Source: a bacterium
Lineage (GTDB): Bacteria > Margulisbacteria > Marinamargulisbacteria > UBA817 > JABISL01
Direction of reading: 5' to 3'
NCBI GenBank assembly: GCA_018700055.1
Contig: JABISL010000038.1
Coordinates: 19,161 to 83,160 of the forward strand
Length of the DNA: 64,000 bases
Shown here: positions 1 to 64,000 of the stretch, one piece after another
Position numbering within the stretch: the stretch's first letter is position 1
How the letters are laid out: each line of letters opens with the position of its first letter
Notes under the pieces: generated by a model
What the model was told of the DNA's origin: nothing
The model's database searches: none
Seen by the model: only the letters and a program-made list of their open reading frames with translations
Position numbers and translations under genes: made by a program

Positions 1-62
1 TATATGGGTCATCAGACTACAAAGCCGCTATTTCTGGTCTGCAATCTCTAACCCAAGCCTAA
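1..62 (+). CDS. rpe: 3' end of a gene cut by the window edge, probably ribulose-phosphate 3-epimerase
   Basis: Frame from nt 3 reads YGSSDYKAAISGLQSLTQA* (TAA 60-62), resembling the Rpe C-terminus (GSAI[FY]GxxDYxxAIxxL). Only 19 codons are visible. Confidence 0.45.
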   Translation, partial: YGSSDYKAAISGLQSLTQA

Positions 63-79
63 TAAACTTCGGTTGATGT

Positions 80-400
80 TTATATTAAAGCTTCAAGTTC
101 TTCTGTAAAAGTATCTTCGGGTTTGAATCCTACGATACGTCCGGCTTCATGACCATCCTTGAAAACGATACAACAAGGAATGCCTGTGATTTGCATTTTT
201 TGTGCTGTCTGAGGACTTTCGTCTGTGTTTAATTTACATACTTTTACTTTACCTTCAAATGCAGTTGAAACGGATTCAACAATCGGCGCCAACATTCTGC
301 AAGGCCCACACCATTCCGCCCAAAAGTCGACAAGGACCGGGATAGAACTATTGAGTACTTCCTCTTGAAAATTAGCGTCATCTACTTTGTTTACAGCCAT
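80..400 (-). CDS. trxA: Thioredoxin
   Basis: DFWAEWCGPC active site, 106 aa, GGAGG SD upstream. Confidence 0.97.
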   Translation of the reverse strand: MAVNKVDDANFQEEVLNSSIPVLVDFWAEWCGPCRMLAPIVESVSTAFEGKVKVCKLNTDESPQTAQKMQITGIPCCIVFKDGHEAGRIVGFKPEDTFTEELEALI

Positions 401-496
401 GATATATCCTCCATCACCATTTATATAGGTGGTTATTATCTAAGTTATTCTATAGTTTAGTGGACAAGGTTACAGACAGTAAAGTGTTTGGAAGAC

Positions 497-632
497 TTAC
501 TGAAAAAGTGCCTCGTATTTATTTAGATAAGATTCCCTTTAACCTTCGGTAAAGATGAATCGCTTTCACTCGAAATAAATTCGAGTTCTCTCAGCCACAA
601 GCGCAAAAATTACTGAAAAAGTGCCTCGTATT
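497..632. repeat. 23-bp exact direct repeat TTACTGAAAAAGTGCCTCGTATT (497-519 and 610-632) flanking a 90-bp structured insert
   Basis: Read directly. The second copy is the last codons plus stop of dgt. Confidence 0.92.
527..604 (+). repeat. Structured dispersed repeat, copy A
   Basis: ATAAGAT start; hairpin GATTC..TTTAACC-TTCG-GTAAA..GAATC (531-561); hairpin ACTCGAA-ATAAA-TTCGAGT (568-586); tail TTCTCTCAGCCACAAGCGC. Similar to 52972, 7681 and 44889. Confidence 0.7.
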
Positions 633-1731
633 CTTTTATAGCGAAAGTATCAGTCATGCCGGCAATGTAGTCAGAAATGACACGTTCTTTAGGCTCGTTT
701 TTAATTCTTTCACGGTAGACTTGTGGGAGGAGTTTGGGATCGGATTGAAACGCTTTAAACAAATCTTCAATAACCAACTGCCCTTTTTTATTCATCCGGT
801 AGACTTCATGGTGTGTATAAAACTGAGTAAACAGAGTTTTTCTCAATTCTTTAGCTTCTTCTTTCATGGTTGAATCAAACGACACAACATCTTTTTTGAT
901 CTTTTGGAGATCATCAATTGTATTCAGGTCTAGTTCTTCAATCTTAGCTTTGGTTGTATCTACAACGTTCCGGATTTGAGATGAGATCAAGTAACTATTA
1001 ATCAAATATTTAAGCTCATGGTCTTCGAGGTTGCTATATTCCTCACGAATGTGCGCTTTTGCCTCACGCCAAAGCGTAACCTTCTTCTCAAGGTCACTAT
1101 CAGTCAAAATACCTGATGAAAGGCCATCGTCTAAATCATGATTGTTATAAGATATTTCATCCGCAAGATTCACTACTTCCGCTTCTAAAGAATTAAAGTC
1201 CAAGGTCATTCCCGGGTCATCATACGGTGACTTGTGTTTCATTAGCCCCGCTCGAATTTCAAACGATAGGTTCAATCCTGGAAATTGAGGGTATTTGCTC
1301 TCAAGAATATCCACTATGCGTAGGCTGTGAAGATTGTGTTCAAACCCACCATGACTTTCCATTAGAGTGTTTAGCGTGCGCTCTCCCGCATGTCCAAAAG
1401 GAGTGTGTCCTAAGTCATGAGCCAAGGCTATTGCTTCGCACACATCCTCATTTAAGCGTAGCATACGGCTTAAATGGCGCGATATCTGAGCCACTTCAAT
1501 ACTATGGGTTAATCGTGATCGAAAGTGGTCTGATTCGGTAGCAATAAACACTTGGGTCTTGTGCTTGAGTCTACGAAACGCCTTCGAATGGATTATGCGG
1601 TCACGATCACGTTGGAAACAAGTGCGATCTCCGGACGGCGGTTCTTCGAACCGTCGTCCTTTGGAGTGAATACTTTTGATAGCAAGGGGTGATAATGTCT
1701 CTACTTCTTGCTGTTCAAAAAATTCGCGCAC
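610..1731 (-). CDS. dgt: Deoxyguanosinetriphosphate triphosphohydrolase (HD domain)
   Basis: FQRDRDRIIHSKAFRRLKHKTQVF, RSRLTHS, AHDLGHTPFGHAGE, DYIAGMTD. Confidence 0.95.
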   Translation of the reverse strand: MREFFEQQEVETLSPLAIKSIHSKGRRFEEPPSGDRTCFQRDRDRIIHSKAFRRLKHKTQVFIATESDHFRSRLTHSIEVAQISRHLSRMLRLNEDVCEAIALAHDLGHTPFGHAGERTLNTLMESHGGFEHNLHSLRIVDILESKYPQFPGLNLSFEIRAGLMKHKSPYDDPGMTLDFNSLEAEVVNLADEISYNNHDLDDGLSSGILTDSDLEKKVTLWREAKAHIREEYSNLEDHELKYLINSYLISSQIRNVVDTTKAKIEELDLNTIDDLQKIKKDVVSFDSTMKEEAKELRKTLFTQFYTHHEVYRMNKKGQLVIEDLFKAFQSDPKLLPQVYRERIKNEPKERVISDYIAGMTDTFAIKEYEALFQ

Positions 1732-1743
1732 AGGGTGGTTAGC

Positions 1744-2553
1744 CTACCCGAGTGAATATCGTCGAAAGCCTTCTATCGTTACCCCTTCAGGTAAGATTTG
1801 TTTGATGGCTTTTTTGTCATCTTTAACAAAGCTTTGTTCCAATAAACATACTTCTTTATAGAATTTGTTGATTTTCCCTTCAACCATTTTGTCGATTACC
1901 TGAGCTGGCCGACCTTCGTTTTCCGCTTGTTTACGAATCACATCTTTTTCTTGGTCGATTTCGTCAGTTGGGACTTCTTCAGGTCGTGTATAAAGTGGGT
2001 TAAGTGCGGCCACTTGCATAGCAACATCTCTTCCTGTTTCATCTTCAATCGTTCCAGAAAATCCTACCAATACGCCAATCTTTCCGTTTTGGTGAATGTA
2101 GTCTGTGACTACGCCTTCGGTAACAAACCGTTCAAAGTTCCCTATCGTCAGATTTTCACCAACACGTGCAATTCCATCGGCAATAACGTCTTTTACAGTT
2201 TTGCCTCCAACTTCTATGCCGTCGATTGTTTCTGAAGTAATTCCATCAGTGTTAAGTACAACCTTTGCCAACTGGTTTCCCAATTGAATAAATGCGTCGT
2301 TGTTTCCTACAAAGTCAGTTTCACAATTTAGTTCTAGAATCGCGCCTGTATTTCCTGAAATCACAGTGAATACACGCCCTTCTTTAGTTTCTCTATCTGC
2401 TTTTTTTTCAGCTTTTGCAATTCCCTTTTCTCTAAGGTGCTTAATTGCAGCGTCCATATCGCCATTGGTTTCGGTTAGGGCTTTTTTACAGTCCATCATT
2501 CCTACGCCTGTTTTTTCTCTAAGTTCTTTTACCTGTGCTGCTGTAATACTCAT
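1744..2553 (-). CDS. tsf: Elongation factor Ts
   Basis: VKELREKTGVGMMDCKKAL and ELNCETDFV; follows rpsB. Confidence 0.98.
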   Translation of the reverse strand: MSITAAQVKELREKTGVGMMDCKKALTETNGDMDAAIKHLREKGIAKAEKKADRETKEGRVFTVISGNTGAILELNCETDFVGNNDAFIQLGNQLAKVVLNTDGITSETIDGIEVGGKTVKDVIADGIARVGENLTIGNFERFVTEGVVTDYIHQNGKIGVLVGFSGTIEDETGRDVAMQVAALNPLYTRPEEVPTDEIDQEKDVIRKQAENEGRPAQVIDKMVEGKINKFYKEVCLLEQSFVKDDKKAIKQILPEGVTIEGFRRYSLG

Positions 2554-2556
2554 CGT

Positions 2557-3408
2557 TTAGTTCGCTTTTTCTTTAACGTTTAATGTGTCAGCTACTTGGT
2601 CTACAGCTACGTGGCTGCCTTGGTCTTCTTGTGTATGAGATCCAGCTTCAACCGCATCCGCAACGACACTACAAATTAGCTTTACAGCTCGGATTGCGTC
2701 ATCGTTTCCTGGGATTGGGTAAGTCACTTCATTTGGATTTGCATTGGTGTCTACCAATCCAACTACCGGAATGCCCAATTTGTGTGCCTCTTGAATAGCT
2801 AGTTGCTCTTTTTGAGTATCAATAATGAAAATTGCCGCAGGCAGTGTGTTCATATCTTTGATTCCATCTAGGTAGAATTTAAGGCGTGTTAACGTCTTAG
2901 TTCGACGCGATGCTTCTTTCTTAGATAATGTGTCAAAAAGACCTTTTGCCATTTCGTCTTCATATTTTTTTAGCTTGTTGATGCTCTTTCTTATGGTAAC
3001 TCCGTTTGTTAGCGTTCCACCTAACCAACGTTGGTTGATGTAAGGCATTTTGCATCGTGTAGCTTCCGTAATAATGGCTTCTTGTGCTTGTTTCTTAGTA
3101 CCAACAAACAAAATTGTGCCACGGTTAGCGACTGTTTCTTTGATGAAATCGAAAGCCTTTTCACATAGTTTCAATGTTTGTTGAAGGTCAATGACGTGAA
3201 TGTCATTCCGTGATGTGAAGATATATTTTTTCATTTTAGGGTTCCATCGTCGTGTTTGGTGTCCAAAATGAACCCCACATTCCAATAGTTGCCGCATTGT
3301 CACTGGCCCGCTCTGCTTGTGTACCTTCGGCGCCTCTTTTGTTGGTGCTGAAGCTGGTTTTTTCACTTCCACCTTCGCTGTATTCTCCGTCGTCGTCTCA
3401 TTTGCCAT
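2557..3408 (-). CDS. rpsB: 30S ribosomal protein S2 (start revised to ATG 3408)
   Basis: GVHFGHQTRRWNPKM, RWLGGTLTN, PIPGNDDAIRA; AGGAGG SD 7 nt before ATG 3408. Confidence 0.97.
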   Translation of the reverse strand: MANETTTENTAKVEVKKPASAPTKEAPKVHKQSGPVTMRQLLECGVHFGHQTRRWNPKMKKYIFTSRNDIHVIDLQQTLKLCEKAFDFIKETVANRGTILFVGTKKQAQEAIITEATRCKMPYINQRWLGGTLTNGVTIRKSINKLKKYEDEMAKGLFDTLSKKEASRRTKTLTRLKFYLDGIKDMNTLPAAIFIIDTQKEQLAIQEAHKLGIPVVGLVDTNANPNEVTYPIPGNDDAIRAVKLICSVVADAVEAGSHTQEDQGSHVAVDQVADTLNVKEKAN

Positions 3409-3516
3409 GTTAAGTCCTCCTAATAATTTTTGTTTTTTCTGACCATCCAAATTTTCAATGGCGATTTGGATTGAATTACCCAGTCTTTAAAAGTGTCTGA
3501 GCTAGAATTAGAACTG

Positions 3517-3545
3517 AGTATAACTCGTGCGCAGAAAAAGGGCAA
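3517..3545 (-). promoter_or_regulatory. sigma70-type promoter of rpsB-tsf
   Basis: TTGCCC-17 nt-TATACT on the minus strand. Confidence 0.65.
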
Positions 3546-3588
3546 TACAGCTTAGCGTCTCGGCAGTTGGTCTGTTGATCCCTAATTA

Positions 3589-4950
3589 TTATTGAGGGCA
3601 ATATTTTTGGATGTCTTCGAGCGAACTAATCCATATGGGTGTAATTTTGCAAGTTTTAGGAACGTGTTTCCGGTTACGCTCAGGCACTAAACAGTGGGTG
3701 AACCCAAAACTTTCGAGCTCTTTGAGTCGTTTATCAATATTCGTTACCGGTCTAATTTCACCTGTTAAGCCAACTTCACCTATGACACCGGTGTGCTTAG
3801 GCAGTGGCGTTCCATTATGAGAGGATATAATCGCCATTATAATTGCCAAGTCTGTGGCTGTTTCTGTGATCTTTAGCCCGCCCACAACATTTAAAAAAAC
3901 ATCCATACCTTGTAGCTTAAGGCCCAGTCGCTTTTCGATTGTCGCCATGCTAAGTTGGGCTCGATTTGAGTCTACACCAACAAATGTCCTTTTTCCCATT
4001 CCATATCCCGTTTCAACCACTAGCGCTTGAATCTCAGTTAAAATAGCGCGACTTCCTTCCATAATCGGTGCCACTACAGAGCCTGGGCTTGCCAATGTAG
4101 TTGGGTCCATAAATAGCTCCGATAAGGAGGTTGCATCTTCAAGTCCTTTGTCATTCATCTGCATAACTGCAATTTCATTCGTATTCGCATAGCGGTTTTT
4201 CATGGATCGAATAATTCTTAGTTCCTGGGTACGTTCCCCTTCAAAGTTCATGATGACATCTACTAAATGCTCCAGTACTTTGGGTCCAGCTAAATGACCA
4301 TCTTTGGTGATATGACCAATAATAATTCCTATTGAATTATGGTATTTTACCGCCTCAATGATCTCCATCGCACACTGACGAACTTGGTTAACGGTCCCCG
4401 ATGTACCGCCTAATTCGGGGTGATTTAGCACCTGAATCGAGTCAATGATAATCAAATCCGGCTTCATTTTCTCAAACGCCTGTAATACATTTAGGCAATT
4501 GTGCTCTGAAAGAACATAAAGCGATTCTGTTTTTCCATTCAGTCGCTGCGCTCTTAGGCTAATTTGTTTTTCAGATTCTTCGCCACTGACATACAGGACT
4601 TTTAACCCTCTCTTGCTTAGGTTAATTCCCATCTGTAAGCAAAGCGTCGACTTTCCAATGCCTGGCTCCCCGCCCATTAAAGTTACGGACCCTTTAACCA
4701 GACCGGTCCCCAAAACCCTATCCACTTCTTTTATATTCGTAGATACGACCTCATCTGGCGTGATATCAATACTAGAAATCGACTGGGGGGCTTTCGTCGT
4801 CCGCGGCGCTGTGTTCAATGTCTTTTTCTTACTCGGGGCATTTACCTCAAGCAGGGCGTTCCAGGCCGAACACTCCGTGCATTGCCCTAGCCATCTAGGA
4901 AACGTTGCATGGCACTCTACGCACTCGTATTGAACTTTTGTTGTGGCCAT
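3589..4950 (-). CDS. radA: DNA repair protein RadA/Sms
   Basis: N-terminal C4 zinc finger, GEPGIGKST, KNRY motif, Lon-like C-terminus GEVGLTGEIR. Confidence 0.96.
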   Translation of the reverse strand: MATTKVQYECVECHATFPRWLGQCTECSAWNALLEVNAPSKKKTLNTAPRTTKAPQSISSIDITPDEVVSTNIKEVDRVLGTGLVKGSVTLMGGEPGIGKSTLCLQMGINLSKRGLKVLYVSGEESEKQISLRAQRLNGKTESLYVLSEHNCLNVLQAFEKMKPDLIIIDSIQVLNHPELGGTSGTVNQVRQCAMEIIEAVKYHNSIGIIIGHITKDGHLAGPKVLEHLVDVIMNFEGERTQELRIIRSMKNRYANTNEIAVMQMNDKGLEDATSLSELFMDPTTLASPGSVVAPIMEGSRAILTEIQALVVETGYGMGKRTFVGVDSNRAQLSMATIEKRLGLKLQGMDVFLNVVGGLKITETATDLAIIMAIISSHNGTPLPKHTGVIGEVGLTGEIRPVTNIDKRLKELESFGFTHCLVPERNRKHVPKTCKITPIWISSLEDIQKYCPQ

Positions 4951-4958
4951 TCTTAAGA

Positions 4959-7493
4959 TTAAGCGGTTGCGAGTTGTTTTTGTTTCGGTTTAGCGCGTGA
5001 CGTCGAATGCGTTGGCTTTCTTTTTGATTCTTTTTTGGGCTGACTTTCCATTCTTTTTTTAACTTCTGCTTTGGTCAGCTTTTTGATATCAAACTCAATT
5101 CTATCTTTCTTGAGTTGGGCCGTTACCGAAATACTAGATCGGAGTCCATGGGTCAAAATATCATCTGCTAAACGATCTTCGAAATGCTCTTGGATCGCAC
5201 GCCTAAGGGGTCTAGCACCTTGTTTTTGGTTGTACCCATTCTCCACAAGGAAGGTTTCGACTTTTTTATCCCACTTAATAAACATTTGTTTATCAATTAA
5301 TCTATTCTTAACTTCTGTTAGCATTTTCCCAACAATGACACTGATACTGTCTTTTTGAAGCGGTCTGAAGATAACAGTGTCGTCGATTCTGTTCAAAAAT
5401 TCTGGCTTAAATTCGCGATGGAGTTCGTCAGTAATTTTGGCTTTGATTCCTTCAAATTGGTGCTCTTCTTCATTGTCGTTAGTCGTAAACCCAAATGACG
5501 AATCGGTTTGAATAAACTTGGCCCCTACGTTGGAGGTCATAATGATGATTGTGTTTTTGAAGTTAACTGTTCGGCCATTCGAATCCGTTAATCGTCCATC
5601 TTCTAATACTTGAAGCAAGATATTAATGACATCGGGATGTGCTTTTTCCAATTCGTCGAAAAGAACAATAGAATACGGTCTTCGTCTTACTGGCTCAGAC
5701 AATTGTCCACCCTCATTGTAGCCCACATACCCTGGTGGGGATCCAATCAGGCGAGAAACAGTATGGCGTTCCATATACTCAGACATGTCTATTCGGATCA
5801 TGGATTCACGGCTACCAAATAAATAATCTGCCAATATTTTGGCCAGCTCTGATTTTCCTACGCCTGTAGGTCCTAAAAACAAGAACGATCCTGTCGGTCG
5901 ATTTGGATCTTTTAGACCAATTTTGGCTCGTTTTACGGCTCTAACTATGGAGGTAACTGCATCGTCTTGCCCTACGAGAGATCGCTTAATTTCTTCTTCC
6001 ATTTTCACTAGTCTGTTGGTTTCTTCTAGAGAAATTTTGGTTACTGGAACGCCTGTCCATACCGCGACTACTTCCGCAATAGTATGTGGTGTGACTACCT
6101 TATTAAGCATCTCGCGTTGTTCTTTAGGAAACTTTAGGAAGGCTTCTTTTAGTTCTTTTTCTTTTTTAATAAGAACTTCTTTTAGAGTTTCATCATTCTT
6201 TTTCTTAGCAATTTCAAGCTCTTTTTTGGTTTGTTTCATGTCGTCATGAATCGTTTTTAATTCTTGCGGAGCACGTGATGCTTTCAACATTATTTTTGAG
6301 GCGGCTTCGTCGATTAGATCTACGGCCTTATCCGGAAGCTGTCGATCCGTAATATAACGCGTTGATAAGGTCACTGCTTCTTCTAACGATTCATCTGTGA
6401 TTGTTACATCATGAAACTCTTCGTAACGCTCCTTGATTCCTCTTAATATTTCTACTGATTCCTCAGCTGAAGGCTCTTCAATTAATACAGATTGGAATCG
6501 ACGTTCTAGTGCACCGTCGCCCTCAATATGTTTTCTATATTCATCGAGGGTTGTTGCACCAATACATTGAAGTTCTCCCCTAGCTAGCGCTGGTTTGAAC
6601 AGATTGGCTGCATCTAAACTTCCCTCTGAGCTACCAGTTCCAATAATCGTGTGTAGCTCATCTATAAAGAGGATGATGTTCTGAGCCTTACGTACTTCTT
6701 CCATTATTTTTTTGACGCGATCTTCAAACTCGCCTCTATATTTGGTTCCTGCAACAAGTAGTCCTAGATCCAAAGTAATCACACGCTTTGAAAATAGTTT
6801 TTCAGGCACTTCGCCCTTTTGAATGCGTTGAGAAAGCCCTTCTACAACTGCCGTTTTTCCTACGCCGGGTTCTCCTGTTAAAACAGGGTTGTTTTTGGTC
6901 CGTCGGCTTAATATCTGGATAATGCGTTCTATTTCGTTTTCTCTACCTATAACGGGATCCAATGTTCCTTCTTTGGCCAATCGAGTCAGGTCGCGTCCAT
7001 ATAGGTCTACTGTGGGGGTTGGTACTGAACTTACAATTTTTTGACTCGATTCAACCTTATCGCCAAGTGTACTAAAGAGGGTTTCCTTAAACCGTGCTGA
7101 CGTAAGGCCTAACTCGGCTAATACTCGTGCGGCAATACTTGTCGGGTCTCTAAAAATTGACAGAAATAAATGCTCAACGTTTACGTAGTTGTGTCCAAGT
7201 TTTCGAGCCTCGTCCCAGGCGTTGGTTAATACTTGCTTAGCCTGCTGAGTAAATGGAATATTAGATGCATCTGCTGATAAGCCGCCATATTCTAATCGCT
7301 CTTCTATGGATAGCTTGATCTGATCTATCGTTATATTTAGCTCGTGAAGAGACTTAATGACAACATTGTTGCCCTCACCTATGATTCCGAGGAGAATGTG
7401 CTCTGTGCCCACGTAACTGTGATGAAACCGCTTGGCCTCTTCTTGAGCGAGCATAATGGCTTGAATTGCTTTTTCTGTAAATCGTGAAAACAT
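4959..7493 (-). CDS. clpC: ATP-dependent Clp protease ATPase ClpC
   Basis: MFSRFTEKA Clp-N repeats and two AAA+ modules ([16 protein letters not shown]); clpC-radA order. Confidence 0.95.
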
Positions 7494-7680
7494 TTACTTT
7501 TCCCCTTTCTTAAACTTCTATATTATTGGACTTAGGTTTCTCATAGTGAGTATTGACTAGCTAGTTATATGGTCGATCAAAACAACTATTTTGATGAGCT
7601 TAAATTGCATGTGATACCTCTATGTCTTCCTATTTATTTTAGCTTACGTCGGATAGTAAAAGATAGTCGTTTCTTTTTCA

Positions 7681-7761
7681 ATAAGATTCAGACCCATCTT
7701 TAAGGGCGGACACTAATCACGGAAACGCGAAATAATCTCGTATTCCCTCAGCCGCTGGCGC
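7681..7761 (+). repeat. Structured dispersed repeat, copy C (diverged); a second ATAAGATCCAC start follows at 7774
   Basis: ATAAGATTC start, imperfect hairpin GGAAACGCGA-AATAA-TCTCGTATTCC, tail TTCCCTCAGCCGCTGGCGC matching copy A. Confidence 0.55.
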
Positions 7762-7964
7762 TATATATATTTAATAAGATCCACAAACGTCTTTTGGTCC
7801 ATAGAAGTCTTATTATGTATAAAATGCATCAACTTCGAAAAAAATACACCATACTCATTAAATGCAAATAACCAGTCCGTACAGTACAACACCTACTTTT
7901 AAATTAATATACATGAAGAAATATCGATATATTCCTACCTATATTAATAACTCTCATTTCCATT

Positions 7965-7980
7965 TGTTTCACGTGAAACA
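7965..7980. promoter_or_regulatory. parS: parS site 1
   Basis: Perfect palindrome TGTTTCACGTGAAACA. Confidence 0.95.
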
Positions 7981-8093
7981 TTACCCATGTCTTATACATG
8001 TAGTTTTTCTGTTGTATTTGTGTGTGTTACCATGATATTAGTATATATTTACGCCCAACCATCGCATAGCTCCCTACTCTTTTCATAAAAACA

Positions 8094-8109
8094 TGTTTCA
8101 CGTGAAACA
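8094..8109. promoter_or_regulatory. parS: parS site 2
   Basis: Perfect palindrome TGTTTCACGTGAAACA. Confidence 0.95.
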
Positions 8110-8191
8110 TTTGCACCATCACAAAAAAGTATACATGAGAGAAATTCGATATATTGAGCTTGTTTTCGTCTCTTCCTATTACAAATTTATT

Positions 8192-8200
8192 TGCTATAAT
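8192..8200 (+). promoter_or_regulatory. Extended -10 promoter of parA, 6 nt before GTG (leaderless candidate)
   Basis: TGcTATAAT 8192-8200, GTG at 8207, no SD. Confidence 0.65.
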
Positions 8201-8206
8201 GGTCTT

Positions 8207-8974
8207 GTGTCTGGACAAATAATTGCTATTGTTAATCAAAAAGGTGGTGTAGGAAAAACAACCACATCCATTAATCTATCTTCTTTTCTTGGTGAAATGG
8301 GGCATAAGGTTCTTTTGGTTGACTTCGATCCTCAAGCAAATGCAACATCTGGAATAGGGCTTCGGGGAGATCAAATTAAAAAACATTCTTATCATTTATT
8401 AGATTCCAACCAGGATGTTTCGGAAGTTCTTTACCCCACCCCCTTCCAAAATCTACACATCCTTCCCGCAACCCAAGATTTGGCGGGGGCAGAAGTAGAG
8501 CTATCCAACATGGTTTCACGTGAAACAATACTTAAAGACCGTCTCCGTCCACTGCTCGACTACTATGACTATATTATTATCGACTGTGCGCCATCCCTAG
8601 GGCTATTAACCGTTAACGCTCTTTGTGCGGCCCACCAATGCCTAATCCCTGTTCAGTGTGAATACTACGCTCTCGAGGGCATTGCAGGCCTCCTTAAAAC
8701 ACTTGAGCTTGTTAAGGGTGGGCTCAACCCTATGCTTCGTATCATAGGGATCGTTCTTACAATGTATGACTCTCGCACATCATTGAATCGACAGGTCATT
8801 GATAATGCACGCGCCTATTTTAAAGGACTTGTGTTTGACAGTGTTATTCCCAGGAATATTCGCCTAGCTGAGGCGCCCAGCCATGGATTACCTATCTTAC
8901 TTTATAGCGCCTCTTCAACAGGTTCTCTAGCTTATTCAAACTTAGCTAAGGAGTTTATTCAACGTGTCCAATAA
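8207..8974 (+). CDS. parA: Chromosome partitioning ATPase ParA/Soj (start revised to GTG 8207)
   Basis: IIAIVNQKGGVGKTTT, DFDPQANAT, PVQCEYYALEG, IPRNIRLAEAPSHG. The upstream MFHVKH extension is just parS read as codons. Confidence 0.95.
   Translation: MSGQIIAIVNQKGGVGKTTTSINLSSFLGEMGHKVLLVDFDPQANATSGIGLRGDQIKKHSYHLLDSNQDVSEVLYPTPFQNLHILPATQDLAGAEVELSNMVSRETILKDRLRPLLDYYDYIIIDCAPSLGLLTVNALCAAHQCLIPVQCEYYALEGIAGLLKTLELVKGGLNPMLRIIGIVLTMYDSRTSLNRQVIDNARAYFKGLVFDSVIPRNIRLAEAPSHGLPILLYSASSTGSLAYSNLAKEFIQRVQ
8512..8527. promoter_or_regulatory. parS: parS site 3, inside parA
   Basis: GGTTTCACGTGAAACA (15/16 match), encoding VSRET. Confidence 0.8.
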
Positions 8975-9833
8975 TACAACATCTCGTTTAGGAAAAGGCC
9001 TAGAGGCCTTGATCCCCTCCATCTCTATGACAACCCAAACAAAAGACTCCACTGATGGATCTTATAAATCAATCCCCATAAAATCTATTTCACCCAATCC
9101 GTTTCAGCCACGTCTACATTTCGATCCCGAATCCATATCTCATCTGGCAGACTCCATTCGCCAGCATGGTTTAACCCAACCAATTGTTGTTCGAGTCATA
9201 AATAATGGCTATGAATTGGTCGCTGGTGAGCGTAGGTTTCGCGCTTGTGGACTAGCGGGACTAGATGAGGTTCCAGCAATAATTAAATCAATAAATGATA
9301 AGGACTCCCTACAACTCGCCCTGATTGAGAATCTTGAGAGGGAAGATTTAAATCCAATAGAAATTGCAAAAGGGTATCAGCGCTTAATTATTGAGTTTGA
9401 TGTCACACACGAAACAGTGGGCACCCTGTTCGGCAAAAGCCGCGCATCTGTTAGCAATACATTACGGCTCTTAAAGCTACCTGAAGCAATCCAAGGAAAA
9501 GTTAGTTCTGGCGCTATAAGCGAAGGTCACGCACGAACATTGTTGTCGTTGGATTCAGATACAAAAATTGACTCTGTTGTAGAGCAGGTCATTTCTCAAA
9601 AAATGAGCGTTCGCGATACAGAGACCTTGGTGACGAATACCTTGCCTAAAAAGAAAGAGTCTAAATCGAATTCTGATAAATATCAGCCAAATCGGTGGTA
9701 TGAGATACAGGCTATTTTATCTGATAAGTTAAAGTCAAAGGTGTCTGTTAAGGGCGCGCGAGGTAAGGGAAAAATTGAAATACAATTTAACTCTTCTGAT
9801 GACATTGAGCGACTATTTAATCTTCTTCAATAA
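8964..9833 (+). CDS. parB: Chromosome partitioning protein ParB/Spo0J
   Basis: RLGKGLEALI, PNPFQPR, AGERRFRA, ALIENLEREDL, HTH KSRASVSNTLRLL. Confidence 0.97.
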   Translation: MSNNTTSRLGKGLEALIPSISMTTQTKDSTDGSYKSIPIKSISPNPFQPRLHFDPESISHLADSIRQHGLTQPIVVRVINNGYELVAGERRFRACGLAGLDEVPAIIKSINDKDSLQLALIENLEREDLNPIEIAKGYQRLIIEFDVTHETVGTLFGKSRASVSNTLRLLKLPEAIQGKVSSGAISEGHARTLLSLDSDTKIDSVVEQVISQKMSVRDTETLVTNTLPKKKESKSNSDKYQPNRWYEIQAILSDKLKSKVSVKGARGKGKIEIQFNSSDDIERLFNLLQ

Positions 9834-9835
9834 CC

Positions 9836-10387
9836 TTATATATTCTGCTTAAAATAGATAAAATTGTTACTTTTTGTTACTTTTGTTATCAAATCAGTGC
9901 TTTTTAGATCATATTCCAATACTTGTTTTTGAGTGATCGGCACCAATAAATACGATTCCTTAAGAATTGGCATTTTTTGGGCGATTTTGATCACTTTTGG
10001 TAGTTTAGCGAACGCTTTTGCAGTTAAAACGTCAATTTTATCTATTTTTCTATTCGCATACTCCTGAGTATCCCCATCGAATACATTATAGTTCTCTAGA
10101 TCTAAAGTTTCTTTAGCTTGCTTAAGAAATGTCCTCTTTTTTCCCTTTGACTCAATTGCCCATATTTTATTATTGGGATTCATAATCGCCAGTATAATGG
10201 ATGGTAGCCCCGAACCTGAGCCCATGTCCGCTATCGTTATAGATGTGTTACCTATAAGCTCTGCCATATTTTGGCTATCTTCTATATGAAAATCTAGGTG
10301 TGGGTATGCATTTTTGGAATAAATGTTAACTGAGTCATTATAATCCTTGAGTAATGCGATGTAGTCTTTAATTTTTTGTGTGCTCAT
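9836..10387 (-). CDS. rsmG: 16S rRNA m7G527 methyltransferase RsmG (GidB)
   Basis: HIEDS, DMGSGSGLPSI, IESKGKK; start overlaps the mnmG stop. Confidence 0.9.
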   Translation of the reverse strand: MSTQKIKDYIALLKDYNDSVNIYSKNAYPHLDFHIEDSQNMAELIGNTSITIADMGSGSGLPSIILAIMNPNNKIWAIESKGKKRTFLKQAKETLDLENYNVFDGDTQEYANRKIDKIDVLTAKAFAKLPKVIKIAQKMPILKESYLLVPITQKQVLEYDLKSTDLITKVTKSNNFIYFKQNI

Positions 10388-12213
10388 TATACCCTCATAT
10401 ATGCCAATAATATACCTAAGTCTGTTGGATTTATACCTGCAATTTTCTTGGCATCATAGAAGGTCTTTGGATTAAGCATTTTAAGCTTTTCCCTGCTTTC
10501 ATTTCTAAGCCCGTGAATTGCGTCGTAATTGATTGATTCTGGAATTCGTTTGGACTCAACAGCTCTTAATTTAGCAATTTCTTTCTGTTGTTTGGCCAAA
10601 TACCCTTCGTATTTAATTTCAATTACCGCCCTTCTAAGAGATTCTATTTCAAATTGTTTAAATGGGGCGTAGTCCATAACCTTTTCAATATCTAGTTCGG
10701 GTCGTTTAATTAGATCATACAAAGCTGTTTTTTGACTGAGTTTAAACTCACTTTCCATATCTGGATCTGCGTAGGTTTTCCTTAACACTTTAATAGTTTG
10801 GGTAACCAACTCCCGAAGCAAACAGGTTTTTTCATAGTCATCTTTGGTTAAAAGGCCGGCATCATAACCCGTTTTTGACAAACGAAACATTGGATTATCT
10901 TGTCTTAAATGGAGCCTATATTCGGCACGTGAACTAAGCATCCGATAAGGTTCATTGATAATAGTTTTACTAGTTAGATCATCTATCATTGTTCCAATGT
11001 AAGAGTCCTCCCTTTTCAATATGATGGATTCCTTTTTTTGTGCTTTTAGGGCTGCGTTCATACCCGCCACAATTCCTTGCCCCCCAGCCTCTTCGTATCC
11101 TGAAGTCCCATTAATTTGACCCGCCATAAATAGATTTTTAATCTTTTTTGTCTCAAGGGTAGGAAGTAATTGATCGGGAAACACAAAGTCATACTCCACT
11201 GCGTAACCTGGTTTAAGAATAACAACGTTTTCAAGACCCGGAATTGTTTTTAAAAATTGTTCCTGAACATCTTCAGGTAAAGAAGTATTGAGACCTTGAG
11301 CATAAATTTCATGTGTGTGGCGACTTTCAGGTTCCATAAATAACTGATGAGAGTCTTTGTCTTTGAATCGATGAATCTTGTCTTCGATAGAAGGACAGTA
11401 TCTTGGTCCCTTGCCTTCAATTAACCCCTGAAACATTGGGCTTTTATCTAAGTTATCCAATATGATGCGGTGCGTTTCGATATTTGTATATGTAAGGTGG
11501 CACATGACCTGATCCAAATGACGGTTTGATGGCGGGCTTCTAAAGGAAAATTGGAGGCTCATGGGGTCACCATGTTGAGCGCTCATTTTACTATAGTCTA
11601 AAGATCGAGCATCTAACCTGGGTGTTGTCCCCGTCTTAAGTCTCCCTATCCGAAACCCATTATTAAGAAGACTTTGAGATAGATTGTCAGCACTTTTTTC
11701 ACCCAGTCTTCCTGACGGATAATTGGTTAAGCCAATGTGAATTTTTCCCCTCAAAAAAGTCCCAGAGGTGATAATAACCGTATTCGAATTATAAATTTTT
11801 CCTTGGTTATCAATGACCCCCTTCACTTGGCCGTCTTGAATCAGCAGATTATCAATCATTGCCTCAATGAGTGTTAGATTATTTTGATCAGAGAGAACCT
11901 GCTTCATAAAATCGTTGTAGTCATATTTATCGTTTTGAGCCCTAAGTGCATGAACTGCGGGACCTCTACTGCGGTTTAACACCTTCATTTGCATGGATGT
12001 GGCATCTGACGAAAGGCCCATTTGTCCCCCTAAGGCATCAATTTCACCAACCATTTGCCCTTTGGCTGAGCCACCAATTGCGGGATTGCATGGCATTAAG
12101 GCTACGTTATTTTTATCAACTGTAAATACTAATGTTCTACATCCCATGCGAGCAGCTGCAAGCGCAGCCTCACATCCAGCGTGTCCGGCGCCAATTACAA
12201 TCACATCATTCAT
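10387..12213 (-). CDS. mnmG: tRNA uridine-5-carboxymethylaminomethyl modification enzyme MnmG (GidA); start probably 12213
   Basis: [48 protein letters not shown]. Confidence 0.97.
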
Positions 12214-12257
12214 ACTAGTCTTATCTTTCATTTTGTCGATAGGATATAATACTAGGA

Positions 12258-13016
12258 ATGGACTCGAAATCAAATGTATGTGACTACAAAGGGTACGACT
12301 ATAAGTCAGATTATTGGGGCAATGATGTCCGAAAATATGAAGATTTATGTGAGAAACGTACCTTAAGAACGTTATTAAAGCCTGTTGTCAGAAAAGATGG
12401 TCGTCTTTTGGATGCCGGGTGTGGGTTTGGACGTTTAATCCCCTCTTATCACGATTTAGTCGGATCCGTTGCATGTATGGACTACGCTACCAATATGTTA
12501 GACGGAGCAAAAAAGTCTTCCGAGCCCTATTCAAACACCATTTTTTCATTTGTTCAGGGCGATTTCTATTCTATTCCATTAAAGGACGCTTCTCAGTCTG
12601 TGGTGGTTACAGTACGCACCATTCATCATGTTGATAAGCCAGAGAAGTTTTTTAATGAAGTAAGCCGAATATTGGACAAAAATGGTCATTTTTTGATCGA
12701 AATATCTAATAAACGCCACATTCTACACATTATTCGGTGGATTTTAAGAAAAACTAGAGTTAGTCCGTTTACATATGAACGCCTAGAGCTGGGTGATCAT
12801 TTTTATAACTATCATTATAAAGACATCATTGCTCGTTTAAATGCCTGTGGATTTGATGTAAAAAGAACCAAAAATACCAGTTTTTTCCGCATTTCTATAT
12901 TAAAAAAGGTTATTCCGGCCAAAATACTTGCTTTTTTTGATCATTTATTTCAAATTTTATTTTCATGGACCAATCTAACACCTAGTATTTTTGTTCTTTG
13001 TAAAAAACGAGAATAA
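12258..13016 (+). CDS. Class I SAM-dependent methyltransferase
   Basis: [10 protein letters not shown] motif I and TIHHV..P...F.EVSRIL..NG; TATAAT 7 nt upstream. Confidence 0.85.
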
Positions 13017-13071
13017 ATTGTTTATTCTTTCTCGGCTGTGCTAATATATGCGAACCTAGTTTGGGTGAGAT

Positions 13072-13202
13072 TGTGGATTGTGGATAGCCTTGTGGATAAG
13101 TTGTTACTAAATCAATAATCGAGTTCAGTCAAACTCTGGGGTTTTAACCTAATTTTTCTGGTTTTTTTTGCGTAATTACGCACAAATAAAACCTGTGGAT
13201 AA
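13072..13202. promoter_or_regulatory. DnaA-box cluster upstream of dnaA (left part of oriC, likely autoregulatory)
   Basis: TGTGGATAA at 13091-13099 and 13194-13202; near-matches at 13072 and 13079. Confidence 0.85.
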
Positions 13203-13213
13203 CCTGTTTATAT

Positions 13214-14575
13214 ATGAGTATTAAACCTATTTGGGATATTATTCTTGATTCATTGGGCACACAATTGTCTGAACCGAATTTTCAAATATTTTCTACTTCG
13301 GTAGCGCCGGTCTCCTATGAAGGAAATATATTATCCTTAAAACTAAATAATGAGTTTACACGGACCTGGGTTAAAGATAAGTGTGAGCCAATTATTAAGG
13401 CAAGTTTGGCAGAAACAAATTATTCAAACCTTGTATTTGATTATATTTTCGAACAAATACAAGAGGAAGAAGATGATATTCCTCAAATGGAGCTGTTTCC
13501 TAGACAATCTCCAATGCCAGGCGAAAGCATTCCAAAGGATACATTAGTAGGTGTAAATCAAAATTTTACTTTTGAAAATTTTGTTGTTGGAAATAATAAT
13601 CGCTTTGCAAATGCTGCGGCACTTGCTGTGGCAAAAAAACCTGTTGTCGCATATAACCCATTGTTTATTTATGGCTCGGTCGGGCTTGGTAAAACCCACC
13701 TACTTCATTCTATAGCTATGAAAATTAAAGAGTTGCATCCTCACATGAAAATCCTAGTGGTTACTTCGGAGCATTTTACAAACGACCTTATTAATTCATT
13801 GAAAGATAAACGAATGGGTAAATTTAAGGATAAATATCGGCAAGTAGATGTATTAATGGTTGATGATATTCAATTTATAGCCGGAAAAGAGGCTACTCAA
13901 GAAGAATTCTTTCATACTTTTAATGAGCTTCATTCAAATGGTAAGCAAATTGTATTTACTTCAGACCGCCCTCCAAAAGATATCCCGACCCTTCAAGAAC
14001 GCCTAAGAACTCGATTTGGTTGGGGGTTAATCGCTGATATTCAGCCGCCTGAATTAGAAACAAGAATCGCTATTTTAAGGAAAAAAGTAGAGGTTAATGG
14101 ACTGCTTATTTCGGATGAGATTCTTCATTATGTTGCCACTCAAATTCCAAGTAATATTCGGGAGTTAGAGGGTGCATTAACACGCATAGCTGCTCATTCT
14201 TCATTATTAGATACTGAAATTACATTATCAATGGCTAGTAATGTTATTCAGGATTTAGTTGGAATGCACCACGAAAAGCCGCTAACGATTGGTACTATTA
14301 AGCGAAAGGCTGCTGATTATTTCAGCATTCCTTTGACTGAGTTAACCTCAAAAACTCGGACAAAAGAGGTTGCTTATGCACGCCAAGTGGCAATGTATTT
14401 GTCCAGAGAGCTTACTAACGTTTCCCTTCCTAAGATTGGTGAAAATTTTGGGGGGCGTGATCATTCGACTGTAATGCATGCTTGTGACAAGATAAAATCG
14501 CTTATGGAAAGTGATATGGAAACCCGAGGTATTGTTCAATCTTTAATAACTAGTATCCGTTCGGCGCAAGAATAA
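13214..14575 (+). CDS. dnaA: Chromosomal replication initiator DnaA
   Basis: YNPLFIYGSVGLGKTHL, DDIQF, RELEGAL, GGRDHSTVMHA. Confidence 0.99.
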   Translation: MSIKPIWDIILDSLGTQLSEPNFQIFSTSVAPVSYEGNILSLKLNNEFTRTWVKDKCEPIIKASLAETNYSNLVFDYIFEQIQEEEDDIPQMELFPRQSPMPGESIPKDTLVGVNQNFTFENFVVGNNNRFANAAALAVAKKPVVAYNPLFIYGSVGLGKTHLLHSIAMKIKELHPHMKILVVTSEHFTNDLINSLKDKRMGKFKDKYRQVDVLMVDDIQFIAGKEATQEEFFHTFNELHSNGKQIVFTSDRPPKDIPTLQERLRTRFGWGLIADIQPPELETRIAILRKKVEVNGLLISDEILHYVATQIPSNIRELEGALTRIAAHSSLLDTEITLSMASNVIQDLVGMHHEKPLTIGTIKRKAADYFSIPLTELTSKTRTKEVAYARQVAMYLSRELTNVSLPKIGENFGGRDHSTVMHACDKIKSLMESDMETRGIVQSLITSIRSAQE

Positions 14576-14599
14576 ATGGGGGTATGTCTGTTTACATGT

Positions 14600-14802
14600 T
14601 GTGAATAATTTGTTAAAACTCGTGGATAAATAGTTTTTTTTTGAAGTTGGTCGAGTTATTCTCATTTTATTAACAGGTTGATTGTGGATAAATTTACTTG
14701 TTTTTATATACAAATTTAGGGTTATCCACATATCCATAGGCCCTATAACAACTACTAGTTTATAAATATAATTTAATAATAATAATTAATATCAATTAAA
14801 TA
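14600..14802. other. oriC: oriC unwinding region (DnaA boxes, GC motif, DnaA-trios, AT-rich DUE)
   Basis: Boxes TGTGAATAA 14600, CGTGGATAA 14621, TGTGGATAA 14683 and TTATCCACA 14722 with a tandem degenerate box. Then GGCCC, TAT-AAC-AAC-TAC-TAG trios and an almost pure A/T tract at 14761-14802. Confidence 0.88.
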
Positions 14803-14824
14803 GGAAAAAGTAAGGAGTATTTTT

Positions 14825-16294
14825 ATGAAGTTTTCATGTAGCAGTGAGGAATTGTCAGGGGCGGTAGGGACAGTGGAGAAAGCAATTTCTTCTCGGACAG
14901 CATTACCTGTGATGGAAAATATATATATGGCATTGGAAGGTTCAACACTTACTTTGCGCGGAAATGATCTAGAAGTAGGTATTGAATATAGATTACCTGT
15001 ATCTGGATCGGATCAGACAGGAAAGGCTTTGGTTAAGGGTAGTACGATTAGTAGTATTGTAGGAAAAATGCCTAAACAGACGTTGTCTTTGGAGGTTGAT
15101 GAGAGTAATAAATTAACTCTACATGGTGATAATGTAGATTTTGATTTATTAGGACAATCCGTTTCAGAATACCCTGAATTCCCAGTGATTAAAGATGGGA
15201 CTAAGGTTACTTTAACGGCTGGTCAACTGGCAGATTTGATTAAACACACTATATTTTCTGTTTCTTTTGATGAAACCAAACAGTTTTTAAATGGAATATT
15301 ACTTAAGTTAGAAGGTGATTCACTTCATTTTGTAGCTACAGATGGATTCCGATTGGCATTAAAACAACTAAAATTAGAGTCGGCTCAATCTAATATTTCC
15401 GTTATTGTTCCATTTAAAGCGATGAATGAGCTAAATAAAATTGTTCAGCAATTGGATTCAAAAACAGCGGTTTCAATAACAATATCTGACAATCAAATTG
15501 CATTTTCTATGCCGAATATTCTATTGGTATCGCGTCTGATTCAAGGGCAATTCCCAGATTATCAGCAAGTCCTACCTAAGGTAACAGAGGTTAGTTATAG
15601 AGTGGCGCGTCGTCATTTAGTTGGGGCATCTGAACGAGCTCAGATTATTGCATCTCAGTCTAATAATGTGGTTCGTCTTACGTTTGGCGACACATTTATA
15701 CGAGTAAAAGCAGTGGCTCCTAAAATGGGTGAATTTAAAGAGGATGTTGAAGCTACAAGGCTTAGTGGAAATACTGAAACTAAAGTATCTTTTAACGTTA
15801 AATTAATTCTAGATGCGATCAAGCAATTAAATTCTGATGATTTAACATTGGCTTTTAATAATGAATTAAGTCCTTGTGTCTTACGTCCTATTTCAGATGA
15901 CACATTCACATATATTATTATGCCAATCAGAACGAGTGATTACGATGAAGAAACTCAACAACCTAGTTCTGAATCGGTTACAGAAACTAAAAGTGAAGTA
16001 GAGCCTACGGCGCCTGTCGTACCCGTTCAAAACGAAACACCTACTGTTACTCCGACACCAGCCGCACCTGTTCAAAATGAAGTATCTGCTCCAGTTCCGG
16101 TTTCTGTAACACCTACTCCGAATGAGGTATCAGGAACAGTTGTACAATCAGTTCCTGTGGCACCTACACAACCAGTGTCACAACCTACTGTTCCAGTAGG
16201 GGAATTTTCAGTCTCAAGTACACCAGTAACTGTTCAAGCTACTCCAACATCAGTAACAACTAACAATCCTGTAGGATCAACTACAGAAGTTTAG
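14825..16294 (+). CDS. dnaN: DNA polymerase III beta clamp with a long P/T/V-rich C-terminal tail
   Basis: GNDLEVGI, VATDGFRLA, GQFPDYQQVLP, YIIMPIR; AAGGAG SD; follows dnaA. Confidence 0.95.
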   Translation: MKFSCSSEELSGAVGTVEKAISSRTALPVMENIYMALEGSTLTLRGNDLEVGIEYRLPVSGSDQTGKALVKGSTISSIVGKMPKQTLSLEVDESNKLTLHGDNVDFDLLGQSVSEYPEFPVIKDGTKVTLTAGQLADLIKHTIFSVSFDETKQFLNGILLKLEGDSLHFVATDGFRLALKQLKLESAQSNISVIVPFKAMNELNKIVQQLDSKTAVSITISDNQIAFSMPNILLVSRLIQGQFPDYQQVLPKVTEVSYRVARRHLVGASERAQIIASQSNNVVRLTFGDTFIRVKAVAPKMGEFKEDVEATRLSGNTETKVSFNVKLILDAIKQLNSDDLTLAFNNELSPCVLRPISDDTFTYIIMPIRTSDYDEETQQPSSESVTETKSEVEPTAPVVPVQNETPTVTPTPAAPVQNEVSAPVPVSVTPTPNEVSGTVVQSVPVAPTQPVSQPTVPVGEFSVSSTPVTVQATPTSVTTNNPVGSTTEV

Positions 16295-16308
16295 CGTAGT
16301 ATTGAGGT

Positions 16309-17409
16309 ATGGTTCATAAGATCTGGATTAAACAACACCGTAATTTAGAAAATATTATGGTTTCGGTTAACCAGTCCCGCAATGTATATGTGTATGGATT
16401 GAATAATCAAGGAAAAACGAATTTTTTGGAGGCCGTGTATATGTGCGCATTTGGGCGGTCTCCTCAAGAATCTGAAATTAATCACTGTATTCCTTTAGAT
16501 AAACCTCATTCAGTGATGGGGGTGGCTTATGATATTGATGGGGACTCTCATCAGGCCTATGTAAAATTCTCTGAGACAGGACAGAAAGAAATTTCGTTAG
16601 ATGGACAAGTCATTACTTCTTTTCGTTCCTTACAGAAGCAAATACCAATGGATTATGTTTCTGCGGATGTGATTCGTTTATTTCAAGGGTATCCAGATAC
16701 ACGTCGACGTGATTTAGATCAGTTTGTTGGTCAGTTGGATCATGAATACACTGCTATACTTAAGCGATATTCTCAGGTATTAAAGCAAAAATCAGCGGCC
16801 TTAAAAGAGTCAATAAACCCTTCATCTGTCGATGTTTGGAATGATCAGTTAATTCCTTTGGCTGAGGTTTTAGTTAATCGTCGGTTATTAGCGCTTAAAC
16901 AATTATCAGACAAACTTCAATTGTTTATGGATGAGTTGGGTTTGGTTGAATTTTCTAAATTAGATTGTCTATATCAAGCGAAAAGTCTTGGAGACGCATT
17001 AGATCAATTTCCTAATTATCAGGAAAAACTAAAACAAAAATTAAAAGAAGGTCGCTTAAAAGAGTGGCACTCAAAACAGTGTTTATATGGTCCTCATCGT
17101 GATGATTTTTCTATTCGTTTTGATGGAAAAAGCCTCACTAATTTTTTCTCAAGAGGAATTAATAGAGCGGTGTCATTATTGGTAAAAGTGGCTCAACTTC
17201 AAATACTTTCTAATAGGGGTAAGGGGTTTCCCCTTCTTTTATTAGATGACGCTTTGGCAGAAATAGATGATACTAATCGGTCTAAGCTACTACCTTTTAT
17301 ATCAGCACATACCCAAATTTTTTATACTACAACGGATAGAAGTGATGAAAATTTTCTTCCTGAATGTATGGTTTATCAAATTAAAAAAGGCGTTTTATCA
17401 AATGGATAA
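16309..17409 (+). CDS. recF: DNA replication/repair protein RecF
   Basis: GLNNQGKTNFLEA, RRRDLD, GPHRDD, SRG, PLLLLDD; synteny. Confidence 0.9.
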   Translation: MVHKIWIKQHRNLENIMVSVNQSRNVYVYGLNNQGKTNFLEAVYMCAFGRSPQESEINHCIPLDKPHSVMGVAYDIDGDSHQAYVKFSETGQKEISLDGQVITSFRSLQKQIPMDYVSADVIRLFQGYPDTRRRDLDQFVGQLDHEYTAILKRYSQVLKQKSAALKESINPSSVDVWNDQLIPLAEVLVNRRLLALKQLSDKLQLFMDELGLVEFSKLDCLYQAKSLGDALDQFPNYQEKLKQKLKEGRLKEWHSKQCLYGPHRDDFSIRFDGKSLTNFFSRGINRAVSLLVKVAQLQILSNRGKGFPLLLLDDALAEIDDTNRSKLLPFISAHTQIFYTTTDRSDENFLPECMVYQIKKGVLSNG

Positions 17410-17899
17410 TGTATTTAAAGTACTAGCAAAGCGCCGAGGATTTGGTGACTTTGTTAAAACAATTCAATCTTCCCAACATATTAAATTGGTATGGAAAGAT
17501 GTTTTTAAATCTTTATCAAATGAGCTTCATTTTGGTTATTTTAAATCAGGGACATTGGGAATTATTGTTAAAAATCCGGTTTGGGTTACTGAAATTGATT
17601 ATTATAGAGCTGAATTTATAACTAAACTTAATAAGTTAGCTTTCAAAGGTAAAAAAATAGTTTATACCATTAAAATTGGCGTAGACTCTGAGTTTGAGTT
17701 TGAGATACAAAATAATAATAATAGTGTTGATTCGACTGTAAATAACAATAAGATCCCTTTAAATTTTGAAGATAAAATTAATTATATGGCGACTAAACGA
17801 CGCGATAATGGGGAGATATTATGTACGACTTGTGAGGTTGTTTGGACCCAATCAGGTGGACAATGTATTTTTTGTCGGAATCAAACTCCTGGCATATAG
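17402..17899 (+). CDS. dciA: DciA/DUF721-family protein with C-terminal zinc ribbon (start revised to ATG 17402)
   Basis: Overlaps the recF end; W..VF...GTLGIIVKNPVWVTEI..Y...FITKLN pattern; CTTC...CIFC. Confidence 0.65.
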   Translation: MDNVFKVLAKRRGFGDFVKTIQSSQHIKLVWKDVFKSLSNELHFGYFKSGTLGIIVKNPVWVTEIDYYRAEFITKLNKLAFKGKKIVYTIKIGVDSEFEFEIQNNNNSVDSTVNNNKIPLNFEDKINYMATKRRDNGEILCTTCEVVWTQSGGQCIFCRNQTPGI

Positions 17900-17972
17900 A
17901 GATTCTTTTGGGTAAAATGACTGTTACTTTTGATCGATAAAAAGTTAGTAATAAATTAAGGTGGTGGTGTAA

Positions 17973-18062
17973 GTGGGTAGTTTGATTAAGAAACGACGAA
18001 AAAAAATGCGCAAGCATAAGTATAAAAAATATGGAAAACGTATGAAAGCGAATAAAAAATAA
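17973..18062 (+). CDS. Small basic AURKAIP1/COX24-family protein (ribosomal bS22/mS38-like), 29 aa; absent from the ORF track
   Basis: GTG-start MGSLIKKRRKKMRKHKYKKYGKRMKANKK*; AAGGTGG SD-like; TAA overlaps the next ATG. Confidence 0.85.
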   Translation: MGSLIKKRRKKMRKHKYKKYGKRMKANKK

Positions 18063-18442
18063 TGAGCGATGTTAAACGCATTTTAATTGTTGATGATGAA
18101 CCATCGATTTTAGAGATCGTTGAAATATTATTATCATCGGAAGGATATCAAGTTTTAAAGGCCTCAAATGGCCAAGAAGGGCTTGATATAGCTAAACAAT
18201 ACCTGCCGGATGCGATTATTTTAGATGTTATGATGCCCAAAATGTCAGGCTACATGGTCGCGACACTACTGTCTTCAGATAGTAAGCTTAAAAAAATTCC
18301 GGTTATGTTGCTTACAGCAACGGCGCAAATTGCTGGGAATATCACACTTGAAATTCCCACCCCCTATAAATTGTCGAAGCCTTTTAAACCTGAAGAGCTT
18401 CTTGATTTATTAACAACAATGTTGGAAGAAACAGCTGCCTAA
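18062..18442 (+). CDS. Single-domain response regulator (receiver)
   Basis: ILIVDDE, IILDVMMPKMSG, LLTA, KPF. Confidence 0.92.
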   Translation: MSDVKRILIVDDEPSILEIVEILLSSEGYQVLKASNGQEGLDIAKQYLPDAIILDVMMPKMSGYMVATLLSSDSKLKKIPVMLLTATAQIAGNITLEIPTPYKLSKPFKPEELLDLLTTMLEETAA

Positions 18443-19248
18443 ATATTGGTTAAATTAAGATAATTTAATTGATAATCGGATAATTCCCACAAGTTGAAAT
18501 TATTTATAAAAGAGTGAAAGGTTTCTACATCTTTTGTGACATAGCCTTCCCATTTATTGGGTGGGCCTACTGTTGCTTTGAGTGAATGGGTTACTAATTT
18601 TTGATTTAGTGGCGATACAATACAATTTGCAGGGTTTATAAATTTAAACTTAGGGTTTTCTTTTGAAAGTAATGATTCAAAGAAGGGATAGTGTGTGCAT
18701 CCATGAATAATTGTTTGGCATCCTAGGTCTATTAACTTACTAGTGTATTGTGCGGCCACTAAACTAGCCTCTGAGGATCCTAAGCGGTTAGTTTCAATTA
18801 AAGGGACTAACTCAGGACAAGCGATCTCGTGGACCGTTGTATTTGGGCTGATTGAGTGGATTGCTTGTTGATAGGAATGTGTATTTACAGTGTTTTGTGT
18901 TGCCATAACTGCAATCGGCGCCGAAAGAGCTTGGGGAGATAAGCTTAATGCAGTAGGTAATACCAGGTCTTGGACAGGAATTTTGATTTGATTGATAACG
19001 TCTTCTAGAAAAAGAGAATTACTAGTATTGCAGGCAATAACTAGCATTTTTATATCTTTTTTTAGAAGGAATGCAATGATTTCAAAGACGATATCATGTA
19101 ACTCATCTACTGATCGAGAGCCCCAAGGCGCTCTTAATGTGTCTCCTACATAGATAAATGATTCGTTTGGAAATGCGTGAGTTAAGGTACTTAAGACACT
19201 CAAGCCACCAACACCTGAGTCGAACACTCCAATAGGCTGTTTAATCAT
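18439..19248 (-). CDS. murI: Glutamate racemase
   Basis: GVFDSGVGGLSV, IACNTS, GCTHYP. Confidence 0.95.
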   Translation of the reverse strand: MIKQPIGVFDSGVGGLSVLSTLTHAFPNESFIYVGDTLRAPWGSRSVDELHDIVFEIIAFLLKKDIKMLVIACNTSNSLFLEDVINQIKIPVQDLVLPTALSLSPQALSAPIAVMATQNTVNTHSYQQAIHSISPNTTVHEIACPELVPLIETNRLGSSEASLVAAQYTSKLIDLGCQTIIHGCTHYPFFESLLSKENPKFKFINPANCIVSPLNQKLVTHSLKATVGPPNKWEGYVTKDVETFHSFINNFNLWELSDYQLNYLNLTNI

Positions 19249-19268
19249 GGCCTTATTATAGTGTGGGT

Positions 19269-21095
19269 TTAGTGGCTTTGAAAGTAAGATACGATACCAT
19301 TAAAAATGGACAGCGCTATTTTTTGTCGGAAAGCGGCCGTTTTAATTAATTTGTATTCATTTGGATTAGTGATAAAGCAGGGTTCAACCAATGCGCCAGG
19401 CATAGTTGAATGATTCAACACATACATCATGGATCGTTTAACCCCATTATTTTTCAGGCGAAGGTTTTTAACCATTTCTTTTTGAATTGCTGTAGCGAGC
19501 GGTTTGTCTGATTTTTTATAGTAATAAGTTTCAGTGCCTCGAGCATAAGATTTTATAAATGAGTTCACATGAACGCTGATTAAAATATCTGCCTTATTTC
19601 TATTTGCAAGTTGCGTTCGGGCGGCTAGAGAGGGGTTGGAGTCATTACGACGGGCCATTAACACCTTTGCACCGTGGTTCTTAAGTAATTTTTCTAAGCG
19701 GATTGAAATATCTAATGTGTATGCCTTTTCTCTTTCCATTCTTCTGCCAAGTGCACCAGGGTCACGTCCTCCATGTCCAGGGTCTATTGCAATAACCTTG
19801 TTTTTTAGAGCTTTATTGGCTCTTTTTGATCCATTTTTGGTTATATTTGGCTCTTTTTGATCAAAAACCTTTTTAATTGAGTCTTTTTTATAAATTGGTA
19901 GACCAGGTTTATCGGAAGCAGTATATGGGATTAATAGGTTTGTATTTTGGTTGGTACTTTGTAATTTTAGAGGTTGAGCAGAGGTGATAACTAGTCGGGT
20001 ATCGGATCCTTTTTGTGCTGCTGAAATCCGGGTGATTGTCGGATGGTCTAAATGTTTTGAAAAGGGTTGGAGTTTGAGTTGGGATTGGGGGATATCCCAG
20101 AATAAACGAAATGGGTGATGAAGTGTATTGGGATTAGGGAGTCGTATCAGGGGGTTTCCTTCAATATGAATTGTATATCCTTCATTTTTTTTAGTAAGGG
20201 TAAGTCCCGTGATGTTTTTAAGAAATATAATAGATCTATCAAACTGTCTCCATTTAAGGCTAAACCCAAGATCATGAGCCATAGCGTGTAAAGGAAAAAG
20301 GAACTGGTTTTTGGAAAATTTAACACTAAAATCAAGAGATTTGGTTTTGGTTTTAGTATTTTTTTGGATATCTACCTGATTACTGTTGGCGTGAAATGTA
20401 TAATACACACCATTTTTTTCTAATGAGATAGTAGAGTCAGTTTGTTTAACCATGTATCCCAACTGTTTCAGAACAGCAGCTAACTCAACATGTAATTTAT
20501 TATCAAAATATTCAAAGCGATCTGTTATATCAAACAGTTTCCCTGAGATATCGATATATGTTTTTTTTCTTTTGTCTAAAGGCTCATATTTCCCAATGGG
20601 TGGTTTTGGGTCTATTTTTAAACTAAAAATAGCACTATTTGAATCTTTTTGGACATATTTAGCCTCTTTTGATTGTTTTAGTGTACCTTTTTCAATAATA
20701 TAGAAATGATTGGCAGTTTTTTCTTGTAGCTGAAACCCCATTGGTAACAAGACAGAAGCGAGCGGGGCGTATAACACTCGATCTTTCATGAAGGAGGGGT
20801 GGCTTAATTTTTTCGGAGTGTCGGCCTGAGTATATTGGGTGGTATTTGGAAAAAGATGGATCTGGGACTGGCCCTCTATGGTGATGATGTAGGTGTTGGT
20901 TTTACGGTCGTAATTCAACTTTCCATGCAATTCTTTTACAAGCTCACGTAGCGGGACGAATATCGCATCCTTATTCTCTAGTAAAGGGGCCTGAAAATAG
21001 ATTGGGTTTTCAGAGATATGAATTTTTGGACTCGCTATTAACAAAAGAGGCGTGCCTAAAACTAATATGAAGAACAAGACCATGCGGTTTAACAT
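19269..21095 (-). CDS. N-acetylmuramoyl-L-alanine amidase (Amidase_3) with N-terminal stalk/AMIN-like domains
   Basis: Signal peptide, FVPLREL stalk motif, IDPGHGGRDPG, ISVHVNS, LVEPCFITN. Confidence 0.9.
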   Translation of the reverse strand: MLNRMVLFFILVLGTPLLLIASPKIHISENPIYFQAPLLENKDAIFVPLRELVKELHGKLNYDRKTNTYIITIEGQSQIHLFPNTTQYTQADTPKKLSHPSFMKDRVLYAPLASVLLPMGFQLQEKTANHFYIIEKGTLKQSKEAKYVQKDSNSAIFSLKIDPKPPIGKYEPLDKRKKTYIDISGKLFDITDRFEYFDNKLHVELAAVLKQLGYMVKQTDSTISLEKNGVYYTFHANSNQVDIQKNTKTKTKSLDFSVKFSKNQFLFPLHAMAHDLGFSLKWRQFDRSIIFLKNITGLTLTKKNEGYTIHIEGNPLIRLPNPNTLHHPFRLFWDIPQSQLKLQPFSKHLDHPTITRISAAQKGSDTRLVITSAQPLKLQSTNQNTNLLIPYTASDKPGLPIYKKDSIKKVFDQKEPNITKNGSKRANKALKNKVIAIDPGHGGRDPGALGRRMEREKAYTLDISIRLEKLLKNHGAKVLMARRNDSNPSLAARTQLANRNKADILISVHVNSFIKSYARGTETYYYKKSDKPLATAIQKEMVKNLRLKNNGVKRSMMYVLNHSTMPGALVEPCFITNPNEYKLIKTAAFRQKIALSIFNGIVSYFQSH

Positions 21096-21114
21096 AGCTA
21101 TAGTTTAAATCATT

Positions 21115-24100
21115 TTATAAATTGATAGTGCCTTTAATTAACATTCCTGAAATAAATAAGTTATTTCCTGCATTTATTTCATCCTTAATTTCTTTTACAT
21201 ATCCTTCTCCGGTAATTATTAGGTTTTCTAGATAACGCACATTGTTTAATGGGACATTAATATTGATGTTAAGGTTTCCCATAAGCAAAGAGTCGTTTCG
21301 TTCTCGAATTTCTACTGACAGAACCTCTCCGGAGGCTGTTAATAAATTATCTCGCTCAATTTCATTAAACCCAAACCCATAACTCCTTACCTTTGAAAAT
21401 CCGACATCTACATTAAAGTTCTTGTAATTAATTGGTCTATATTTGAATCCAATTTTATCTTCAAATCCATTTGAGAAATCACCTGCATTTTGCTGTAGTC
21501 TTTTGCTTGAAAAGTCATAGAATAGCTCCATCCCTTCAATAATATGTAAGGCGACACCAGTGGTTAGTTTATCTTGAGAAAACAAATCTTTGATGGCAGC
21601 ACTATTGCTTACTTGGGTTTGATCAAATGCTCGGTGATCGATAGTTCCATTGAATGAAATTAGACCGAATGGACTAAATGTACCTCCAATGTTTGCATGG
21701 CTTTCATCAAGTCTTAGGCTGCTGTCGTAATCACCTTTCCTTAGTGCTTGAGGGGTTATATTAATGGTTACTGCGCTTTGTTGGTTTAAGCGATTAAATT
21801 CGGCTAATGAGGTAAGTGTAATGAAAGAGAAAGGGGATGCCTTTGAAGCGATTGCAACATCGTCGATCTCTTTAAACAAGCTTCCAATAGTGGTAGTTGA
21901 TCGATTACGATTATAGTATTCATTTTGATCCGTATAGGCAGTGTCTATGTCGATTAACCCAAGAGGAGCAAACCCTAGCGAATAGATATTTGCGCTAACC
22001 GCACTATCATCTAACGTTAAGCTACCTTCATCAATAGAGCTTCCATTTAAGAAACTTTTTAGTAATGACCGATCTGTTTTGGTTGCGGTCTTTAGTTGAT
22101 AGCTGGATCGTACGTTTTGAAGCGCTAAAAATCCAATACCAAGTGACCCTGGTGAGAAAGAAACATTATGGTGGTGTATGTCTTCTGATAACCTTTGGGT
22201 AGTAATGTTTTCTGTGCCTGATAGAAAGTCTATTTGAGAATTAGTAAGTGATTTGGAATTAAAAAAATCCCAAGTGTAATCAATTTTTTGTAGTAGGGCT
22301 GGGGTGGGTTTAATTTTAACTTGGCCATTAATTTTATCGTAGTTGATTGTAGCTCCTGAAAAAGTGGTTGAGTTGATATTGTTTGTATCAGCCGATTCGG
22401 ACTCTCTGTTTTCCACAGCTATAGATGTTAGAGATACTCCAGGTATGGGTGCGAAGTTACTAAAGGTGGCGGATTGATTGGTTTGTAAGAACTGTTTTTT
22501 TCGATTGTTTTCTCGGCGTTTGGTTTTTCCTGATAAATAAGATGCATGGGATCCAAAAAGTGGCTTGGTATACCACCCATCTAATTCTAAATGCTTAAGA
22601 CCAAAGTAAGGCTCGAAGCGAGGAACCCTAAAGGTTTCAACATCCTCAACACGGTCCTCCTGTCCCGCAATAGGACTAATAGATTCGTTGTGATTTAGTC
22701 CATATGAAGTGGTTAACCATCTATATGGGGCATAACTTGTTAACGATGAATAGTTATAATAAGGGTCGTTTGAGCTGGAGCTTGGGGTGGTTAATTTGAT
22801 AGCCTGTTGTTCAAATGACAATGTGTTATCCATTCGATCTATTAAGGTGGTATTGGTCTTAAACCCTATTTTTTCTGTAGTTTTGATTAGGTCGTTTGCA
22901 TCTAGATATTTGTCGGCCTTGTCTGTAGTGGTAAAAAAGTAGGGGTTGAGATTAAACCGTTTTACCAAGAGAGGGGATTTAGGTGTGTAGAATGTTTGTA
23001 TGCCATACCCAAACAAGAAGGAGTCGACTAAGGCGGTAGTGGATTCTGGGCTGTCTATTTTTTGAGAAACAGCCCCTGAGAATTTGGTGTTAAGTTCATC
23101 ATTTCCGAATGCATATGATGTTTCATAGGATGTGGACTCGGTATTGGGTTGTCCAGCAGAGGCGCTTCCCGTAGCCGTAAGAGAGTAGTGTCGAAAACTG
23201 TGCGTAGTGTGTAGTCCTGCAATTCCTAAGTTGGATTTCGTTATAAACTCATTTTCTGTTTTTAAAGTCTGTTTCTGCTCGTTTATCTTTGTTCTTTTTT
23301 CATAATGTGTTTGAATATTATTGGTACTGTTTATTGCCCAATTTACACCCGACTTTAATGCGAGTGTTCCCTTCTCATCCTTTAGCTCTCCAATGGATCT
23401 GAATTGAGGATCAATATATTTGAATTCGGTATCTACTGTGAGGCCCTTTTGTACCTCGTAAGCAGTGGCCACTCTCAGTGCGTTTGCATTAGCTGATTCG
23501 GGAAGGTCGGTTTGAAAATAGCTATAAAATATCTCAACGGTTTCGTCGTCGGGTATCGTTTTATTAATAAATCTAAACTCACCTTGTTCGTAATTCATAA
23601 AGTAATCAGACCCTCTGGTTTGAGATACTCCGTTAATAAAGATTGTTTCTGAGTCTTCTACAATAGGCTCGAAGGCCAGGACATATATCTCGTTTTCAGG
23701 TGCTTTTGTAAAACTTTCAAACCCGTCTTTTTTGGATTTGGAGAAATCGTGGTAAGAGTGAGCATACTCTGCATCAATTTTTAGTTTGTCCGATACGTTA
23801 TATCGCATAGTAAGGTCAATCATTTTTTGTTGCGTTTTGGCTTGGGACAACTCAGAGTCAGGGGTGTAGTTATATTTCATTTTTATCGTTGTGTCATTAC
23901 CAGGGAAATCTGACAATTGGGAGGGAAACCCTTTAAGAAACTTGAGTTCAAAATCCTGGAACGTTTCACCATCATTCGGATAGGTGACCTCGAAATCCCT
24001 TCCTTTTTCCAATTCTATATCTCCGGGATAAAGTATGATTCGATCGATTCCATTAAACTTAATGGGTAGACTGGGGGGCGTTATGTCCGAGATGCGATAC

Positions 24101-25947
24101 GTTTGAAGCCCTAGCCCCCTAAACGAATAGTCGGAAGGAAAACTTTTCCGATAGGAATAACTTATCTTTACTTGAGAAGCGATTACGTTTTGGAGGCTGT
24201 TTAGTTGAATGGTTCCTTCATAATAGTTAACGGTGTATTGGGCTGATGGGACCTCTTCGCTGTTAAGGACAACTTTTATTGGCCTGGACTCCTCAATAGG
24301 GTTGAATTTGGTGACTAGTATGTTATTAAGGTCTCCGGTGACATCTACAGGAATCTCGTCTGCTCTGGCAGCAAGGAGGTCTTCTTTTACGGAGGATGAC
24401 TCCTCAAGGTAGGTTGCACCAAAGCTAAGTGGCGACTCTTCTATATTTGTAGTGACCGCTCTTACCTCCAAAGCTTTGTAAGACGCTGTTATTTCGGTTG
24501 GATAACTTATTGGGTAATTGAAATAGAGCTTTCCTTCTTTGTGGCTGATTGTATAATCCACAAACTCTTTTGCCTTGTATCCAGAGACCGTAACAGTAAT
24601 GTCTTGTGGCAGAATATGCCCTTTTTGAAGGTAATAAGGCCCCGGGATTCCTTTCGCCAGGATATTTTCGGTGACAGCGGCGGTTTGATAGTAGTCATAT
24701 GTGATTGCTAAAGCATCCTCTTTTGAAATCTTTCGATTTCGAATAGATAAGACTCCTGAGGATTGCTTGAGTAGATAGTCTGTAACTCGCTCGAGAGGGC
24801 TTCCATTTAAGCTAACTGTTTCTGATCCAAGTACTATTGGCGCTTCGCTTAGTTGAAACTTAGGGTTAAAAGATACTTCATTCTCTGGGATTAATGTTTC
24901 AGAGATTGTTGTCGTAAGTTTGGTAACCTTGGTTTTCATGTGTGCTGGACGCCATTGGTAGTGAGCTCCCATAAATGTTTTTCTGGATAGTGATGGAATA
25001 AAATCTTGAATGGGGTTTGTGAACTCATAAATTACCTTAATGAAGTCTATTTTTGTTTTGGGGGTCGAGAACGTTACTTGTCCTTCAAAATAATCGACTG
25101 TGTAGTCGACACCCTCTTCTAGAAGTAGGTTGTTTAGGTAGACTAAGACGGAACCCTCTAGCAGGAATTGTTTTCCAACCTTGTAGACGGTGTTGTCTGT
25201 TCCAAATGTTTCATATTTCTGAGGTTCTGACTTGGTTTGACCGATTAAAGCAGTTCCTCTCCAGTTATCTGAGGATGATTTGACTCTAACTCCGTTTAAG
25301 GATTTTTTAACATTGATAAACTCCCCTGTATTAAACGTTTCTTCGAAGTCGCCAAAAGTTAGTTCGGTAGGGCCCTTTATAATGCCGATGTTATATTTTC
25401 CGGGGAAATCGGGCTCTTTTTCGATGTCATAACTTACGGAAAGATCTTCATCCAATTTTCCCTCTACGCTGATAAGGTATCTCATATCAAACTTTGGGGA
25501 GCCTCTAAGTACGTCATTGGGCAATTTTTTATAAATTGTATCGTTTCGAATGGCATCTAATTTACTTATATCTGACGAGTGGTCCCGTCCGCCTACCTTT
25601 AACTCAATAAATCCATCTGTTTGAACGTCAGGATACCGACTGTCTGTTTGGTACCTCGACATAAAAGGCATGGGCTTTTTAGTAATTTTTTGACTTGTTG
25701 GCGTGGACTTGTACCCTAAAATGGTTTCAATTTTACTGCTTTCGGTGACGAGTTTTTCGACAGGGGTGTTGGTGTCAAAATACCCTGGAAGGTAAAGTGG
25801 CTCTACCGTTTTGTTTTCTGAGGCGATTAGGTCCAAGATATTTGCGGGTTGAATTGACGGACTGGTAGGAGTAGATTCTGCGGCATAACCTATTCCCAGG
25901 AAGCCCCCCCACAATAATAGAATTCCAACATAAATAAATCGTTTCAT
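21115..25947 (-). CDS. Very large outer-membrane beta-barrel protein, SprA-like
   Basis: Signal peptide; about six S-[E/V]-x-V-x-[LI]NG...G-x-DY-x-[VIM]-x-Y-x-x-G modules; long amphipathic beta-strand C-terminal half. Confidence 0.6.
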   Translation of the reverse strand: MKRFIYVGILLLWGGFLGIGYAAESTPTSPSIQPANILDLIASENKTVEPLYLPGYFDTNTPVEKLVTESSKIETILGYKSTPTSQKITKKPMPFMSRYQTDSRYPDVQTDGFIELKVGGRDHSSDISKLDAIRNDTIYKKLPNDVLRGSPKFDMRYLISVEGKLDEDLSVSYDIEKEPDFPGKYNIGIIKGPTELTFGDFEETFNTGEFINVKKSLNGVRVKSSSDNWRGTALIGQTKSEPQKYETFGTDNTVYKVGKQFLLEGSVLVYLNNLLLEEGVDYTVDYFEGQVTFSTPKTKIDFIKVIYEFTNPIQDFIPSLSRKTFMGAHYQWRPAHMKTKVTKLTTTISETLIPENEVSFNPKFQLSEAPIVLGSETVSLNGSPLERVTDYLLKQSSGVLSIRNRKISKEDALAITYDYYQTAAVTENILAKGIPGPYYLQKGHILPQDITVTVSGYKAKEFVDYTISHKEGKLYFNYPISYPTEITASYKALEVRAVTTNIEESPLSFGATYLEESSSVKEDLLAARADEIPVDVTGDLNNILVTKFNPIEESRPIKVVLNSEEVPSAQYTVNYYEGTIQLNSLQNVIASQVKISYSYRKSFPSDYSFRGLGLQTYRISDITPPSLPIKFNGIDRIILYPGDIELEKGRDFEVTYPNDGETFQDFELKFLKGFPSQLSDFPGNDTTIKMKYNYTPDSELSQAKTQQKMIDLTMRYNVSDKLKIDAEYAHSYHDFSKSKKDGFESFTKAPENEIYVLAFEPIVEDSETIFINGVSQTRGSDYFMNYEQGEFRFINKTIPDDETVEIFYSYFQTDLPESANANALRVATAYEVQKGLTVDTEFKYIDPQFRSIGELKDEKGTLALKSGVNWAINSTNNIQTHYEKRTKINEQKQTLKTENEFITKSNLGIAGLHTTHSFRHYSLTATGSASAGQPNTESTSYETSYAFGNDELNTKFSGAVSQKIDSPESTTALVDSFLFGYGIQTFYTPKSPLLVKRFNLNPYFFTTTDKADKYLDANDLIKTTEKIGFKTNTTLIDRMDNTLSFEQQAIKLTTPSSSSNDPYYNYSSLTSYAPYRWLTTSYGLNHNESISPIAGQEDRVEDVETFRVPRFEPYFGLKHLELDGWYTKPLFGSHASYLSGKTKRRENNRKKQFLQTNQSATFSNFAPIPGVSLTSIAVENRESESADTNNINSTTFSGATINYDKINGQVKIKPTPALLQKIDYTWDFFNSKSLTNSQIDFLSGTENITTQRLSEDIHHHNVSFSPGSLGIGFLALQNVRSSYQLKTATKTDRSLLKSFLNGSSIDEGSLTLDDSAVSANIYSLGFAPLGLIDIDTAYTDQNEYYNRNRSTTTIGSLFKEIDDVAIASKASPFSFITLTSLAEFNRLNQQSAVTINITPQALRKGDYDSSLRLDESHANIGGTFSPFGLISFNGTIDHRAFDQTQVSNSAAIKDLFSQDKLTTGVALHIIEGMELFYDFSSKRLQQNAGDFSNGFEDKIGFKYRPINYKNFNVDVGFSKVRSYGFGFNEIERDNLLTASGEVLSVEIRERNDSLLMGNLNININVPLNNVRYLENLIITGEGYVKEIKDEINAGNNLFISGMLIKGTINL

Positions 25948-25954
25948 AACAACC

Positions 25955-26983
25955 CTATTTTTTGATGATCATGGCATCTCCAAAACTAAAGAATCGATAT
26001 CCTTTTTCAACGGCCTCTTGATAGGCGGATAATATAATATCTCTTCCTACGAAGGCTGATACCAGAATAAGCAAGGTGGATTTGGGAAGGTGAAAGTTGG
26101 TAATGAGCCCGTTAATTGCATTGAATTGATAGCCTGGCTTAATAAAAATTTGTGTTCGAAAGGCCCCGCTATGAAACGCACCATCTTTAAAATTGGATTC
26201 CAAGGACCTCACTACTGTAGTGCCAACGGCAATGATGTTTTTCTTTTCTTTTTTGGCTTGATTGAGACGTTGAGCCGTTTCCTCAGAAATAATATAGCGT
26301 TCGTCGTGCATGACGTGATTCTCTAGATCAATATCTCCTACCGGTTTAAAGGTTCCTAGACCAACGTGAAGAGTAACAGCGGCAGTTTGAACCCCTTTTT
26401 CTTTTATTTGATCCATCAGATCCTGAGTGAAGTGGAGGCCTGCTGTAGGTGCAGCAACGGCACCAGGGTGATTGGCATAAATGGTTTGGTATCGTTCAGC
26501 CCAACTCTCAGGTGAGTCGGATTTGATATATGGAGGGAGCGGGACGGTGCCATTGTCCTCGATTAACTGATCGATCGGTCCATTTCCTAGAATTTCAACA
26601 GTATGTAGCCCACCGCGCGTGTTTTTTTGAACTACACGGATTGAGCACTCAGGACTTATCTCAATAATGTCATCTACATGCATTCGACCAGCAGGCTTCA
26701 TCATTGCCAGCCATAGGTTATTTGATAGAGGCTCTTCTAGAAAAACCTCGGTTTTTCCTCCTGTTTTTCGCTTGCCAATCAATCTAGCATTGATCACCTT
26801 TGTATCGTTAAATACCAAAAAATCATTAGGGGTGAGTGTATCGAGTATTTGGTTGAATGTTGTGTGAGTGGGGTTTGAGTAAGGAGGGAATAGCCCCATT
26901 AATCGACTTTCAGTTCGGCAATCCGTTGGGGTTTGAGCAATAGAAGAATCAGGTAAATGATAATTAAAAAGATCAGTTTTCAT
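25955..26983 (-). CDS. queA: SAM:tRNA ribosyltransferase-isomerase QueA (start probably ATG 26983)
   Basis: IAQTP, VPLPPYI, AAPTAGLHF, TNFHLPKSTL, YRFFSFGDAM. Confidence 0.97.
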   Translation of the reverse strand: MKTDLFNYHLPDSSIAQTPTDCRTESRLMGLFPPYSNPTHTTFNQILDTLTPNDFLVFNDTKVINARLIGKRKTGGKTEVFLEEPLSNNLWLAMMKPAGRMHVDDIIEISPECSIRVVQKNTRGGLHTVEILGNGPIDQLIEDNGTVPLPPYIKSDSPESWAERYQTIYANHPGAVAAPTAGLHFTQDLMDQIKEKGVQTAAVTLHVGLGTFKPVGDIDLENHVMHDERYIISEETAQRLNQAKKEKKNIIAVGTTVVRSLESNFKDGAFHSGAFRTQIFIKPGYQFNAINGLITNFHLPKSTLLILVSAFVGRDIILSAYQEAVEKGYRFFSFGDAMIIKK

Positions 26984-27065
26984 GCACGACAATTCCTTAG
27001 TGGGAAGTTCCCATTGTATCTATACTTTATTGTCGGTAATTTGAGTGTAAAAGTTAAGGAGAAAC

Positions 27066-27626
27066 TTATTTCTTAGCGGCTTTTTTTGCGGGCTTCTTAG
27101 CGGCGCTGACTTTTTTCTTTTTGTCCTCATCTTTACCCTTTTCTTCATCAGCCTCATCTTTACCCTCTTTATCAGAGGCTTCATCCTTGGTTGCGGCTGC
27201 GTCTGCGGCTTCCATATCTTCTTCGGATTCGATGCGCTGAACAATCAGTTTAGAATCGTCACCTTTGAACTCAGGAAGGAAGCTAGTGTACTCATCAATA
27301 TTGAGGAACATTTCCCCTAGATTGCTGAAGTAGGCATAGCGTTTCCAAACCTTATTTAAAAACTTAGAGATGATGATATTGTCATAGCTTTTGACTAAAT
27401 CTAACATCATTTGGATACGATTAAGTCGGTTGGCTAATGTACGTGTTTCAAGGCTAGTGTCATACCCTATTTGCATCATTACTCTGTCGAATAGCTCGCG
27501 AACCTCGTCCCCTTGAAGCAAAATATCTGTTTCAGGAATACGATGTGATGCGGGTTCAAATATTATGAAGTTATTAAAAATAATAAAGTCATTTTTTGCG
27601 GGTTCTAAAAATTCAACAAATTTCAT
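27066..27626 (-). CDS. Hypothetical protein with an acidic region and an AAKK-rich tail
   Basis: 186-aa ORF with a globular N-terminal part and a KKKKVSAAKKPAKKAAKK end. Confidence 0.75.
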   Translation of the reverse strand: MKFVEFLEPAKNDFIIFNNFIIFEPASHRIPETDILLQGDEVRELFDRVMMQIGYDTSLETRTLANRLNRIQMMLDLVKSYDNIIISKFLNKVWKRYAYFSNLGEMFLNIDEYTSFLPEFKGDDSKLIVQRIESEEDMEAADAAATKDEASDKEGKDEADEEKGKDEDKKKKVSAAKKPAKKAAKK

Positions 27627-27684
27627 GGTAATGGGGATATCCTTCTGTACTAATTTTTTTAATTATAACGGCAAGACAGATGAA

Positions 27685-29097
27685 TTAGTAGCGGTAATGT
27701 TCGGGCTTGTAAGGGCCTTCAACAGGGACGCCAATATAATCCGCTTGTTCTTTGCTTAATTTAGTGAGCTTTACGCCCAATCTGTCTAAATGCAATCTTG
27801 CTACTTCTTCATCTAGGTGTTTAGGAAGACGATATACGCCTGTTTTATAGTCTGACTTCCAAAGTTCTAATTGGGCGAGCACTTGGTTAGTGAATGATGT
27901 ACTCATTACAAATGAAGGATGCCCAGTGGCGCACCCTAAGTTAACCAAGCGACCTTCGGCTAATAGAAATATACTGTGTCCCTCTGGAAAGTCGTAACGA
28001 TCTACTTGTGGCTTGATCGTGTCTTTTTTGATTCCAGGATAATTGTTGAGTTTTTCGACCTGAATTTCATTGTCGAAATGACCGATATTGCAAACAATGG
28101 CTTGGTCTTTCATAGCTGCCATGTGTTCTATTCTTAGGATGTCTTTGTTTCCTGTGGTTGTTACAAAAATATCAGCTTCTGGGATTGCGGCTTCTAATGT
28201 TGTCACCTCAAACCCTGCCATTGAGGCCTGTAGCGCACAAATGGGATCAATTTCGGTAACAATAACTCTGGCTCCGAATCCTCTAAGGGATTCTGCGCAG
28301 CCTTTTCCAACGTCACCGTATCCACAGATAATGGCTGTTTTTCCGGCGATCATGACATCTGTGGCGCGTTTGATACCATCGGCTAATGATTCTTGGCATC
28401 CATATAAGTTATCAAATTTAGATTTGGTTACAGAGTCGTTTACGTTGATTGCTGGGAATAATAATTCGCCAGAGTCTAACATTTGATACAAGCGATGGAC
28501 ACCAGTTGTTGTCTCTTCTGATACGCCCTGTAGGTTTTTGGCAATAGCGGTCCATTTTCCAGGAGTATTTTTGAGCGATTCTTTAAGGAGGGCATTTACT
28601 ACTTTTAATTCGTCATTATCAACAGGTTTGTCCAGAATAGAAGCGTCTTTTTCTGCTTGAGGTGCAAAGTGGACTAGATGAGTGGCGTCGCCACCATCAT
28701 CAACGATAAGATCTGGGCCACTTCCATCAGGGAAGGTTAGCGCCTGTTCTGTACACCACCAGTATTCTTCCAAAGTTTCTCCTTTCCAGGCAAAAACAGG
28801 TACGCCAGTAGCAGCAATTGCAGCAGCAGCGTGATCTTGAGTAGAAAAAATATTACATGACGCCCAACGTACATCTGCACCTAGCGCGGTTAATGTTTCG
28901 ATAAGCACAGCTGTTTGAATGGTCATATGGAGGGAGCCCATTATCTTAGCGCCCTTAAGCGGTTGTTCTGCACCATATCGGTCGCGTAGGACCATTAGTC
29001 CTGGCATTTCATGTTCCGCCACAACAATTTCTTTTCTTCCGTAGTCGGCAAGGGATAGGTCTTTAACTTTATATGGTAGAGATGTTTGTGTTGTCAT
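27685..29097 (-). CDS. ahcY: Adenosylhomocysteinase
   Basis: [42 protein letters not shown]; AGGAGG SD; TTGCTT-17-TAGACT promoter. Confidence 0.98.
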
Positions 29098-29227
29098 GAT
29101 GGCAGGCGCCTCCTGTTTTTTATGAGATTCAGTCTACATTAAATGGTGATGAGAAGCAAAAATGGTCTGCTATACTGTTGAGTAAGAATCTATGGGTAGA
29201 TACCCCTAAAAACCGGAGTTATAAAAT

Positions 29228-29725
29228 ATGGATAACCTAGACCACCGAATTTTGACCTTACTGCAAGAAAACGCACGTCGTAATAATGATGAATTAGCCA
29301 CGATGCTTGATATAGAGGTTGATGTACTTGCAAAACGGATTGAGTCTATGGAGTCTAGCGGTGTAATTTTGAAATATACAGCACTTGTAAATGAACAGGT
29401 AATGGATGATGTATCACAACCTATTCGAGCACTTGTGGAGCTAAATATTAGTCCTGAGCGAAAAACGGGATATGACGCGATTGCGAGTAAAATTTATCAG
29501 TACCCGAGTGTAAAAGCTCATTTTTTGGTGTCGGGGCAGTTTGACTATTTGGTTATAGTGGAAGGAAGCACTCACCAAGAAATTGCTCATTTTGTGTTTG
29601 ATAAGCTCGCTACCCTTGATAATGTCACGGGCACTAACTCTCATTTTGTTCTTAAAAAGTACAAAGAGAATGGCGTTGTGTTTGAAGGGGCTGCCAACGA
29701 CAAGCGCGTTGCTGTTATGCCATGA
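29228..29725 (+). CDS. Lrp/AsnC family transcriptional regulator
   Basis: LDHRILTLLQENAR HTH, VSGQFDYLV, SHFVLKKYK; paired with an aminotransferase as in YugG/YugH. Confidence 0.9.
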   Translation: MDNLDHRILTLLQENARRNNDELATMLDIEVDVLAKRIESMESSGVILKYTALVNEQVMDDVSQPIRALVELNISPERKTGYDAIASKIYQYPSVKAHFLVSGQFDYLVIVEGSTHQEIAHFVFDKLATLDNVTGTNSHFVLKKYKENGVVFEGAANDKRVAVMP

Positions 29726-30879
29726 CAGCCGATTTTTCTCAGTATTTAGAATCTATTCCTTCATCTGGCATTCGTGAGTTTTTTGACTTGGTAATGTCTT
29801 CGGATGACATTATTTCTTTGGGGGTAGGGGAGCCGGACTTTACCACCCCATGGTCGATTCGCAGCGAAGCAATATATGCGCTTGAGAAGGGATATACAAC
29901 ATATACTTCGAACGAGGGGTTATTGTCACTAAGAGAATCAATATCTAACTACTGCCAATCGGAATGGGGCATTAACTATAGTCCCGAGACTGAGATTTTG
30001 GTTACCAATGGAGTGTCAGAAGGCGCGGATATTGTATTAAGAGCGCTGTTGAATCCTGGTGATTCGGTGATATTACCTCAACCTGCATATGTTTGCTATG
30101 ACCCACTAATCAAGTTGACCGGTGCTTCAGTAATTCCTGTTGATACGTCTAAATCGAACTTTGTTCCAGACCCCAAAGCGATTGAATCTGCGATTACAGA
30201 TTCTACGAAAGCGATTGTGCTTTGTTATCCCAACAACCCTACCGGACAGTCTATTCCAAGGGATGTTTTGGAGGCTATCGCAAAGGTGGCGAAAGCCAAC
30301 GACCTTTGGGTGCTGTCAGATGAAATTTATGGCGAGCTAAGTTACGAAACGGAGTTTGTATCTATAGCGAGTTTACCTGGCATGAAAGAGCGAACGATTT
30401 TGTTTAACGGGTTTTCAAAAGCCTATGCGATGACAGGGTTTCGGATCGGTTATATATGTGGCCCCGAATCGCTTATATCTAGGGCTACTAAAATTCATCA
30501 ATATAGTGCATTATGCGCATCGATTTTTTCTCAAATGGCCGCAGCAGAAGCGCTTAAGAATGGTCGAAAAGCGATGGAGGAGATGCGACAATCGTATCAA
30601 CAGCGGCGCAATCTATTTGTTGAAGGCTGTCGAAAGATGGGGTTAGAAACCGCTATGCCAGCGGGGGCATTTTATTGTTTTCCGTCCGTCAAGTCGACGG
30701 GATTAGACTCGGTGACGTTTGCTAAACGACTGGTGAAAGAGGCGCGTGTTGCAGTGGTTCCCGGACCAGTTTTTGGAGACGGGGGCGAAGGGCATATTCG
30801 TTGTTGTTATGCGGCGAGTACAGAGGAATTAAAAGAAGCATTGATTCGAATGGAAGTGTTCGTGAAGGGACTCAAATGA
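29722..30879 (+). CDS. PLP-dependent class I/II aminotransferase (YugH-like)
   Basis: SLGVGEPDF, PNNPTG, SDEIY, GFSKAYAMTGFRIG. Confidence 0.93.
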   Translation: MTADFSQYLESIPSSGIREFFDLVMSSDDIISLGVGEPDFTTPWSIRSEAIYALEKGYTTYTSNEGLLSLRESISNYCQSEWGINYSPETEILVTNGVSEGADIVLRALLNPGDSVILPQPAYVCYDPLIKLTGASVIPVDTSKSNFVPDPKAIESAITDSTKAIVLCYPNNPTGQSIPRDVLEAIAKVAKANDLWVLSDEIYGELSYETEFVSIASLPGMKERTILFNGFSKAYAMTGFRIGYICGPESLISRATKIHQYSALCASIFSQMAAAEALKNGRKAMEEMRQSYQQRRNLFVEGCRKMGLETAMPAGAFYCFPSVKSTGLDSVTFAKRLVKEARVAVVPGPVFGDGGEGHIRCCYAASTEELKEALIRMEVFVKGLK

Positions 30880-31433
30880 ATCTTCTAGATTTTGTTGTTA
30901 TGATCGTTATTATATTTCATGCCATTAAGGGGTTTTCTCGAGGGTTGATCAAATTAATTTTCGATCTTTTTGCTTTAATAGGTGGCGTTTGGATTGCCTG
31001 GACGTTTTATCAAGATGGGTCAGTTTGGTTGATTGGAGAGTTAGGGATAAGAGAGCCCTACGCTACGTTTATTAGCTTTGGTGTGGTTTGGGGCGTTGCA
31101 TATCTAGGCTTCACCTTCTTGGGCTCCATTGTAAGTAAGGCAAGTAATCCTACCGTGGTTGGTCCGCTCAATCGATTGGGCGGCTTGTTTTTTGGTGCGA
31201 TAAAAGGATTCTGTTATTTGCTACCTGTATTGATTCCTTTGGCCCATGCTGATTTTCCGATGTATGCAGAATCTGAGATTGCAAAGCCTATGAGTGATTT
31301 GGTAACTAATCGGTTTGTAGGGCTAAAGTTGGAGAAAAAAGTGTTGGAAGATCCGAGTATAAAACGGGTTCAACAAGCCTTGGAAACTGGAGATACCACT
31401 GAGGTTGGGGATCTTCTAAAAACTCTGCAGTAG
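30876..31433 (+). CDS. cvpA: CvpA family membrane protein (start revised to ATG 30876)
   Basis: MNLLDFVV..KGFSRGL and LNRLGGLFFGAIKG; ATGA overlap with the upstream stop. Confidence 0.85.
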   Translation: MNLLDFVVMIVIIFHAIKGFSRGLIKLIFDLFALIGGVWIAWTFYQDGSVWLIGELGIREPYATFISFGVVWGVAYLGFTFLGSIVSKASNPTVVGPLNRLGGLFFGAIKGFCYLLPVLIPLAHADFPMYAESEIAKPMSDLVTNRFVGLKLEKKVLEDPSIKRVQQALETGDTTEVGDLLKTLQ

Positions 31434-31500
31434 TAGCGGCTAACCGATTACAGGTTGCAAGGCATGGGTTTGTGAGGGAAAATGTGGCTAGGAGACAGCT

Positions 31501-32565
31501 ATGTGGAAAGGCCTAATCGAAGAATATAGACAGTATTTACCTGTCAGCGATGCAACACCAGTTATCACTCTTCAAGAGGGAAACACCCCCTTGTTACGAG
31601 CGGATCGTTTGGCAGCAGCCATTGGGTGCCCCGCAACGATTCACCTTAAGTATGAAGGGTTGAATCCTACAGGGTCGTTTAAGGATCGCGGTATGACAAT
31701 GGCGATATCAAAGGCCAAAGAAGAAGGCGCGGAAATGGTAATTTGCGCCTCTACTGGAAACACTTCGGCCGCAGCCGCAGCGTATGCAGCAAGAGCGGAA
31801 ATGAAGTGTGCGGTATTGATTCCTGAAGGAAAGATTGCCTTAGGTAAATTGGCCCAGGCTGTCATGCATGGCGCGACAGTGCTTCAAATAAAGGGAAACT
31901 TTGACGAAGCGCTAAATATCGTGAGAGATGTAGCGGATCAAACGCCGATTGCTTTGGTAAATAGTGTAAATCCCTATCGTATACAGGGTCAAAAAACTGG
32001 TGCCTTCGAAGTTGTAGATCAATTAGGCGATGCGCCAGATTATCATTTTATCCCTGTCGGGAATGCCGGAAACATTACGGCGTATTGGATGGGGTATAAA
32101 GAGTATTCGGATCATGGAAAATCAACAAAACGTCCCAAAATGATGGGGTACCAAGCCGCTGGGTCTGCGCCTATAGTGCTGGGCCATCCGGTAGAAAATC
32201 CTGATACGATTGCTACGGCAATTCGAATTGGAAACCCTGCGAGCTGGGCCTTCGCTGAAGCGGCTAGAGATGAATCTGGCGGCACTATAGATAGCGTTAC
32301 TGACGAAGAAATCACCGAAGCCCAAAAACTTTTGGCTCAATACGAAGGGGTGTTTTGTGAACCTGCTTCCGCTGCTTCGGTTGCAGGGATTATCAAGCAT
32401 CACCGAGATGTAGGCTTATCCGACTCAGAAGTAGTTGTAGCAACGTTAACTGGTCATGGACTGAAAGACCCAAATAGAGCTATCGAAATTGCCTCAGCAC
32501 AGCCCAGGAGTGTCTCTAGTGACCGCTCAGAAGTGCAGGACATATTGATGGCTGAACTAGAGTAA
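31501..32565 (+). CDS. thrC: Threonine synthase
   Basis: [37 protein letters not shown]. Confidence 0.96.
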
Positions 32566-35500
32566 TGACCTCATCCGCTCGGATGTTTTTTCTTATCGCT
32601 CTAGGCATTGGACTAGGGGGATACATTTCCCTGTCGACTTTTTATCGAAGTAACGTTCCTCAACGGACGATTAAGACGCTTGTTGAGCGAGAAATGAGTA
32701 AAGCTTTTCGTCGTGAAGTTCAAGTGGATGGGATTTCTGGAAACTTGATAACGCAAGCAAAATTAACGGGAATTCGAATTGCCAGTATGGATACCGTTGA
32801 TAATGAAACGCTTTTGGAAATTGATGAGCTAGTAGCTAACTATAGTCTCATTCGAGCGCTTAGAAACAATGGCGATATATTGGCTGGAATCCACACTGTA
32901 GATATGAGAGGGGTTACGCTTAACCTGCGTCGGTTTCAGGATGATAAATGGAACTTAATGGACTTTTTGGTTCCGCCACCACCCGGTCCGGGAGAGCCCC
33001 CACTCAAACCTTTGACGTTTCGTGGCACGCTATTTATTCAAGGGTTGAGGGGAACGTTTAAGGACTATCATGGGTGGGGAAAAGATATACCAGAAACCCC
33101 GTTTTATGAGGAATTTGACTCGGGATTTGGACGACTTAACTTTAATCGACTTGAGAAAGCTAGTATTAGCCTGTCCGCTCGATTTAAAGACACCGGGTCG
33201 CCAATGAGTATGAACGGAACAATGAATGGCTATAATGGCCAGTTCCAATATGCGATTTCTATACCTCATTTAAACACTGAAAAGTGGGGCGAGTATGTAT
33301 TTCCCTTAGAGGGGTTTTCATTGGGAGATGACCCAATATCTGTTGTTGGGCGTTTAGAGAGTAAAAACCCTATCCCTAAAACTGGGAGCCCTTTTTATTA
33401 TTCTTTTAATCTTCAATTTGGCGATCTTATGTTTAAGACACCGTACTTTCCGGTCCCTATGGCACATATGGAAGGGGACTTATTATTTACTAACAATCCC
33501 AATGTTCGTGTTCATTTGTCTGGATTTAAGGGAGCGTTAGCGGGCATTCCTTTAAAAGGACATGGTGATATTCTTATTGATGATAAGCAGATTGATTTGG
33601 CCATTCAAACGCAGTCATCTTTTTCATTGGAATCCATGAAGGCACTTTTTCCAGCATTGGATATATGGTCTTACAAAGGGGTAGGGGCGACGGACCTAAA
33701 AGTTACTGGCGATCTAAATCGGCCAGAGATTAACGGAAAAATGATGGTTAAGAGTGCTTATTTTTATGGACTTACTCCTCAGGCACTTGAAGTAGATTAT
33801 CAATTTTTGGATCGAAACTTAGTTTTTTCATTTGATAAAGGGGAGCTATTCGGTGGGACCTTTCAAGGGAAAGGGGCGATAGGGTTTCAAGGCGGATCTG
33901 CATTTAACATGGCGTTTGATACACAGGATATAAATCTGCATCGGCTATTTCCTAAAATGAAAACACACCTCTCTCCATCAGTAAATGTAAGTGCGAAAAT
34001 TGATGGGCGCTGGGATCGATTTTTGGCTTCGATTCATATGGGTAGCGAAGCACTCAAGCTGTTTCAGCAGCCTGTTTCCAGCTTAGACATAGACATGGTT
34101 GTTCATGATGGACGCCAGGTGACTATTGAGTCATTTGATATGGCGCTTGAAGACAATAAATCATTAACAGCTAAAGGGCGCATCAAAAATCTAAGAGACC
34201 TTACATTACGTTATTCTGGGACTCAGATTCCCTTTTATGACGTTTATCCCAAGACTAAGCAGAATAAGTTTGGCCAAGCGACTTTGACTGGTACATTTTC
34301 AGCGCCTTTGATTCCTGCTTTTTTTAAATCTCCAATGCAGCATCTTTCTGTAGATACCGACGCGACCTTTTCTCATGGGAAGTTAATGGGGTTTCCTTTT
34401 CAAAAAGCGGCGCTCAAAATGACCTATTCCAAATCGAATGGTGCTGTGAAATATCTGGATATGGCAGACGGATGGTCCTCTATTCATTTGGACGGGGATT
34501 ATAAGAGATTGCGTCCTCAGGATATGAGGTTGACCCTGAGTCAGGTTGAAATAGCAGACGCGCCACTATTGATGAGTGTAATTCCAAATGACTGGCAGCC
34601 TGTTAGTGGCAAACTAAGTGCGAGTGTTGTGTTGACGGAATATGAGCAAGTCTATCCGCCCAAAAAGAAGCGAAGTGTGTGGAACGCGCTTAGAAATATC
34701 GATGTAAAAGGGACGGTTCGTGTCCAGGCAGGTCGATTGTTTAATCAACCCTTTGATAATCTGGCGATCAAAGCCCATTGGCGGGGCAATGGATTGGATT
34801 TGGATGCTTTTAAGCTTACTAATAATCTTTCGGAGATAGGTGTGAGCGGGACGTTGAATGACGTAGGGATGTCACTAAAAGTGCTTCCTGGAACGGTTTT
34901 GTATTTTTCAGATTTTGATACGATTTTGTCTTTATTTGGGGATGTAAAAGGCGTTGTTCATCTTAACGGTGCTTTGAAAGGGCGATATAAATCACCTGGC
35001 TTTGACTTGAACATCCAAGCCAAAGGATTGCAATACAATGCGATTGGACTAGAGGCGATTTCAGGGCGTGTTGGGTATCAATCCGGAAAGGCGATTTTTA
35101 AGTCATTAGTGATTCGTGATCAAAAAAGTACCTATCGTCTGAATGGCCATATGGACTTTTCTACTCTTTTAAAAGAGGGTGCGACCATCAGTGATTTTGT
35201 TTATGACATGTCCGTTCAATTTGAGGATGTGGCGCTGGAAAACAGTGTCGAGCTAGTTGATTTAATTTATCGAGAGCATAAGCGACGAAATCAACCACAA
35301 CTATCGGAAAAAATTAGTAATGGTAACGCGCAAGTGATTCAATCTGAGTCAGCAATTGCATATAGTTTAAGAGACCCTTATCTTTCTAAAAAAATCCGTG
35401 CGTTGTATCAGCCTGGAAATAAACGAAATAGTTTGGGGTTTTTTGATCAAATAAGAGCGGCACAAGCAGCGGATTTATTGGTCCAAGATTCCACTTTAAA

Positions 35501-37589
35501 AAGGCATTTCGAAGGGGTTCTTAATGGGTATGTTAGGGCTAAATCACGAAAGGGACGCAACCCGTTAATTCGAACAAAGCTTCGCCTGGATGACGGGATA
35601 TTGGGACTTCTGGATACTAAGCGTGTAGATCTTTTTGTGCGGACAAGGGCCGATGACATTGGGGTGGATCTTTCGGTTCAGGACGGCGTCATTAAAGGGA
35701 CTACATTTCAATCATTTGTTTTGGCTTCTGTATTTAACTCTGACGGAGATCTGTTGGTTCGGCGTTCTGAATGGGTGTCTCAAGGTCAAATTAATCCCAA
35801 GCTTATTACCGGAACCATTCCGATTTCCGGGTTGTGGGATAAACGTCGACGAGTTTCTCCAATGAACGTGTCGATTGTGTTGAAAAATAATGATATTAAC
35901 TTGTTCTCTTTGGCACTTCCTTATATTGATGAGATTAAGAATGACGGCGAGATAAGAGTTCGTGTAACAGGGTCCCTGCAATCGCCAGTGTTTAACGCAA
36001 CACGACTAACATTAAGAAATGCTGAAATTTTATTTAATCCAGAGACTACTTTTTTTCGGTCTCCGTTTCGAATCGCGAAGGCCAATCTAAAATTAAAAAA
36101 CAATATTTTGCGCCTCAACAGGCTGAAAATTTTGTGGAAAGGTGAGGATACTCGGCGTCGATTTAATAATGATATTTATGACAATATATTTGATGTCTCT
36201 GGGTCGTTAGTATTGCGTGAGTTTGATATGGCGGAGTGGGAGCGTATGGTTTTGGGGTTGAATTTGAAATTTGGCCCTCGCTATTATGCACTTAACCTGA
36301 CGGATATTTACCATGGTGACATGAATGTTCATTCGCTGACTATTAAAGGTGATAGTTATATTCCGCTATCAGATGAAGCCAAAGAAATATGGGTGGCTAA
36401 TGCGGGAACGGACCTTGAAAAAGGCCCTGAGATAAAAGCGTTTGTTGAGCTTAGAGACGGTCGAATAGCGTTTCCTACTATTAAGAAAAAAGCACTTAAG
36501 CCGTCCTATGCCTTGAATGTTGATGTGCGCATACAGCAAGGTGTTTTTGTTGAAGGGGGGATCTTTGGATCTGGAGTATTTAGCTTGGCGAATAATTTTT
36601 ATTTGGAGTTGCAAGATACCCCAACGGATCAAAAAAGTGCGATTCATATCGGTGGCGTGTTGAATTTGTTGCGCATTGATAACACGCTTACTATTACTGA
36701 AGGGTCGGTTACATTTTTTGATCGATTATTTGAGATTATGAATGTGGAGCAACAGCGTCAGTTCTTTGGCCATCAGCCGGATGAAATCGGTTCAAATACA
36801 TTATCGTTTGTCACAGACTACCCCAAAGACAATGAGAAACAGCGATTAATCCCTGTTATGAATGTAAGATCTGTTTCCTACGTTGAGCAGTTTACGGATA
36901 CTACGGATTCTACAGCAAGTGACAACGCGACGACGGATCTGATAACAACCCAATCAACCTACAAAGGAGTTGTGGCATTATTTAAGGGGCGTTTGGATGC
37001 TCTTCAGCGGTCTATGATAATTGAAGAGTATGATGTAACCAATCCGCTATCTCGATCAGTTGGCGCCCAGTTTGTTCGTCGATATGAACTTGATTTGGAG
37101 TCAGGATCTGATTCAGAAGAGTCTCAAGAAGCGCTCAAACTAATTTTGCCAGACTTTCTTCAAACAGGTGATGCGGAGTTTGCTAAGCTGGGTCAAAGTC
37201 AGGCCAATAATTTATTTCGTAGTACGATTCGGCCCTATGAAAAACGCTTGGCACGCCGAGTAGGATTGTATGATTTGCGCTTAGATTATAATGTTGGCAG
37301 GGCTTTGTTTACAGATGAGCAAAGTGGAAGTAGTACTACAGATACTAATTTGGTTGGTTTAAACATGGTGGCAGATTTAATGTCGGAAAAACTTTTTTTG
37401 AGGGTTAAAACAGATATGGACTTGTCGTCGGAATCCAGAAGCTCACTCAGCAGTATTAAATTTACCGAATTTGAGTTGACTTATTTAATAACGAATCAAT
37501 TTTCCGTTAACTTTTCGGACATTAGTGATTATAGAGAAACAGATGATTTTAGTCCCCGATTCTCACTGACGTTTATCCATGAATTTTAA
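32565..37589 (+). CDS. TamB/AsmA-like translocation-assembly protein
   Basis: N-terminal TM anchor, 1674 aa of repeated beta segments (GDLNRPEING, VTGSLQSP), directly upstream of an Omp85 gene. Confidence 0.75.
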   Translation: MTSSARMFFLIALGIGLGGYISLSTFYRSNVPQRTIKTLVEREMSKAFRREVQVDGISGNLITQAKLTGIRIASMDTVDNETLLEIDELVANYSLIRALRNNGDILAGIHTVDMRGVTLNLRRFQDDKWNLMDFLVPPPPGPGEPPLKPLTFRGTLFIQGLRGTFKDYHGWGKDIPETPFYEEFDSGFGRLNFNRLEKASISLSARFKDTGSPMSMNGTMNGYNGQFQYAISIPHLNTEKWGEYVFPLEGFSLGDDPISVVGRLESKNPIPKTGSPFYYSFNLQFGDLMFKTPYFPVPMAHMEGDLLFTNNPNVRVHLSGFKGALAGIPLKGHGDILIDDKQIDLAIQTQSSFSLESMKALFPALDIWSYKGVGATDLKVTGDLNRPEINGKMMVKSAYFYGLTPQALEVDYQFLDRNLVFSFDKGELFGGTFQGKGAIGFQGGSAFNMAFDTQDINLHRLFPKMKTHLSPSVNVSAKIDGRWDRFLASIHMGSEALKLFQQPVSSLDIDMVVHDGRQVTIESFDMALEDNKSLTAKGRIKNLRDLTLRYSGTQIPFYDVYPKTKQNKFGQATLTGTFSAPLIPAFFKSPMQHLSVDTDATFSHGKLMGFPFQKAALKMTYSKSNGAVKYLDMADGWSSIHLDGDYKRLRPQDMRLTLSQVEIADAPLLMSVIPNDWQPVSGKLSASVVLTEYEQVYPPKKKRSVWNALRNIDVKGTVRVQAGRLFNQPFDNLAIKAHWRGNGLDLDAFKLTNNLSEIGVSGTLNDVGMSLKVLPGTVLYFSDFDTILSLFGDVKGVVHLNGALKGRYKSPGFDLNIQAKGLQYNAIGLEAISGRVGYQSGKAIFKSLVIRDQKSTYRLNGHMDFSTLLKEGATISDFVYDMSVQFEDVALENSVELVDLIYREHKRRNQPQLSEKISNGNAQVIQSESAIAYSLRDPYLSKKIRALYQPGNKRNSLGFFDQIRAAQAADLLVQDSTLKRHFEGVLNGYVRAKSRKGRNPLIRTKLRLDDGILGLLDTKRVDLFVRTRADDIGVDLSVQDGVIKGTTFQSFVLASVFNSDGDLLVRRSEWVSQGQINPKLITGTIPISGLWDKRRRVSPMNVSIVLKNNDINLFSLALPYIDEIKNDGEIRVRVTGSLQSPVFNATRLTLRNAEILFNPETTFFRSPFRIAKANLKLKNNILRLNRLKILWKGEDTRRRFNNDIYDNIFDVSGSLVLREFDMAEWERMVLGLNLKFGPRYYALNLTDIYHGDMNVHSLTIKGDSYIPLSDEAKEIWVANAGTDLEKGPEIKAFVELRDGRIAFPTIKKKALKPSYALNVDVRIQQGVFVEGGIFGSGVFSLANNFYLELQDTPTDQKSAIHIGGVLNLLRIDNTLTITEGSVTFFDRLFEIMNVEQQRQFFGHQPDEIGSNTLSFVTDYPKDNEKQRLIPVMNVRSVSYVEQFTDTTDSTASDNATTDLITTQSTYKGVVALFKGRLDALQRSMIIEEYDVTNPLSRSVGAQFVRRYELDLESGSDSEESQEALKLILPDFLQTGDAEFAKLGQSQANNLFRSTIRPYEKRLARRVGLYDLRLDYNVGRALFTDEQSGSSTTDTNLVGLNMVADLMSEKLFLRVKTDMDLSSESRSSLSSIKFTEFELTYLITNQFSVNFSDISDYRETDDFSPRFSLTFIHEF

Positions 37590-39291
37590 GCGGTATCTAT
37601 TTGTTGTTTTTGGCGTAATAGTGCTTTTGGCATCGGTGAGTCATGCGGCGTTGTCTACTCGAATTGTTAGAGATGTAGCGTTTGAAGGGCTATCTCATGT
37701 CACGGTGTATGAGGTTCCTTACCTGAAGGAAGCCAAGCGATATATGGGCCAAATTGTTACGGATAAGCAGCTGTCAGATGCGGTCCATAGGTTTTATCTG
37801 TCGGGATATTTTTCGTACGTTGGATTTAAGAAGAAACATACGATTAGAGGCACTCTAATTACCTTTGTGTTTGAAGAAAACCCTATTATTCAATCAATGA
37901 CCTTTCAAGGATTGACGATATACTCTCCCATTTTTATGGAGCGACTGATTGATAATAAAGTGGGAAAACCGCTTAATATTGCTCATCTAGATACAGATGT
38001 TAAAAAGATGGAGAGCACCTTTCGGGATAGAGGGTTTGATTTATTTACGGTACAAGAAACCAAAATAACGCCGGATGGGGTTCTAATTTTTCGTATTGTT
38101 GAGGGGATAGTGGGCTCGATTGAGTTTGAAGGAATGACTCAAACACAGCCGTTTATTGTGGGTCGGGAGTTGTCCTTTCAAAAAGGCGATGTATTTAACT
38201 CGCTCATGCTGAGAAAGGATCGGGCTAGGATTCTTCGGTTGGGATATTTTTCGAGTGTGTCGTCCCCCAGACTATCATTGGCAGAGTCGGGCGATTCGAT
38301 TGATATCAAGTTTGATGTGAAAGAAAAAAAAATTAATATGGTGAGTGTTGGTATTGAGCAGCTTGAACAAGATGAAGGCGTTGCGGCCTTCTCGAAAGTA
38401 TTTTATAACCACCTTTTCTTAGAAAGCGATACGATCTCTGCCAAGGCCCAAGTTCAGTTTGGAGAAGAGTTTAGCTTGAGAAGCTATTCGTTGAGATATG
38501 CCCAGCCTTGGCTGTTGAATACGATTCCGGTTCAGTTTGCAGTTGATTTTTATACCGAGTTTCGAAGTGAGTCATTTACCAATGAAACAACCGTTCGTAA
38601 TAATATCCGACAAGGAGGAGATATCATCTTGTCCTCTCCTTTAATTACGGATGAGTTTACAGTATCAATGAAAGGGAAAGTGGAGTCTGTTAGACCTCAA
38701 GATGGCGATGACTTTGATTCCTACGACATCCATTCCTTAACAGCTGTCGCTAACTTTGATGATCGTATTAATAAAACAAACCCATTTTCAGGGGAATATT
38801 TGGTCTATAGTATGGAGCGTGGCGGTAACTTCGGTGCGTTTGACTTAGGTGGACTAGACTTTAATCGATGGAGTCTTAACATGGCCAAGTTCTTTGGCAT
38901 TGGCGAAGAAACGGTATTAGCTACTCGTTTTTTCTATGGTGATTTTAGCCCTGACACGGCTGCAAATATCCAGACGTTCGATAGTGAAGAATTTCCGCTT
39001 GGCGGATCAAATAGCTTGCGTGGTTATCACGAGCTTAGCTTTTATGGGAAGAAACGCGTCCTGTTCAACGTAGAATACCGCCATCAGTTTTCTAAAGATA
39101 TTCAAGGTGTTCTGTTTTATGATCTGGGTCAAGTTTTTGAAGATGACGTTTCAACCAATCTATCTAACTATGAGTCCGGTGCCGGGTTTGGCGTTCGTTA
39201 CTTTACTGCGCTTGCGCCACTCAGATTGGATTTTGGATGGGGGGGGAGTGGCGATTTAATAATCCACTTCAACCTAGGCCAAGCGTTTTAA
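37579..39291 (+). CDS. Omp85 (BamA/TamA) family outer-membrane protein with about 3 POTRA domains
   Basis: POTRA motifs (LSGYFS, RLGYFSSV), LGGSNSLRGY loop 6, APLRLDFGWG, C-terminal FNLGQAF. Confidence 0.92.
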   Translation: MNFKRYLFVVFGVIVLLASVSHAALSTRIVRDVAFEGLSHVTVYEVPYLKEAKRYMGQIVTDKQLSDAVHRFYLSGYFSYVGFKKKHTIRGTLITFVFEENPIIQSMTFQGLTIYSPIFMERLIDNKVGKPLNIAHLDTDVKKMESTFRDRGFDLFTVQETKITPDGVLIFRIVEGIVGSIEFEGMTQTQPFIVGRELSFQKGDVFNSLMLRKDRARILRLGYFSSVSSPRLSLAESGDSIDIKFDVKEKKINMVSVGIEQLEQDEGVAAFSKVFYNHLFLESDTISAKAQVQFGEEFSLRSYSLRYAQPWLLNTIPVQFAVDFYTEFRSESFTNETTVRNNIRQGGDIILSSPLITDEFTVSMKGKVESVRPQDGDDFDSYDIHSLTAVANFDDRINKTNPFSGEYLVYSMERGGNFGAFDLGGLDFNRWSLNMAKFFGIGEETVLATRFFYGDFSPDTAANIQTFDSEEFPLGGSNSLRGYHELSFYGKKRVLFNVEYRHQFSKDIQGVLFYDLGQVFEDDVSTNLSNYESGAGFGVRYFTALAPLRLDFGWGGSGDLIIHFNLGQAF

Positions 39292-39303
39292 GTTAGTACT
39301 TTT

Positions 39304-39404
39304 GGATCCTTTGCCCAGCTGCCAGGTTTGCTATATAGGAAATATAGCTGCACCCACCACCTGACCAAATTATCCTAAAACTCCTGCGCTTTTAGGGGGA
39401 GTTT
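39304..39404. other. Intergenic double stem-loop
   Basis: Long hairpin 39304-39375 with apex GCTATAT-AGGAA-ATATAGC, plus AAACTCC..GGAGTTT at 39378-39404. Confidence 0.5.
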
Positions 39405-39437
39405 ACTAATAGTGTTTTCCATTGAATAATTATTCTT

Positions 39438-40004
39438 ATGGATTTCAATGACTTACCCTCAAGATTGCGTAGGTTATATTCTTCAATTGGATTGAAGGTT
39501 GATGAGAATGTTCAAAAATATATCAAAATTACAGAGATAGATGCGGGTAAGATGATAACTTTTGAGAATGGTAGAACCCTTTCGGAAACCGAAAATGTTA
39601 TTTTGGTAATTATTGAGCAAATTGCAAAATTGAAAGACCATTTGATTAATAAAAGTTTGAATCGGCAAAATGTTGAGAACGCCATAAATGATTCATTTGA
39701 CCTGCAGATTATAATGGACCTCTATAATTCTGAGAAACATGGCTATCCACTTACGAAGTATAGGCGATCTGAGCTTGACCCATGCATAAAGAATGTTAGA
39801 AATGTACTGGTCCTGCCGCCCGGAGAGGGTTTTGGAATTAATATAAATAAAGTTGAGTTAGTTAAGCTTAAGGGGTGCAGAATTATGGCTGTTGCTGATG
39901 TATATGATGGCACAGGGAATTTGATTTGTGGGTCAGATAAACTAATTAATTCAGGGGTGTGCCAATGGGAAGAATTTATTGAAAAGAATAATTTTATACA
40001 ATGA
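39438..40004 (+). CDS. Hypothetical AT-rich protein, possible HEPN-like fold
   Basis: 188-aa ORF with LKDHL...LQIIMDLYNSEKHG pattern. Confidence 0.6.
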   Translation: MDFNDLPSRLRRLYSSIGLKVDENVQKYIKITEIDAGKMITFENGRTLSETENVILVIIEQIAKLKDHLINKSLNRQNVENAINDSFDLQIIMDLYNSEKHGYPLTKYRRSELDPCIKNVRNVLVLPPGEGFGININKVELVKLKGCRIMAVADVYDGTGNLICGSDKLINSGVCQWEEFIEKNNFIQ

Positions 40005-40044
40005 CCTTTTAATTGATAGCTACATGGAGATAAGCGTATAAAAA

Positions 40045-42003
40045 CTATTTAACGATTTTCAACTTAGCATCGAGTTGAATGGAGTCTACAGCATTGAATT
40101 GAAATTGAATGCTCATAAAGCGGCGGATGAGGTGGATTTGAATGAGGGAGGGTCTATCAATATGTCCGTTTTTAGTTAACCAGAGTGTTAAAAGTGCATT
40201 TTCACGTCTAAGATACTCGGCTTTTACTTCAGGGCCATGGGCATTATCATTACTTTCTAACCCGGGAAATCCAGAATAATAAAAGCCGTCAGTGTTTGTT
40301 TCATCTGATCGTTGGATTTGTCTAGAAACTTGGCTGGTACTGGCATGTCCTTCTGGTGAAGCTATTGAAGTTGGCATTAGCCCTCCCTTGTAATCTTTTC
40401 CGTTGATTTTATGAGGAGTGTTAATAAACGCTTTCCAGGTGAGTTGGTCTTTACTAATTAGATTTAACCCTAGTTGGATGTGCACAATTGCAGCGGTGTT
40501 GCGGTATGATTCTGTGACGAATAATAAGAATGATAGGTGTCGTATGAATTGGTTGAGCGCGGTTTTTTCTCGTTGAGTCAGTTGGATGGGAGGCGTAGGC
40601 GTCTTGCCCTCTAATGCTCCTAAAAGTGCTGTGGCAAACCATTTATCGGTTAGTTCCGGATGACCAGACTGTAAGCTTTCAATTTTTTTGTGAAGTCCAG
40701 AATATGAGCCGGCGCCCTCAGTATGCTCTAGAGGTTGGCCAAATTCGCTAATAGATGTGGATTCGGCGACTATGCCGCCATTGAAAATATAGGTGCGTGC
40801 AAATAGTTGTTCTTGGATTCGAACACCTAGGGCATTTAAATCTAAATGACGAAATAGTTTAGACGGCAAATCGCGATTTAGTACTTGTGGAAATAACTCT
40901 GTTTTTAGGTATCGCCACATGGACCGATTAACGAGCCTTACCATGATTAAAGATTGCTGGCAGGGCGCTTGGGGTAATGGAGCAACTGGAGCCGGATGGA
41001 TTGTCGTGCCTAGCTCATAAGGAAAAAATCGCTCTTTAGTATCGTTTAGTTTTTTGAGTCCGGCTAAGAAGAGATCTGTCATAGTAAATAATAGGTCTTT
41101 TTTTAAAACGCTCATGTTAAGGGGCGCACGAGCTTTGAGAAGGTTAAACGTAAGCTTTCTATATTTTTCAGGCACCTGGTCTAGTTTTGTTTCCCAGTCG
41201 GGCCTTGGATATCGACTGTTGTCTAGAATTGCATCGGTCTTGTTTTTTCGTATAAATCTAACGGTTTTTACCCTAAGTATTAAGGGAAAGGCTTCTTCAG
41301 GGTCTTCAGTTCTTACCAAAACCTCATTAGCCTCAGAGTATATGGGACTAGCTGTACAAATCGCATCTACTTTGGTCATCTGTTTAGTGGGAGACCCATT
41401 TTTTTTGATTAATTTGGTAGGATGGTTCATTTTTAGTACTAACGTTTCTGGGTCATCTTTAGAGGGGGCCCAAACATTACAATTTAAGCCCTCTTGCAGA
41501 GTGTCAAAATATTTTTTTCTTTGGATAGATTTATATTCTTTGTTTTCTTCATATGCTATTGCCATTAATTTGTTTGGTGGGTTGGTTTTAAATGGGGCAT
41601 CAGGGATGAGCTCTGCAGTTTGGATAAGACGCTCGATAATGGGATCGAGTTTTGGATCTATTAGATCTATTAATTCGGAGTCAATATTATTGCGAAAAAC
41701 AAGATGAGTTTTGGTATATTCTTGTATCACCTTTCTAAGTTCTTTTAATTCTTTTTCAGGAATGGCTTTAATAAAAACATCCATCATTTGTTCGCTAACC
41801 TCTGGGGGGAAATAGTCATTAAGAAAAGGTTCGAATGCTAGCTGTAGTGCTTCGCGATAGGTATTTAGTTTGTTAAGTCCAAACGGGTCAATTTCAGCCT
41901 TATGTAAAAGGTCGGCTTTTTGTGCGTCGTAGGACTCTTTGAGCGCTGGGTTTTTAACTAGAGCTGCACCCATTTTGGGTAAACTGTTCTGTACGGTTAG
42001 CAT
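40045..42003 (-). CDS. Large hypothetical protein (start probably ATG 42003)
   Basis: Open frame of about 650 codons; no family recognised. Confidence 0.7.
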   Translation of the reverse strand: MLTVQNSLPKMGAALVKNPALKESYDAQKADLLHKAEIDPFGLNKLNTYREALQLAFEPFLNDYFPPEVSEQMMDVFIKAIPEKELKELRKVIQEYTKTHLVFRNNIDSELIDLIDPKLDPIIERLIQTAELIPDAPFKTNPPNKLMAIAYEENKEYKSIQRKKYFDTLQEGLNCNVWAPSKDDPETLVLKMNHPTKLIKKNGSPTKQMTKVDAICTASPIYSEANEVLVRTEDPEEAFPLILRVKTVRFIRKNKTDAILDNSRYPRPDWETKLDQVPEKYRKLTFNLLKARAPLNMSVLKKDLLFTMTDLFLAGLKKLNDTKERFFPYELGTTIHPAPVAPLPQAPCQQSLIMVRLVNRSMWRYLKTELFPQVLNRDLPSKLFRHLDLNALGVRIQEQLFARTYIFNGGIVAESTSISEFGQPLEHTEGAGSYSGLHKKIESLQSGHPELTDKWFATALLGALEGKTPTPPIQLTQREKTALNQFIRHLSFLLFVTESYRNTAAIVHIQLGLNLISKDQLTWKAFINTPHKINGKDYKGGLMPTSIASPEGHASTSQVSRQIQRSDETNTDGFYYSGFPGLESNDNAHGPEVKAEYLRRENALLTLWLTKNGHIDRPSLIQIHLIRRFMSIQFQFNAVDSIQLDAKLKIVK

Positions 42004-42077
42004 GTGTTTAGTAGACCATAGTTGATTACGGATAAAAAGGCCCAAAACTAGAGGTCAGCGATGCTATAATAATCGCT

Positions 42078-43964
42078 ATGGAAATTTGGACTCGAATTAA
42101 GCGTGGATTAGGGAAGATATTGCCGATGCAAACCAGCAGGTTTGTGAAGTTTATGGTCTTTCTGCAGTTCTACTATATTTATCAGGTGGTAGCGACGAAC
42201 GATGTAGGGGGGATGAGTTTTTCTGTAGGTAGCATTGCGATGTTAGTAGGTAGTATGGCGTCGGTTTGGGCGTATTTTCAGCTGTGGAACGTGCTGTTCA
42301 GTGGCAGTAAGCGGCTGAACTTTATTGCTAATGTGGCGGGGCTTCTTTTTTATGACCTTTTGATTGCCTATCAGTTTGGATCGCATGAAGAGTTGGATTA
42401 TTCAGTCATTGCGGACAATGCGACAAGTGCATTTAGTCCAGAAGCATTTGACGTGATTATTAACTCTTTAGATGTGGGAGCTCTTCAATATTTTGTGTTG
42501 ATTGTGCTGGTATTTGGATTCTTAGAGCGACAAAGACGGACGATTACATTGAAGGGTATGCAAAGTAGCCCAGTCCGGTGGAAGCTATTGGGAGCCGTTG
42601 TTTTATATGGATTCTTTCTACTCAACCCATGGGGATCATTGGATCCAAACGTTAACTTTATTCGATCAGGAATTCGGTATTATACAGATGTAGTTGATCG
42701 GAAGGTTGTTGTTTTGCCTGAAGACTTGCCGCTCCTTAATTCCGATGGTCGTAACTTGTTGAGTGGATCAATACCCAAGCCTAAAAAGGCGCCTCATGTG
42801 TTTTTAATCATTGTTGAGTCCCTAAACGCGAGTGCGCTTGGGGCGAGCTCGCCTAAAGGGGTAGCGTATACGCCTTATATGAATACGTTAAATAAGCGGG
42901 CGATGTCTGTGGAGCCGTTCTATGCTAACTCGGTTCAGACGGCCAAAGGACACTTTGCTACATTATTTGCTGTAACCCCCAGTATGAGAGGGAAGGCGTT
43001 TACTCGTTATCCGGATCTGAGAATTAAGTCTATTGGATCGGCGCTGCAAGAAAATGGATATGGTACATCCATTTTTGCTGCGCATCACGATAAAGGGTTT
43101 GATAATACGGCTGGGTTTCTAAGTCGGGATCGTGGCTTCGATCGATTTGATATTGTAGAGCCTTGGTTAAGTAAAAAAGAACGCGCCCAAAAAATGAAGT
43201 GGGGTGTGGAAGACAAGGTCTTTTTTCGGCGTTTCTTTGATTATTTGGCGGACTGGAATCAAACGACTCCAAGTAGTCCAAAGTTTGTTGTTCTGACTAC
43301 GATAGCCAACCACTTTCCCTTTAACTCGATGTCAGATGATCGCAAGCTAGTATACCCAGATGCGTCTGGAATTCGTCAGAATTATGCCAATTCGGTGCGT
43401 TTAGTGGATGAAGGTATTAAGGTATTTTTTGAAGAGTTAGACCGACGTGGGTTGGCAGAAGATAGCATTGTAATTATTACAGGAGATCATTCGTTTCCTA
43501 TGGGAGAACATGGGAACTATCACTTAGAAGCGGGCTATCATGACGAGTCCTTTCGGATTCCTTTTTTCTTGTATTGGAAAGGAAAAGTGGCGCCTAAGCG
43601 GATTGCTCGTGCTCATTCACAATTGGATATCGCGCCCACGATTTTGGACTTGTTATCCATCAATCCTGGACCAAATACACTGCAAGGGCGATCGATCATT
43701 GATAAGAAGGCTGCCCAGCATCCGATTTATTTGGTTCAGCCTTATAGCGGCAAGCACCTCAGCATTATTCAATGGCCGTACAAATACCGATACTTCAGTA
43801 AGACCGGACAGGAATATTTCTACCATCTTGAAGAAGATCCGATGGAGAATAAAAATCGGATAGATAGTTTAAGTCCCGAGCGACTTCAAATGTATCGTGA
43901 AGGTATTCAAAAGATGTATATCAGTCAGTTCGTGATCGAAAAAGACCAGCTTTTACCTAAGTAA
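42078..43964 (+). CDS. LTA-synthase/sulfatase-family membrane protein
   Basis: Several N-terminal TM helices, HVFLIIVESL, TIANHFPF, IITGDH, SQLDIAPTILDL. Confidence 0.88.
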   Translation: MEIWTRIKRGLGKILPMQTSRFVKFMVFLQFYYIYQVVATNDVGGMSFSVGSIAMLVGSMASVWAYFQLWNVLFSGSKRLNFIANVAGLLFYDLLIAYQFGSHEELDYSVIADNATSAFSPEAFDVIINSLDVGALQYFVLIVLVFGFLERQRRTITLKGMQSSPVRWKLLGAVVLYGFFLLNPWGSLDPNVNFIRSGIRYYTDVVDRKVVVLPEDLPLLNSDGRNLLSGSIPKPKKAPHVFLIIVESLNASALGASSPKGVAYTPYMNTLNKRAMSVEPFYANSVQTAKGHFATLFAVTPSMRGKAFTRYPDLRIKSIGSALQENGYGTSIFAAHHDKGFDNTAGFLSRDRGFDRFDIVEPWLSKKERAQKMKWGVEDKVFFRRFFDYLADWNQTTPSSPKFVVLTTIANHFPFNSMSDDRKLVYPDASGIRQNYANSVRLVDEGIKVFFEELDRRGLAEDSIVIITGDHSFPMGEHGNYHLEAGYHDESFRIPFFLYWKGKVAPKRIARAHSQLDIAPTILDLLSINPGPNTLQGRSIIDKKAAQHPIYLVQPYSGKHLSIIQWPYKYRYFSKTGQEYFYHLEEDPMENKNRIDSLSPERLQMYREGIQKMYISQFVIEKDQLLPK

Positions 43965-43965
43965 G

Positions 43966-44313
43966 TTAGATTAAGAGACTGTCATGACTTTGAGAGGGGG
44001 AGGGGGTGTCAAAAGCCATCTGAACAAGTTGTGCCGGATTATGTCCTGGACTGCCTTCTTGTATCCGATCAATGACGGACTGGACCTTTTCTTTTAGATC
44101 CGCATCAGGTGTCGCTTGCAATAAGAGATCCAACTGTTGGGTTGCAAGGTCAGTGTTAAAGGCGTCGCCTTTATTGTTATGGGCTAAGCATTCTACACAG
44201 AGCTTTTCGACTTCGGTGCCAATTGTGTCTAATTGCGCAGGGTTAAAGTCGGGGGGGAGTTGGAAGTTAGAGGCTGCTGCTGCTGCTCCGGCGATTTCGG
44301 CGCCGTCGCTCAT
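43966..44313 (-). CDS. Hypothetical protein, 115 aa
   Basis: Start overlaps the upstream stop (TAATG). Confidence 0.65.
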   Translation of the reverse strand: MSDGAEIAGAAAAASNFQLPPDFNPAQLDTIGTEVEKLCVECLAHNNKGDAFNTDLATQQLDLLLQATPDADLKEKVQSVIDRIQEGSPGHNPAQLVQMAFDTPSPSQSHDSLLI

Positions 44314-44726
44314 TAGTCTAGGCCTCTAGCCTTAAGATCGCTTAGATTACCAGTAGATTTGAGTTGTTGGGCCAATCGGCGTTCTAATGTGAGTGCACTT
44401 GTTTTCTTTGTTTCAGAGGGTTCTACAGGGCGTCGAGATTGAACGATGCTACCGTGATAACTTGCGGCTAATGCAGCTTCGGAAATGTTAGATTTGTTTT
44501 TCTTTTTGGGGGATGAAGGACGGAAGTCGTCAGTTAAGTACTCAGAAGCCGCTTCTTCTAACACGCCTTCAGAGGCAATTAAAGAATTGAACTCAGTGTT
44601 GAGATGATTCAAGAAATCACTCGGACTCCCAGGTTGTGGCGCAGCGTTATGAGACTTGTGTCTACTTGCAGCGCGATTGGAAGCGTTTATTTGATGTTGT
44701 GGTATTCCTTGATTGTTTTCTGACAT
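44313..44726 (-). CDS. Hypothetical protein, 137 aa
   Basis: AAGGGG SD-like site; disordered Ser/Asn-rich N-terminus. Confidence 0.65.
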   Translation of the reverse strand: MSENNQGIPQHQINASNRAASRHKSHNAAPQPGSPSDFLNHLNTEFNSLIASEGVLEEAASEYLTDDFRPSSPKKKNKSNISEAALAASYHGSIVQSRRPVEPSETKKTSALTLERRLAQQLKSTGNLSDLKARGLD

Positions 44727-44888
44727 GCTCTGCCCCTTATCCTTTCTAGTATATATAGTCTTATTCCCCGTTCTTCATTAATAATAACGTAGTTCCGGTC
44801 TATTCTTTATGTATCGATAAAAGATGATATAAAATTAACTAAAAATTTTGATACCTATGACCGATTCTATCACAGTCAAATTTAAAGA

Positions 44889-44922
44889 CGAAATAAGTTC
44901 GCTGCTTCTTCAGTAGCAGGCG
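44889..44922 (+). repeat. Structured dispersed repeat, partial copy D (3' half)
   Basis: CGAAATAAGTTCG..TTCTTCAGTAGCAGGCG resembles copy A (CGAAATAAATTCG..TTCTCTCAGCCACAAGCG). Confidence 0.4.
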
Positions 44923-44933
44923 TATTTTCCGTG

Positions 44934-45893
44934 TTAAATATGTAGTACCGCAAGTTCAATAGCGCGTTTTGGGGGGAGTTTGCCTTGTTTGATTGCGGTG
45001 TCAGTTTCACTGAGTCGTGTATAAGCAGCCTTAGTTATGTGAAGGGAATAGTGATTACGAATATCCGGAACGATTTTGCTGAGATAGTAAGGGTTTTTTC
45101 CCAACGCCTTGGCGATGCTGTTCGGTGCTTCTCTATTCTGAAGCCTTAAGAGTACTTGATGATAGAGACGAATATTGGCCGTGATTAGACCCAAAAGCTT
45201 AATGGGATCATCGCCATTTTCCATGAGTTTTTTGACAGACTCGAGCATTACTTTCTTATTACGTTGCTTCATTGCTTCATTAAACGCAAAGATTGAGGTA
45301 CTTGTTTCTGCAGAAAGGGCATGGATGTCCTCTAATGTTATCGACTCGCGGTTTCCAATATAGACCATCAAGGCCTCTATTTCTTTTGCCAGTGTGCGTA
45401 GATTGGTTCCGCCAATTTCTTCAAGCCCCATCGCAGCGTCCTTGGTGATTGATTTATTTTTGGATCGCACCCGTGCGTGTATCCATTGGATGACCTTGTC
45501 TTGTTCCCAGCTTTTGAAGCTCTGAAATACAGTAGCGGTACTATTTTTTTTGATCCAGGCAGGGCCTTTTTTACGCATGTCGCAAGTCATGTCTACTAGA
45601 TAGATGACGAGAATATGTTGGTTTTGCTGCGCTGTTTTGGAAAGATCTTCTAAGATCGCGATGTCTTTTTTGTCGAGACTAGTGGTTAGGAATTTGGGAT
45701 TTTTGAGTAGGATTAATTTGTTTCCACCAAACATATCTATAGTAGCTACCAATCCCAATAGATCGTTGATGGTGCATTTACTAGAGGGGGACTCTAGGGT
45801 TAGGGCGGCGTGTTTTTGACGAAGGTCAGCAACAGCTTCTTCCACCAAAAAACTCTCTTCCCCATATAAAAAATGAACATTCGGATTGAGCAT
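44934..45893 (-). CDS. holA: DNA polymerase III delta subunit
   Basis: HFLYGEESFL, DMFGGNKLI, EIEAL..Y, D.AIKQG. Confidence 0.9.
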   Translation of the reverse strand: MLNPNVHFLYGEESFLVEEAVADLRQKHAALTLESPSSKCTINDLLGLVATIDMFGGNKLILLKNPKFLTTSLDKKDIAILEDLSKTAQQNQHILVIYLVDMTCDMRKKGPAWIKKNSTATVFQSFKSWEQDKVIQWIHARVRSKNKSITKDAAMGLEEIGGTNLRTLAKEIEALMVYIGNRESITLEDIHALSAETSTSIFAFNEAMKQRNKKVMLESVKKLMENGDDPIKLLGLITANIRLYHQVLLRLQNREAPNSIAKALGKNPYYLSKIVPDIRNHYSLHITKAAYTRLSETDTAIKQGKLPPKRAIELAVLHI

Positions 45894-45961
45894 GACCGCT
45901 ATTATAGGGCATTACGATTTTTATTTGGAGGTCACAGGTCTAGTGTTACAATAAAAAAAGT

Positions 45962-46570
45962 ATGCGACTTATATATACGTTAATGGTGATGGCAATGTTG
46001 AGCGGGGCTTTTGGTGGCGTTATGGCCCAAGAGCTTTATGAAGACGATGTTCCGAAAACAGAGGTTAAGGCCGCTGCATCTGCGAGTGCGCAGGTAAGTG
46101 CGGTTGTCCCTCAATACACGCCTGTTACAAAGAGTGATGACGTCACACTGAGTAAAAGACGAGTGTCTTTGGATTTAGAAGGATTGCTTTTAAGAGGCGA
46201 TTTTCAGTTTGCATACGAGATTTCTCAGACTAAGGATCTATCTTATTTGCTTACAGCTCACCTAAACCCCCACGCTACATTTAATGATATTACCGGCTCA
46301 TTTGGGTTTGGTGGTGGGGCCAGGCTTTATATAGAAGATATTGCCCCAGGTTTCTTTACTCAAATTGTGGGTGGATTTAATACCAAGCAGGGCGATACTA
46401 ATTTGTTTGTTGAAGCGGGCGCTGGAATCTCTTATGTTTGGCAAAAAACGATTTCGTTTGAAGTGGCGGCTGTTGCGCAGCGTTCTTATCACCCGAGTGA
46501 CGAAGAGCCAGTGTTCTATCTAAACACAGCTGTATCCGTCGCTTTGGATAAGCCTTTTATTTGGTGGTAG
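45962..46570 (+). CDS. Secreted small outer-membrane beta-barrel protein
   Basis: Signal peptide and alternating beta strands (GFGGGARLY, FVEAGAGISY). Confidence 0.6.
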   Translation: MRLIYTLMVMAMLSGAFGGVMAQELYEDDVPKTEVKAAASASAQVSAVVPQYTPVTKSDDVTLSKRRVSLDLEGLLLRGDFQFAYEISQTKDLSYLLTAHLNPHATFNDITGSFGFGGGARLYIEDIAPGFFTQIVGGFNTKQGDTNLFVEAGAGISYVWQKTISFEVAAVAQRSYHPSDEEPVFYLNTAVSVALDKPFIWW

Positions 46571-47552
46571 GGGTTTCTGAGGCGACCAAAGCCTCTTTTA
46601 CAACAGACTCTAGATTCGGATAACTGCTGGTGAGACGCAGGTCTTCAGGGCGAATACAGGTATAGCTAAAGAAGGGGTTGTTGATGCAATAGCGGTCCCA
46701 AGGTGCGAGTTGGATACGGAATATCTTTAATAGTAAGAAGATGAACCAGTGCGGGATTTTGATTTGAAACCATTGTTTTTTTCTAAGGACTTGGCAGAAT
46801 ACCTTTACGGCTTGTCGTTCGGTGATGACCGGTTGTCCAACAACAATACCTTGATGGAGGTTGGGTGTTTTGGCGAATTGTTTAAATAGAGAGGTATCAT
46901 CTGTTAGCATCGCTCCAATACAGACCTTAGAGATATCTTTGGCGTGCATTAAATGGAATGCCGCATCGAAGTAAAACCATTTCAGGACATTTACGTAGTT
47001 GAGGCCTGTTGGAATACCTTCGGATAAATGAGATTTGGGATAGTTTTTGGTAGCTCCCCAAACAGTGGTTGGGAAAATGGAGACGACTTTGTCTCTTAAT
47101 GGATGTTTGCAGATAGATTGATAGGCGCGGTATTTAGAACGTACATATGGCGTGCCTTCTGTTTCGGCGGCTTTAGTAGTAGAGGTGCTATTACCTAATA
47201 TACTGGCGGTAGAAAAGTACATAATACGCTGTATTTTTTTGGAATTGAGTGAGTTCAGCATGTCTAATGTTTTGTTTACATTGATATGAACAGTATGTTC
47301 GTAATCGCCCCATTCAGTCGCGATATGAATCAGGTGATCCATCTCTTGTAGAACAGGTTTGAGCGTTTCAATGGTTTCCATAGACCCCGCATGAAACGTT
47401 ACATTGGGATGGGTTTGAATGCCAGGTACCTTAAATCGAGCTTGGTCTCTACATAAAAGATGGAGCTCAAGTTCAGGGTTTTTTAATAGGTCTTCAACAA
47501 TGTGATGCCCAATACAGCCACTGCCACCTGTAATAAATATTTTTTGACTCAT
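46557..47552 (-). CDS. NAD(P)-dependent epimerase/dehydratase (extended SDR)
   Basis: IFITGGSGCIG, YFSTAS, YVRSK. Confidence 0.88.
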   Translation of the reverse strand: MSQKIFITGGSGCIGHHIVEDLLKNPELELHLLCRDQARFKVPGIQTHPNVTFHAGSMETIETLKPVLQEMDHLIHIATEWGDYEHTVHINVNKTLDMLNSLNSKKIQRIMYFSTASILGNSTSTTKAAETEGTPYVRSKYRAYQSICKHPLRDKVVSIFPTTVWGATKNYPKSHLSEGIPTGLNYVNVLKWFYFDAAFHLMHAKDISKVCIGAMLTDDTSLFKQFAKTPNLHQGIVVGQPVITERQAVKVFCQVLRKKQWFQIKIPHWFIFLLLKIFRIQLAPWDRYCINNPFFSYTCIRPEDLRLTSSYPNLESVVKEALVASETPTTK

Positions 47553-47578
47553 TTGAGCATTATATCAGAAGGGGCTGC

Positions 47579-49060
47579 TTAATTAAGCTCGATTCCGTAT
47601 TTGGTGGCTTTGTTATAAAAGGTTGTCCGAGAAATACCTAATGACTTAGCGGCGCGTTGGATATTGCCATTGGTGAGTCGATACGCTTTTTTTAGAGCTT
47701 CTTTTTCAAGGTCGTCTAGGGGAATGATGACGTTGTCGTCGGGAGCGGGAAGCTCTGCCAAAGATGGGTTGGCCCGCAACATCAGCGAGTCTTTCTCTCC
47801 GGGTTTTAACTGCATCAAAGCAGCGGTAATGGGCTGGCCATTTGCCATGATGATTGTGCGTTGGATGAGGTTCTCAAGTTCTCGAATATTGCCTTCCCAT
47901 AGTTGCTTTAACAGATAGGCTTGGGCATCGGATGTAAGTTGTGTTTCTGGGGTACCATATTGCTCTGTATAGACTTCCAAAAAGTGGATTGCTAAGGGAA
48001 TAATATCTTCTTTGCGATCTCGAAGAGGGGGTACATGAATGGGGAATACATTTATTCGATAGTACAAATCCAATCGGAATGTACCGTCATCCACTTCTTT
48101 TTTAAGGTCCTTGTTGGTGGCGGTCAGAATTCTGACATCTAATTTAATCTTGTCAGAACCGCCAATGCGTTCAATTTCGCGGTTTTGGAGGACGCGCAGT
48201 AGTTTAGTTTGGAGGTCTAGTGGGAGCTCTCCAATTTCATCGAGGAATAAGGTGCCGCCAGAGGCGAGTTCGAACTTCCCTAATCGTTTTTCGGTAGCGC
48301 CTGTAAAAGCACCTTTTTCGTGCCCAAATAATTCGGATTCAATGAGATCCTTAGGAATAGCGCCGCAATTGAGTGTGATAAAGGGTTTCTTTTTTCGTGA
48401 CGAGTGTTTGTGAATTTCATTGGCAATTACATCTTTTCCAGTACCACTTTCCCCTTCCAATAAGACGGTCACATCATTGTTAATAACCATTCCAATCGCC
48501 TTGTATACAGATGCCATGCTATCGCTTTGACCAATAAGATTTCCGAATCGTTCCGCACTTCGTTTTTCTTGGAGATACGATATTTGTTGGTTTTGTTGGC
48601 CAATCAACTGTTCTTTTTCAGCAGAGTAAATTTCAAAAGCAAGCAGCCCAAGGAGGTCTACAAGTGTACTGAGTCGCTGCATACTTTCCTCATCAGCCTC
48701 GTCAGTGTTGGATTCAGTGAATTTGAGTAGACTCGATTTGAGAGAAAAAATAAGCATGGCAGTATCTTTTGCAGTGAATCCGTTTTGGAAATGTGCCTCT
48801 CGAACGTTATGCCAAATTGCAAAGATAGGATCTAGCTCTTTGGGTGCTGGTGTTGGTAGATTGGGGTTGGCCACTGCCCCCATGAGTCGACTGAGAAGGT
48901 CTTTGGAGAGCGTGTTTATTTCAGCATCAGCTGTGGCAAAGTGATCCGAAAACTGAGTATTTGTTGCACGTTCATTTTCCCAAACATCCAGGAATTGATT
49001 GTTTTTAAGGTCAAGTAAGTCGGCTTTTTCTACCGAAGGCTTTTCTGGATTGTCAGGCAT
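47579..49060 (-). CDS. Sigma-54-dependent Fis-family activator with an RsbR-N-like sensor domain
   Basis: GESGTGKD, ELFGHEKGAFTGA, LFLDEIGE, WEGNIRELEN, C-terminal HTH AAKSLGISRTT. Confidence 0.92.
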   Translation of the reverse strand: MPDNPEKPSVEKADLLDLKNNQFLDVWENERATNTQFSDHFATADAEINTLSKDLLSRLMGAVANPNLPTPAPKELDPIFAIWHNVREAHFQNGFTAKDTAMLIFSLKSSLLKFTESNTDEADEESMQRLSTLVDLLGLLAFEIYSAEKEQLIGQQNQQISYLQEKRSAERFGNLIGQSDSMASVYKAIGMVINNDVTVLLEGESGTGKDVIANEIHKHSSRKKKPFITLNCGAIPKDLIESELFGHEKGAFTGATEKRLGKFELASGGTLFLDEIGELPLDLQTKLLRVLQNREIERIGGSDKIKLDVRILTATNKDLKKEVDDGTFRLDLYYRINVFPIHVPPLRDRKEDIIPLAIHFLEVYTEQYGTPETQLTSDAQAYLLKQLWEGNIRELENLIQRTIIMANGQPITAALMQLKPGEKDSLMLRANPSLAELPAPDDNVIIPLDDLEKEALKKAYRLTNGNIQRAAKSLGISRTTFYNKATKYGIELN

Positions 49061-49101
49061 ACTGTTCAGATTTTATACACTTTAGGGTGTGTTTGGCAAG
49101 A

Positions 49102-50505
49102 TTAATCCCAGGGACTTAGTTTCCAAAGCGAGCCAATGGCTTCCAAATAGCCTTTAACTGAAATACGGGTGTTTAGGTGCATATTGAGGTGAAGCGGTGG
49201 GGCCGCCTGACGCCCAATTCGCATTAAGACTCGGAGTAATGTTTGGGCCCAAGTAGGGCAATGGGGGTCGTGAATGACGTTGATATTGTGTCGAAGGCAG
49301 TACCGCATAAGCTTGTGAATGTTGCCTATAGTATAAAGGGGTATATAGTAAGGAAAAAGCGTAAGCCCTTGGCGTTTAAAGTGTTTGATAATCGGTCGGA
49401 GCTGATAGTAGTCGTTTCTGTTGCGCAGGGTAACAAGGATGCGCGTTGTGTTCTTTAGACGATCGACTACTTGAGTGGACTTGGGATGATAGGGCAGTAA
49501 TTTCATATCCTTTTCCAAGATATGAAGCCGATCTAATAGGCAATCTGAGGAAACATGCTGGAGACATTTTTCAGTGCAAGGTTTGGTTGGCGCATGATCG
49601 CATAAGTAGTCTTTTCTAATGATTTGAAAGGGATCAGACAAAGGGCCCCACTGACCAGGATGTCGGTGTTGGGATTGGGAGATAACGATCATGGGTTTTC
49701 CCATAATACTGCCGGCTTGCATGAGATCAGTGTCCGGCCCGACATAGGCGTCACAAACATTGAGTAATGACATTAACGCCATGAATGGTGGCGATGTCTG
49801 GAGGTTGAGTAATCTGGGATGGCTTATGGATTTTAGGACAACGTCATGTCCTTTTTCGTCTGGGACAAGGATGATGTTCCAGCTCCCCTTATCAAGAGTC
49901 TGTGTTACAAAGGTGGCAATGCTCTCGGGAGGGATGGTAAGACCGTTAGTAGTTTGGCCGGTATAAACCAGAAGCGTTTGTTTGCTAGCATCTTCTAAAT
50001 GGGTCTTGAGTGCATCGACCTTGATATCCATTTCAGCCAGGGTGTACTCCTTGAGAATGGGGGGAAGGTGGTCTATTTTTAGGGGGCGAAGTAGGGCTAG
50101 GTTGCGTTGGACTTGATGCTGACTTAGGTCTTGCGCATTGATTTTGGTGCCTTTATTAAAAAATAATCGATTAATGGGGTTGCTGATGTCTCCAAAACGA
50201 AACGGAATACCCACACGGCGTCCTAATTGTACCAAAGGTGAGTGGCTCCATAAGCAAATATAGATGTCATATGACTGGGATTTAATTGTTTGGCGCAGCT
50301 TTTTGCTTGAGCCAGGGGACCATGTATGGACGTTTTGGATTAAAGGGTGAAAAGTCACACAGTCTGCCGACTCAACATTGGTAATGATGTCGATGATGGG
50401 TGTATTAAAGTGCTCTGTCAGCCGTTCAATTAGAGGGAAGGCCAATATGACATCTGCTCGCGAACGGGCTTGTTGAATCAAAATACGCGGACTCGATTTT
50501 TTCAT
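49102..50505 (-). CDS. Glycosyltransferase family 9 (heptosyltransferase-like), divergent
   Basis: RADVILAFP, HQVQRNLALL, VGPDTDLMQ, QWGP. Confidence 0.75.
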   Translation of the reverse strand: MKKSSPRILIQQARSRADVILAFPLIERLTEHFNTPIIDIITNVESADCVTFHPLIQNVHTWSPGSSKKLRQTIKSQSYDIYICLWSHSPLVQLGRRVGIPFRFGDISNPINRLFFNKGTKINAQDLSQHQVQRNLALLRPLKIDHLPPILKEYTLAEMDIKVDALKTHLEDASKQTLLVYTGQTTNGLTIPPESIATFVTQTLDKGSWNIILVPDEKGHDVVLKSISHPRLLNLQTSPPFMALMSLLNVCDAYVGPDTDLMQAGSIMGKPMIVISQSQHRHPGQWGPLSDPFQIIRKDYLCDHAPTKPCTEKCLQHVSSDCLLDRLHILEKDMKLLPYHPKSTQVVDRLKNTTRILVTLRNRNDYYQLRPIIKHFKRQGLTLFPYYIPLYTIGNIHKLMRYCLRHNINVIHDPHCPTWAQTLLRVLMRIGRQAAPPLHLNMHLNTRISVKGYLEAIGSLWKLSPWD

Positions 50506-50578
50506 ATCTTCTATTATAGAGAAGCGCGGAGCCCAAAGCTACTTTCCCTGAAGTGGGGATGCCCTTATAATGATTGTC

Positions 50579-52222
50579 ATGAGTGATAAAAGACGAATTT
50601 TGGTGACGAGTGCATTGCCGTATGCGAATGGTAGTATTCATTTGGGACATTTGGTGGAGTATATTCAAACGGATGTATGGGCACGTTTTCAGAAGATGCG
50701 TGGGCACGAGTGTGTTTATATCTGTGCGGACGATACGCATGGCACACCGATTATGTTGTCTGCGCAGAAACAAGGCATTACGCCAGAAGAGCTAATCGAG
50801 AAGGTTCATGTTGAACACCAGGCTGATTTTGCGGCCTTTCATGTAGAGTTTGATACGTATCACACTACTCATTGTGACGAAAACAAAGAACTGTCTGAGC
50901 TGATTTATAATCGAGCGAAGGCCGCGGGTGCGATTTGTGAGAAGGATATTGAGCAGCTTTATGATGAAGAAGCGGGTATGTTTTTACCGGATCGATTTGT
51001 CAAAGGTGAGTGTCCCAAGTGTGAGGCAAAAGAGCAGTATGGTGATTCTTGTGAGGTTTGTTCAGCAACCTATTCACCGAAAGACTTGGTGGAACCAGTG
51101 TCAGTGGTCAGTGGTCAGAAGCCAGTATTGCGTCACTCCAATCACATCTTTTTCAAATTATCTGACTATGAAGGTTTTTTGCAAGAATGGTTTAAACAGG
51201 ATCCGGTTCATGAAGGACTTAAAAAGAAACTCAACGAATGGTTTGAATCAGGCTTAAAGGATTGGGATATTTCGAGAGATGCCCCATATTTTGGATTTAA
51301 GATACCGGGAACGGATGATAAATATTTTTATGTTTGGGTAGATGCCCCAGTGGGATATATGGCCTCTACGAAAAAATGGTGCGAGACCAATGGCGGGGAT
51401 TTTGACTCTATTTGGGTGAATGGTGATTATGAAATACATCATTTTATTGGCAAAGACATTCTCTATTTTCATACGCTTTTTTGGCCTGTGATGCTGCATG
51501 TAGCTGAGTTTCAAACCCCACATCATGTGCATGTGCATGGATTCTTAACGGTTAATGGGGAGAAGATGTCGAAAAGTCGTGGGACCTTTATTTTGGCGAG
51601 TAGTTATTTGGAACAGGGCCTAAACCCAGAGTATCTTCGCTATTATTATGCGTCTAAATTGTCCGCTTCAGTAGAAGATATTGATCTGAACTTCGATGAT
51701 TTTATTCAACGAGTGAATTCAGACGTTGTGAATAAGTTCGTGAATATTGGGAGCCGGTTGGGTGCCATTGTTCGTAAGAAATTGGATCTAAAGTTGTCGA
51801 CTCCTGACGCTGAAGGCGAGACTCTATTGGCCGAGATGAGACAGTCGATTCCAGTGGTGGCAGATTTGTATGACGCCAGAGAGACGAACAAGGCGATGCG
51901 TGAAATCATGCGGTTAGCAGATCTTGCTAATCAATATATAGACCAAAAGGCGCCGTGGACGGTTGTAAAAACAGACGAAGAGCATGCGCGTGCGATTTGT
52001 ACATCGGGGTTAAATGCCTTGGCAATCCTTTCGGGACTATTAAGTCCGGTGATGCCAGTGCTATCTAGTAAAGTGGCTTCGTTCTTGGGTATAACGGATA
52101 CAATTTGGGATGCAATTGGGACCTTGATAAGCGATCGTGAGATTGCTCCTTTTGAGCGGATGGCAGATCGAGTGGATGCCGACCAGGTTGCCTCTCTTAC
52201 CTGTACACCTAAGACTGCATAA
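50579..52222 (+). CDS. metG: Methionine--tRNA ligase (start revised to ATG 50579); lacks the C-terminal tRNA-binding domain
   Basis: TSALPYANGSIHLGH, zinc knuckle CPKC..CEVC, KMSKS. Confidence 0.97.
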   Translation: MSDKRRILVTSALPYANGSIHLGHLVEYIQTDVWARFQKMRGHECVYICADDTHGTPIMLSAQKQGITPEELIEKVHVEHQADFAAFHVEFDTYHTTHCDENKELSELIYNRAKAAGAICEKDIEQLYDEEAGMFLPDRFVKGECPKCEAKEQYGDSCEVCSATYSPKDLVEPVSVVSGQKPVLRHSNHIFFKLSDYEGFLQEWFKQDPVHEGLKKKLNEWFESGLKDWDISRDAPYFGFKIPGTDDKYFYVWVDAPVGYMASTKKWCETNGGDFDSIWVNGDYEIHHFIGKDILYFHTLFWPVMLHVAEFQTPHHVHVHGFLTVNGEKMSKSRGTFILASSYLEQGLNPEYLRYYYASKLSASVEDIDLNFDDFIQRVNSDVVNKFVNIGSRLGAIVRKKLDLKLSTPDAEGETLLAEMRQSIPVVADLYDARETNKAMREIMRLADLANQYIDQKAPWTVVKTDEEHARAICTSGLNALAILSGLLSPVMPVLSSKVASFLGITDTIWDAIGTLISDREIAPFERMADRVDADQVASLTCTPKTA

Positions 52223-52319
52223 AGCGCTAAGGTCTTTTTGAAGATAGTTCCAGCTTAAGTAGAATGTTTATCCTTTCCAAAAAGGGGGTATACCATAGTT
52301 GTACGCGGGAGTATTAGCT

Positions 52320-52961
52320 ATGAAACAAGTAAGATTATGGATATTGGGATTAATGCTAGCGGCGATAGTCGTTCAGCCAGCCTATGCTACGGTTGCAGCA
52401 GGGTCCGTTTTTGCTACATCTTCAGATAATTCTGGTGGCGCTACCTTTGAAAACAATACCTATCAATCTAGTCAGGTAGTGGCTTCAAGTGAGAATAACG
52501 CCATTGATGTATTGGGGCTTTGGTTCATTAATAATGGCCAGAGTGTCAGTGATGACTTGGTAGTATTTCGCTTAATATTTAATAACTTTTTGTTTGGTGC
52601 GGACGGTGCCGTCAACGTATCGGACATTGACTTGTTTAACGATGGAGAGGCTCGGTTCGTAACGCCGCCGTTGGTATATCCAAACCCTTGGGTAATTAGT
52701 AAAAGCGCTACTGCTGAATTGGGATATACATTGTCACGTAATATGAAAATGACGCTCCATATTTATGACATGCTGGGTCACCGAATTTACCAAAGAGAGA
52801 TTGAAGAAGGTAGTGTAGGTGGTGCCGAAGGAACAGGTAATAAGATTAAGCTAAATGCAGAAACATTTGGCGGCTACGAGTTGTCATCAGGGGTTTACTT
52901 CTATGTATTTGTCTATGAAGGGAAAGTAATAGAAAAAGGTAAGTTCGCCGTTCTGCCATAA
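52320..52961 (+). CDS. Secreted protein with a T9SS-type-A-like (FlgD-Ig-like) C-terminal domain (start ATG 52320)
   Basis: Signal peptide ending AYA; GGAG SD; VYPNP...IYDMLG...LSSGVYFY...KGKFAVLP. Confidence 0.75.
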   Translation: MKQVRLWILGLMLAAIVVQPAYATVAAGSVFATSSDNSGGATFENNTYQSSQVVASSENNAIDVLGLWFINNGQSVSDDLVVFRLIFNNFLFGADGAVNVSDIDLFNDGEARFVTPPLVYPNPWVISKSATAELGYTLSRNMKMTLHIYDMLGHRIYQREIEEGSVGGAEGTGNKIKLNAETFGGYELSSGVYFYVFVYEGKVIEKGKFAVLP

Positions 52962-52971
52962 AGTCTATTGT

Positions 52972-53110
52972 ATAAGATCCACTTTGACCTTCGGCAAAGG
53001 TGGATCGCGCTCGGTCTGAATGAATCAGCCCCTCGCTTAGTCGCAGACGCACGTAGTTCGTTCGGACTAACTGGGCCAGATCTCTCCAAACGGTTGTGAG
53101 AGCCCTGAGC
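52972..53110 (+). repeat. Structured dispersed repeat, copy B, with extra stem-loops
   Basis: ATAAGATCCACTTTGACC-TTCG-GCAAAGGTGGATC; CTGA-ATGAA-TCAG; TTAGTC..GACTAA; CTCTC..GAGAG. Confidence 0.7.
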
Positions 53111-53129
53111 ACAATGTAGAATAGAGCCC

Positions 53130-53696
53130 ATGAAAACATTACTCATGGGTTTTTTAGTGTGCGTTGTAAGTGCTTCAATGGGATTTGCGCAGTCAGAGGC
53201 ATCGCCTAAAAAGGTTGCTCGAGCGAAAGCGCCGATCGAATATAACGCCTTTCGTTTTGGTCATGGATGGAGCAATGAGATTCCTTATGGTTACTTCGTA
53301 GAGATGGACCATATTATTTCGGGGACCACATCGATCGCATTTGGTGCCGGTTCATTTAATCAGCGTGTTAACAAAGATATCTTAGAAATTGTGACATACA
53401 AGGTCACTTACAGACAGTACGCCGAAGTGTTTTCCAAGGGGTATTGGGGGCTTGGTGGTTTGATTAGCGATGTTCAGGCGACAACAGATTCGACTACTGC
53501 TAGAGGGACTGTTCCGGCTGTATTTGCTGAAGCTGGATATTTGATCACCTTACGCCCTGTTATTATTGATTTGGCATTTACGGCGGGATACTCCTTTGGA
53601 GCTATGAGTGCTAGCACGGGAACCTTGGAAGGCATTGCATACAATCCAAATAAGTTGACATGGGGCTTTCGAATAGCCGCTGGATACACTTTTTAG
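53130..53696 (+). CDS. Secreted small outer-membrane beta-barrel protein
   Basis: Signal peptide, FAEAGY, C-terminal AAGYTF beta-signal. Confidence 0.7.
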   Translation: MKTLLMGFLVCVVSASMGFAQSEASPKKVARAKAPIEYNAFRFGHGWSNEIPYGYFVEMDHIISGTTSIAFGAGSFNQRVNKDILEIVTYKVTYRQYAEVFSKGYWGLGGLISDVQATTDSTTARGTVPAVFAEAGYLITLRPVIIDLAFTAGYSFGAMSASTGTLEGIAYNPNKLTWGFRIAAGYTF

Positions 53697-53698
53697 GT

Positions 53699-53817
53699 CG
53701 GCCACTAATTTTGGCGTCTGAACTATTTTAGCCACCTTTTTTGTCCTCGACGTATAGTAATACGCCTGCGGAAAAAAGCGGACTAAAAATAGCCGCCTTT
53801 TCAAAACTAGCAGGCCG
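53699..53817. repeat. Long imperfect palindrome (REP/MITE-like)
   Basis: Nested arms CGGCC/GGCCG, CTAATTTTG/CAAAACTAG, CTATTTTAG/CTAAAAATAG and T6/A6 around the core GACGTA-TAGTAA-TACGCC. Confidence 0.65.
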
Positions 53818-53926
53818 TTTAAGCATAAAATAAAAGCTCGATGCTACACAAAAAAGTCGGTGGCTGGTATACTCACGAGTAATCAAATGGGCAGGGGAAA
53901 TTTAGCCCATCTCTAGGAGTTTTTTT

Positions 53927-54967
53927 ATGCGTTGGAATTTCATGTCCAAACTGTTTCCTTCTTTAAATTGTGATCTAGGTATCGATCTTGGTACAGCCAA
54001 TGTATTGGTGTTTGTACGTGGTCGAGGCGTTGTTATTCAAGAGCCATCAGTGGTTGCGTTGGATAGCACTAAGAACTTGGTATTAGCTGTAGGTAACGAC
54101 GCCAAGCGAATGATTGGTCGTACACCAGGAAATGTAATAGCGGTTCGTCCATTAAGAGACGGTGTTATTGCTGATTTTGAAGTGACAGAAACCATGTTGA
54201 AATACTTTATTCGTAAAGCATTGGATCGCAAATTTTTGATATCTAAGCCGAGAATTATTATTGGCGTTCCTTCTGGGATCACTGGTGTGGAGAAGCGTGC
54301 TGTATTGGACGCTGCTTATCATGCTGGTGCTAGAGAAGCTTATTTACTAGAAGAGCCAATGGCTGCTGCAATTGGGGCGAACTTGCCTGTATCTGAACCA
54401 GAAGGAAGTATGGTTGTAGATATTGGTGGCGGAACAACAGAAGTCGCTGTGATTTCACTTGGCGGTATTGTTGTTGCGAAGTCTATTCGAGTGGCTGGTG
54501 ATGAAATGGATGAAGCGATTATTTCTCACTGTCGTGAAAACTATCGACTATTGATTGGTGAGCGAACAGCTGAAGAAGTAAAGATTCGTTTGGGATCGGC
54601 TTTTGACATGGAAGAAGAAAAAACGATGGAAGTAAGAGGCCGTGATTTGGTTTCGGGTCTGCCTAAAACATTTACGTTCACGAGTATCGAAATTCGTGAA
54701 GCGCTAAAAGATACTATTTCAACGATTGTTGATGGGATTCGTACAACGCTAGAAAAAACTCCTCCGGAGCTTTCATCAGACATTATGGATTCAGGTATTA
54801 CACTTGCAGGTGGTGGGGCGTTACTAAAAGGCCTTGATCAGCACATTCAAATGGAAACGAATATTCGAACAGTTATCGCTGAAGATGCACTCAAATGTGT
54901 GGCGCTAGGCACAGGAAAAGCGTTGGATGAAATTGAAGTACTCAAAAAAGCCTTAATTACTGAGTAA
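53927..54967 (+). CDS. mreB: Rod shape-determining protein MreB
   Basis: [36 protein letters not shown]; AGGAG SD; TGgTATACT at 53865-53873. Confidence 0.98.
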
Positions 54968-55010
54968 GAGATCTGGGAATTTTGTGGTTGTAGGCTATAA
55001 TTAACTGGGG

Positions 55011-55097
55011 CATATAATAATCCGAGAAATTGTCCGCTCTATTCAAATGAATTACCTTTCAAATTGAGAGCGTATCTGCACCTGGATGAGTTGTATG
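55011..55097 (+). other. Long stem-loop in the mreB-hemW spacer
   Basis: CATATAA/TTGTATG, ATCCG/TGGAT and CGCTCT/AGAGCG arms; TATAAT at 54996-55001 just upstream. Confidence 0.45.
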
Positions 55098-55110
55098 ATA
55101 CTTTAATCCT

Positions 55111-56247
55111 ATGATTCAACATTCCGATTCGGCATTGTCAGTGTATATCCATGTGCCGTTTTGCGCCAAGTTGTGCCCGTATTGTGCATTCTATAAGCAG
55201 AAATGGGGTAAAGAACGTGAGCAGGCCTTTGTGGAGGCTACTGTGAAGGAGATTGAGTGGTATGGGGAACACTACCCTGATGAGGTGGTGCGAACAGTGT
55301 TTTGGGGTGGGGGAACTCCCAATATTCTCAAGCGAGTATCAGTAGAGCGTATTATGACTGCGCTTAGAAATGCCTATTCATTTCAAGATGAGGTTGAGAT
55401 TACTATGGAGATGAATCCAGGTATGTCATCCAAGGGAAAGCTGGCAGCGTTCAGAGAAGCTGGAATTAATCGCGTAAGTCTTGGTGTTCAATCTATGAAT
55501 GCAGATGAACTGGTGGTGTTGGGACGAAATCATACGGCGGAAAATACTCACAAGACACTGAAGCATATTCGAGAAGTTGGTTTTGATAACGTAAGTGTGG
55601 ATCTAATGTTCGGGTTGCCGAATTCCACAGTTAGGTCTCTGCAGAATAGTTTGGATGCGGTGTTGGATTATGACCCGGAGCACTTATCTACTTATGGATT
55701 AACGATAGAATCGGGCACTCCTTTTTTCAGAAACCAACAGCTGAAAGTTGGACAGGACATGGAGAGAAAACAGTTTCAAAAAATCATCACAACATTGAAA
55801 AAAAAGGACTACCTTCACTATGAAGTATCTAACTTTTCAAAAATAAATAGGGAATCAAAACATAATATGGCATACTGGGAATTAAGACCGTATATTGGGT
55901 TGGGGCCCAGTGCGCACTCTTTTTTCAAGGGAAATCGTTATTCTAATAAACGGAGCTTGGATATTTATACCCGAGCCCCCTACCCTAGTGCCTACTTGAA
56001 GTCGGGTGTTAAGCCCTATTCATCTGATAAACTTTTAAAAGAGTACATAATGACAGGCTTAAGGATGATGGATGGGTTATCATTCTCGACCGTAAATGAC
56101 CTTTTTGGGGTAGACATCAAAAGACGTTATGCGAATACGATACAGTCATTGTACGCCCTTAAGTTAATCTATAAGCCTGACCACGATTTGAGGGTAACAA
56201 CTAAGGGGGTATGGGTACTTGATGAAATTGTTCAGCAGTTTCTATAG
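55111..56247 (+). CDS. hemW: Radical SAM heme chaperone HemW (HemN-like)
   Basis: YIHVPFCAKLCPYCAF, GGGTP, RVSLGVQS, YEVSNFS, HNMAYW. Confidence 0.92.
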   Translation: MIQHSDSALSVYIHVPFCAKLCPYCAFYKQKWGKEREQAFVEATVKEIEWYGEHYPDEVVRTVFWGGGTPNILKRVSVERIMTALRNAYSFQDEVEITMEMNPGMSSKGKLAAFREAGINRVSLGVQSMNADELVVLGRNHTAENTHKTLKHIREVGFDNVSVDLMFGLPNSTVRSLQNSLDAVLDYDPEHLSTYGLTIESGTPFFRNQQLKVGQDMERKQFQKIITTLKKKDYLHYEVSNFSKINRESKHNMAYWELRPYIGLGPSAHSFFKGNRYSNKRSLDIYTRAPYPSAYLKSGVKPYSSDKLLKEYIMTGLRMMDGLSFSTVNDLFGVDIKRRYANTIQSLYALKLIYKPDHDLRVTTKGVWVLDEIVQQFL

Positions 56248-57073
56248 TAGGTATCGATGGGTGGCTTACTTCAGTGTAGACACCGTAATTGGGGTGTTTT
56301 TTTGTGGTCTATTTGTAGAGCGTTTCTTAGAAGTGCCCATGCCAACAGCTTGGTGGGTTGTTTTGTTAATAAGTACTTGGCTAATCTATACGTTAGATCG
56401 TTTATTGGATGCATTAAGAAGCGGATCAAGCGTTTCTTCAAAGCGTCATTATTGGCATTATCGATACCAAAAATTGTTGCTTGGTTTAATAGGAATGGGG
56501 GTAGGTATTATTGCTTATTGTGTTCACCAACTCCCTGGTCAAATCATTTATGGCGGGGTGTTTCTGGTCTTAATTGCACTAATTCATATGTGGTCAATGC
56601 GATTGTCGAGGTATTGGTGGGTGAAAGAGCACGGCATTGCTCTCATATATACAGTAGGAATTTGGTTTGGGCCTGTTATTCTTCGTTTAAATGGTGGCGA
56701 TCCAGTTGATTGGTTGTCGGTTGGACCGGTTATTGGGCTATTTGGGGCAGCTGTTTATTTAAATCTATTGATGTATGGGTTGATTGAGCTGGATTCTGAT
56801 CGAAAAGATGGGCAGGGCTCCTTTGTTTGTCTCATCGGTGAGTGTCAGGCAGCGTCCCTTTTTAACGGACTAGCTGTTGCGGCCTTGGGATTGGGTGGGG
56901 TTATGTTAGTTGTACTTAACTCTAGAGTAGAAGTGGTGATGATTATGGGGGTGATTTTGAGCCAGGTATTGATCTTGCACAGACTTCCAAAAGCCTGGAT
57001 TGATAACGATGCGTATCGAATTTTTGCAGAGTGGAGTTTTTGGATAGTGGGTTGTGTGGTTTGGTTTGGGTAA
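56219..57073 (+). CDS. Polytopic membrane protein, UbiA-prenyltransferase-like
   Basis: About 9 TM helices; WLIYTLDRLLD, KE, D.DRKDG. Confidence 0.65.
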   Translation: MMKLFSSFYSRYRWVAYFSVDTVIGVFFCGLFVERFLEVPMPTAWWVVLLISTWLIYTLDRLLDALRSGSSVSSKRHYWHYRYQKLLLGLIGMGVGIIAYCVHQLPGQIIYGGVFLVLIALIHMWSMRLSRYWWVKEHGIALIYTVGIWFGPVILRLNGGDPVDWLSVGPVIGLFGAAVYLNLLMYGLIELDSDRKDGQGSFVCLIGECQAASLFNGLAVAALGLGGVMLVVLNSRVEVVMIMGVILSQVLILHRLPKAWIDNDAYRIFAEWSFWIVGCVVWFG

Positions 57074-57116
57074 CCATTTCTTGTGTCTGAATGAGTTGAG
57101 CGAGTACACTTAGTGA

Positions 57117-58193
57117 ATGGTTGGTAAATTTGAATTATTGAAGTCATCTAAGAAACATAAGGGCCGTGCTGGCATCTTGCATACTGCTCATGGATCGATT
57201 GAGACCCCTGTTTTTATGCCTGTGGGCACTCAGGCGACGGTAAAAGGCCTTACCCCTCAGATGGTTGAGGATACGGGCGCTCAAATTGTATTGAGTAACA
57301 CCTATCATTTGGCATTGAGACCTGGGTCAGATTTAGTGGAAGAGATGGGTGGGCTGCATAAGTTTATGAACTGGTCCAAGCCGATTCTGACGGATTCAGG
57401 TGGCTATCAAGTATTTTCGCTTAGTAAAATGAGGAAAATTTCGGATGACGGCGTGGAATTTCGATCCCATATTGATGGATCCAAGCGGATGTTTACGCCA
57501 GAGTCCGTAATCGACATTCAGCGTCAATTAGGCTCAGATATTATGATGCCTTTGGATATATGTTCGCCATATCCGTGTAAGCGGAATCAATTGGAAAAAG
57601 ATTGGATTCAAACTCTCGCATGGGAAAAACGAGCGAAAGCTCATTGGGAAAAGGCCCCTGGTAAGCAGTTGCTATTCGCTATTGTTCAAGGTGGGATGGA
57701 TAATGGGCTACGTAAAGAAAGTGCCCAAGCGCTTATTGATTTGGACTTTCCTGGTTATGCCGTTGGTGGCGTGAGTGTAGGAGAGCCATTGGATGAAATG
57801 AATGAGATTACGGCTCACACTGTTCCGTTGCTTCCTGAAGACAAGCCGCGCTATTTGATGGGGGTAGGGTTACCTGAAAATATGCAGTTTTGTATTGAAC
57901 AGGGTGTTGATATGTTTGATTGTGTTGCACCTACACGCCTGGCTAGACACGGCCAAGTATTTGATCAAGAAGGTGGTCGTCTTAATATCAAGAATGCTCA
58001 ATTTCAAAGGGACCAGGCACCGATTGATCCTAGCTGTGATTGTTACGCTTGTCAGCACTTTACGCGTGCTTATATTCGTCACCTTTTTATTGCAAAAGAG
58101 GTGTTGGCGATTACACTAATGAGCTTGCATAACATCCGTCATATGGTCCGACTGGTTACCCGTATCCGCGAAGGGATATTGGCTGAAGATTAG
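57117..58193 (+). CDS. tgt: tRNA-guanine transglycosylase
   Basis: ETPVFMPVGT, LTDSGGYQV, PRYLMGVG, CDCYAC..H. Confidence 0.98.
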   Translation: MVGKFELLKSSKKHKGRAGILHTAHGSIETPVFMPVGTQATVKGLTPQMVEDTGAQIVLSNTYHLALRPGSDLVEEMGGLHKFMNWSKPILTDSGGYQVFSLSKMRKISDDGVEFRSHIDGSKRMFTPESVIDIQRQLGSDIMMPLDICSPYPCKRNQLEKDWIQTLAWEKRAKAHWEKAPGKQLLFAIVQGGMDNGLRKESAQALIDLDFPGYAVGGVSVGEPLDEMNEITAHTVPLLPEDKPRYLMGVGLPENMQFCIEQGVDMFDCVAPTRLARHGQVFDQEGGRLNIKNAQFQRDQAPIDPSCDCYACQHFTRAYIRHLFIAKEVLAITLMSLHNIRHMVRLVTRIREGILAED

Positions 58194-59152
58194 TTGGCGG
58201 CGTCTAACGCAGTGGTGTTGGCACTAGATGTGCTGTCAGTTAAATCTAAGGCAGACGTTGTTGATTCAGGTTTAACATAGGTATCGATTGCTTTGGTTAG
58301 AAGTGTTTTGGCTTGTTTGGATAAACGTGGCTTTTGAAGTGTTTGGACTACCTTTATTGCTTTTGGTTTTTGGTTTTGATGTAGCAAGTTAATGATTGAA
58401 ATGGCTTGGTTTTCAAGGGGTCTATTAATCAATAATCGGGGAGATTTAGGGTCAAATGATTTCACTAAGTTGGGGGGATAAGTATAATTTGCGATGTTGA
58501 AAAAAGATTCGGTAAACAATGATTTGAGTGATGAGATGGTGATAGTTGTTTCTAGAGAGAGATCTTGGTCATCTAAATGCTTAAGGAATAAGCTGGTTAT
58601 GAAGGTTTCGTAGGGAGATATTTTGCCATAAAAAATAACGGAATTATCGGAGGCTTTTTTTTCAGAGATTGTAGCCAGATAAAGCTTGTTTCCGTCAGTG
58701 TACCCTTCAATTAAATACATCGGATATCCATAATGAAGCTTGCTGCTTCTTCCGATCCACTCAAAGGCATCCCCTGACGTAGTTCTTAAGCTTAAATGGG
58801 ACTCATTTAGGGTTGTCTTGGCGATGTGGTTGTCCTGCCGATTACTGGCCGTTGAGGTCCATGTGGTAGTGGGGTTTCCAGATACAGTTTTGATAGTCGC
58901 TTTTGTATTGCCTTTTCCCCAGGAGAGTTGGGTAAACCCTTCTAAAGGGGTAAGGCCTTTAATTGCAACGACAATAGCTTGGTTTTCGGTAGAAATGATG
59001 TTGTTTTTGACGGGAATGGCTAGTGAATAAGTGACCGAGAATCCCCGCTTTTTGGGGGATGTATTGGGCGCTACTTCTTGCGTTACCTTGCCACAAGCTG
59101 AAAAGCTGAGAAGGGCCCCGATAGTAAGTATGAGATATACGGAGCGCTTCAT
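58190..59152 (-). CDS. Hypothetical lipoprotein
   Basis: MKR, hydrophobic stretch and FSAC lipobox. Confidence 0.75.
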   Translation of the reverse strand: MKRSVYLILTIGALLSFSACGKVTQEVAPNTSPKKRGFSVTYSLAIPVKNNIISTENQAIVVAIKGLTPLEGFTQLSWGKGNTKATIKTVSGNPTTTWTSTASNRQDNHIAKTTLNESHLSLRTTSGDAFEWIGRSSKLHYGYPMYLIEGYTDGNKLYLATISEKKASDNSVIFYGKISPYETFITSLFLKHLDDQDLSLETTITISSLKSLFTESFFNIANYTYPPNLVKSFDPKSPRLLINRPLENQAISIINLLHQNQKPKAIKVVQTLQKPRLSKQAKTLLTKAIDTYVKPESTTSALDLTDSTSSANTTALDAAN

Positions 59153-59160
59153 TGGGTTAA

Positions 59161-59883
59161 TTAGGCACCAAAAGTAGGCGGGGCTGATGAAAATGGGTTG
59201 TTAGGATTGTGGTTGGATATATTAACAGAGTCAATTCCAGCTACAGGTTGATTTGGATTGGGTTCCGTAGGAATATCCAAAAATCCTTTTTTATCCAATG
59301 TTTCGGTTAGTCGGCCCATCAAGAAGTCAGTCATATGACGCATAATAGATTCAAAAATATCTACAGCATCTTTGGCCTTTTGATCCATCTGAGTTACGTT
59401 TTTGAGAAGTTCTGCTTTGGGGATTCCTATTTTTCCTTGGGATTTGGATTGGGTAGGATTTGAAGAAATGCCACTCATTTTGGATAGTGAAGCATATGGG
59501 TCATCGCCTTCGCCGCCTTCTGCAGACAAGCTTCCGTCTATTAAATTCATTGTTAGATGAGCGCCACCCGCACCTGTTATGGTTGTAGTTTCTTCGGTAT
59601 CGCCATCGAGGAGTTTGTTAGAGAGCTCTTTGATTTTTTTAGTAATATTATTGATTGCATCTTTTAGGTCTTCGGTAACCATTTCGCCCAAAGCTTCCAT
59701 TAAGAACCCTAATCGCTCAAGTTCGTTAGGCTGAATGCCGTCATTAATCATCATTTTTATGAGATTCATGACTTGTTGAATAAGCTCAATGTCGCCTTTG
59801 CTGAGCCCCATTTTTCCAGAAGAACTGTTGATGGTTTCCAATAAACTGGAGATGTCTGTTCCTAGTGATCCGATTCCTAACAT
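59161..59883 (-). CDS. Hypothetical helical protein (start probably ATG 59883)
   Basis: GGGGG SD-like site 7 nt before ATG 59883; low-complexity G/S segments. Confidence 0.65.
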   Translation of the reverse strand: MLGIGSLGTDISSLLETINSSSGKMGLSKGDIELIQQVMNLIKMMINDGIQPNELERLGFLMEALGEMVTEDLKDAINNITKKIKELSNKLLDGDTEETTTITGAGGAHLTMNLIDGSLSAEGGEGDDPYASLSKMSGISSNPTQSKSQGKIGIPKAELLKNVTQMDQKAKDAVDIFESIMRHMTDFLMGRLTETLDKKGFLDIPTEPNPNQPVAGIDSVNISNHNPNNPFSSAPPTFGA

Positions 59884-60027
59884 GGCTTTGGCCCCCAATG
59901 AGTAGTATTTCTCTCTATCATACAATATATCGTTGGGAATCGCCTAAAACATGTATGGAATCATGGTGTTATTAGCCTCAATTTAGCCTCGGCAACATTT
60001 TTTGGTAGGGTTTGGTATACTAATGTC

Positions 60028-60588
60028 ATGAAATCCCAAATTGAAGCGCAAATTAAAGCGAGTATAGAGGCCAAGCAGGCGATTCCTGTAGAGGCGGTAG
60101 AGATAGCTGCAAAAGTAATTATTTCTGCTTATCAATCGGGCAATAAATTATTAATTGCGGGGAATGGTGGGTCTGCAGCGGATGCGCAACATATAGCGGC
60201 AGAGTTAGTGGGACGCTACCTAAAAAATCGAGATCCGTTACCTGCCATAGCCTTAACTACCGATACTTCTGGAATTACAGCGATTAGTAATGATTTTGGT
60301 TATGACCTTGTTTTTGAGCGACAGTTGCACGGGCTCGGCGTGCGAGGCGATGTATTTTTGGCGATTAGTACGTCGGGACAATCGACTAACCTGATTAATG
60401 CGATTAAAAAAGCCAAGGATATGGGGATTCATGTGGTTACTCTTACAGGAAAAGATGGTGGCGAGATGGCTAAGCTTGCGGATACCTCTATTTGTGTTGC
60501 CGTTCCAGACACACCAAGGATCCAAGAAGCTCATATTGTGATCTATCATATTTGGTGTGACATGATCGAACAGCAGCTGTTTCCTTAA
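60028..60588 (+). CDS. gmhA: Phosphoheptose isomerase
   Basis: GNGGSAADAQH, NDFGY..VF.RQ, ISTSG, RIQEAH. Confidence 0.96.
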   Translation: MKSQIEAQIKASIEAKQAIPVEAVEIAAKVIISAYQSGNKLLIAGNGGSAADAQHIAAELVGRYLKNRDPLPAIALTTDTSGITAISNDFGYDLVFERQLHGLGVRGDVFLAISTSGQSTNLINAIKKAKDMGIHVVTLTGKDGGEMAKLADTSICVAVPDTPRIQEAHIVIYHIWCDMIEQQLFP

Positions 60589-60592
60589 CCTA

Positions 60593-61147
60593 ATGAATGG
60601 CGTCGTATTTTTGGATCGAGATGGGACCTTAATAGAGGATGTTCCTTATTTGGGTGACCCTAATCAGGTAACCTTCATTTCTCGGGCCATCGATGCCTTA
60701 AGGTTGTTGAAAGCAGCTAACTATAAGTTGGTATTAGTGACGAATCAATCGGGCATTGGACGTGGGTTAATCACTGAGGCGCAATACCAATCGGTATCTG
60801 GCCGGGTTACGAAAGAGTTGGCTGATAATGATATAGAAATTCATACTTATTGGTGTCCTCATCACCCTACAGCGGGTCTAGGTAAATATTTGAAAACATG
60901 TAGTTGTCGTAAACCAGGAACAGGGATGTTGGAGCAAGCTTGCCAAGAGTTGGGTTTAAGTAAGAAAAACACTCATATGGTTGGAGATAAGGCGAGTGAC
61001 ATCGGAGCTGGGGAACGATTTGGGGCTAAGACCGCGTTGGTTCGAACTGGGGATGGCTTGAAAACATTAGCTGCAGCGGATGGGCTTAATTCGGATTACG
61101 TTGGTGACGATCTTTATGATGTGGTTGTTAACTCGATATTAATATGA
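60593..61147 (+). CDS. gmhB: D,D-heptose 1,7-bisphosphate phosphatase
   Basis: FLDRDGT, TNQSGIGRG, CPHHP...CSCRKP, VGDKASD. Confidence 0.95.
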   Translation: MNGVVFLDRDGTLIEDVPYLGDPNQVTFISRAIDALRLLKAANYKLVLVTNQSGIGRGLITEAQYQSVSGRVTKELADNDIEIHTYWCPHHPTAGLGKYLKTCSCRKPGTGMLEQACQELGLSKKNTHMVGDKASDIGAGERFGAKTALVRTGDGLKTLAAADGLNSDYVGDDLYDVVVNSILI

Positions 61148-62256
61148 CATCGATTCTTTTGGTTTCAAATGGGTATGGGGAAGATGTTTTGGCGGGATAT
61201 TTGGCCAAAGAATGTCAGTTAAAAGGCGCTAGAGTCATGGCGTGTCCGTTGGTGGGAGAAGGCGATCATTATGCTAAGCAAGGGATATCCATTGCTTTCA
61301 AAAATGTGGTATTGCCTAGTGGCGGATTTTGGCGCCGGCTTCGAGATGTGATCAGAGATCTTTTTCAGGGTGTGATTGGCCAGATGCTTAAGCAGCGACG
61401 AAAAATTAAGCGGTTGTCAGCAAATTATCAGATCACCATAGCTGTTGGCGATGTGTTTTGTTTGTGGATGGCAGCAGCTGGAAATCGAGGGAAGGTTGTT
61501 TTTATTCCTACAGCCAAAAGCGATCGGTTTATGGCACATAGTTGGATCGAAAATTGGCTGATTCGACGTTTATCCAGTCAAGTGTTTCCTCGGGATACTG
61601 AGACCGAATCAGGTATGAGAGACCAAAATCTTCCGGCGACATTTCTGGGAAATCTGATGTGGTGTGGCCTGTCTTTTTCAGATGTGAAACCTGAATCATC
61701 GGTTTTGATGATTGGTATTCTTCCGGGATCTCGAGAGGAAGCGTATGCCAACATGGCGCATATTTTGAATGTCATAGTGGCTATGGGACCTGAAGCAAAG
61801 AAGTGGGAGTATTGTGTGGCCAGGGCGCCTCAATTTAATGTGTCAGAAATGTCAGAGTGGTTAAAAGTGGGGGATTGGGATTTTGCTGCAGGGGCTGATG
61901 GAACGACAATAAGGCACTCGGCTTTGGGTATTAGGGTCCAGTTTTCTGACGATTTTCAATCGGTGATTCAGAGATCGACTTTTTTAATCGGGTTAGCGGG
62001 AACAGCCAACGAGCAAGCGGTATATTGTGGCAGACCTGTAGTCGCTTTTCCTGGGACGGGACCCCAAACGTCTCTTAAGCGTTTCGAAGAACAGGCTCAT
62101 CTATTAGGGAATAAGTTACATGTTATTCCTGAAACGAGTGCTCAAAAAATAGGCCAGTCTATTTTGGCGATGCTCGATAGCCTTGCGTTGGAATCCACAT
62201 TTTCACCCCCACAAGGGAATGTGGCAGAGGTGATGGCAACGGCTATTTTGACTTAG
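61144..62256 (+). CDS. Lipid-A-disaccharide synthase-related protein (cyanobacterial TIGR03492-like)
   Basis: SNGYGED, PLVGEG, LPSGGF, TAKSD, LPGSR.EA, AGTANEQ, PGTGPQ. Confidence 0.85.
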   Translation: MTSILLVSNGYGEDVLAGYLAKECQLKGARVMACPLVGEGDHYAKQGISIAFKNVVLPSGGFWRRLRDVIRDLFQGVIGQMLKQRRKIKRLSANYQITIAVGDVFCLWMAAAGNRGKVVFIPTAKSDRFMAHSWIENWLIRRLSSQVFPRDTETESGMRDQNLPATFLGNLMWCGLSFSDVKPESSVLMIGILPGSREEAYANMAHILNVIVAMGPEAKKWEYCVARAPQFNVSEMSEWLKVGDWDFAAGADGTTIRHSALGIRVQFSDDFQSVIQRSTFLIGLAGTANEQAVYCGRPVVAFPGTGPQTSLKRFEEQAHLLGNKLHVIPETSAQKIGQSILAMLDSLALESTFSPPQGNVAEVMATAILT

Positions 62257-63109
62257 TGGATTGAGCCATCAAGTCATCTCGAGCGACTTTGGCTTCTTGG
62301 TAGAGTGAAAGAAGTTGTCTTGTGTCGTCGGATTCAAGTGCTGATTTGAGAGCGTTCAGATGGTTTTGAAATCGATTTATGGTGTCGAGAATTGCCGGTT
62401 TGTTCATTGTCGATACCGCGACTCCCCAGTTTGGATCGGATGAAGCGACTCTTGTAGTGTCTTTAAACCCATTAGCGATAAGTGGTGCTATTGTGTCGGG
62501 GTCGTTGGTAGTGCTAAGTGTAGTGAGGACTGCTGTTAGATAAGGAAAGTGGGACACGTCTGCCATGGCTCGGTCATGATCCTCAGGTGTCATGTGAAGG
62601 ACTTTGAATTCTAGACTTGTGAGGAATTGCTCGACTTGTTGTACAGGTTCTTGGGTGGGATCTGTAGGACAAATGATAAATACGCTACCGGGAATAAGTG
62701 ATACAGACGCATGTTCATACCCTGTTTTTTCCCTGCCAGTCATTGGGTGTCCGGGAATGTATGTAATATGATCCGGAAAGGGAATTGGTGGAGCACATAG
62801 CGCTTCTTTAACGCTTCCCACATCTAGTAATGTAGTGGGTGTCTTGAAATGGTTTGATAGTGTGTTTAAAACAGATCGTATAGTGTCTAGTGGGGTTGCT
62901 ATGATCACAAGCTCGATGGTTTCGGGGAGGTCTTCAATTTGAGAAGCGCTAGTCTGAATAACCCCTGATTTTAGGGCTTTGTTAAGGTAGTTATTGTTAA
63001 AATCTAAGCCTGTGATATGGCTGCTTGGGTGTTTGATATTGATTTGATTGGCGATGGTCCCGCCTATTAATCCGAGCCCAACAATGGCTATGTTTTGAGG
63101 CGTAGCCAT
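62243..63109 (-). CDS. tyrA: Prephenate/arogenate dehydrogenase
   Basis: IVGLGLIGG, DVGSVK, GHPMTG, HD..MA.VSHFP, GFKDTTRVA. Confidence 0.93.
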   Translation of the reverse strand: MATPQNIAIVGLGLIGGTIANQINIKHPSSHITGLDFNNNYLNKALKSGVIQTSASQIEDLPETIELVIIATPLDTIRSVLNTLSNHFKTPTTLLDVGSVKEALCAPPIPFPDHITYIPGHPMTGREKTGYEHASVSLIPGSVFIICPTDPTQEPVQQVEQFLTSLEFKVLHMTPEDHDRAMADVSHFPYLTAVLTTLSTTNDPDTIAPLIANGFKDTTRVASSDPNWGVAVSTMNKPAILDTINRFQNHLNALKSALESDDTRQLLSLYQEAKVARDDLMAQSTKSK

Positions 63110-63112
63110 GTG

Positions 63113-63487
63113 TTAGTTTGTGTGATCGGGCCGGAGCGATACCGCATTCCTTAAATAGGCATGACGGACTTCTTTTTGGGCTTTGGGGGTATTCACATGC
63201 ATTAATACGCGAATACATAATTTGAGTTTGCCTGGGACATCGATCTCGTTCAAGCAAAGTAGGGGGGTGTGAACCAGTCCCATATCTCTTGCCGCTACCG
63301 CTGGAAACTCAGCATTCAAATCTTGAGTGACTGAAAAAAATATAGAGGCAATATCGTCTGTATGAATGTTGTTTTCTTTAATTAGAGTGTCGAGTAGCTC
63401 ACGAGTATTCGTCAGAATTTCAGCACGGTCATTTTGATCGACAGTTATCGCGCCGCGTATTCCTCTAAAGTAAGTTGTATTGCTCAT
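63113..63487 (-). CDS. aroH: AroH-type chorismate mutase (start probably ATG 63487)
   Basis: RGIRGAIT, FSVTQDLNAEFPAVAAR, CIRV, LRPD. Confidence 0.95.
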   Translation of the reverse strand: MSNTTYFRGIRGAITVDQNDRAEILTNTRELLDTLIKENNIHTDDIASIFFSVTQDLNAEFPAVAARDMGLVHTPLLCLNEIDVPGKLKLCIRVLMHVNTPKAQKEVRHAYLRNAVSLRPDHTN

Positions 63488-63548
63488 ATCGACGCTCACA
63501 TTCCTAGATTTATTTATACGATTTAGTGTGGGAGAGAGACTCATAATA

Positions 63549-64000
63549 TCACACTTCTAGATAAGCGCCCGGGACCAAGTAGTTCTGAACATAGTCCGTG
63601 ACGGTGTCTTTTAATGGTGAAAATGGCTTGGAATATCCAGCGTTTCGTAACTTGCTGATATCGGCCTTGGTGTAGTACTGATATTGACCGCGAATGTGAT
63701 CGGGGATATCGATGTAATTGATCGAAGTGGGTTTGTCCAAAGCGGAGAAAATGGCATTGGCTAACTCATTCCATGAATGGGCTTCACCATACCCAATATT
63801 GTAAAGTCCTTTTACGTGAGGGTTTTGTAGGAGCCACCAGATGACATCTACACAATCTTTTACATAGACGAAGTCTCTTTTTTGATCGCCGTCCCCATAG
63901 TCATCGCGATGAGACTTGAATAGATTAAGTTTGTCGGTAGTTTGGATTTGCTCGACAGCCTTGCAAACCAAGCTGCGCATTTCACCTTTATGAAACTCGT
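63549..64000 (-). CDS. hldD: ADP-L-glycero-D-manno-heptose 6-epimerase, 5' part beyond the window
   Basis: EFHKGEMRS, LFKSHR..Y.DGDQKRDFVYVKD, YQYYTKAD. Confidence 0.92.
   Translation of the reverse strand, partial: EFHKGEMRSLVCKAVEQIQTTDKLNLFKSHRDDYGDGDQKRDFVYVKDCVDVIWWLLQNPHVKGLYNIGYGEAHSWNELANAIFSALDKPTSINYIDIPDHIRGQYQYYTKADISKLRNAGYSKPFSPLKDTVTDYVQNYLVPGAYLEV

Follow-up and report, generated by a model that had tools for sequence, protein, structure and literature searches.

The window analysed here is a stretch of 64,000 nucleotides from contig JABISL010000038.1 of an uncultured marine bacterium (Margulisbacteria; assembly GCA_018700055.1). Within it a first-pass annotation had listed 14 genes in which a TAnnnT hexamer lies just ahead of the start codon, twelve at a spacing of 6–7 nt and two at 9 nt; every site was re-read and all were found in place. 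On the forward strand the closely spaced class comprises parA (8192..8209; TGcTATAAT, hexamer 8195–8200, 6-nt spacer, GTG at 8207), a methyltransferase gene (12245..12260; TATAAT, 7 nt, ATG at 12258), a sulfatase/LtaS-like gene (42062..42080; TGcTATAAT, hexamer 42065–42070, 7 nt, ATG at 42078), metG (50566..50581; TATAAT at 50566–50571, 7 nt, ATG at 50579), a hypothetical gene at 53130 (53094..53132; TTGTGA, 17 bp, TAGAAT at 53117–53122, 7 nt to the ATG), tgt (57105..57119; TACACT at 57105–57110, 6 nt, ATG at 57117) and gmhA (60013..60030; TGgTATACT, hexamer 60016–60021, 6 nt, ATG at 60028). Its reverse-strand members are murI (19246..19260; TATAAT at 19255–19260, 6 nt, ATG at 19248), an amidase gene (21093..21107; TAAACT at 21102–21107, 6 nt, ATG at 21095), holA (45891..45906; TATAAT at 45901–45906, 7 nt, ATG at 45893), an SDR gene (47550..47567; TGaTATAAT, hexamer 47559–47564, 6 nt, ATG at 47552) and a GT9 heptosyltransferase-like gene back to back with metG (50503..50518; TATAAT at 50513–50518, 7 nt, ATG at 50505). 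The two 9-nt spacers belong to a hypothetical gene at 45962 on the forward strand, divergent from holA (45944..45964; TGtTACAAT), where the spacing would leave a leader of 2–3 nt, and to a sigma-54 activator gene on the reverse strand (49058..49099; TTGCCA, 18 bp, TAAAAT at 49070–49075, ATG at 49060). As first described, some boxes occupy short gaps between co-directional genes: 20 bp between the amidase gene and murI, 19 bp between a gene of 1610 aa and the amidase gene, and 26 bp at the SDR gene.

Two further forward-strand candidates came to light, namely hemW (55096..55113; TGaTACTTT, 6 nt, ATG at 55111) and, more weakly, recF, 14 bp after dnaN (16297..16311; TAGTAT, 6 nt, ATG at 16309). 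The recF box may be a chance match, the background being about 5% per pair of spacings. Genome-wide, some 60–70 of 217 box genes are expected from background, and single weak boxes (TAAACT, TACACT and that of recF) may therefore be fortuitous. Other genes of the window carry a Shine-Dalgarno (SD) site instead: trxA (GGAGG+7), rpsB (AGGAGG+8, ATG at 3408), dnaN (AGGAG+7), ahcY (GGAGG+11), thrC (AGGAG+6) and mreB (AGGAG+7). The same had been claimed for clpC, which has only a weak AAAGGGG.

The first-pass annotation had proposed a genome-wide histogram of TAnnnT relative to start codons, set against shuffled controls. We built it for the 1.85-Mb genome from a crude ORF set of our own (at least 120 aa, first ATG, no trained gene finder), and it shows a sharp peak with its onset at 6 nt. 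A TAnnnT hexamer stands 6–7 nt before the first ATG in 221 of 1411 long ORFs, compared with 68–75 once the upstream regions are shuffled or rotated (z = 18–20); for TATAAT the figures are 59 and 2–3 (z = 35–38). By individual spacing, TAnnnT precedes the first ATG of 1412 such ORFs 145 times at 6 nt and 77 times at 7 nt, against approximately 35 elsewhere, while the 8687 internal in-frame ATGs yield a flat profile. An annotation-free count over both strands gives 67 occurrences of TATAAT-N6-ATG and 44 of TATAAT-N7-ATG, against about 19 at other spacings. Among the start codons tested only ATG candidates show the peak (159 and 131 against 55–65); GTG (13, 27) and TTG (24, 40) candidates show none genome-wide, a pattern that points to a preference for AUG at the 5' end.

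SD sites form a second class, with GGAG found in 56, 71 and 61 of 1346 genes at spacers 6–8 against a background of about 2. Over the first ATGs of these 1346 genes, 217 have a box, 480 an SD 4-mer and about half neither. A canonical AGGAGG-type SD is thus used by at least a third of genes (approximately 36%), those internal to operons included. The two-tier scheme of initiation originally put forward holds insofar as box and SD classes coexist, but simplifies a genome in which so many genes display neither signal; de novo k-mer enrichment upstream of the 719 genes lacking both motifs found no third signal. Only 9 of the 217 box genes also have an SD; this scarcity is in part a matter of geometry, since an SD and a box would take the same nucleotides. 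A search of the assembly (genome 95.9% complete) found no SSU rRNA in which the anti-SD tail could be read, and SD usage is therefore deduced from the AGGAGG peak.

Logos built from 141 and 76 box sites give the consensus TAtAaT. TGn precedes the box at 63 of 217 sites (29%) compared with 123 of 1617 control hexamers (7.6%; odds ratio 5.0, p = 2e-17), and TTG lies 16–18 bp upstream of it at 45 of 217 (21%) compared with 119 of 1617 (7.4%; odds ratio 3.3, p = 7e-9). Most boxes nevertheless have no recognisable -35, TTG being confined to that 21%. Position -1 is a pyrimidine at 75% of box genes and at 55% of SD genes.

Taken as they stand, these properties make it likely that the boxes are genuine -10 elements of housekeeping sigma-70-type promoters, and that the messages they specify are leaderless. 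With the -10 element 6–7 nt before the ATG, RNA polymerase would be expected to start on the A of that codon or one base earlier, yielding mRNAs with neither a 5' leader nor an SD site; the ribosome would then initiate on the 5'-terminal AUG, by analogy with Actinobacteria and Deinococcus. Many such promoters would be fitted into co-directional gaps of 16–40 bp, their -35 zone falling within upstream coding sequence. Both the position of the transcription start and the mode of translation are here what we infer from the DNA; no run covering the stretch was among the RNA runs listed for it, and three metatranscriptomes of the same study contain next to none of its sequence words. On this basis some 150–190 of about 1400 genes (11–13%), or about a quarter of transcription-unit heads, look leaderless. 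Among divergent genes of our ORF set, 100 of 357 have a box (28%) against 6% in the control, a net of about 22%. In this bacterium, then, the message probably begins at the start codon in about one gene in eight.

The same promoters could instead fire 1–3 nt ahead of the ATG, chiefly where the spacer is 7–9 nt, giving very short leaders and SD-less translation. The tail of the peak fits such a reading, TAnAnT occurring 110, 58, 32 and 28 times at spacers 6–9 over a background of about 10 (a modest genome-wide excess at 8–9 nt), as do the 9-nt spacers of the two window genes and one relative (G122) in which counts are nearly flat over spacers 6–9. The mode at 6 nt, however, equals the spacing that E. 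coli sigma-70 promoters typically leave between the -10 hexamer and +1, and the pyrimidine-rich position -1 followed by the A of ATG, a good initiating purine, favors a start on the codon itself. We consider it unlikely that short leaders are the general explanation.

Less probable by far is that the hexamer is no promoter but an A/U-rich, S1-binding ribosome site within a longer leader, of the kind proposed for Bacteroidetes-type genomes. DNA upstream of genes is AT-rich, and the large fraction of genes with neither SD nor box means that some non-SD initiation must exist. Moreover, a plain two-hexamer sigma-70 scan of positions 41000–60500 is unenriched (25 sites compared with 39 +/- 7 in shuffles), recovers only 2 of the boxes and therefore gives no independent confirmation of promoters. 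Yet TGn and the -35 TTG co-occur with the box at RNA-polymerase spacings, the consensus is TAtAaT rather than a generic A/U run, and de novo k-mer enrichment yields no other upstream word. Gene context separates the two signals further. The box occurs at operon heads (28% of divergent genes) and where co-directional genes are 16–40 bp apart (33%), but drops to 6% in gaps of 0–15 bp and 2% at overlapping genes, whereas the SD persists at 29–40% across all context classes; because the box varies with context and the SD does not, we conclude that the box behaves as a promoter and not as a ribosome site. A last reading puts the pattern down to chance, intergenic DNA being AT-rich, or to a bias from taking the first ATG after a stop. 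A TAnnnT background of approximately 2.5% per offset and the TAA within TATAAT, which could bias which ATG is "first", lend it some initial appeal, but the spacing controls have already refuted it: shuffles and rotations give z = 18–38, the annotation-free count has the same peak, internal ATGs are flat, an in-frame TAA would favor spacers of 5, 8 and 11 rather than 6–7, and boxes are conserved at orthologous starts.

That conservation also bears on the starts of parA and metG, which the first-pass annotation had corrected, and alignment of orthologues bears out both corrections. Orthologues of parA align only from residue ~38–42 of the longer ORF that begins at 8093; three relatives have an in-frame stop two codons ahead of the aligned ATG, and in 9 of 13 a box lies 6–9 nt upstream of that ATG. 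The parA start in the window is a GTG, which makes the gene atypical, since GTG and TTG starts have no genome-wide peak. At metG the alternative upstream ATG (50570) falls within the box itself, alignment with orthologues from 20 relatives begins at residues 1–7, and TAnnnT is present 5–6 nt upstream of the aligned ATG at all six same-order loci.

Comparison with other apparent Margulisbacteria suggests that the box signal is phylum-wide. Every one of the 10 genomes profiled shows the onset at 6 nt, with an excess amounting to 4–13% of ORFs. Relatives were searched for TATAAT-N{6,7}-ATG (the looser TATAATN{0,20}ATG yields totals that carry no spacing information), and among 91 genomes from other classes 85 have significantly more matches to it than to the reversed control (p < 0.001); in four proteobacterial outgroups the ratio is at most 1. 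Many genomes of the window's own class have a perfect-TATAAT ratio of about 1. A loss of the trait in that class was considered and dropped, because per-gene profiles retain the 6-nt onset in G013 and G026 and, weakly, in G030, where the box signal is weaker.

Mechanistically the system is not new and falls under the described "TA-led" or GeneMarkS-2 group C type. As outlined in the available text of two reports (PMC3160421; bioRxiv 10.1101/193490), genomes of this type (Actinobacteria such as Mycobacterium tuberculosis; Deinococcus-Thermus) place a TANNNT box 6–8 nt before the first genes of operons and start other genes at an SD site, leaderless initiation accounting for more than 20–30% of genes or 25–50% of operons. 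The present genome has in common with them a Pribnow-type box at a fixed short distance from the start, the dual start model and orthologues that switch between both modes; it differs in its apparently lower share (~11–13% of genes, though the net of about 22% at divergent genes comes close to the bottom of the operon range) and in belonging to a different, uncultured lineage. Its box, a medium-GC TAtAaT with TGn, departs from the bare TAnnnT of high-GC phyla, and the peak is restricted to ATG, whereas GUG-led leaderless mRNAs are reported for Deinococcus deserti (PMC4007540, from the portion available). According to the accessible part of a 2025 study of Deinococcus radiodurans and Thermus (PMC12340547), a -10 motif abutting the ORF acts as promoter and requires a defined nearness to the start codon, while a -35 at 17 +/- 1 bp boosts expression and is dispensable. 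That arrangement concerns ~30% of ORFs and is backed by reporter and RNA evidence; the box abutting the ORF here, known from sequence statistics, reaches about a third of that share. In the TA-led genes of Firmicutes such as Lactococcus, TG one base before the hexamer offsets a weak or missing -35 (PMC3160421, as excerpted). The TGn at 29% of our boxes resembles these extended -10 promoters, although here most sites lack it, and enrichment extends to a weak TTG -35.

What is new is apparently the lineage; the kind of system is ordinary. The scheme had been noted at the outset as not known to be described for this lineage, and a literature search agreed: it found no paper on leaderless genes in Margulisbacteria, although surveys in the GeneMarkS-2 supplement and in Fig. 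S7 of PMC12340547 could include the phylum, none on Melainabacteria, and none joining leaderless genes, Shine-Dalgarno sites, metagenome-assembled genomes and candidate phyla.

A practical consequence is that start codons here and in related genomes are easily mis-called by tools that favor the maximal ORF or look for an SD, the over-long calls amounting to 3 codons for metG and 38 for parA. About a quarter of transcription-unit heads would be locatable from sequence alone, which should help to predict operons and regulons in a phylum for which we know of no cultured, genetically tractable member.

Margulisbacteria, an uncultured lineage, are sister to the mostly leadered Cyanobacteria. They would add one more Terrabacteria-side phylum with substantial leaderless usage, a matter that bears on the question of ancestral leaderless initiation. 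A possibility, which we hold tentatively, is that leaderless initiation is ancestral and phylum-wide in Margulisbacteria, retained at the same orthologues (parA, metG) across class-level distances and joined in these compact genomes to -10-only promoters in gaps of ~20 bp, which would give many genes in apparent operons a promoter of their own. If the trait is ancestral, leaderless mRNAs may already have been widespread in the ancestor shared with Cyanobacteria, which would then have lost them.

Scanning both strands of the window's own genome (G000) for TATAAT-N(k)-ATG, without gene calls, gave 67 (k = 6) and 44 (k = 7) occurrences over a level of some 19 at other values of k; three permuted hexamers followed by N(k)-ATG showed no comparable peak. 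For counts at genes we used 1,468 non-overlapping ORFs of at least 120 aa, which cover 89% of the genome. At the first ATG (1,412 ORFs) the -10-like hexamer TAnnnT, hereafter the box, occurs at spacers (the distance from hexamer to start codon) of 6, 7, 8 and 9 nt 145, 77, 52 and 55 times, over a background of about 35 per offset, and TATAAT occurs 39, 20, 10 and 6 times over a background of about 1. Internal in-frame ATGs (n = 8,687) show a codon-phase ripple and nothing more.

To construct the null model, the 50 nt upstream of each of 1,411 genes were subjected to 300 mononucleotide shuffles or 300 rotations. The first-pass annotation, which claimed widespread leaderless genes from sequence alone, had proposed a histogram against shuffled controls as a check, and the result bears it out: at spacers of 6–7 nt TAnnnT was observed 221 times compared to 75 or 68 in the controls (z = 18–20). 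The corresponding counts are 167 versus 23–24 for TAnAnT (z = 30–31) and 59 versus 2–3 for TATAAT (z = 35–38).

A hexamer at fixed distance from the start codon could serve either the ribosome or RNA polymerase. Several independent features of the sequence support, in silico, its being a promoter. The logo of 141 + 76 box sites reads TAtAaT, with T-x-T-G-x upstream (G at 48% and 37%) and TTG 23–21 nt upstream of the hexamer, equivalent to a 17-bp spacer. A TG one base upstream of the hexamer (TGn, the extended -10) accompanies 63 of 217 boxes compared to 123 of 1,617 control TAnnnT at spacers of 11–59 nt (odds ratio 5.0, p = 2e-17), and TTG lies 16–18 bp upstream of 45 of the 217 boxes and 119 of the 1,617 controls (odds ratio 3.3, p = 7e-9). 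The peak is specific to ATG starts: at spacers of 6 and 7 nt there is none at the GTG (13, 27) or TTG (24, 40) candidates of G000. Among box genes 75% have a pyrimidine at position -1, versus 55% among genes with a Shine-Dalgarno (SD) site.

The distribution of boxes among gene contexts bears directly on the ribosomal alternative. Boxes precede 100 of 357 divergent genes (28%) and, for co-directional genes, occur in 30 of 191 gaps above 100 bp, 28 of 150 gaps of 41–100 bp and 35 of 105 gaps of 16–40 bp (33%); gaps of 0–15 bp have only 12 of 204, and overlapping genes only 7 of 308. Control spacing yields 3–7% in every class, and SD 4-mers are found in 29–40% of genes in all classes. Operon-internal genes would be expected to keep a signal used in translation; the box is not kept there, which argues against such a role. 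As promoters, the boxes are dominated by -10 and extended -10 elements, with weak -35 elements. Textbook promoters they are not: a plain two-hexamer scan of 41000–60500 returned 25 sites compared to 39 +/- 7 in shuffles, hence no enrichment, and recovered just two boxes, those of genes 49060 and 53130. Across the same interval terminator-like hairpins are not enriched either (17 versus 18 +/- 3 in shuffles); simple-type intrinsic terminators do not mark the ends of short transcription units there.

Within the window, re-reading the sequence placed all twelve boxes previously listed with 6–7-nt spacers, and both with 9-nt spacers, exactly where they had been reported. To these can be added a candidate at hemW (TGaTACTTT, spacer 6) and a weak one at recF (TAGTAT, spacer 6). 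The genes set against them for their SDs do possess such sites, although that of clpC is weaker than claimed, just AAAGGGG, and the start of rpsB must shift to ATG 3408, with AGGAGG 8 nt before it. At 50503–50581 metG (plus strand) and GT9 (minus strand) diverge, and each ATG is preceded at 7 nt by a separate perfect TATAAT; because just 73 bp separate the two ATGs, the -35 zones of these promoters overlap.

The two starts revised in the first-pass annotation are also supported. For metG, alignments to orthologues in 20 relatives begin at residues 1–7 of the 50579 start, and the upstream ATG at 50570 sits within the TATAAT box. For parA, orthologue matches begin at residue ~25–46 of the 8093 ORF, the Walker-A region lies 3 residues beyond GTG 8207, and in three relatives the aligned ATG is preceded, at a distance of 2 codons, by an in-frame stop, in support of GTG 8207. 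This GTG is an exception to the ATG rule of G000; the candidate start closest to the aligned position is ATG in 12 of 13 relatives, and 9 of the 13 carry a -10-like box 6–9 nt before the aligned ATG. At metG, TAnnnT lies 5–6 nt upstream in all six same-order loci having an aligned ATG; other class members are mixed, with a switch to SD at loci L012, L015, L018 and L019. MetG itself resembles proteins from Omnitrophota and Gammaproteobacteria (loci L025–L100; 53–62% identity) about as closely as those of its own class (50–63%), which either strong conservation or an old horizontal transfer could explain; its closest titled relatives are bacterium UBP8_UBA817 (61%) and uncultured Candidatus Marinamargulisbacteria bacterium (57%).

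NCBIfam naming of the window matched the gene names already given. Among others it identified parA/parB, rsmG, mnmG, dnaA, dnaN, recF, murI, amidase, queA, ahcY, thrC, TamB-like, BamA-like, holA, SDR, sigma-54 activator, GT9 heptosyltransferase-like, metG, mreB, hemW, tgt (57117–58193), gmhA and gmhB. The segment 8000–17500 is a classical replication-origin neighbourhood: mnmG and rsmG, encoded on the minus strand, precede parA-parB, dnaA (13214), dnaN and recF. Close to 12 kb the GC skew changes sign, from negative to positive. The dnaN ORF (14825–16294, plus strand) encodes 489 aa, of which residues 1–370 match the whole NCBIfam DnaN profile and the C-terminal ~119 aa have no NCBIfam family match.

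How many genes are involved? Boxes at spacers of 6–7 nt precede 217 of 1,346 first ATGs compared to 60–67 at control spacings, a net of ~150 (11%); for TAnAnT at spacers of 6–9 nt the count is 228 of 1,404 against ~11 per offset, a net of ~185 (13%). Among the 1,346 genes, an SD 4-mer is present at 480 (36%), and the two signals coincide at 9. Part of this exclusion is unavoidable, since the motifs would overlap in sequence. De novo k-mer enrichment recovered words of the SD and -10 types and no further upstream signal. About half of genes have neither signal, part of these being wrong starts from crude ORF calls. A division into SD, leaderless and unclassified genes therefore fits G000 better than the strictly two-tier initiation scheme proposed earlier.

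The G000 assembly (1.85 Mb, 58 contigs, GC 42.8%) is 95.9% complete, and no 16S rRNA was found in it; the 64-kb window occupies positions 19161–83160 of its contig C5. From the titles of the metG relatives its lineage was taken to be Margulisbacteria, probably the marine class, and it is the sole member of its family among the genomes compared. To quantify spread we compared the whole-genome count of TATAATN{6,7}ATG to that of the reversed pattern (111 versus 48 in G000), with a binomial test. By this ratio, which is too low in AT-rich genomes and too high in GC-rich ones, the same order has 4 of 8 genomes with a value of at least 2 and 4 of 8 with p < 0.001; for same-class genomes the two counts are 5 and 4 of 46, and for other classes 76 and 85 of 91. 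In per-gene profiles of nine other genomes the signal always sets in at 6 nt, and each also has a peak of SD sites; the net TAnAnT excess at spacers of 6–9 nt is ~10% of 205 ORFs (G005), ~7% of 293 (G013), 4% of 151 (G030), 11% of 146 (G026), 12% of 106 (G058), 13% of 114 (G075), ~10% of 162 (G099), ~12% of 425 (G122) and 10% of 83 (G139). Four Proteobacteria outgroups show no excess (ratio at most 1: 1/1, 92/158, 59/61 and 50/74). In 61 sampled Omnitrophota genomes (from G149–G210) the TATAAT-N6/7-ATG excess is weaker (median ratio 1.7, median excess 14 sites), with a ratio of at least 2 in 23 and p < 0.001 in 9; leaderless-type promoters may be common in part of this phylum too.

Comparable arrangements are known. 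Sections of Zheng et al. 2011 (PMC3160421) define TA-led genes, whose TANNNT lies ~10–12 bp from the start as measured from its first T, and interpret them as leaderless; such genes are called 'widespread, although not dominant' among bacteria. Shares above 20% are reported there for Actinobacteria and Deinococcus-Thermus, together with a TAtaaT form for medium-GC groups and a TG extension for Firmicutes. Passages of the GeneMarkS-2 paper (bioRxiv 10.1101/193490) assign 1,028 of 4,769 bacterial genomes to group C, place the Pribnow box of M. tuberculosis 6–8 nt before the start, and count 25–50% of operons as leaderless. Experiments in Deinococcus, as outlined in a 2025 report (PMC12340547), identify the ORF-adjacent -10 as a promoter that requires a defined distance to the ATG. 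Our literature search, the surveys' supplementary lists aside, found nothing in print on leaderless genes in Margulisbacteria. The boxes of G000 are of the same kind as these published systems, at a lower share. Spacing, promoter co-features and gene context support in silico the original interpretation of the box genes as leaderless, with transcription starts that we infer; what G000 adds to an established mechanism is a new lineage.

Follow-up and report, generated by a model that had tools for sequence, protein, structure and literature searches.

A giant SprA-like outer-membrane protein as a probable translocon for CTD-bearing cargo in Margulisbacteria

We analyzed a 64,000-nt stretch of Margulisbacteria DNA (the window) that carries, on its minus strand at 21115..25947, an open reading frame for a protein of 1610 aa, here called P0001, which begins with ATG in the window ORF translation. 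We propose, from sequence comparison and structural models, that P0001 is a remote, compact homologue of SprA/Sov, the type 9 secretion (T9SS) translocon, and that it probably acts as a motor-less, SprA-like translocon for cargo proteins with C-terminal sorting domains (CTDs). From its translation and homologues, we describe the product of the whole ORF as a SprA-like giant outer-membrane barrel protein.

Full-length homologues of P0001 were found at 21-42% identity, and a homologue is present in 141/146 genomes of the phylum; the ORF and its anatomy are therefore more than a product of chance. All named homologues come from Margulisbacteria, Saganbacteria or WOR-1. A search of a representative library returned 3653 matches at E<=0.001, and the best 150 of these 3653 were almost all members of the P0001 family itself. 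The protein, annotated as a “hypothetical protein,” is the product of a gene that belongs to the core set of an entire candidate phylum.

The initial annotation described P0001 as a signal peptide, an N-terminal strand block, about six copies of a beta module and some 800 aa of amphipathic strands. The motifs that it quoted are all present in the translation, and this anatomy stands. The N-terminus, MKRFIYVGILLLWGGFLGIGYA ahead of AE, reads as a putative Sec signal peptide (residues 1-22; 25882..25947, on the minus strand, as are all P0001 features below), which we recognized by eye in the translation from a hydrophobic core followed by GYA/AE. The N-terminal strand block (residues 100-254; 25186..25650) contains seven predicted strands of 8-15 residues each in the AlphaFold2 N model and is matched by hhalign to the beginning of SprA_N. 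Next is beta module 1 with the strand that follows it (residues 255-344; 24916..25185), identified by its hhalign match to SprA and by TIGR04189. A profile of this segment recovered five more copies in the family alignment (hhalign, Prob 90.5-98.6%, E 1.4e-6 to 1.1e-15), namely, module 2 (residues 364-419; 24691..24858; Prob 98.2%), module 3 (residues 438-493; 24469..24636; Prob 98.4%), module 4 (residues 545-603; 24139..24315; Prob 95.9%), module 5, the most divergent (residues 633-717; 23797..24051; Prob 90.5%), and module 6 (residues 755-811; 23515..23685; Prob 98.6%). The repeat array is thus real and spans nt 23515-25185, compared with the “about 23570-25170” first proposed. The remainder of the protein is a run of 35 consecutive long beta strands, each 10-27 residues long, from residue 817 to residue 1609 (21121..23499; DSSP of the AlphaFold2 model, mean pLDDT 89.3), which corresponds to the 800 aa of amphipathic strands and presumably forms the main barrel wall. 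The family consensus, as read from the family alignment, ends in GTLNF, which we take to resemble the C-terminus of outer-membrane proteins.

SprA was represented in our comparisons by the profiles TIGR04189 (the SprA/Sov equivalog) and PF14349 (SprA_N) and by PDB entries 6H3I, 6H3J, 8GL6 and 8GL8. P0001 scored 36.2 bits against TIGR04189 (residues 95-900), and 25.4 bits in the genome search, which is below the cut-off of 200, and the model was not listed in the full-length hmmscan; the best score among the relatives scanned was 74.3 bits against the same cut-off. Matches to TIGR04189 were confined to model positions about 563-697 of 2319. Module 1 of P0001 covers positions 603-671 (36.2 bits), and 39/50 of the family N-regions scanned matched the model, always at positions about 563-680. 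PF14349 gave no match to P0001 in hmmscan at E<=0.01 or in the genome search at E<=1, where control genomes also gave none. PDB sequences were matched neither by P0001 (phmmer, E<=1) nor by a 28-sequence family profile (hmmsearch, E<=10), and the family profile, when run against 5.8 billion proteins, gave E values no better than 0.37 and 2.0 for true SprA. Among ESM Atlas clusters, the nearest one (score 0.96) is auto-named “SprA N-terminal domain-containing protein,” an assignment from language-model features that serves as a lead only.

The family was also compared with SprA profile to profile, with hhalign. The full-length family alignment (A1) gave only one module match to the SprA alignment (Prob 84%), after which the family alignment was divided into blocks. 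Module 1 then aligned to SprA columns 714-788 (Prob 97.6%, E 2.7e-12), module 6 aligned to the SprA module (Prob 94.5%), and the N block (residues 100-254) aligned to SprA columns 253-392 over 133 columns (Prob 49.9%, E 1.6e-4), with the N block and module 1 matches collinear with the order in SprA. Reversed-sequence controls for these matches gave E 0.1-0.3, with 0.3 for the N block. The C-terminal barrel half had no significant hhalign match to SprA (Prob 13% for residues 810-1210, where the reversed control gave E 0.01, and 0.5% for residues 1200-1610). The SprA/Sov likeness proposed in the initial annotation is therefore supported as remote homology, by hhalign and by the Foldseek and VIA-align results below, but not as membership in the curated SprA families (36.2 versus 200 bits and no SprA_N match); the SprA-like order of motifs holds for the N block and the module, but does not extend to the C-terminal half at the level of significant sequence matches.

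P0001 was modeled with AlphaFold2 as two overlapping 1200-residue parts, and these N and C models (pLDDT 87.0 and 89.3) were used for comparison; most 10-residue blocks in the C-terminal part were above pLDDT 90. In Foldseek searches, a check that had been suggested with the initial annotation, the four solved SprA chains occupied ranks 1-4 for both models. With the N model their E values were 6.6e-17 to 3.3e-10, and the first other barrel appeared at 4.3e-5; with the C model they were 1.2e-7 to 4.3e-6. The TM-scores of the models to SprA were low (0.19-0.27). In VIA-align, the superposition of the N model on 6h3i_A covered 653 residues at an rmsd of 9.9 A (Z 18.1), compared to at most 448 aligned residues and an rmsd of 17-20 A for the other top barrels, with SprA and generic barrels tied in Z. 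For the C model, SprA was absent among the best 50 VIA-align matches, which were generic barrels only (Z 13-17). By Foldseek rank for both models and by the VIA-align superposition of the N model, P0001 is structurally more like solved SprA than like other folds. SprA is described as a closed transmembrane barrel of 36 strands (PMC10994853); the two partial models of P0001 contain, besides the 35 long strands in residues 817-1609, about 20 strands of at least 8 residues outside the modules in residues 107-812.

Two other kinds of protein had been named at the outset as outcomes that would count against a SprA-like barrel, and the evidence disfavors both. Weaker Foldseek and VIA-align matches to TonB-dependent receptors, LptD and ushers were present, and the LptD barrel profile PF04453 was not found in 9/9 genomes of the order, although this profile is insensitive, matching 2/14 controls. 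We nevertheless regard it as highly improbable that P0001 belongs to one of these families. It has no Plug, TonB_dep_Rec, LptD, LptD_N or Usher match in Pfam/NCBIfam at E<=0.01, and LptD_N domains occur in other, smaller proteins of the genome (C15:44629-44925 and C48:38086-38436). Its 35 C-terminal strands also exceed the 22 of TonB receptors, the 24 of ushers and the 26 of LptD. The six Ig-like modules would be in keeping with a surface protein that forms no barrel, either an adhesin or an S-layer protein composed of beta-sandwich repeats, and Ig-array proteins did appear weakly in Foldseek (E about 1e-6, probability 0.3-0.5). We give this reading hardly any weight, as the approximately 800 residues of long antiparallel strands match outer-membrane barrels at a Foldseek probability of 1.00, P0001 carries no SLH or other anchor domain, and the GTLNF end of the family consensus may resemble that of outer-membrane proteins.

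The repeated module of about 60 aa resembles components of phage tails. It also matches, at sub-threshold scores, the distal-tail (Dit) and tail-tube models TIGR02217, PF09343 (DUF2460) and NF052337, and a cyanophage tail protein was at rank 5 in the Foldseek search with the N model (E 2e-8). The setting differs in that the P0001 module is inserted six times between outer-membrane protein strands, and no phage context was found in the 64,000-nt window. Given its presence in distal-tail and tail-tube proteins of phages as well as in P0001 and SprA, the module could be a mobile domain. P0001 might then be an unrelated giant barrel that shares with SprA only this mobile module and generic barrel geometry, a reading to which the confinement of significant sequence matches to the module and the tie in VIA-align Z with generic barrels also lend themselves. 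We consider it very unlikely. The N block lies outside the module and aligns, in order, to the start of SprA_N at an E value of 1.6e-4, versus 0.3 when reversed; for the N model, the Foldseek E value of SprA is some 12 orders of magnitude better than that of any other barrel, and SprA also provides the longest and tightest VIA-align superposition; and the genome holds known partners of SprA, the CTD proteins and PorV-family barrels described next.

One candidate cargo protein is encoded in the window itself. The product of the plus-strand gene at 52299..52961, a protein of 220 aa, carries at residues 126-217 a C-terminal sorting domain of T9SS type A (TIGR04183, 29.2 bits; cut-off 23), in agreement with the CTD-bearing protein that the initial annotation placed near 52320. 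A count of CTD proteins, also suggested there, gave four in this genome above the TIGR04183 cut-off and seven with a local profile, and TIGR04183 was matched above cut-off in 144/146 genomes of the phylum versus 0/14 controls. Since the barrel and CTD proteins are both near-universal in the phylum (141/146 and 144/146), their co-occurrence within it carries little information. Among the loci of the short-type clade, which encode barrels of 1308-1492 aa, 36/41 have a CTD-bearing gene whose end lies 3-117 nt from the 3' end of the barrel gene. This arrangement was seen in 36/89 homologous loci, all of the short type, and the CTD-bearing neighbors were S8 subtilases in 5/5 scanned.

Barrels of the PorV/PorQ family, the carriers of T9SS cargo, were found in 60/61 genomes sampled. 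The search for PorV recovered true members of the family: 29/29 carriers match NF033709 (107.7 bits; cut-off 90), and the carrier profile matches solved PorV (6h3i_F) at an E value of 2.2e-22. This genome contains seven copies of PorV-like carrier genes, and in 4/7 of its CTD genes such a gene lies directly downstream, with a gap of -3 to 55 bp; the encoded barrels of about 300 aa are thus PorV/PorQ family members. Seven of the 29 carriers also match TIGR03519 (PorP/SprF) weakly. Some carriers are fused to other domains, for example, in a 768-aa form with SLH domains. The pairing of a CTD cargo gene with its own carrier gene mirrors sprB-sprF, in which a cargo gene is followed by a dedicated carrier gene. 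It differs from SprB-SprF in that the paired cargo here carries a type-A-like CTD (TIGR04183) instead of type-B, and the carriers are PorV/PorQ-like, not PorP/SprF.

The initial annotation had cited small barrels in the window in support of a T9SS-like route. These were not confirmed: the 188-aa ORF after the CTD gene and other Pfam-less small ORFs have, with the exception of a lipid-A-disaccharide-synthase-related protein and a prenyltransferase-like protein, no NCBIfam match. The small barrels cited are not PorV-like, and the PorV-like genes of this genome are located outside the window. The simplified T9SS-like export route that had been proposed is supported by this context, that is, by CTD proteins in 144/146 genomes and by PorV/PorQ carriers next to CTD genes, from which we infer the function of P0001.

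Other T9SS components were sought with profiles. Searches whose controls included no T9SS-bearing genome gave no match in this genome to TIGR03513, TIGR03517 or TIGR03523 of the GldK/L/M/N set, only 13.8 bits for TIGR03525, and GldM above cut-off in 0/61 genomes sampled. PorP/SprF (TIGR03519) was found in 0/1 genome, this one. The PorU model NF033707 matched CTD proteins via its own CTD part only (positions 961-1094), and its catalytic part was not found. The genome search for PorU, PorK/N and GldL/M proposed with the initial annotation therefore yielded no homologue. The neighbors of the P0001 gene (QueA, an AmiC-like amidase and MurI) are housekeeping and cell-wall genes, with QueA upstream in 32/89 and an amidase downstream in 13/89 of the other homologous loci, and this neighborhood indicates no secretion partner for P0001.

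An alternative hypothesis is that P0001 is a SprA-related barrel with another job, such as a general large-pore or structural outer-membrane protein, and that CTD proteins cross the outer membrane by a different route. The near-universal distribution of the gene as a core gene (141/146 genomes), its place among housekeeping and cell-wall genes and the failure to find the motor and ring would all fit this hypothesis, as would a 99%-complete genome (G094) in which no barrel homologue was detectable by protein, profile or TIGR04189 searches and which has 24 CTD matches. We judge it unlikely, given that no other candidate translocon was seen, that the barrel gene directly adjoins a gene with a CTD in 36/41 short-type loci, and that PorV-family carriers, which are abundant here, are known only as partners of SprA in the account of PMC10994853.

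A translocon for CTD cargo remains our preferred reading. P0001 and SprA are alike in being giant beta proteins formed from a single chain and having a signal peptide (read by eye in P0001); they share a homologous N-terminal strand block and one homologous beta module in the same order; among structural matches, SprA comes first for each half of P0001; and both occur in genomes that also encode carriers of the PorV family and cargo with type-A CTDs. P0001 differs in being about 700 residues shorter (1610 aa versus 2041-2596 in the SprA sequences aligned), in having six module copies versus one clear copy in the SprA profile used and in lacking about 330 residues that separate the block from the module in SprA. 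It also scores far under both curated cut-offs, and no GldLM/PorLM, GldKN/PorKN, PorP or PorU was found alongside it.

Using the mechanism of SprA as described in PMC10994853 for comparison, we propose that P0001 would be a Sec-exported protein that inserts into the outer membrane, where the N-terminal strand block and the 35 C-terminal strands would together form one very large, closed single-chain barrel with a lateral opening. The six strand-flanked beta modules, placed in extracellular loops, would make up a cap that roofs the barrel. Type-A CTD proteins would enter the barrel from the periplasm, bind there to loops of a carrier of the PorV/PorQ family that has docked to the translocon and exit together with this carrier. 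Since many cargo genes are directly followed by a carrier gene and a PorU sortase was not detected, the cargo would probably remain attached to the surface through its cognate carrier, by analogy with Bacteroidota, in which SprF anchors SprB (PMC12635249). In the view given in PMC10994853, the step of SprA-dependent export that requires energy is the one in which a GldLM-driven chain extracts the carrier-cargo complex. Since neither a GldLM/PorLM motor nor a PorKN ring was detected here, release of the carrier may be unpowered or driven by some other energizer.

Type 9 secretion is described as specific to Bacteroidota or the FCB group in the reviews PMC7463736, PMC7906972, PMC11611037 and PMC12398890. 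In the phylum Margulisbacteria, whose place in the tree is on the side of the Cyanobacteria, we found a compact SprA relative together with many PorV-type carriers and CTD proteins, with the motor undetected. It is possible, if rather doubtful, that these represent the outer-membrane core of the T9SS (SprA-like translocon, PorV/PorQ carriers and CTD cargo) operating without PorKLMN as a universal and perhaps ancestral export route of the Margulisbacteria, Saganbacteria/WOR-1 included, and that relatives exist in other Terrabacteria-type diderms, Armatimonadota among them. If so, the T9SS would have been put together in Bacteroidota when a motor was added to an older translocon that was passive or differently powered. 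The Margulisbacteria set offers a natural test of whether translocation is feasible without the GldLM motor, and the P0001 family offers a smaller translocon for structural work and a handle on the origin of the T9SS. The long form of the barrel may have more strands than the 36 of SprA, in which case it would be the largest single-chain barrel known. If true, the proposed role would supply a function for the “hypothetical protein” encoded by this core gene of a candidate phylum and would predict that the secretome of this phylum consists of CTD-bearing proteins, including S8 proteases and very large surface proteins.

The gene under study (positions 21115 to 25947, minus strand) encodes P0001, a protein of 1,610 amino acids, in an open reading frame without interruption. 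In the translation, the N terminus is a hydrophobic leader ending in GYA before AE, which we read as a putative Sec signal peptide. Every motif quoted from this protein in the initial annotation was found in the translation, and its count of six copies of a beta repeat held: a profile of the first module recovered five more in the family alignment, at residues 364 to 419, 438 to 493, 545 to 603, 633 to 717, and 755 to 811 (hhalign probability, 90.5 to 98.6%). P0001 is outside the curated families of SprA, the outer membrane translocon of Bacteroidota's type IX secretion system (T9SS). PF14349 (SprA_N) matched neither P0001 nor its genome, and the sole Pfam match of P0001 was a weak one to DUF2460. 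TIGR04189 scored 25.4 to 36.2 bits on P0001 against a cutoff of 200; among the 50 N-terminal regions scanned of the 89 in the family alignment, it matched 39, always at model positions ~563 to 680 and with at most 73.6 bits. Phage distal-tail and tail-tube models also match the module.

We aligned 25 true SprA proteins and ran hhalign separately for each block of P0001. Module 1 (residues 255 to 345) matched SprA profile columns 714 to 788 (probability, 97.6%; E, 2.7e-12), and the blocks at residues 345 to 520, 500 to 720, and 700 to 830 matched columns 708 to 864 (94.8%; 5.1e-8), 713 to 783 (62.7%; 7.2e-5), and 709 to 768 (94.5%; 8.2e-8), respectively. The N-terminal strand block (residues 100 to 262) matched 133 columns between 253 and 392 (49.9%; 1.6e-4), where the conserved SprA_N stretch starts; it thereby precedes the module, in the same order as in SprA. 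A joint run over residues 100 to 345 reproduced both hits, again collinear. Residues 810 to 1210 reached columns 1434 to 1511 at 13% (2.1e-3), and residues 1200 to 1610 had no credible match (0.5%; 0.11). Reversed-column controls gave E values of 0.3 (N block), 0.11 (module), and 0.01 (residues 810 to 1210). From these scores and controls, sequence homology to SprA has good support in the module and moderate support in the N block; for the C-terminal barrel, it was undetectable by block-wise hhalign.

P0001 was folded as two overlapping AlphaFold2 segments, each with the 89-sequence alignment (residues 95 to 1294, pLDDT 87.0 and pTM 0.66; residues 411 to 1610, pLDDT 89.3 and pTM 0.65). DSSP assigned 35 consecutive strands of 10 to 27 residues to residues 817 to 1609, and 23 strands of at least 8 residues to the N half, ~20 of them outside the modules; each of the six modules has such strands on its flanks. 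With a strand array of this kind, a non-barrel adhesin seems highly improbable to us. A TonB receptor, LptD, or usher would be just as surprising, given that P0001 has no match to these families, that its predicted strands are too many, and that the LptD_N domains of the genome are located in other genes.

For both models, the four best Foldseek matches in the PDB were the four SprA chains. Those of the N model (E, 6.6e-17 to 3.3e-10) were followed by a cyanophage tail protein (2e-8), Ig arrays (~1e-6), and the earliest non-SprA barrel (4.3e-5); those of the C model (1.2e-7 to 4.3e-6) were followed by FecA (7.4e-6). TM-scores against SprA were low (0.19 to 0.27), part of the loss being expected because half-barrels were compared with a closed barrel. 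VIA-align placed 653 residues of the N model on 6h3i_A (Z, 18.1; rmsd, 9.9 Å; model 11 to 1200, chain 132 to 2382), compared with 448 on MtrB (18.8; 17.1 Å) and ~400 on TonB receptors (14 to 17.6; ~19 Å); for the C model, the matches listed were generic barrels only. The proposed resemblance to SprA stood for the module, moderately for the N block, and in Foldseek rank, and not for the C-terminal barrel by sequence. That P0001 is an unrelated barrel with only a mobile module in common with SprA is very unlikely: the N block matches in the correct order, and Foldseek scores separate SprA from other barrels.

A search of 5.8 billion proteins returned 27 full-length relatives of P0001 (identity, 21 to 42%), and all of those named are Margulisbacteria or Marinamargulisbacteria; the family profile added rows named WOR-1 and Saganbacteria. 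Against 1.84 billion representatives, the profile had 3,653 matches at E ≤ 0.001 (the matches listed being the best 150), 1,138 at 1e-10, and 247 at 1e-30. Shorter relatives (836 to 1,300 aa) come in some cases from other phyla, with one cluster that includes an Armatimonadetes MAG protein and one row named Chloroflexota; look-alike ESM Atlas clusters from Rifleibacteriota and Armatimonadota are leads only. The source databases label these barrels "hypothetical protein," and one Atlas cluster has an automatic SprA_N-derived name. Within the phylum, a homologue (E ≤ 1e-5) occurs in 141 of 146 genomes and 71 of 72 high-quality ones, in two size classes: long (~1,500 to 1,930 aa, including P0001) and short (1,308 to 1,492 aa).

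The window is G000:C5:19161-83160 of a draft genome of 1.85 Mb, with an estimated completeness of 95.9%, and includes the chromosomal origin region at 8093 to 17409 (parA, parB, gidB, gidA, dnaA, dnaN, and recF); GC skew flips sign near 12 to 13 kb, with a cumulative minimum at ~12 kb. Directly downstream of the barrel gene are an AmiC-like N-acetylmuramoyl-L-alanine amidase that carries copper-amine-oxidase-N1 and AMIN domains (19269 to 21095, minus strand) and then glutamate racemase (18439 to 19248, minus strand); the amidase adjoins the barrel gene in 13 of 89 other homologous loci. A 1,674-aa TamB-like protein (32565 to 37589, plus strand), whose gene overlaps the next, and a 570-aa BamA/TamA-like Omp85 protein with POTRA domains (37579 to 39291, plus strand) look like a TAM-like pair. 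LPS core/lipid A-type genes at 49102 to 50505 and 60028 to 62256 (GT9 heptosyltransferase-like, SIS, HAD, and lipid-A-disaccharide-synthase-related proteins) fit a true LPS-bearing outer membrane.

The T9SS type-A C-terminal domain (CTD) model exceeded its cutoff in four proteins of this genome, among them the 220-aa protein of the window for which a CTD had been proposed; a local profile found seven. Across the phylum it did so in 144 of 146 genomes (72/72 high-quality; typically 3 to 24 hits each) and in none of 14 controls. The ~300-aa barrels beside CTD genes are true PorV/PorQ-family members (first member, 107.7 bits; cutoff, 90): NF033709 matched 29/29, and their profile matched solved Flavobacterium johnsoniae PorV (6h3i_F) at E 2.2e-22. 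Of 61 genomes sampled, 60 encode such carriers, often 5 to 22 of them (7 in G000), and here a PorV-like gene lies next downstream of four of the seven CTD genes, on the same strand (gap, -3 to 55 bp). One PorV-like protein of 768 aa (C35:41039-43345, L095:4140-6446; local hmmsearch E, 6e-26), encoded 55 bp downstream of a 1,318-aa CTD protein, has a Glucodextran_B-type beta domain and terminal SLH domains; it may represent a wall-tethered carrier. A 4,732-aa ORF (C49:153110-167308, minus strand) adjoins another cargo-carrier pair.

At 36 of 89 homologous loci, a CTD gene is convergent with the barrel gene (3' ends 3 to 117 nt apart), in 36/41 short-type (L036-L091, e.g., L097-L104) and 0/48 long-type loci, which may reflect inherited synteny within one clade. 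All five such neighbors scanned were S8 subtilases (~610 to 790 aa, with prodomain, Ig domains, and T9SS-type CTD), and they may be candidate cargo or candidate substitutes for the PorU-type processing enzyme that is missing. Another S8-CTD protein, resembling them, is encoded at C48:34623-36494.

In the five genomes lacking a homologue, the family profile also found nothing; four are 55 to 89% complete. The fifth, G094 (99% complete, 40 contigs), has the highest CTD count in the phylum (24 hits) and nine PorV-like hits, and P0001, the family profile, and TIGR04189 all failed to find a barrel homologue in it; either a gap in the assembly or a genuine exception could account for this. An SprA-related barrel with another function would fit this genome, the core-gene status of the family, and the housekeeping neighbors of the P0001 gene, and we regard it as a less probable reading.

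Among the partners that the initial annotation had proposed to look for, PorV-family carriers were present. In G000, GldL, GldM, GldN, and PorP/SprF were not found, PorU matched through its CTD part only, and GldK reached only 13.8 bits. Of 61 genomes sampled, none had GldM above its cutoff. Because no control genome has a T9SS, there is no positive control behind these negative searches. In the full-text literature, we found no paper pairing Margulisbacteria with "type IX secretion"; "Margulis" and "T9SS" co-occur in a review of contact-dependent predation (PMC12428579). For "T9SS" with "Terrabacteria," passages of PMC12204202 deal with PorE, and with Bacteroidetes alone, and the abstracts of the other papers concern unrelated matters.

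P0001, a protein outside the curated SprA family, most likely works like SprA. In Bacteroidota, cargo is described as entering the SprA pore, its CTD binding loops of PorV that extend through the lateral opening, after which a motor-driven chain pulls off the carrier-cargo complex (PMC10994853). The outer membrane steps in Margulisbacteria would be the same: the N block and C-terminal strands would form the barrel wall and the six modules a roof over it, a PorV-like carrier would dock at the barrel and capture the cargo CTD, and the two would exit together. Since carrier genes are dedicated and lie beside cargo genes, with no sortase detectable, the cargo would probably remain on its carrier at the cell surface.
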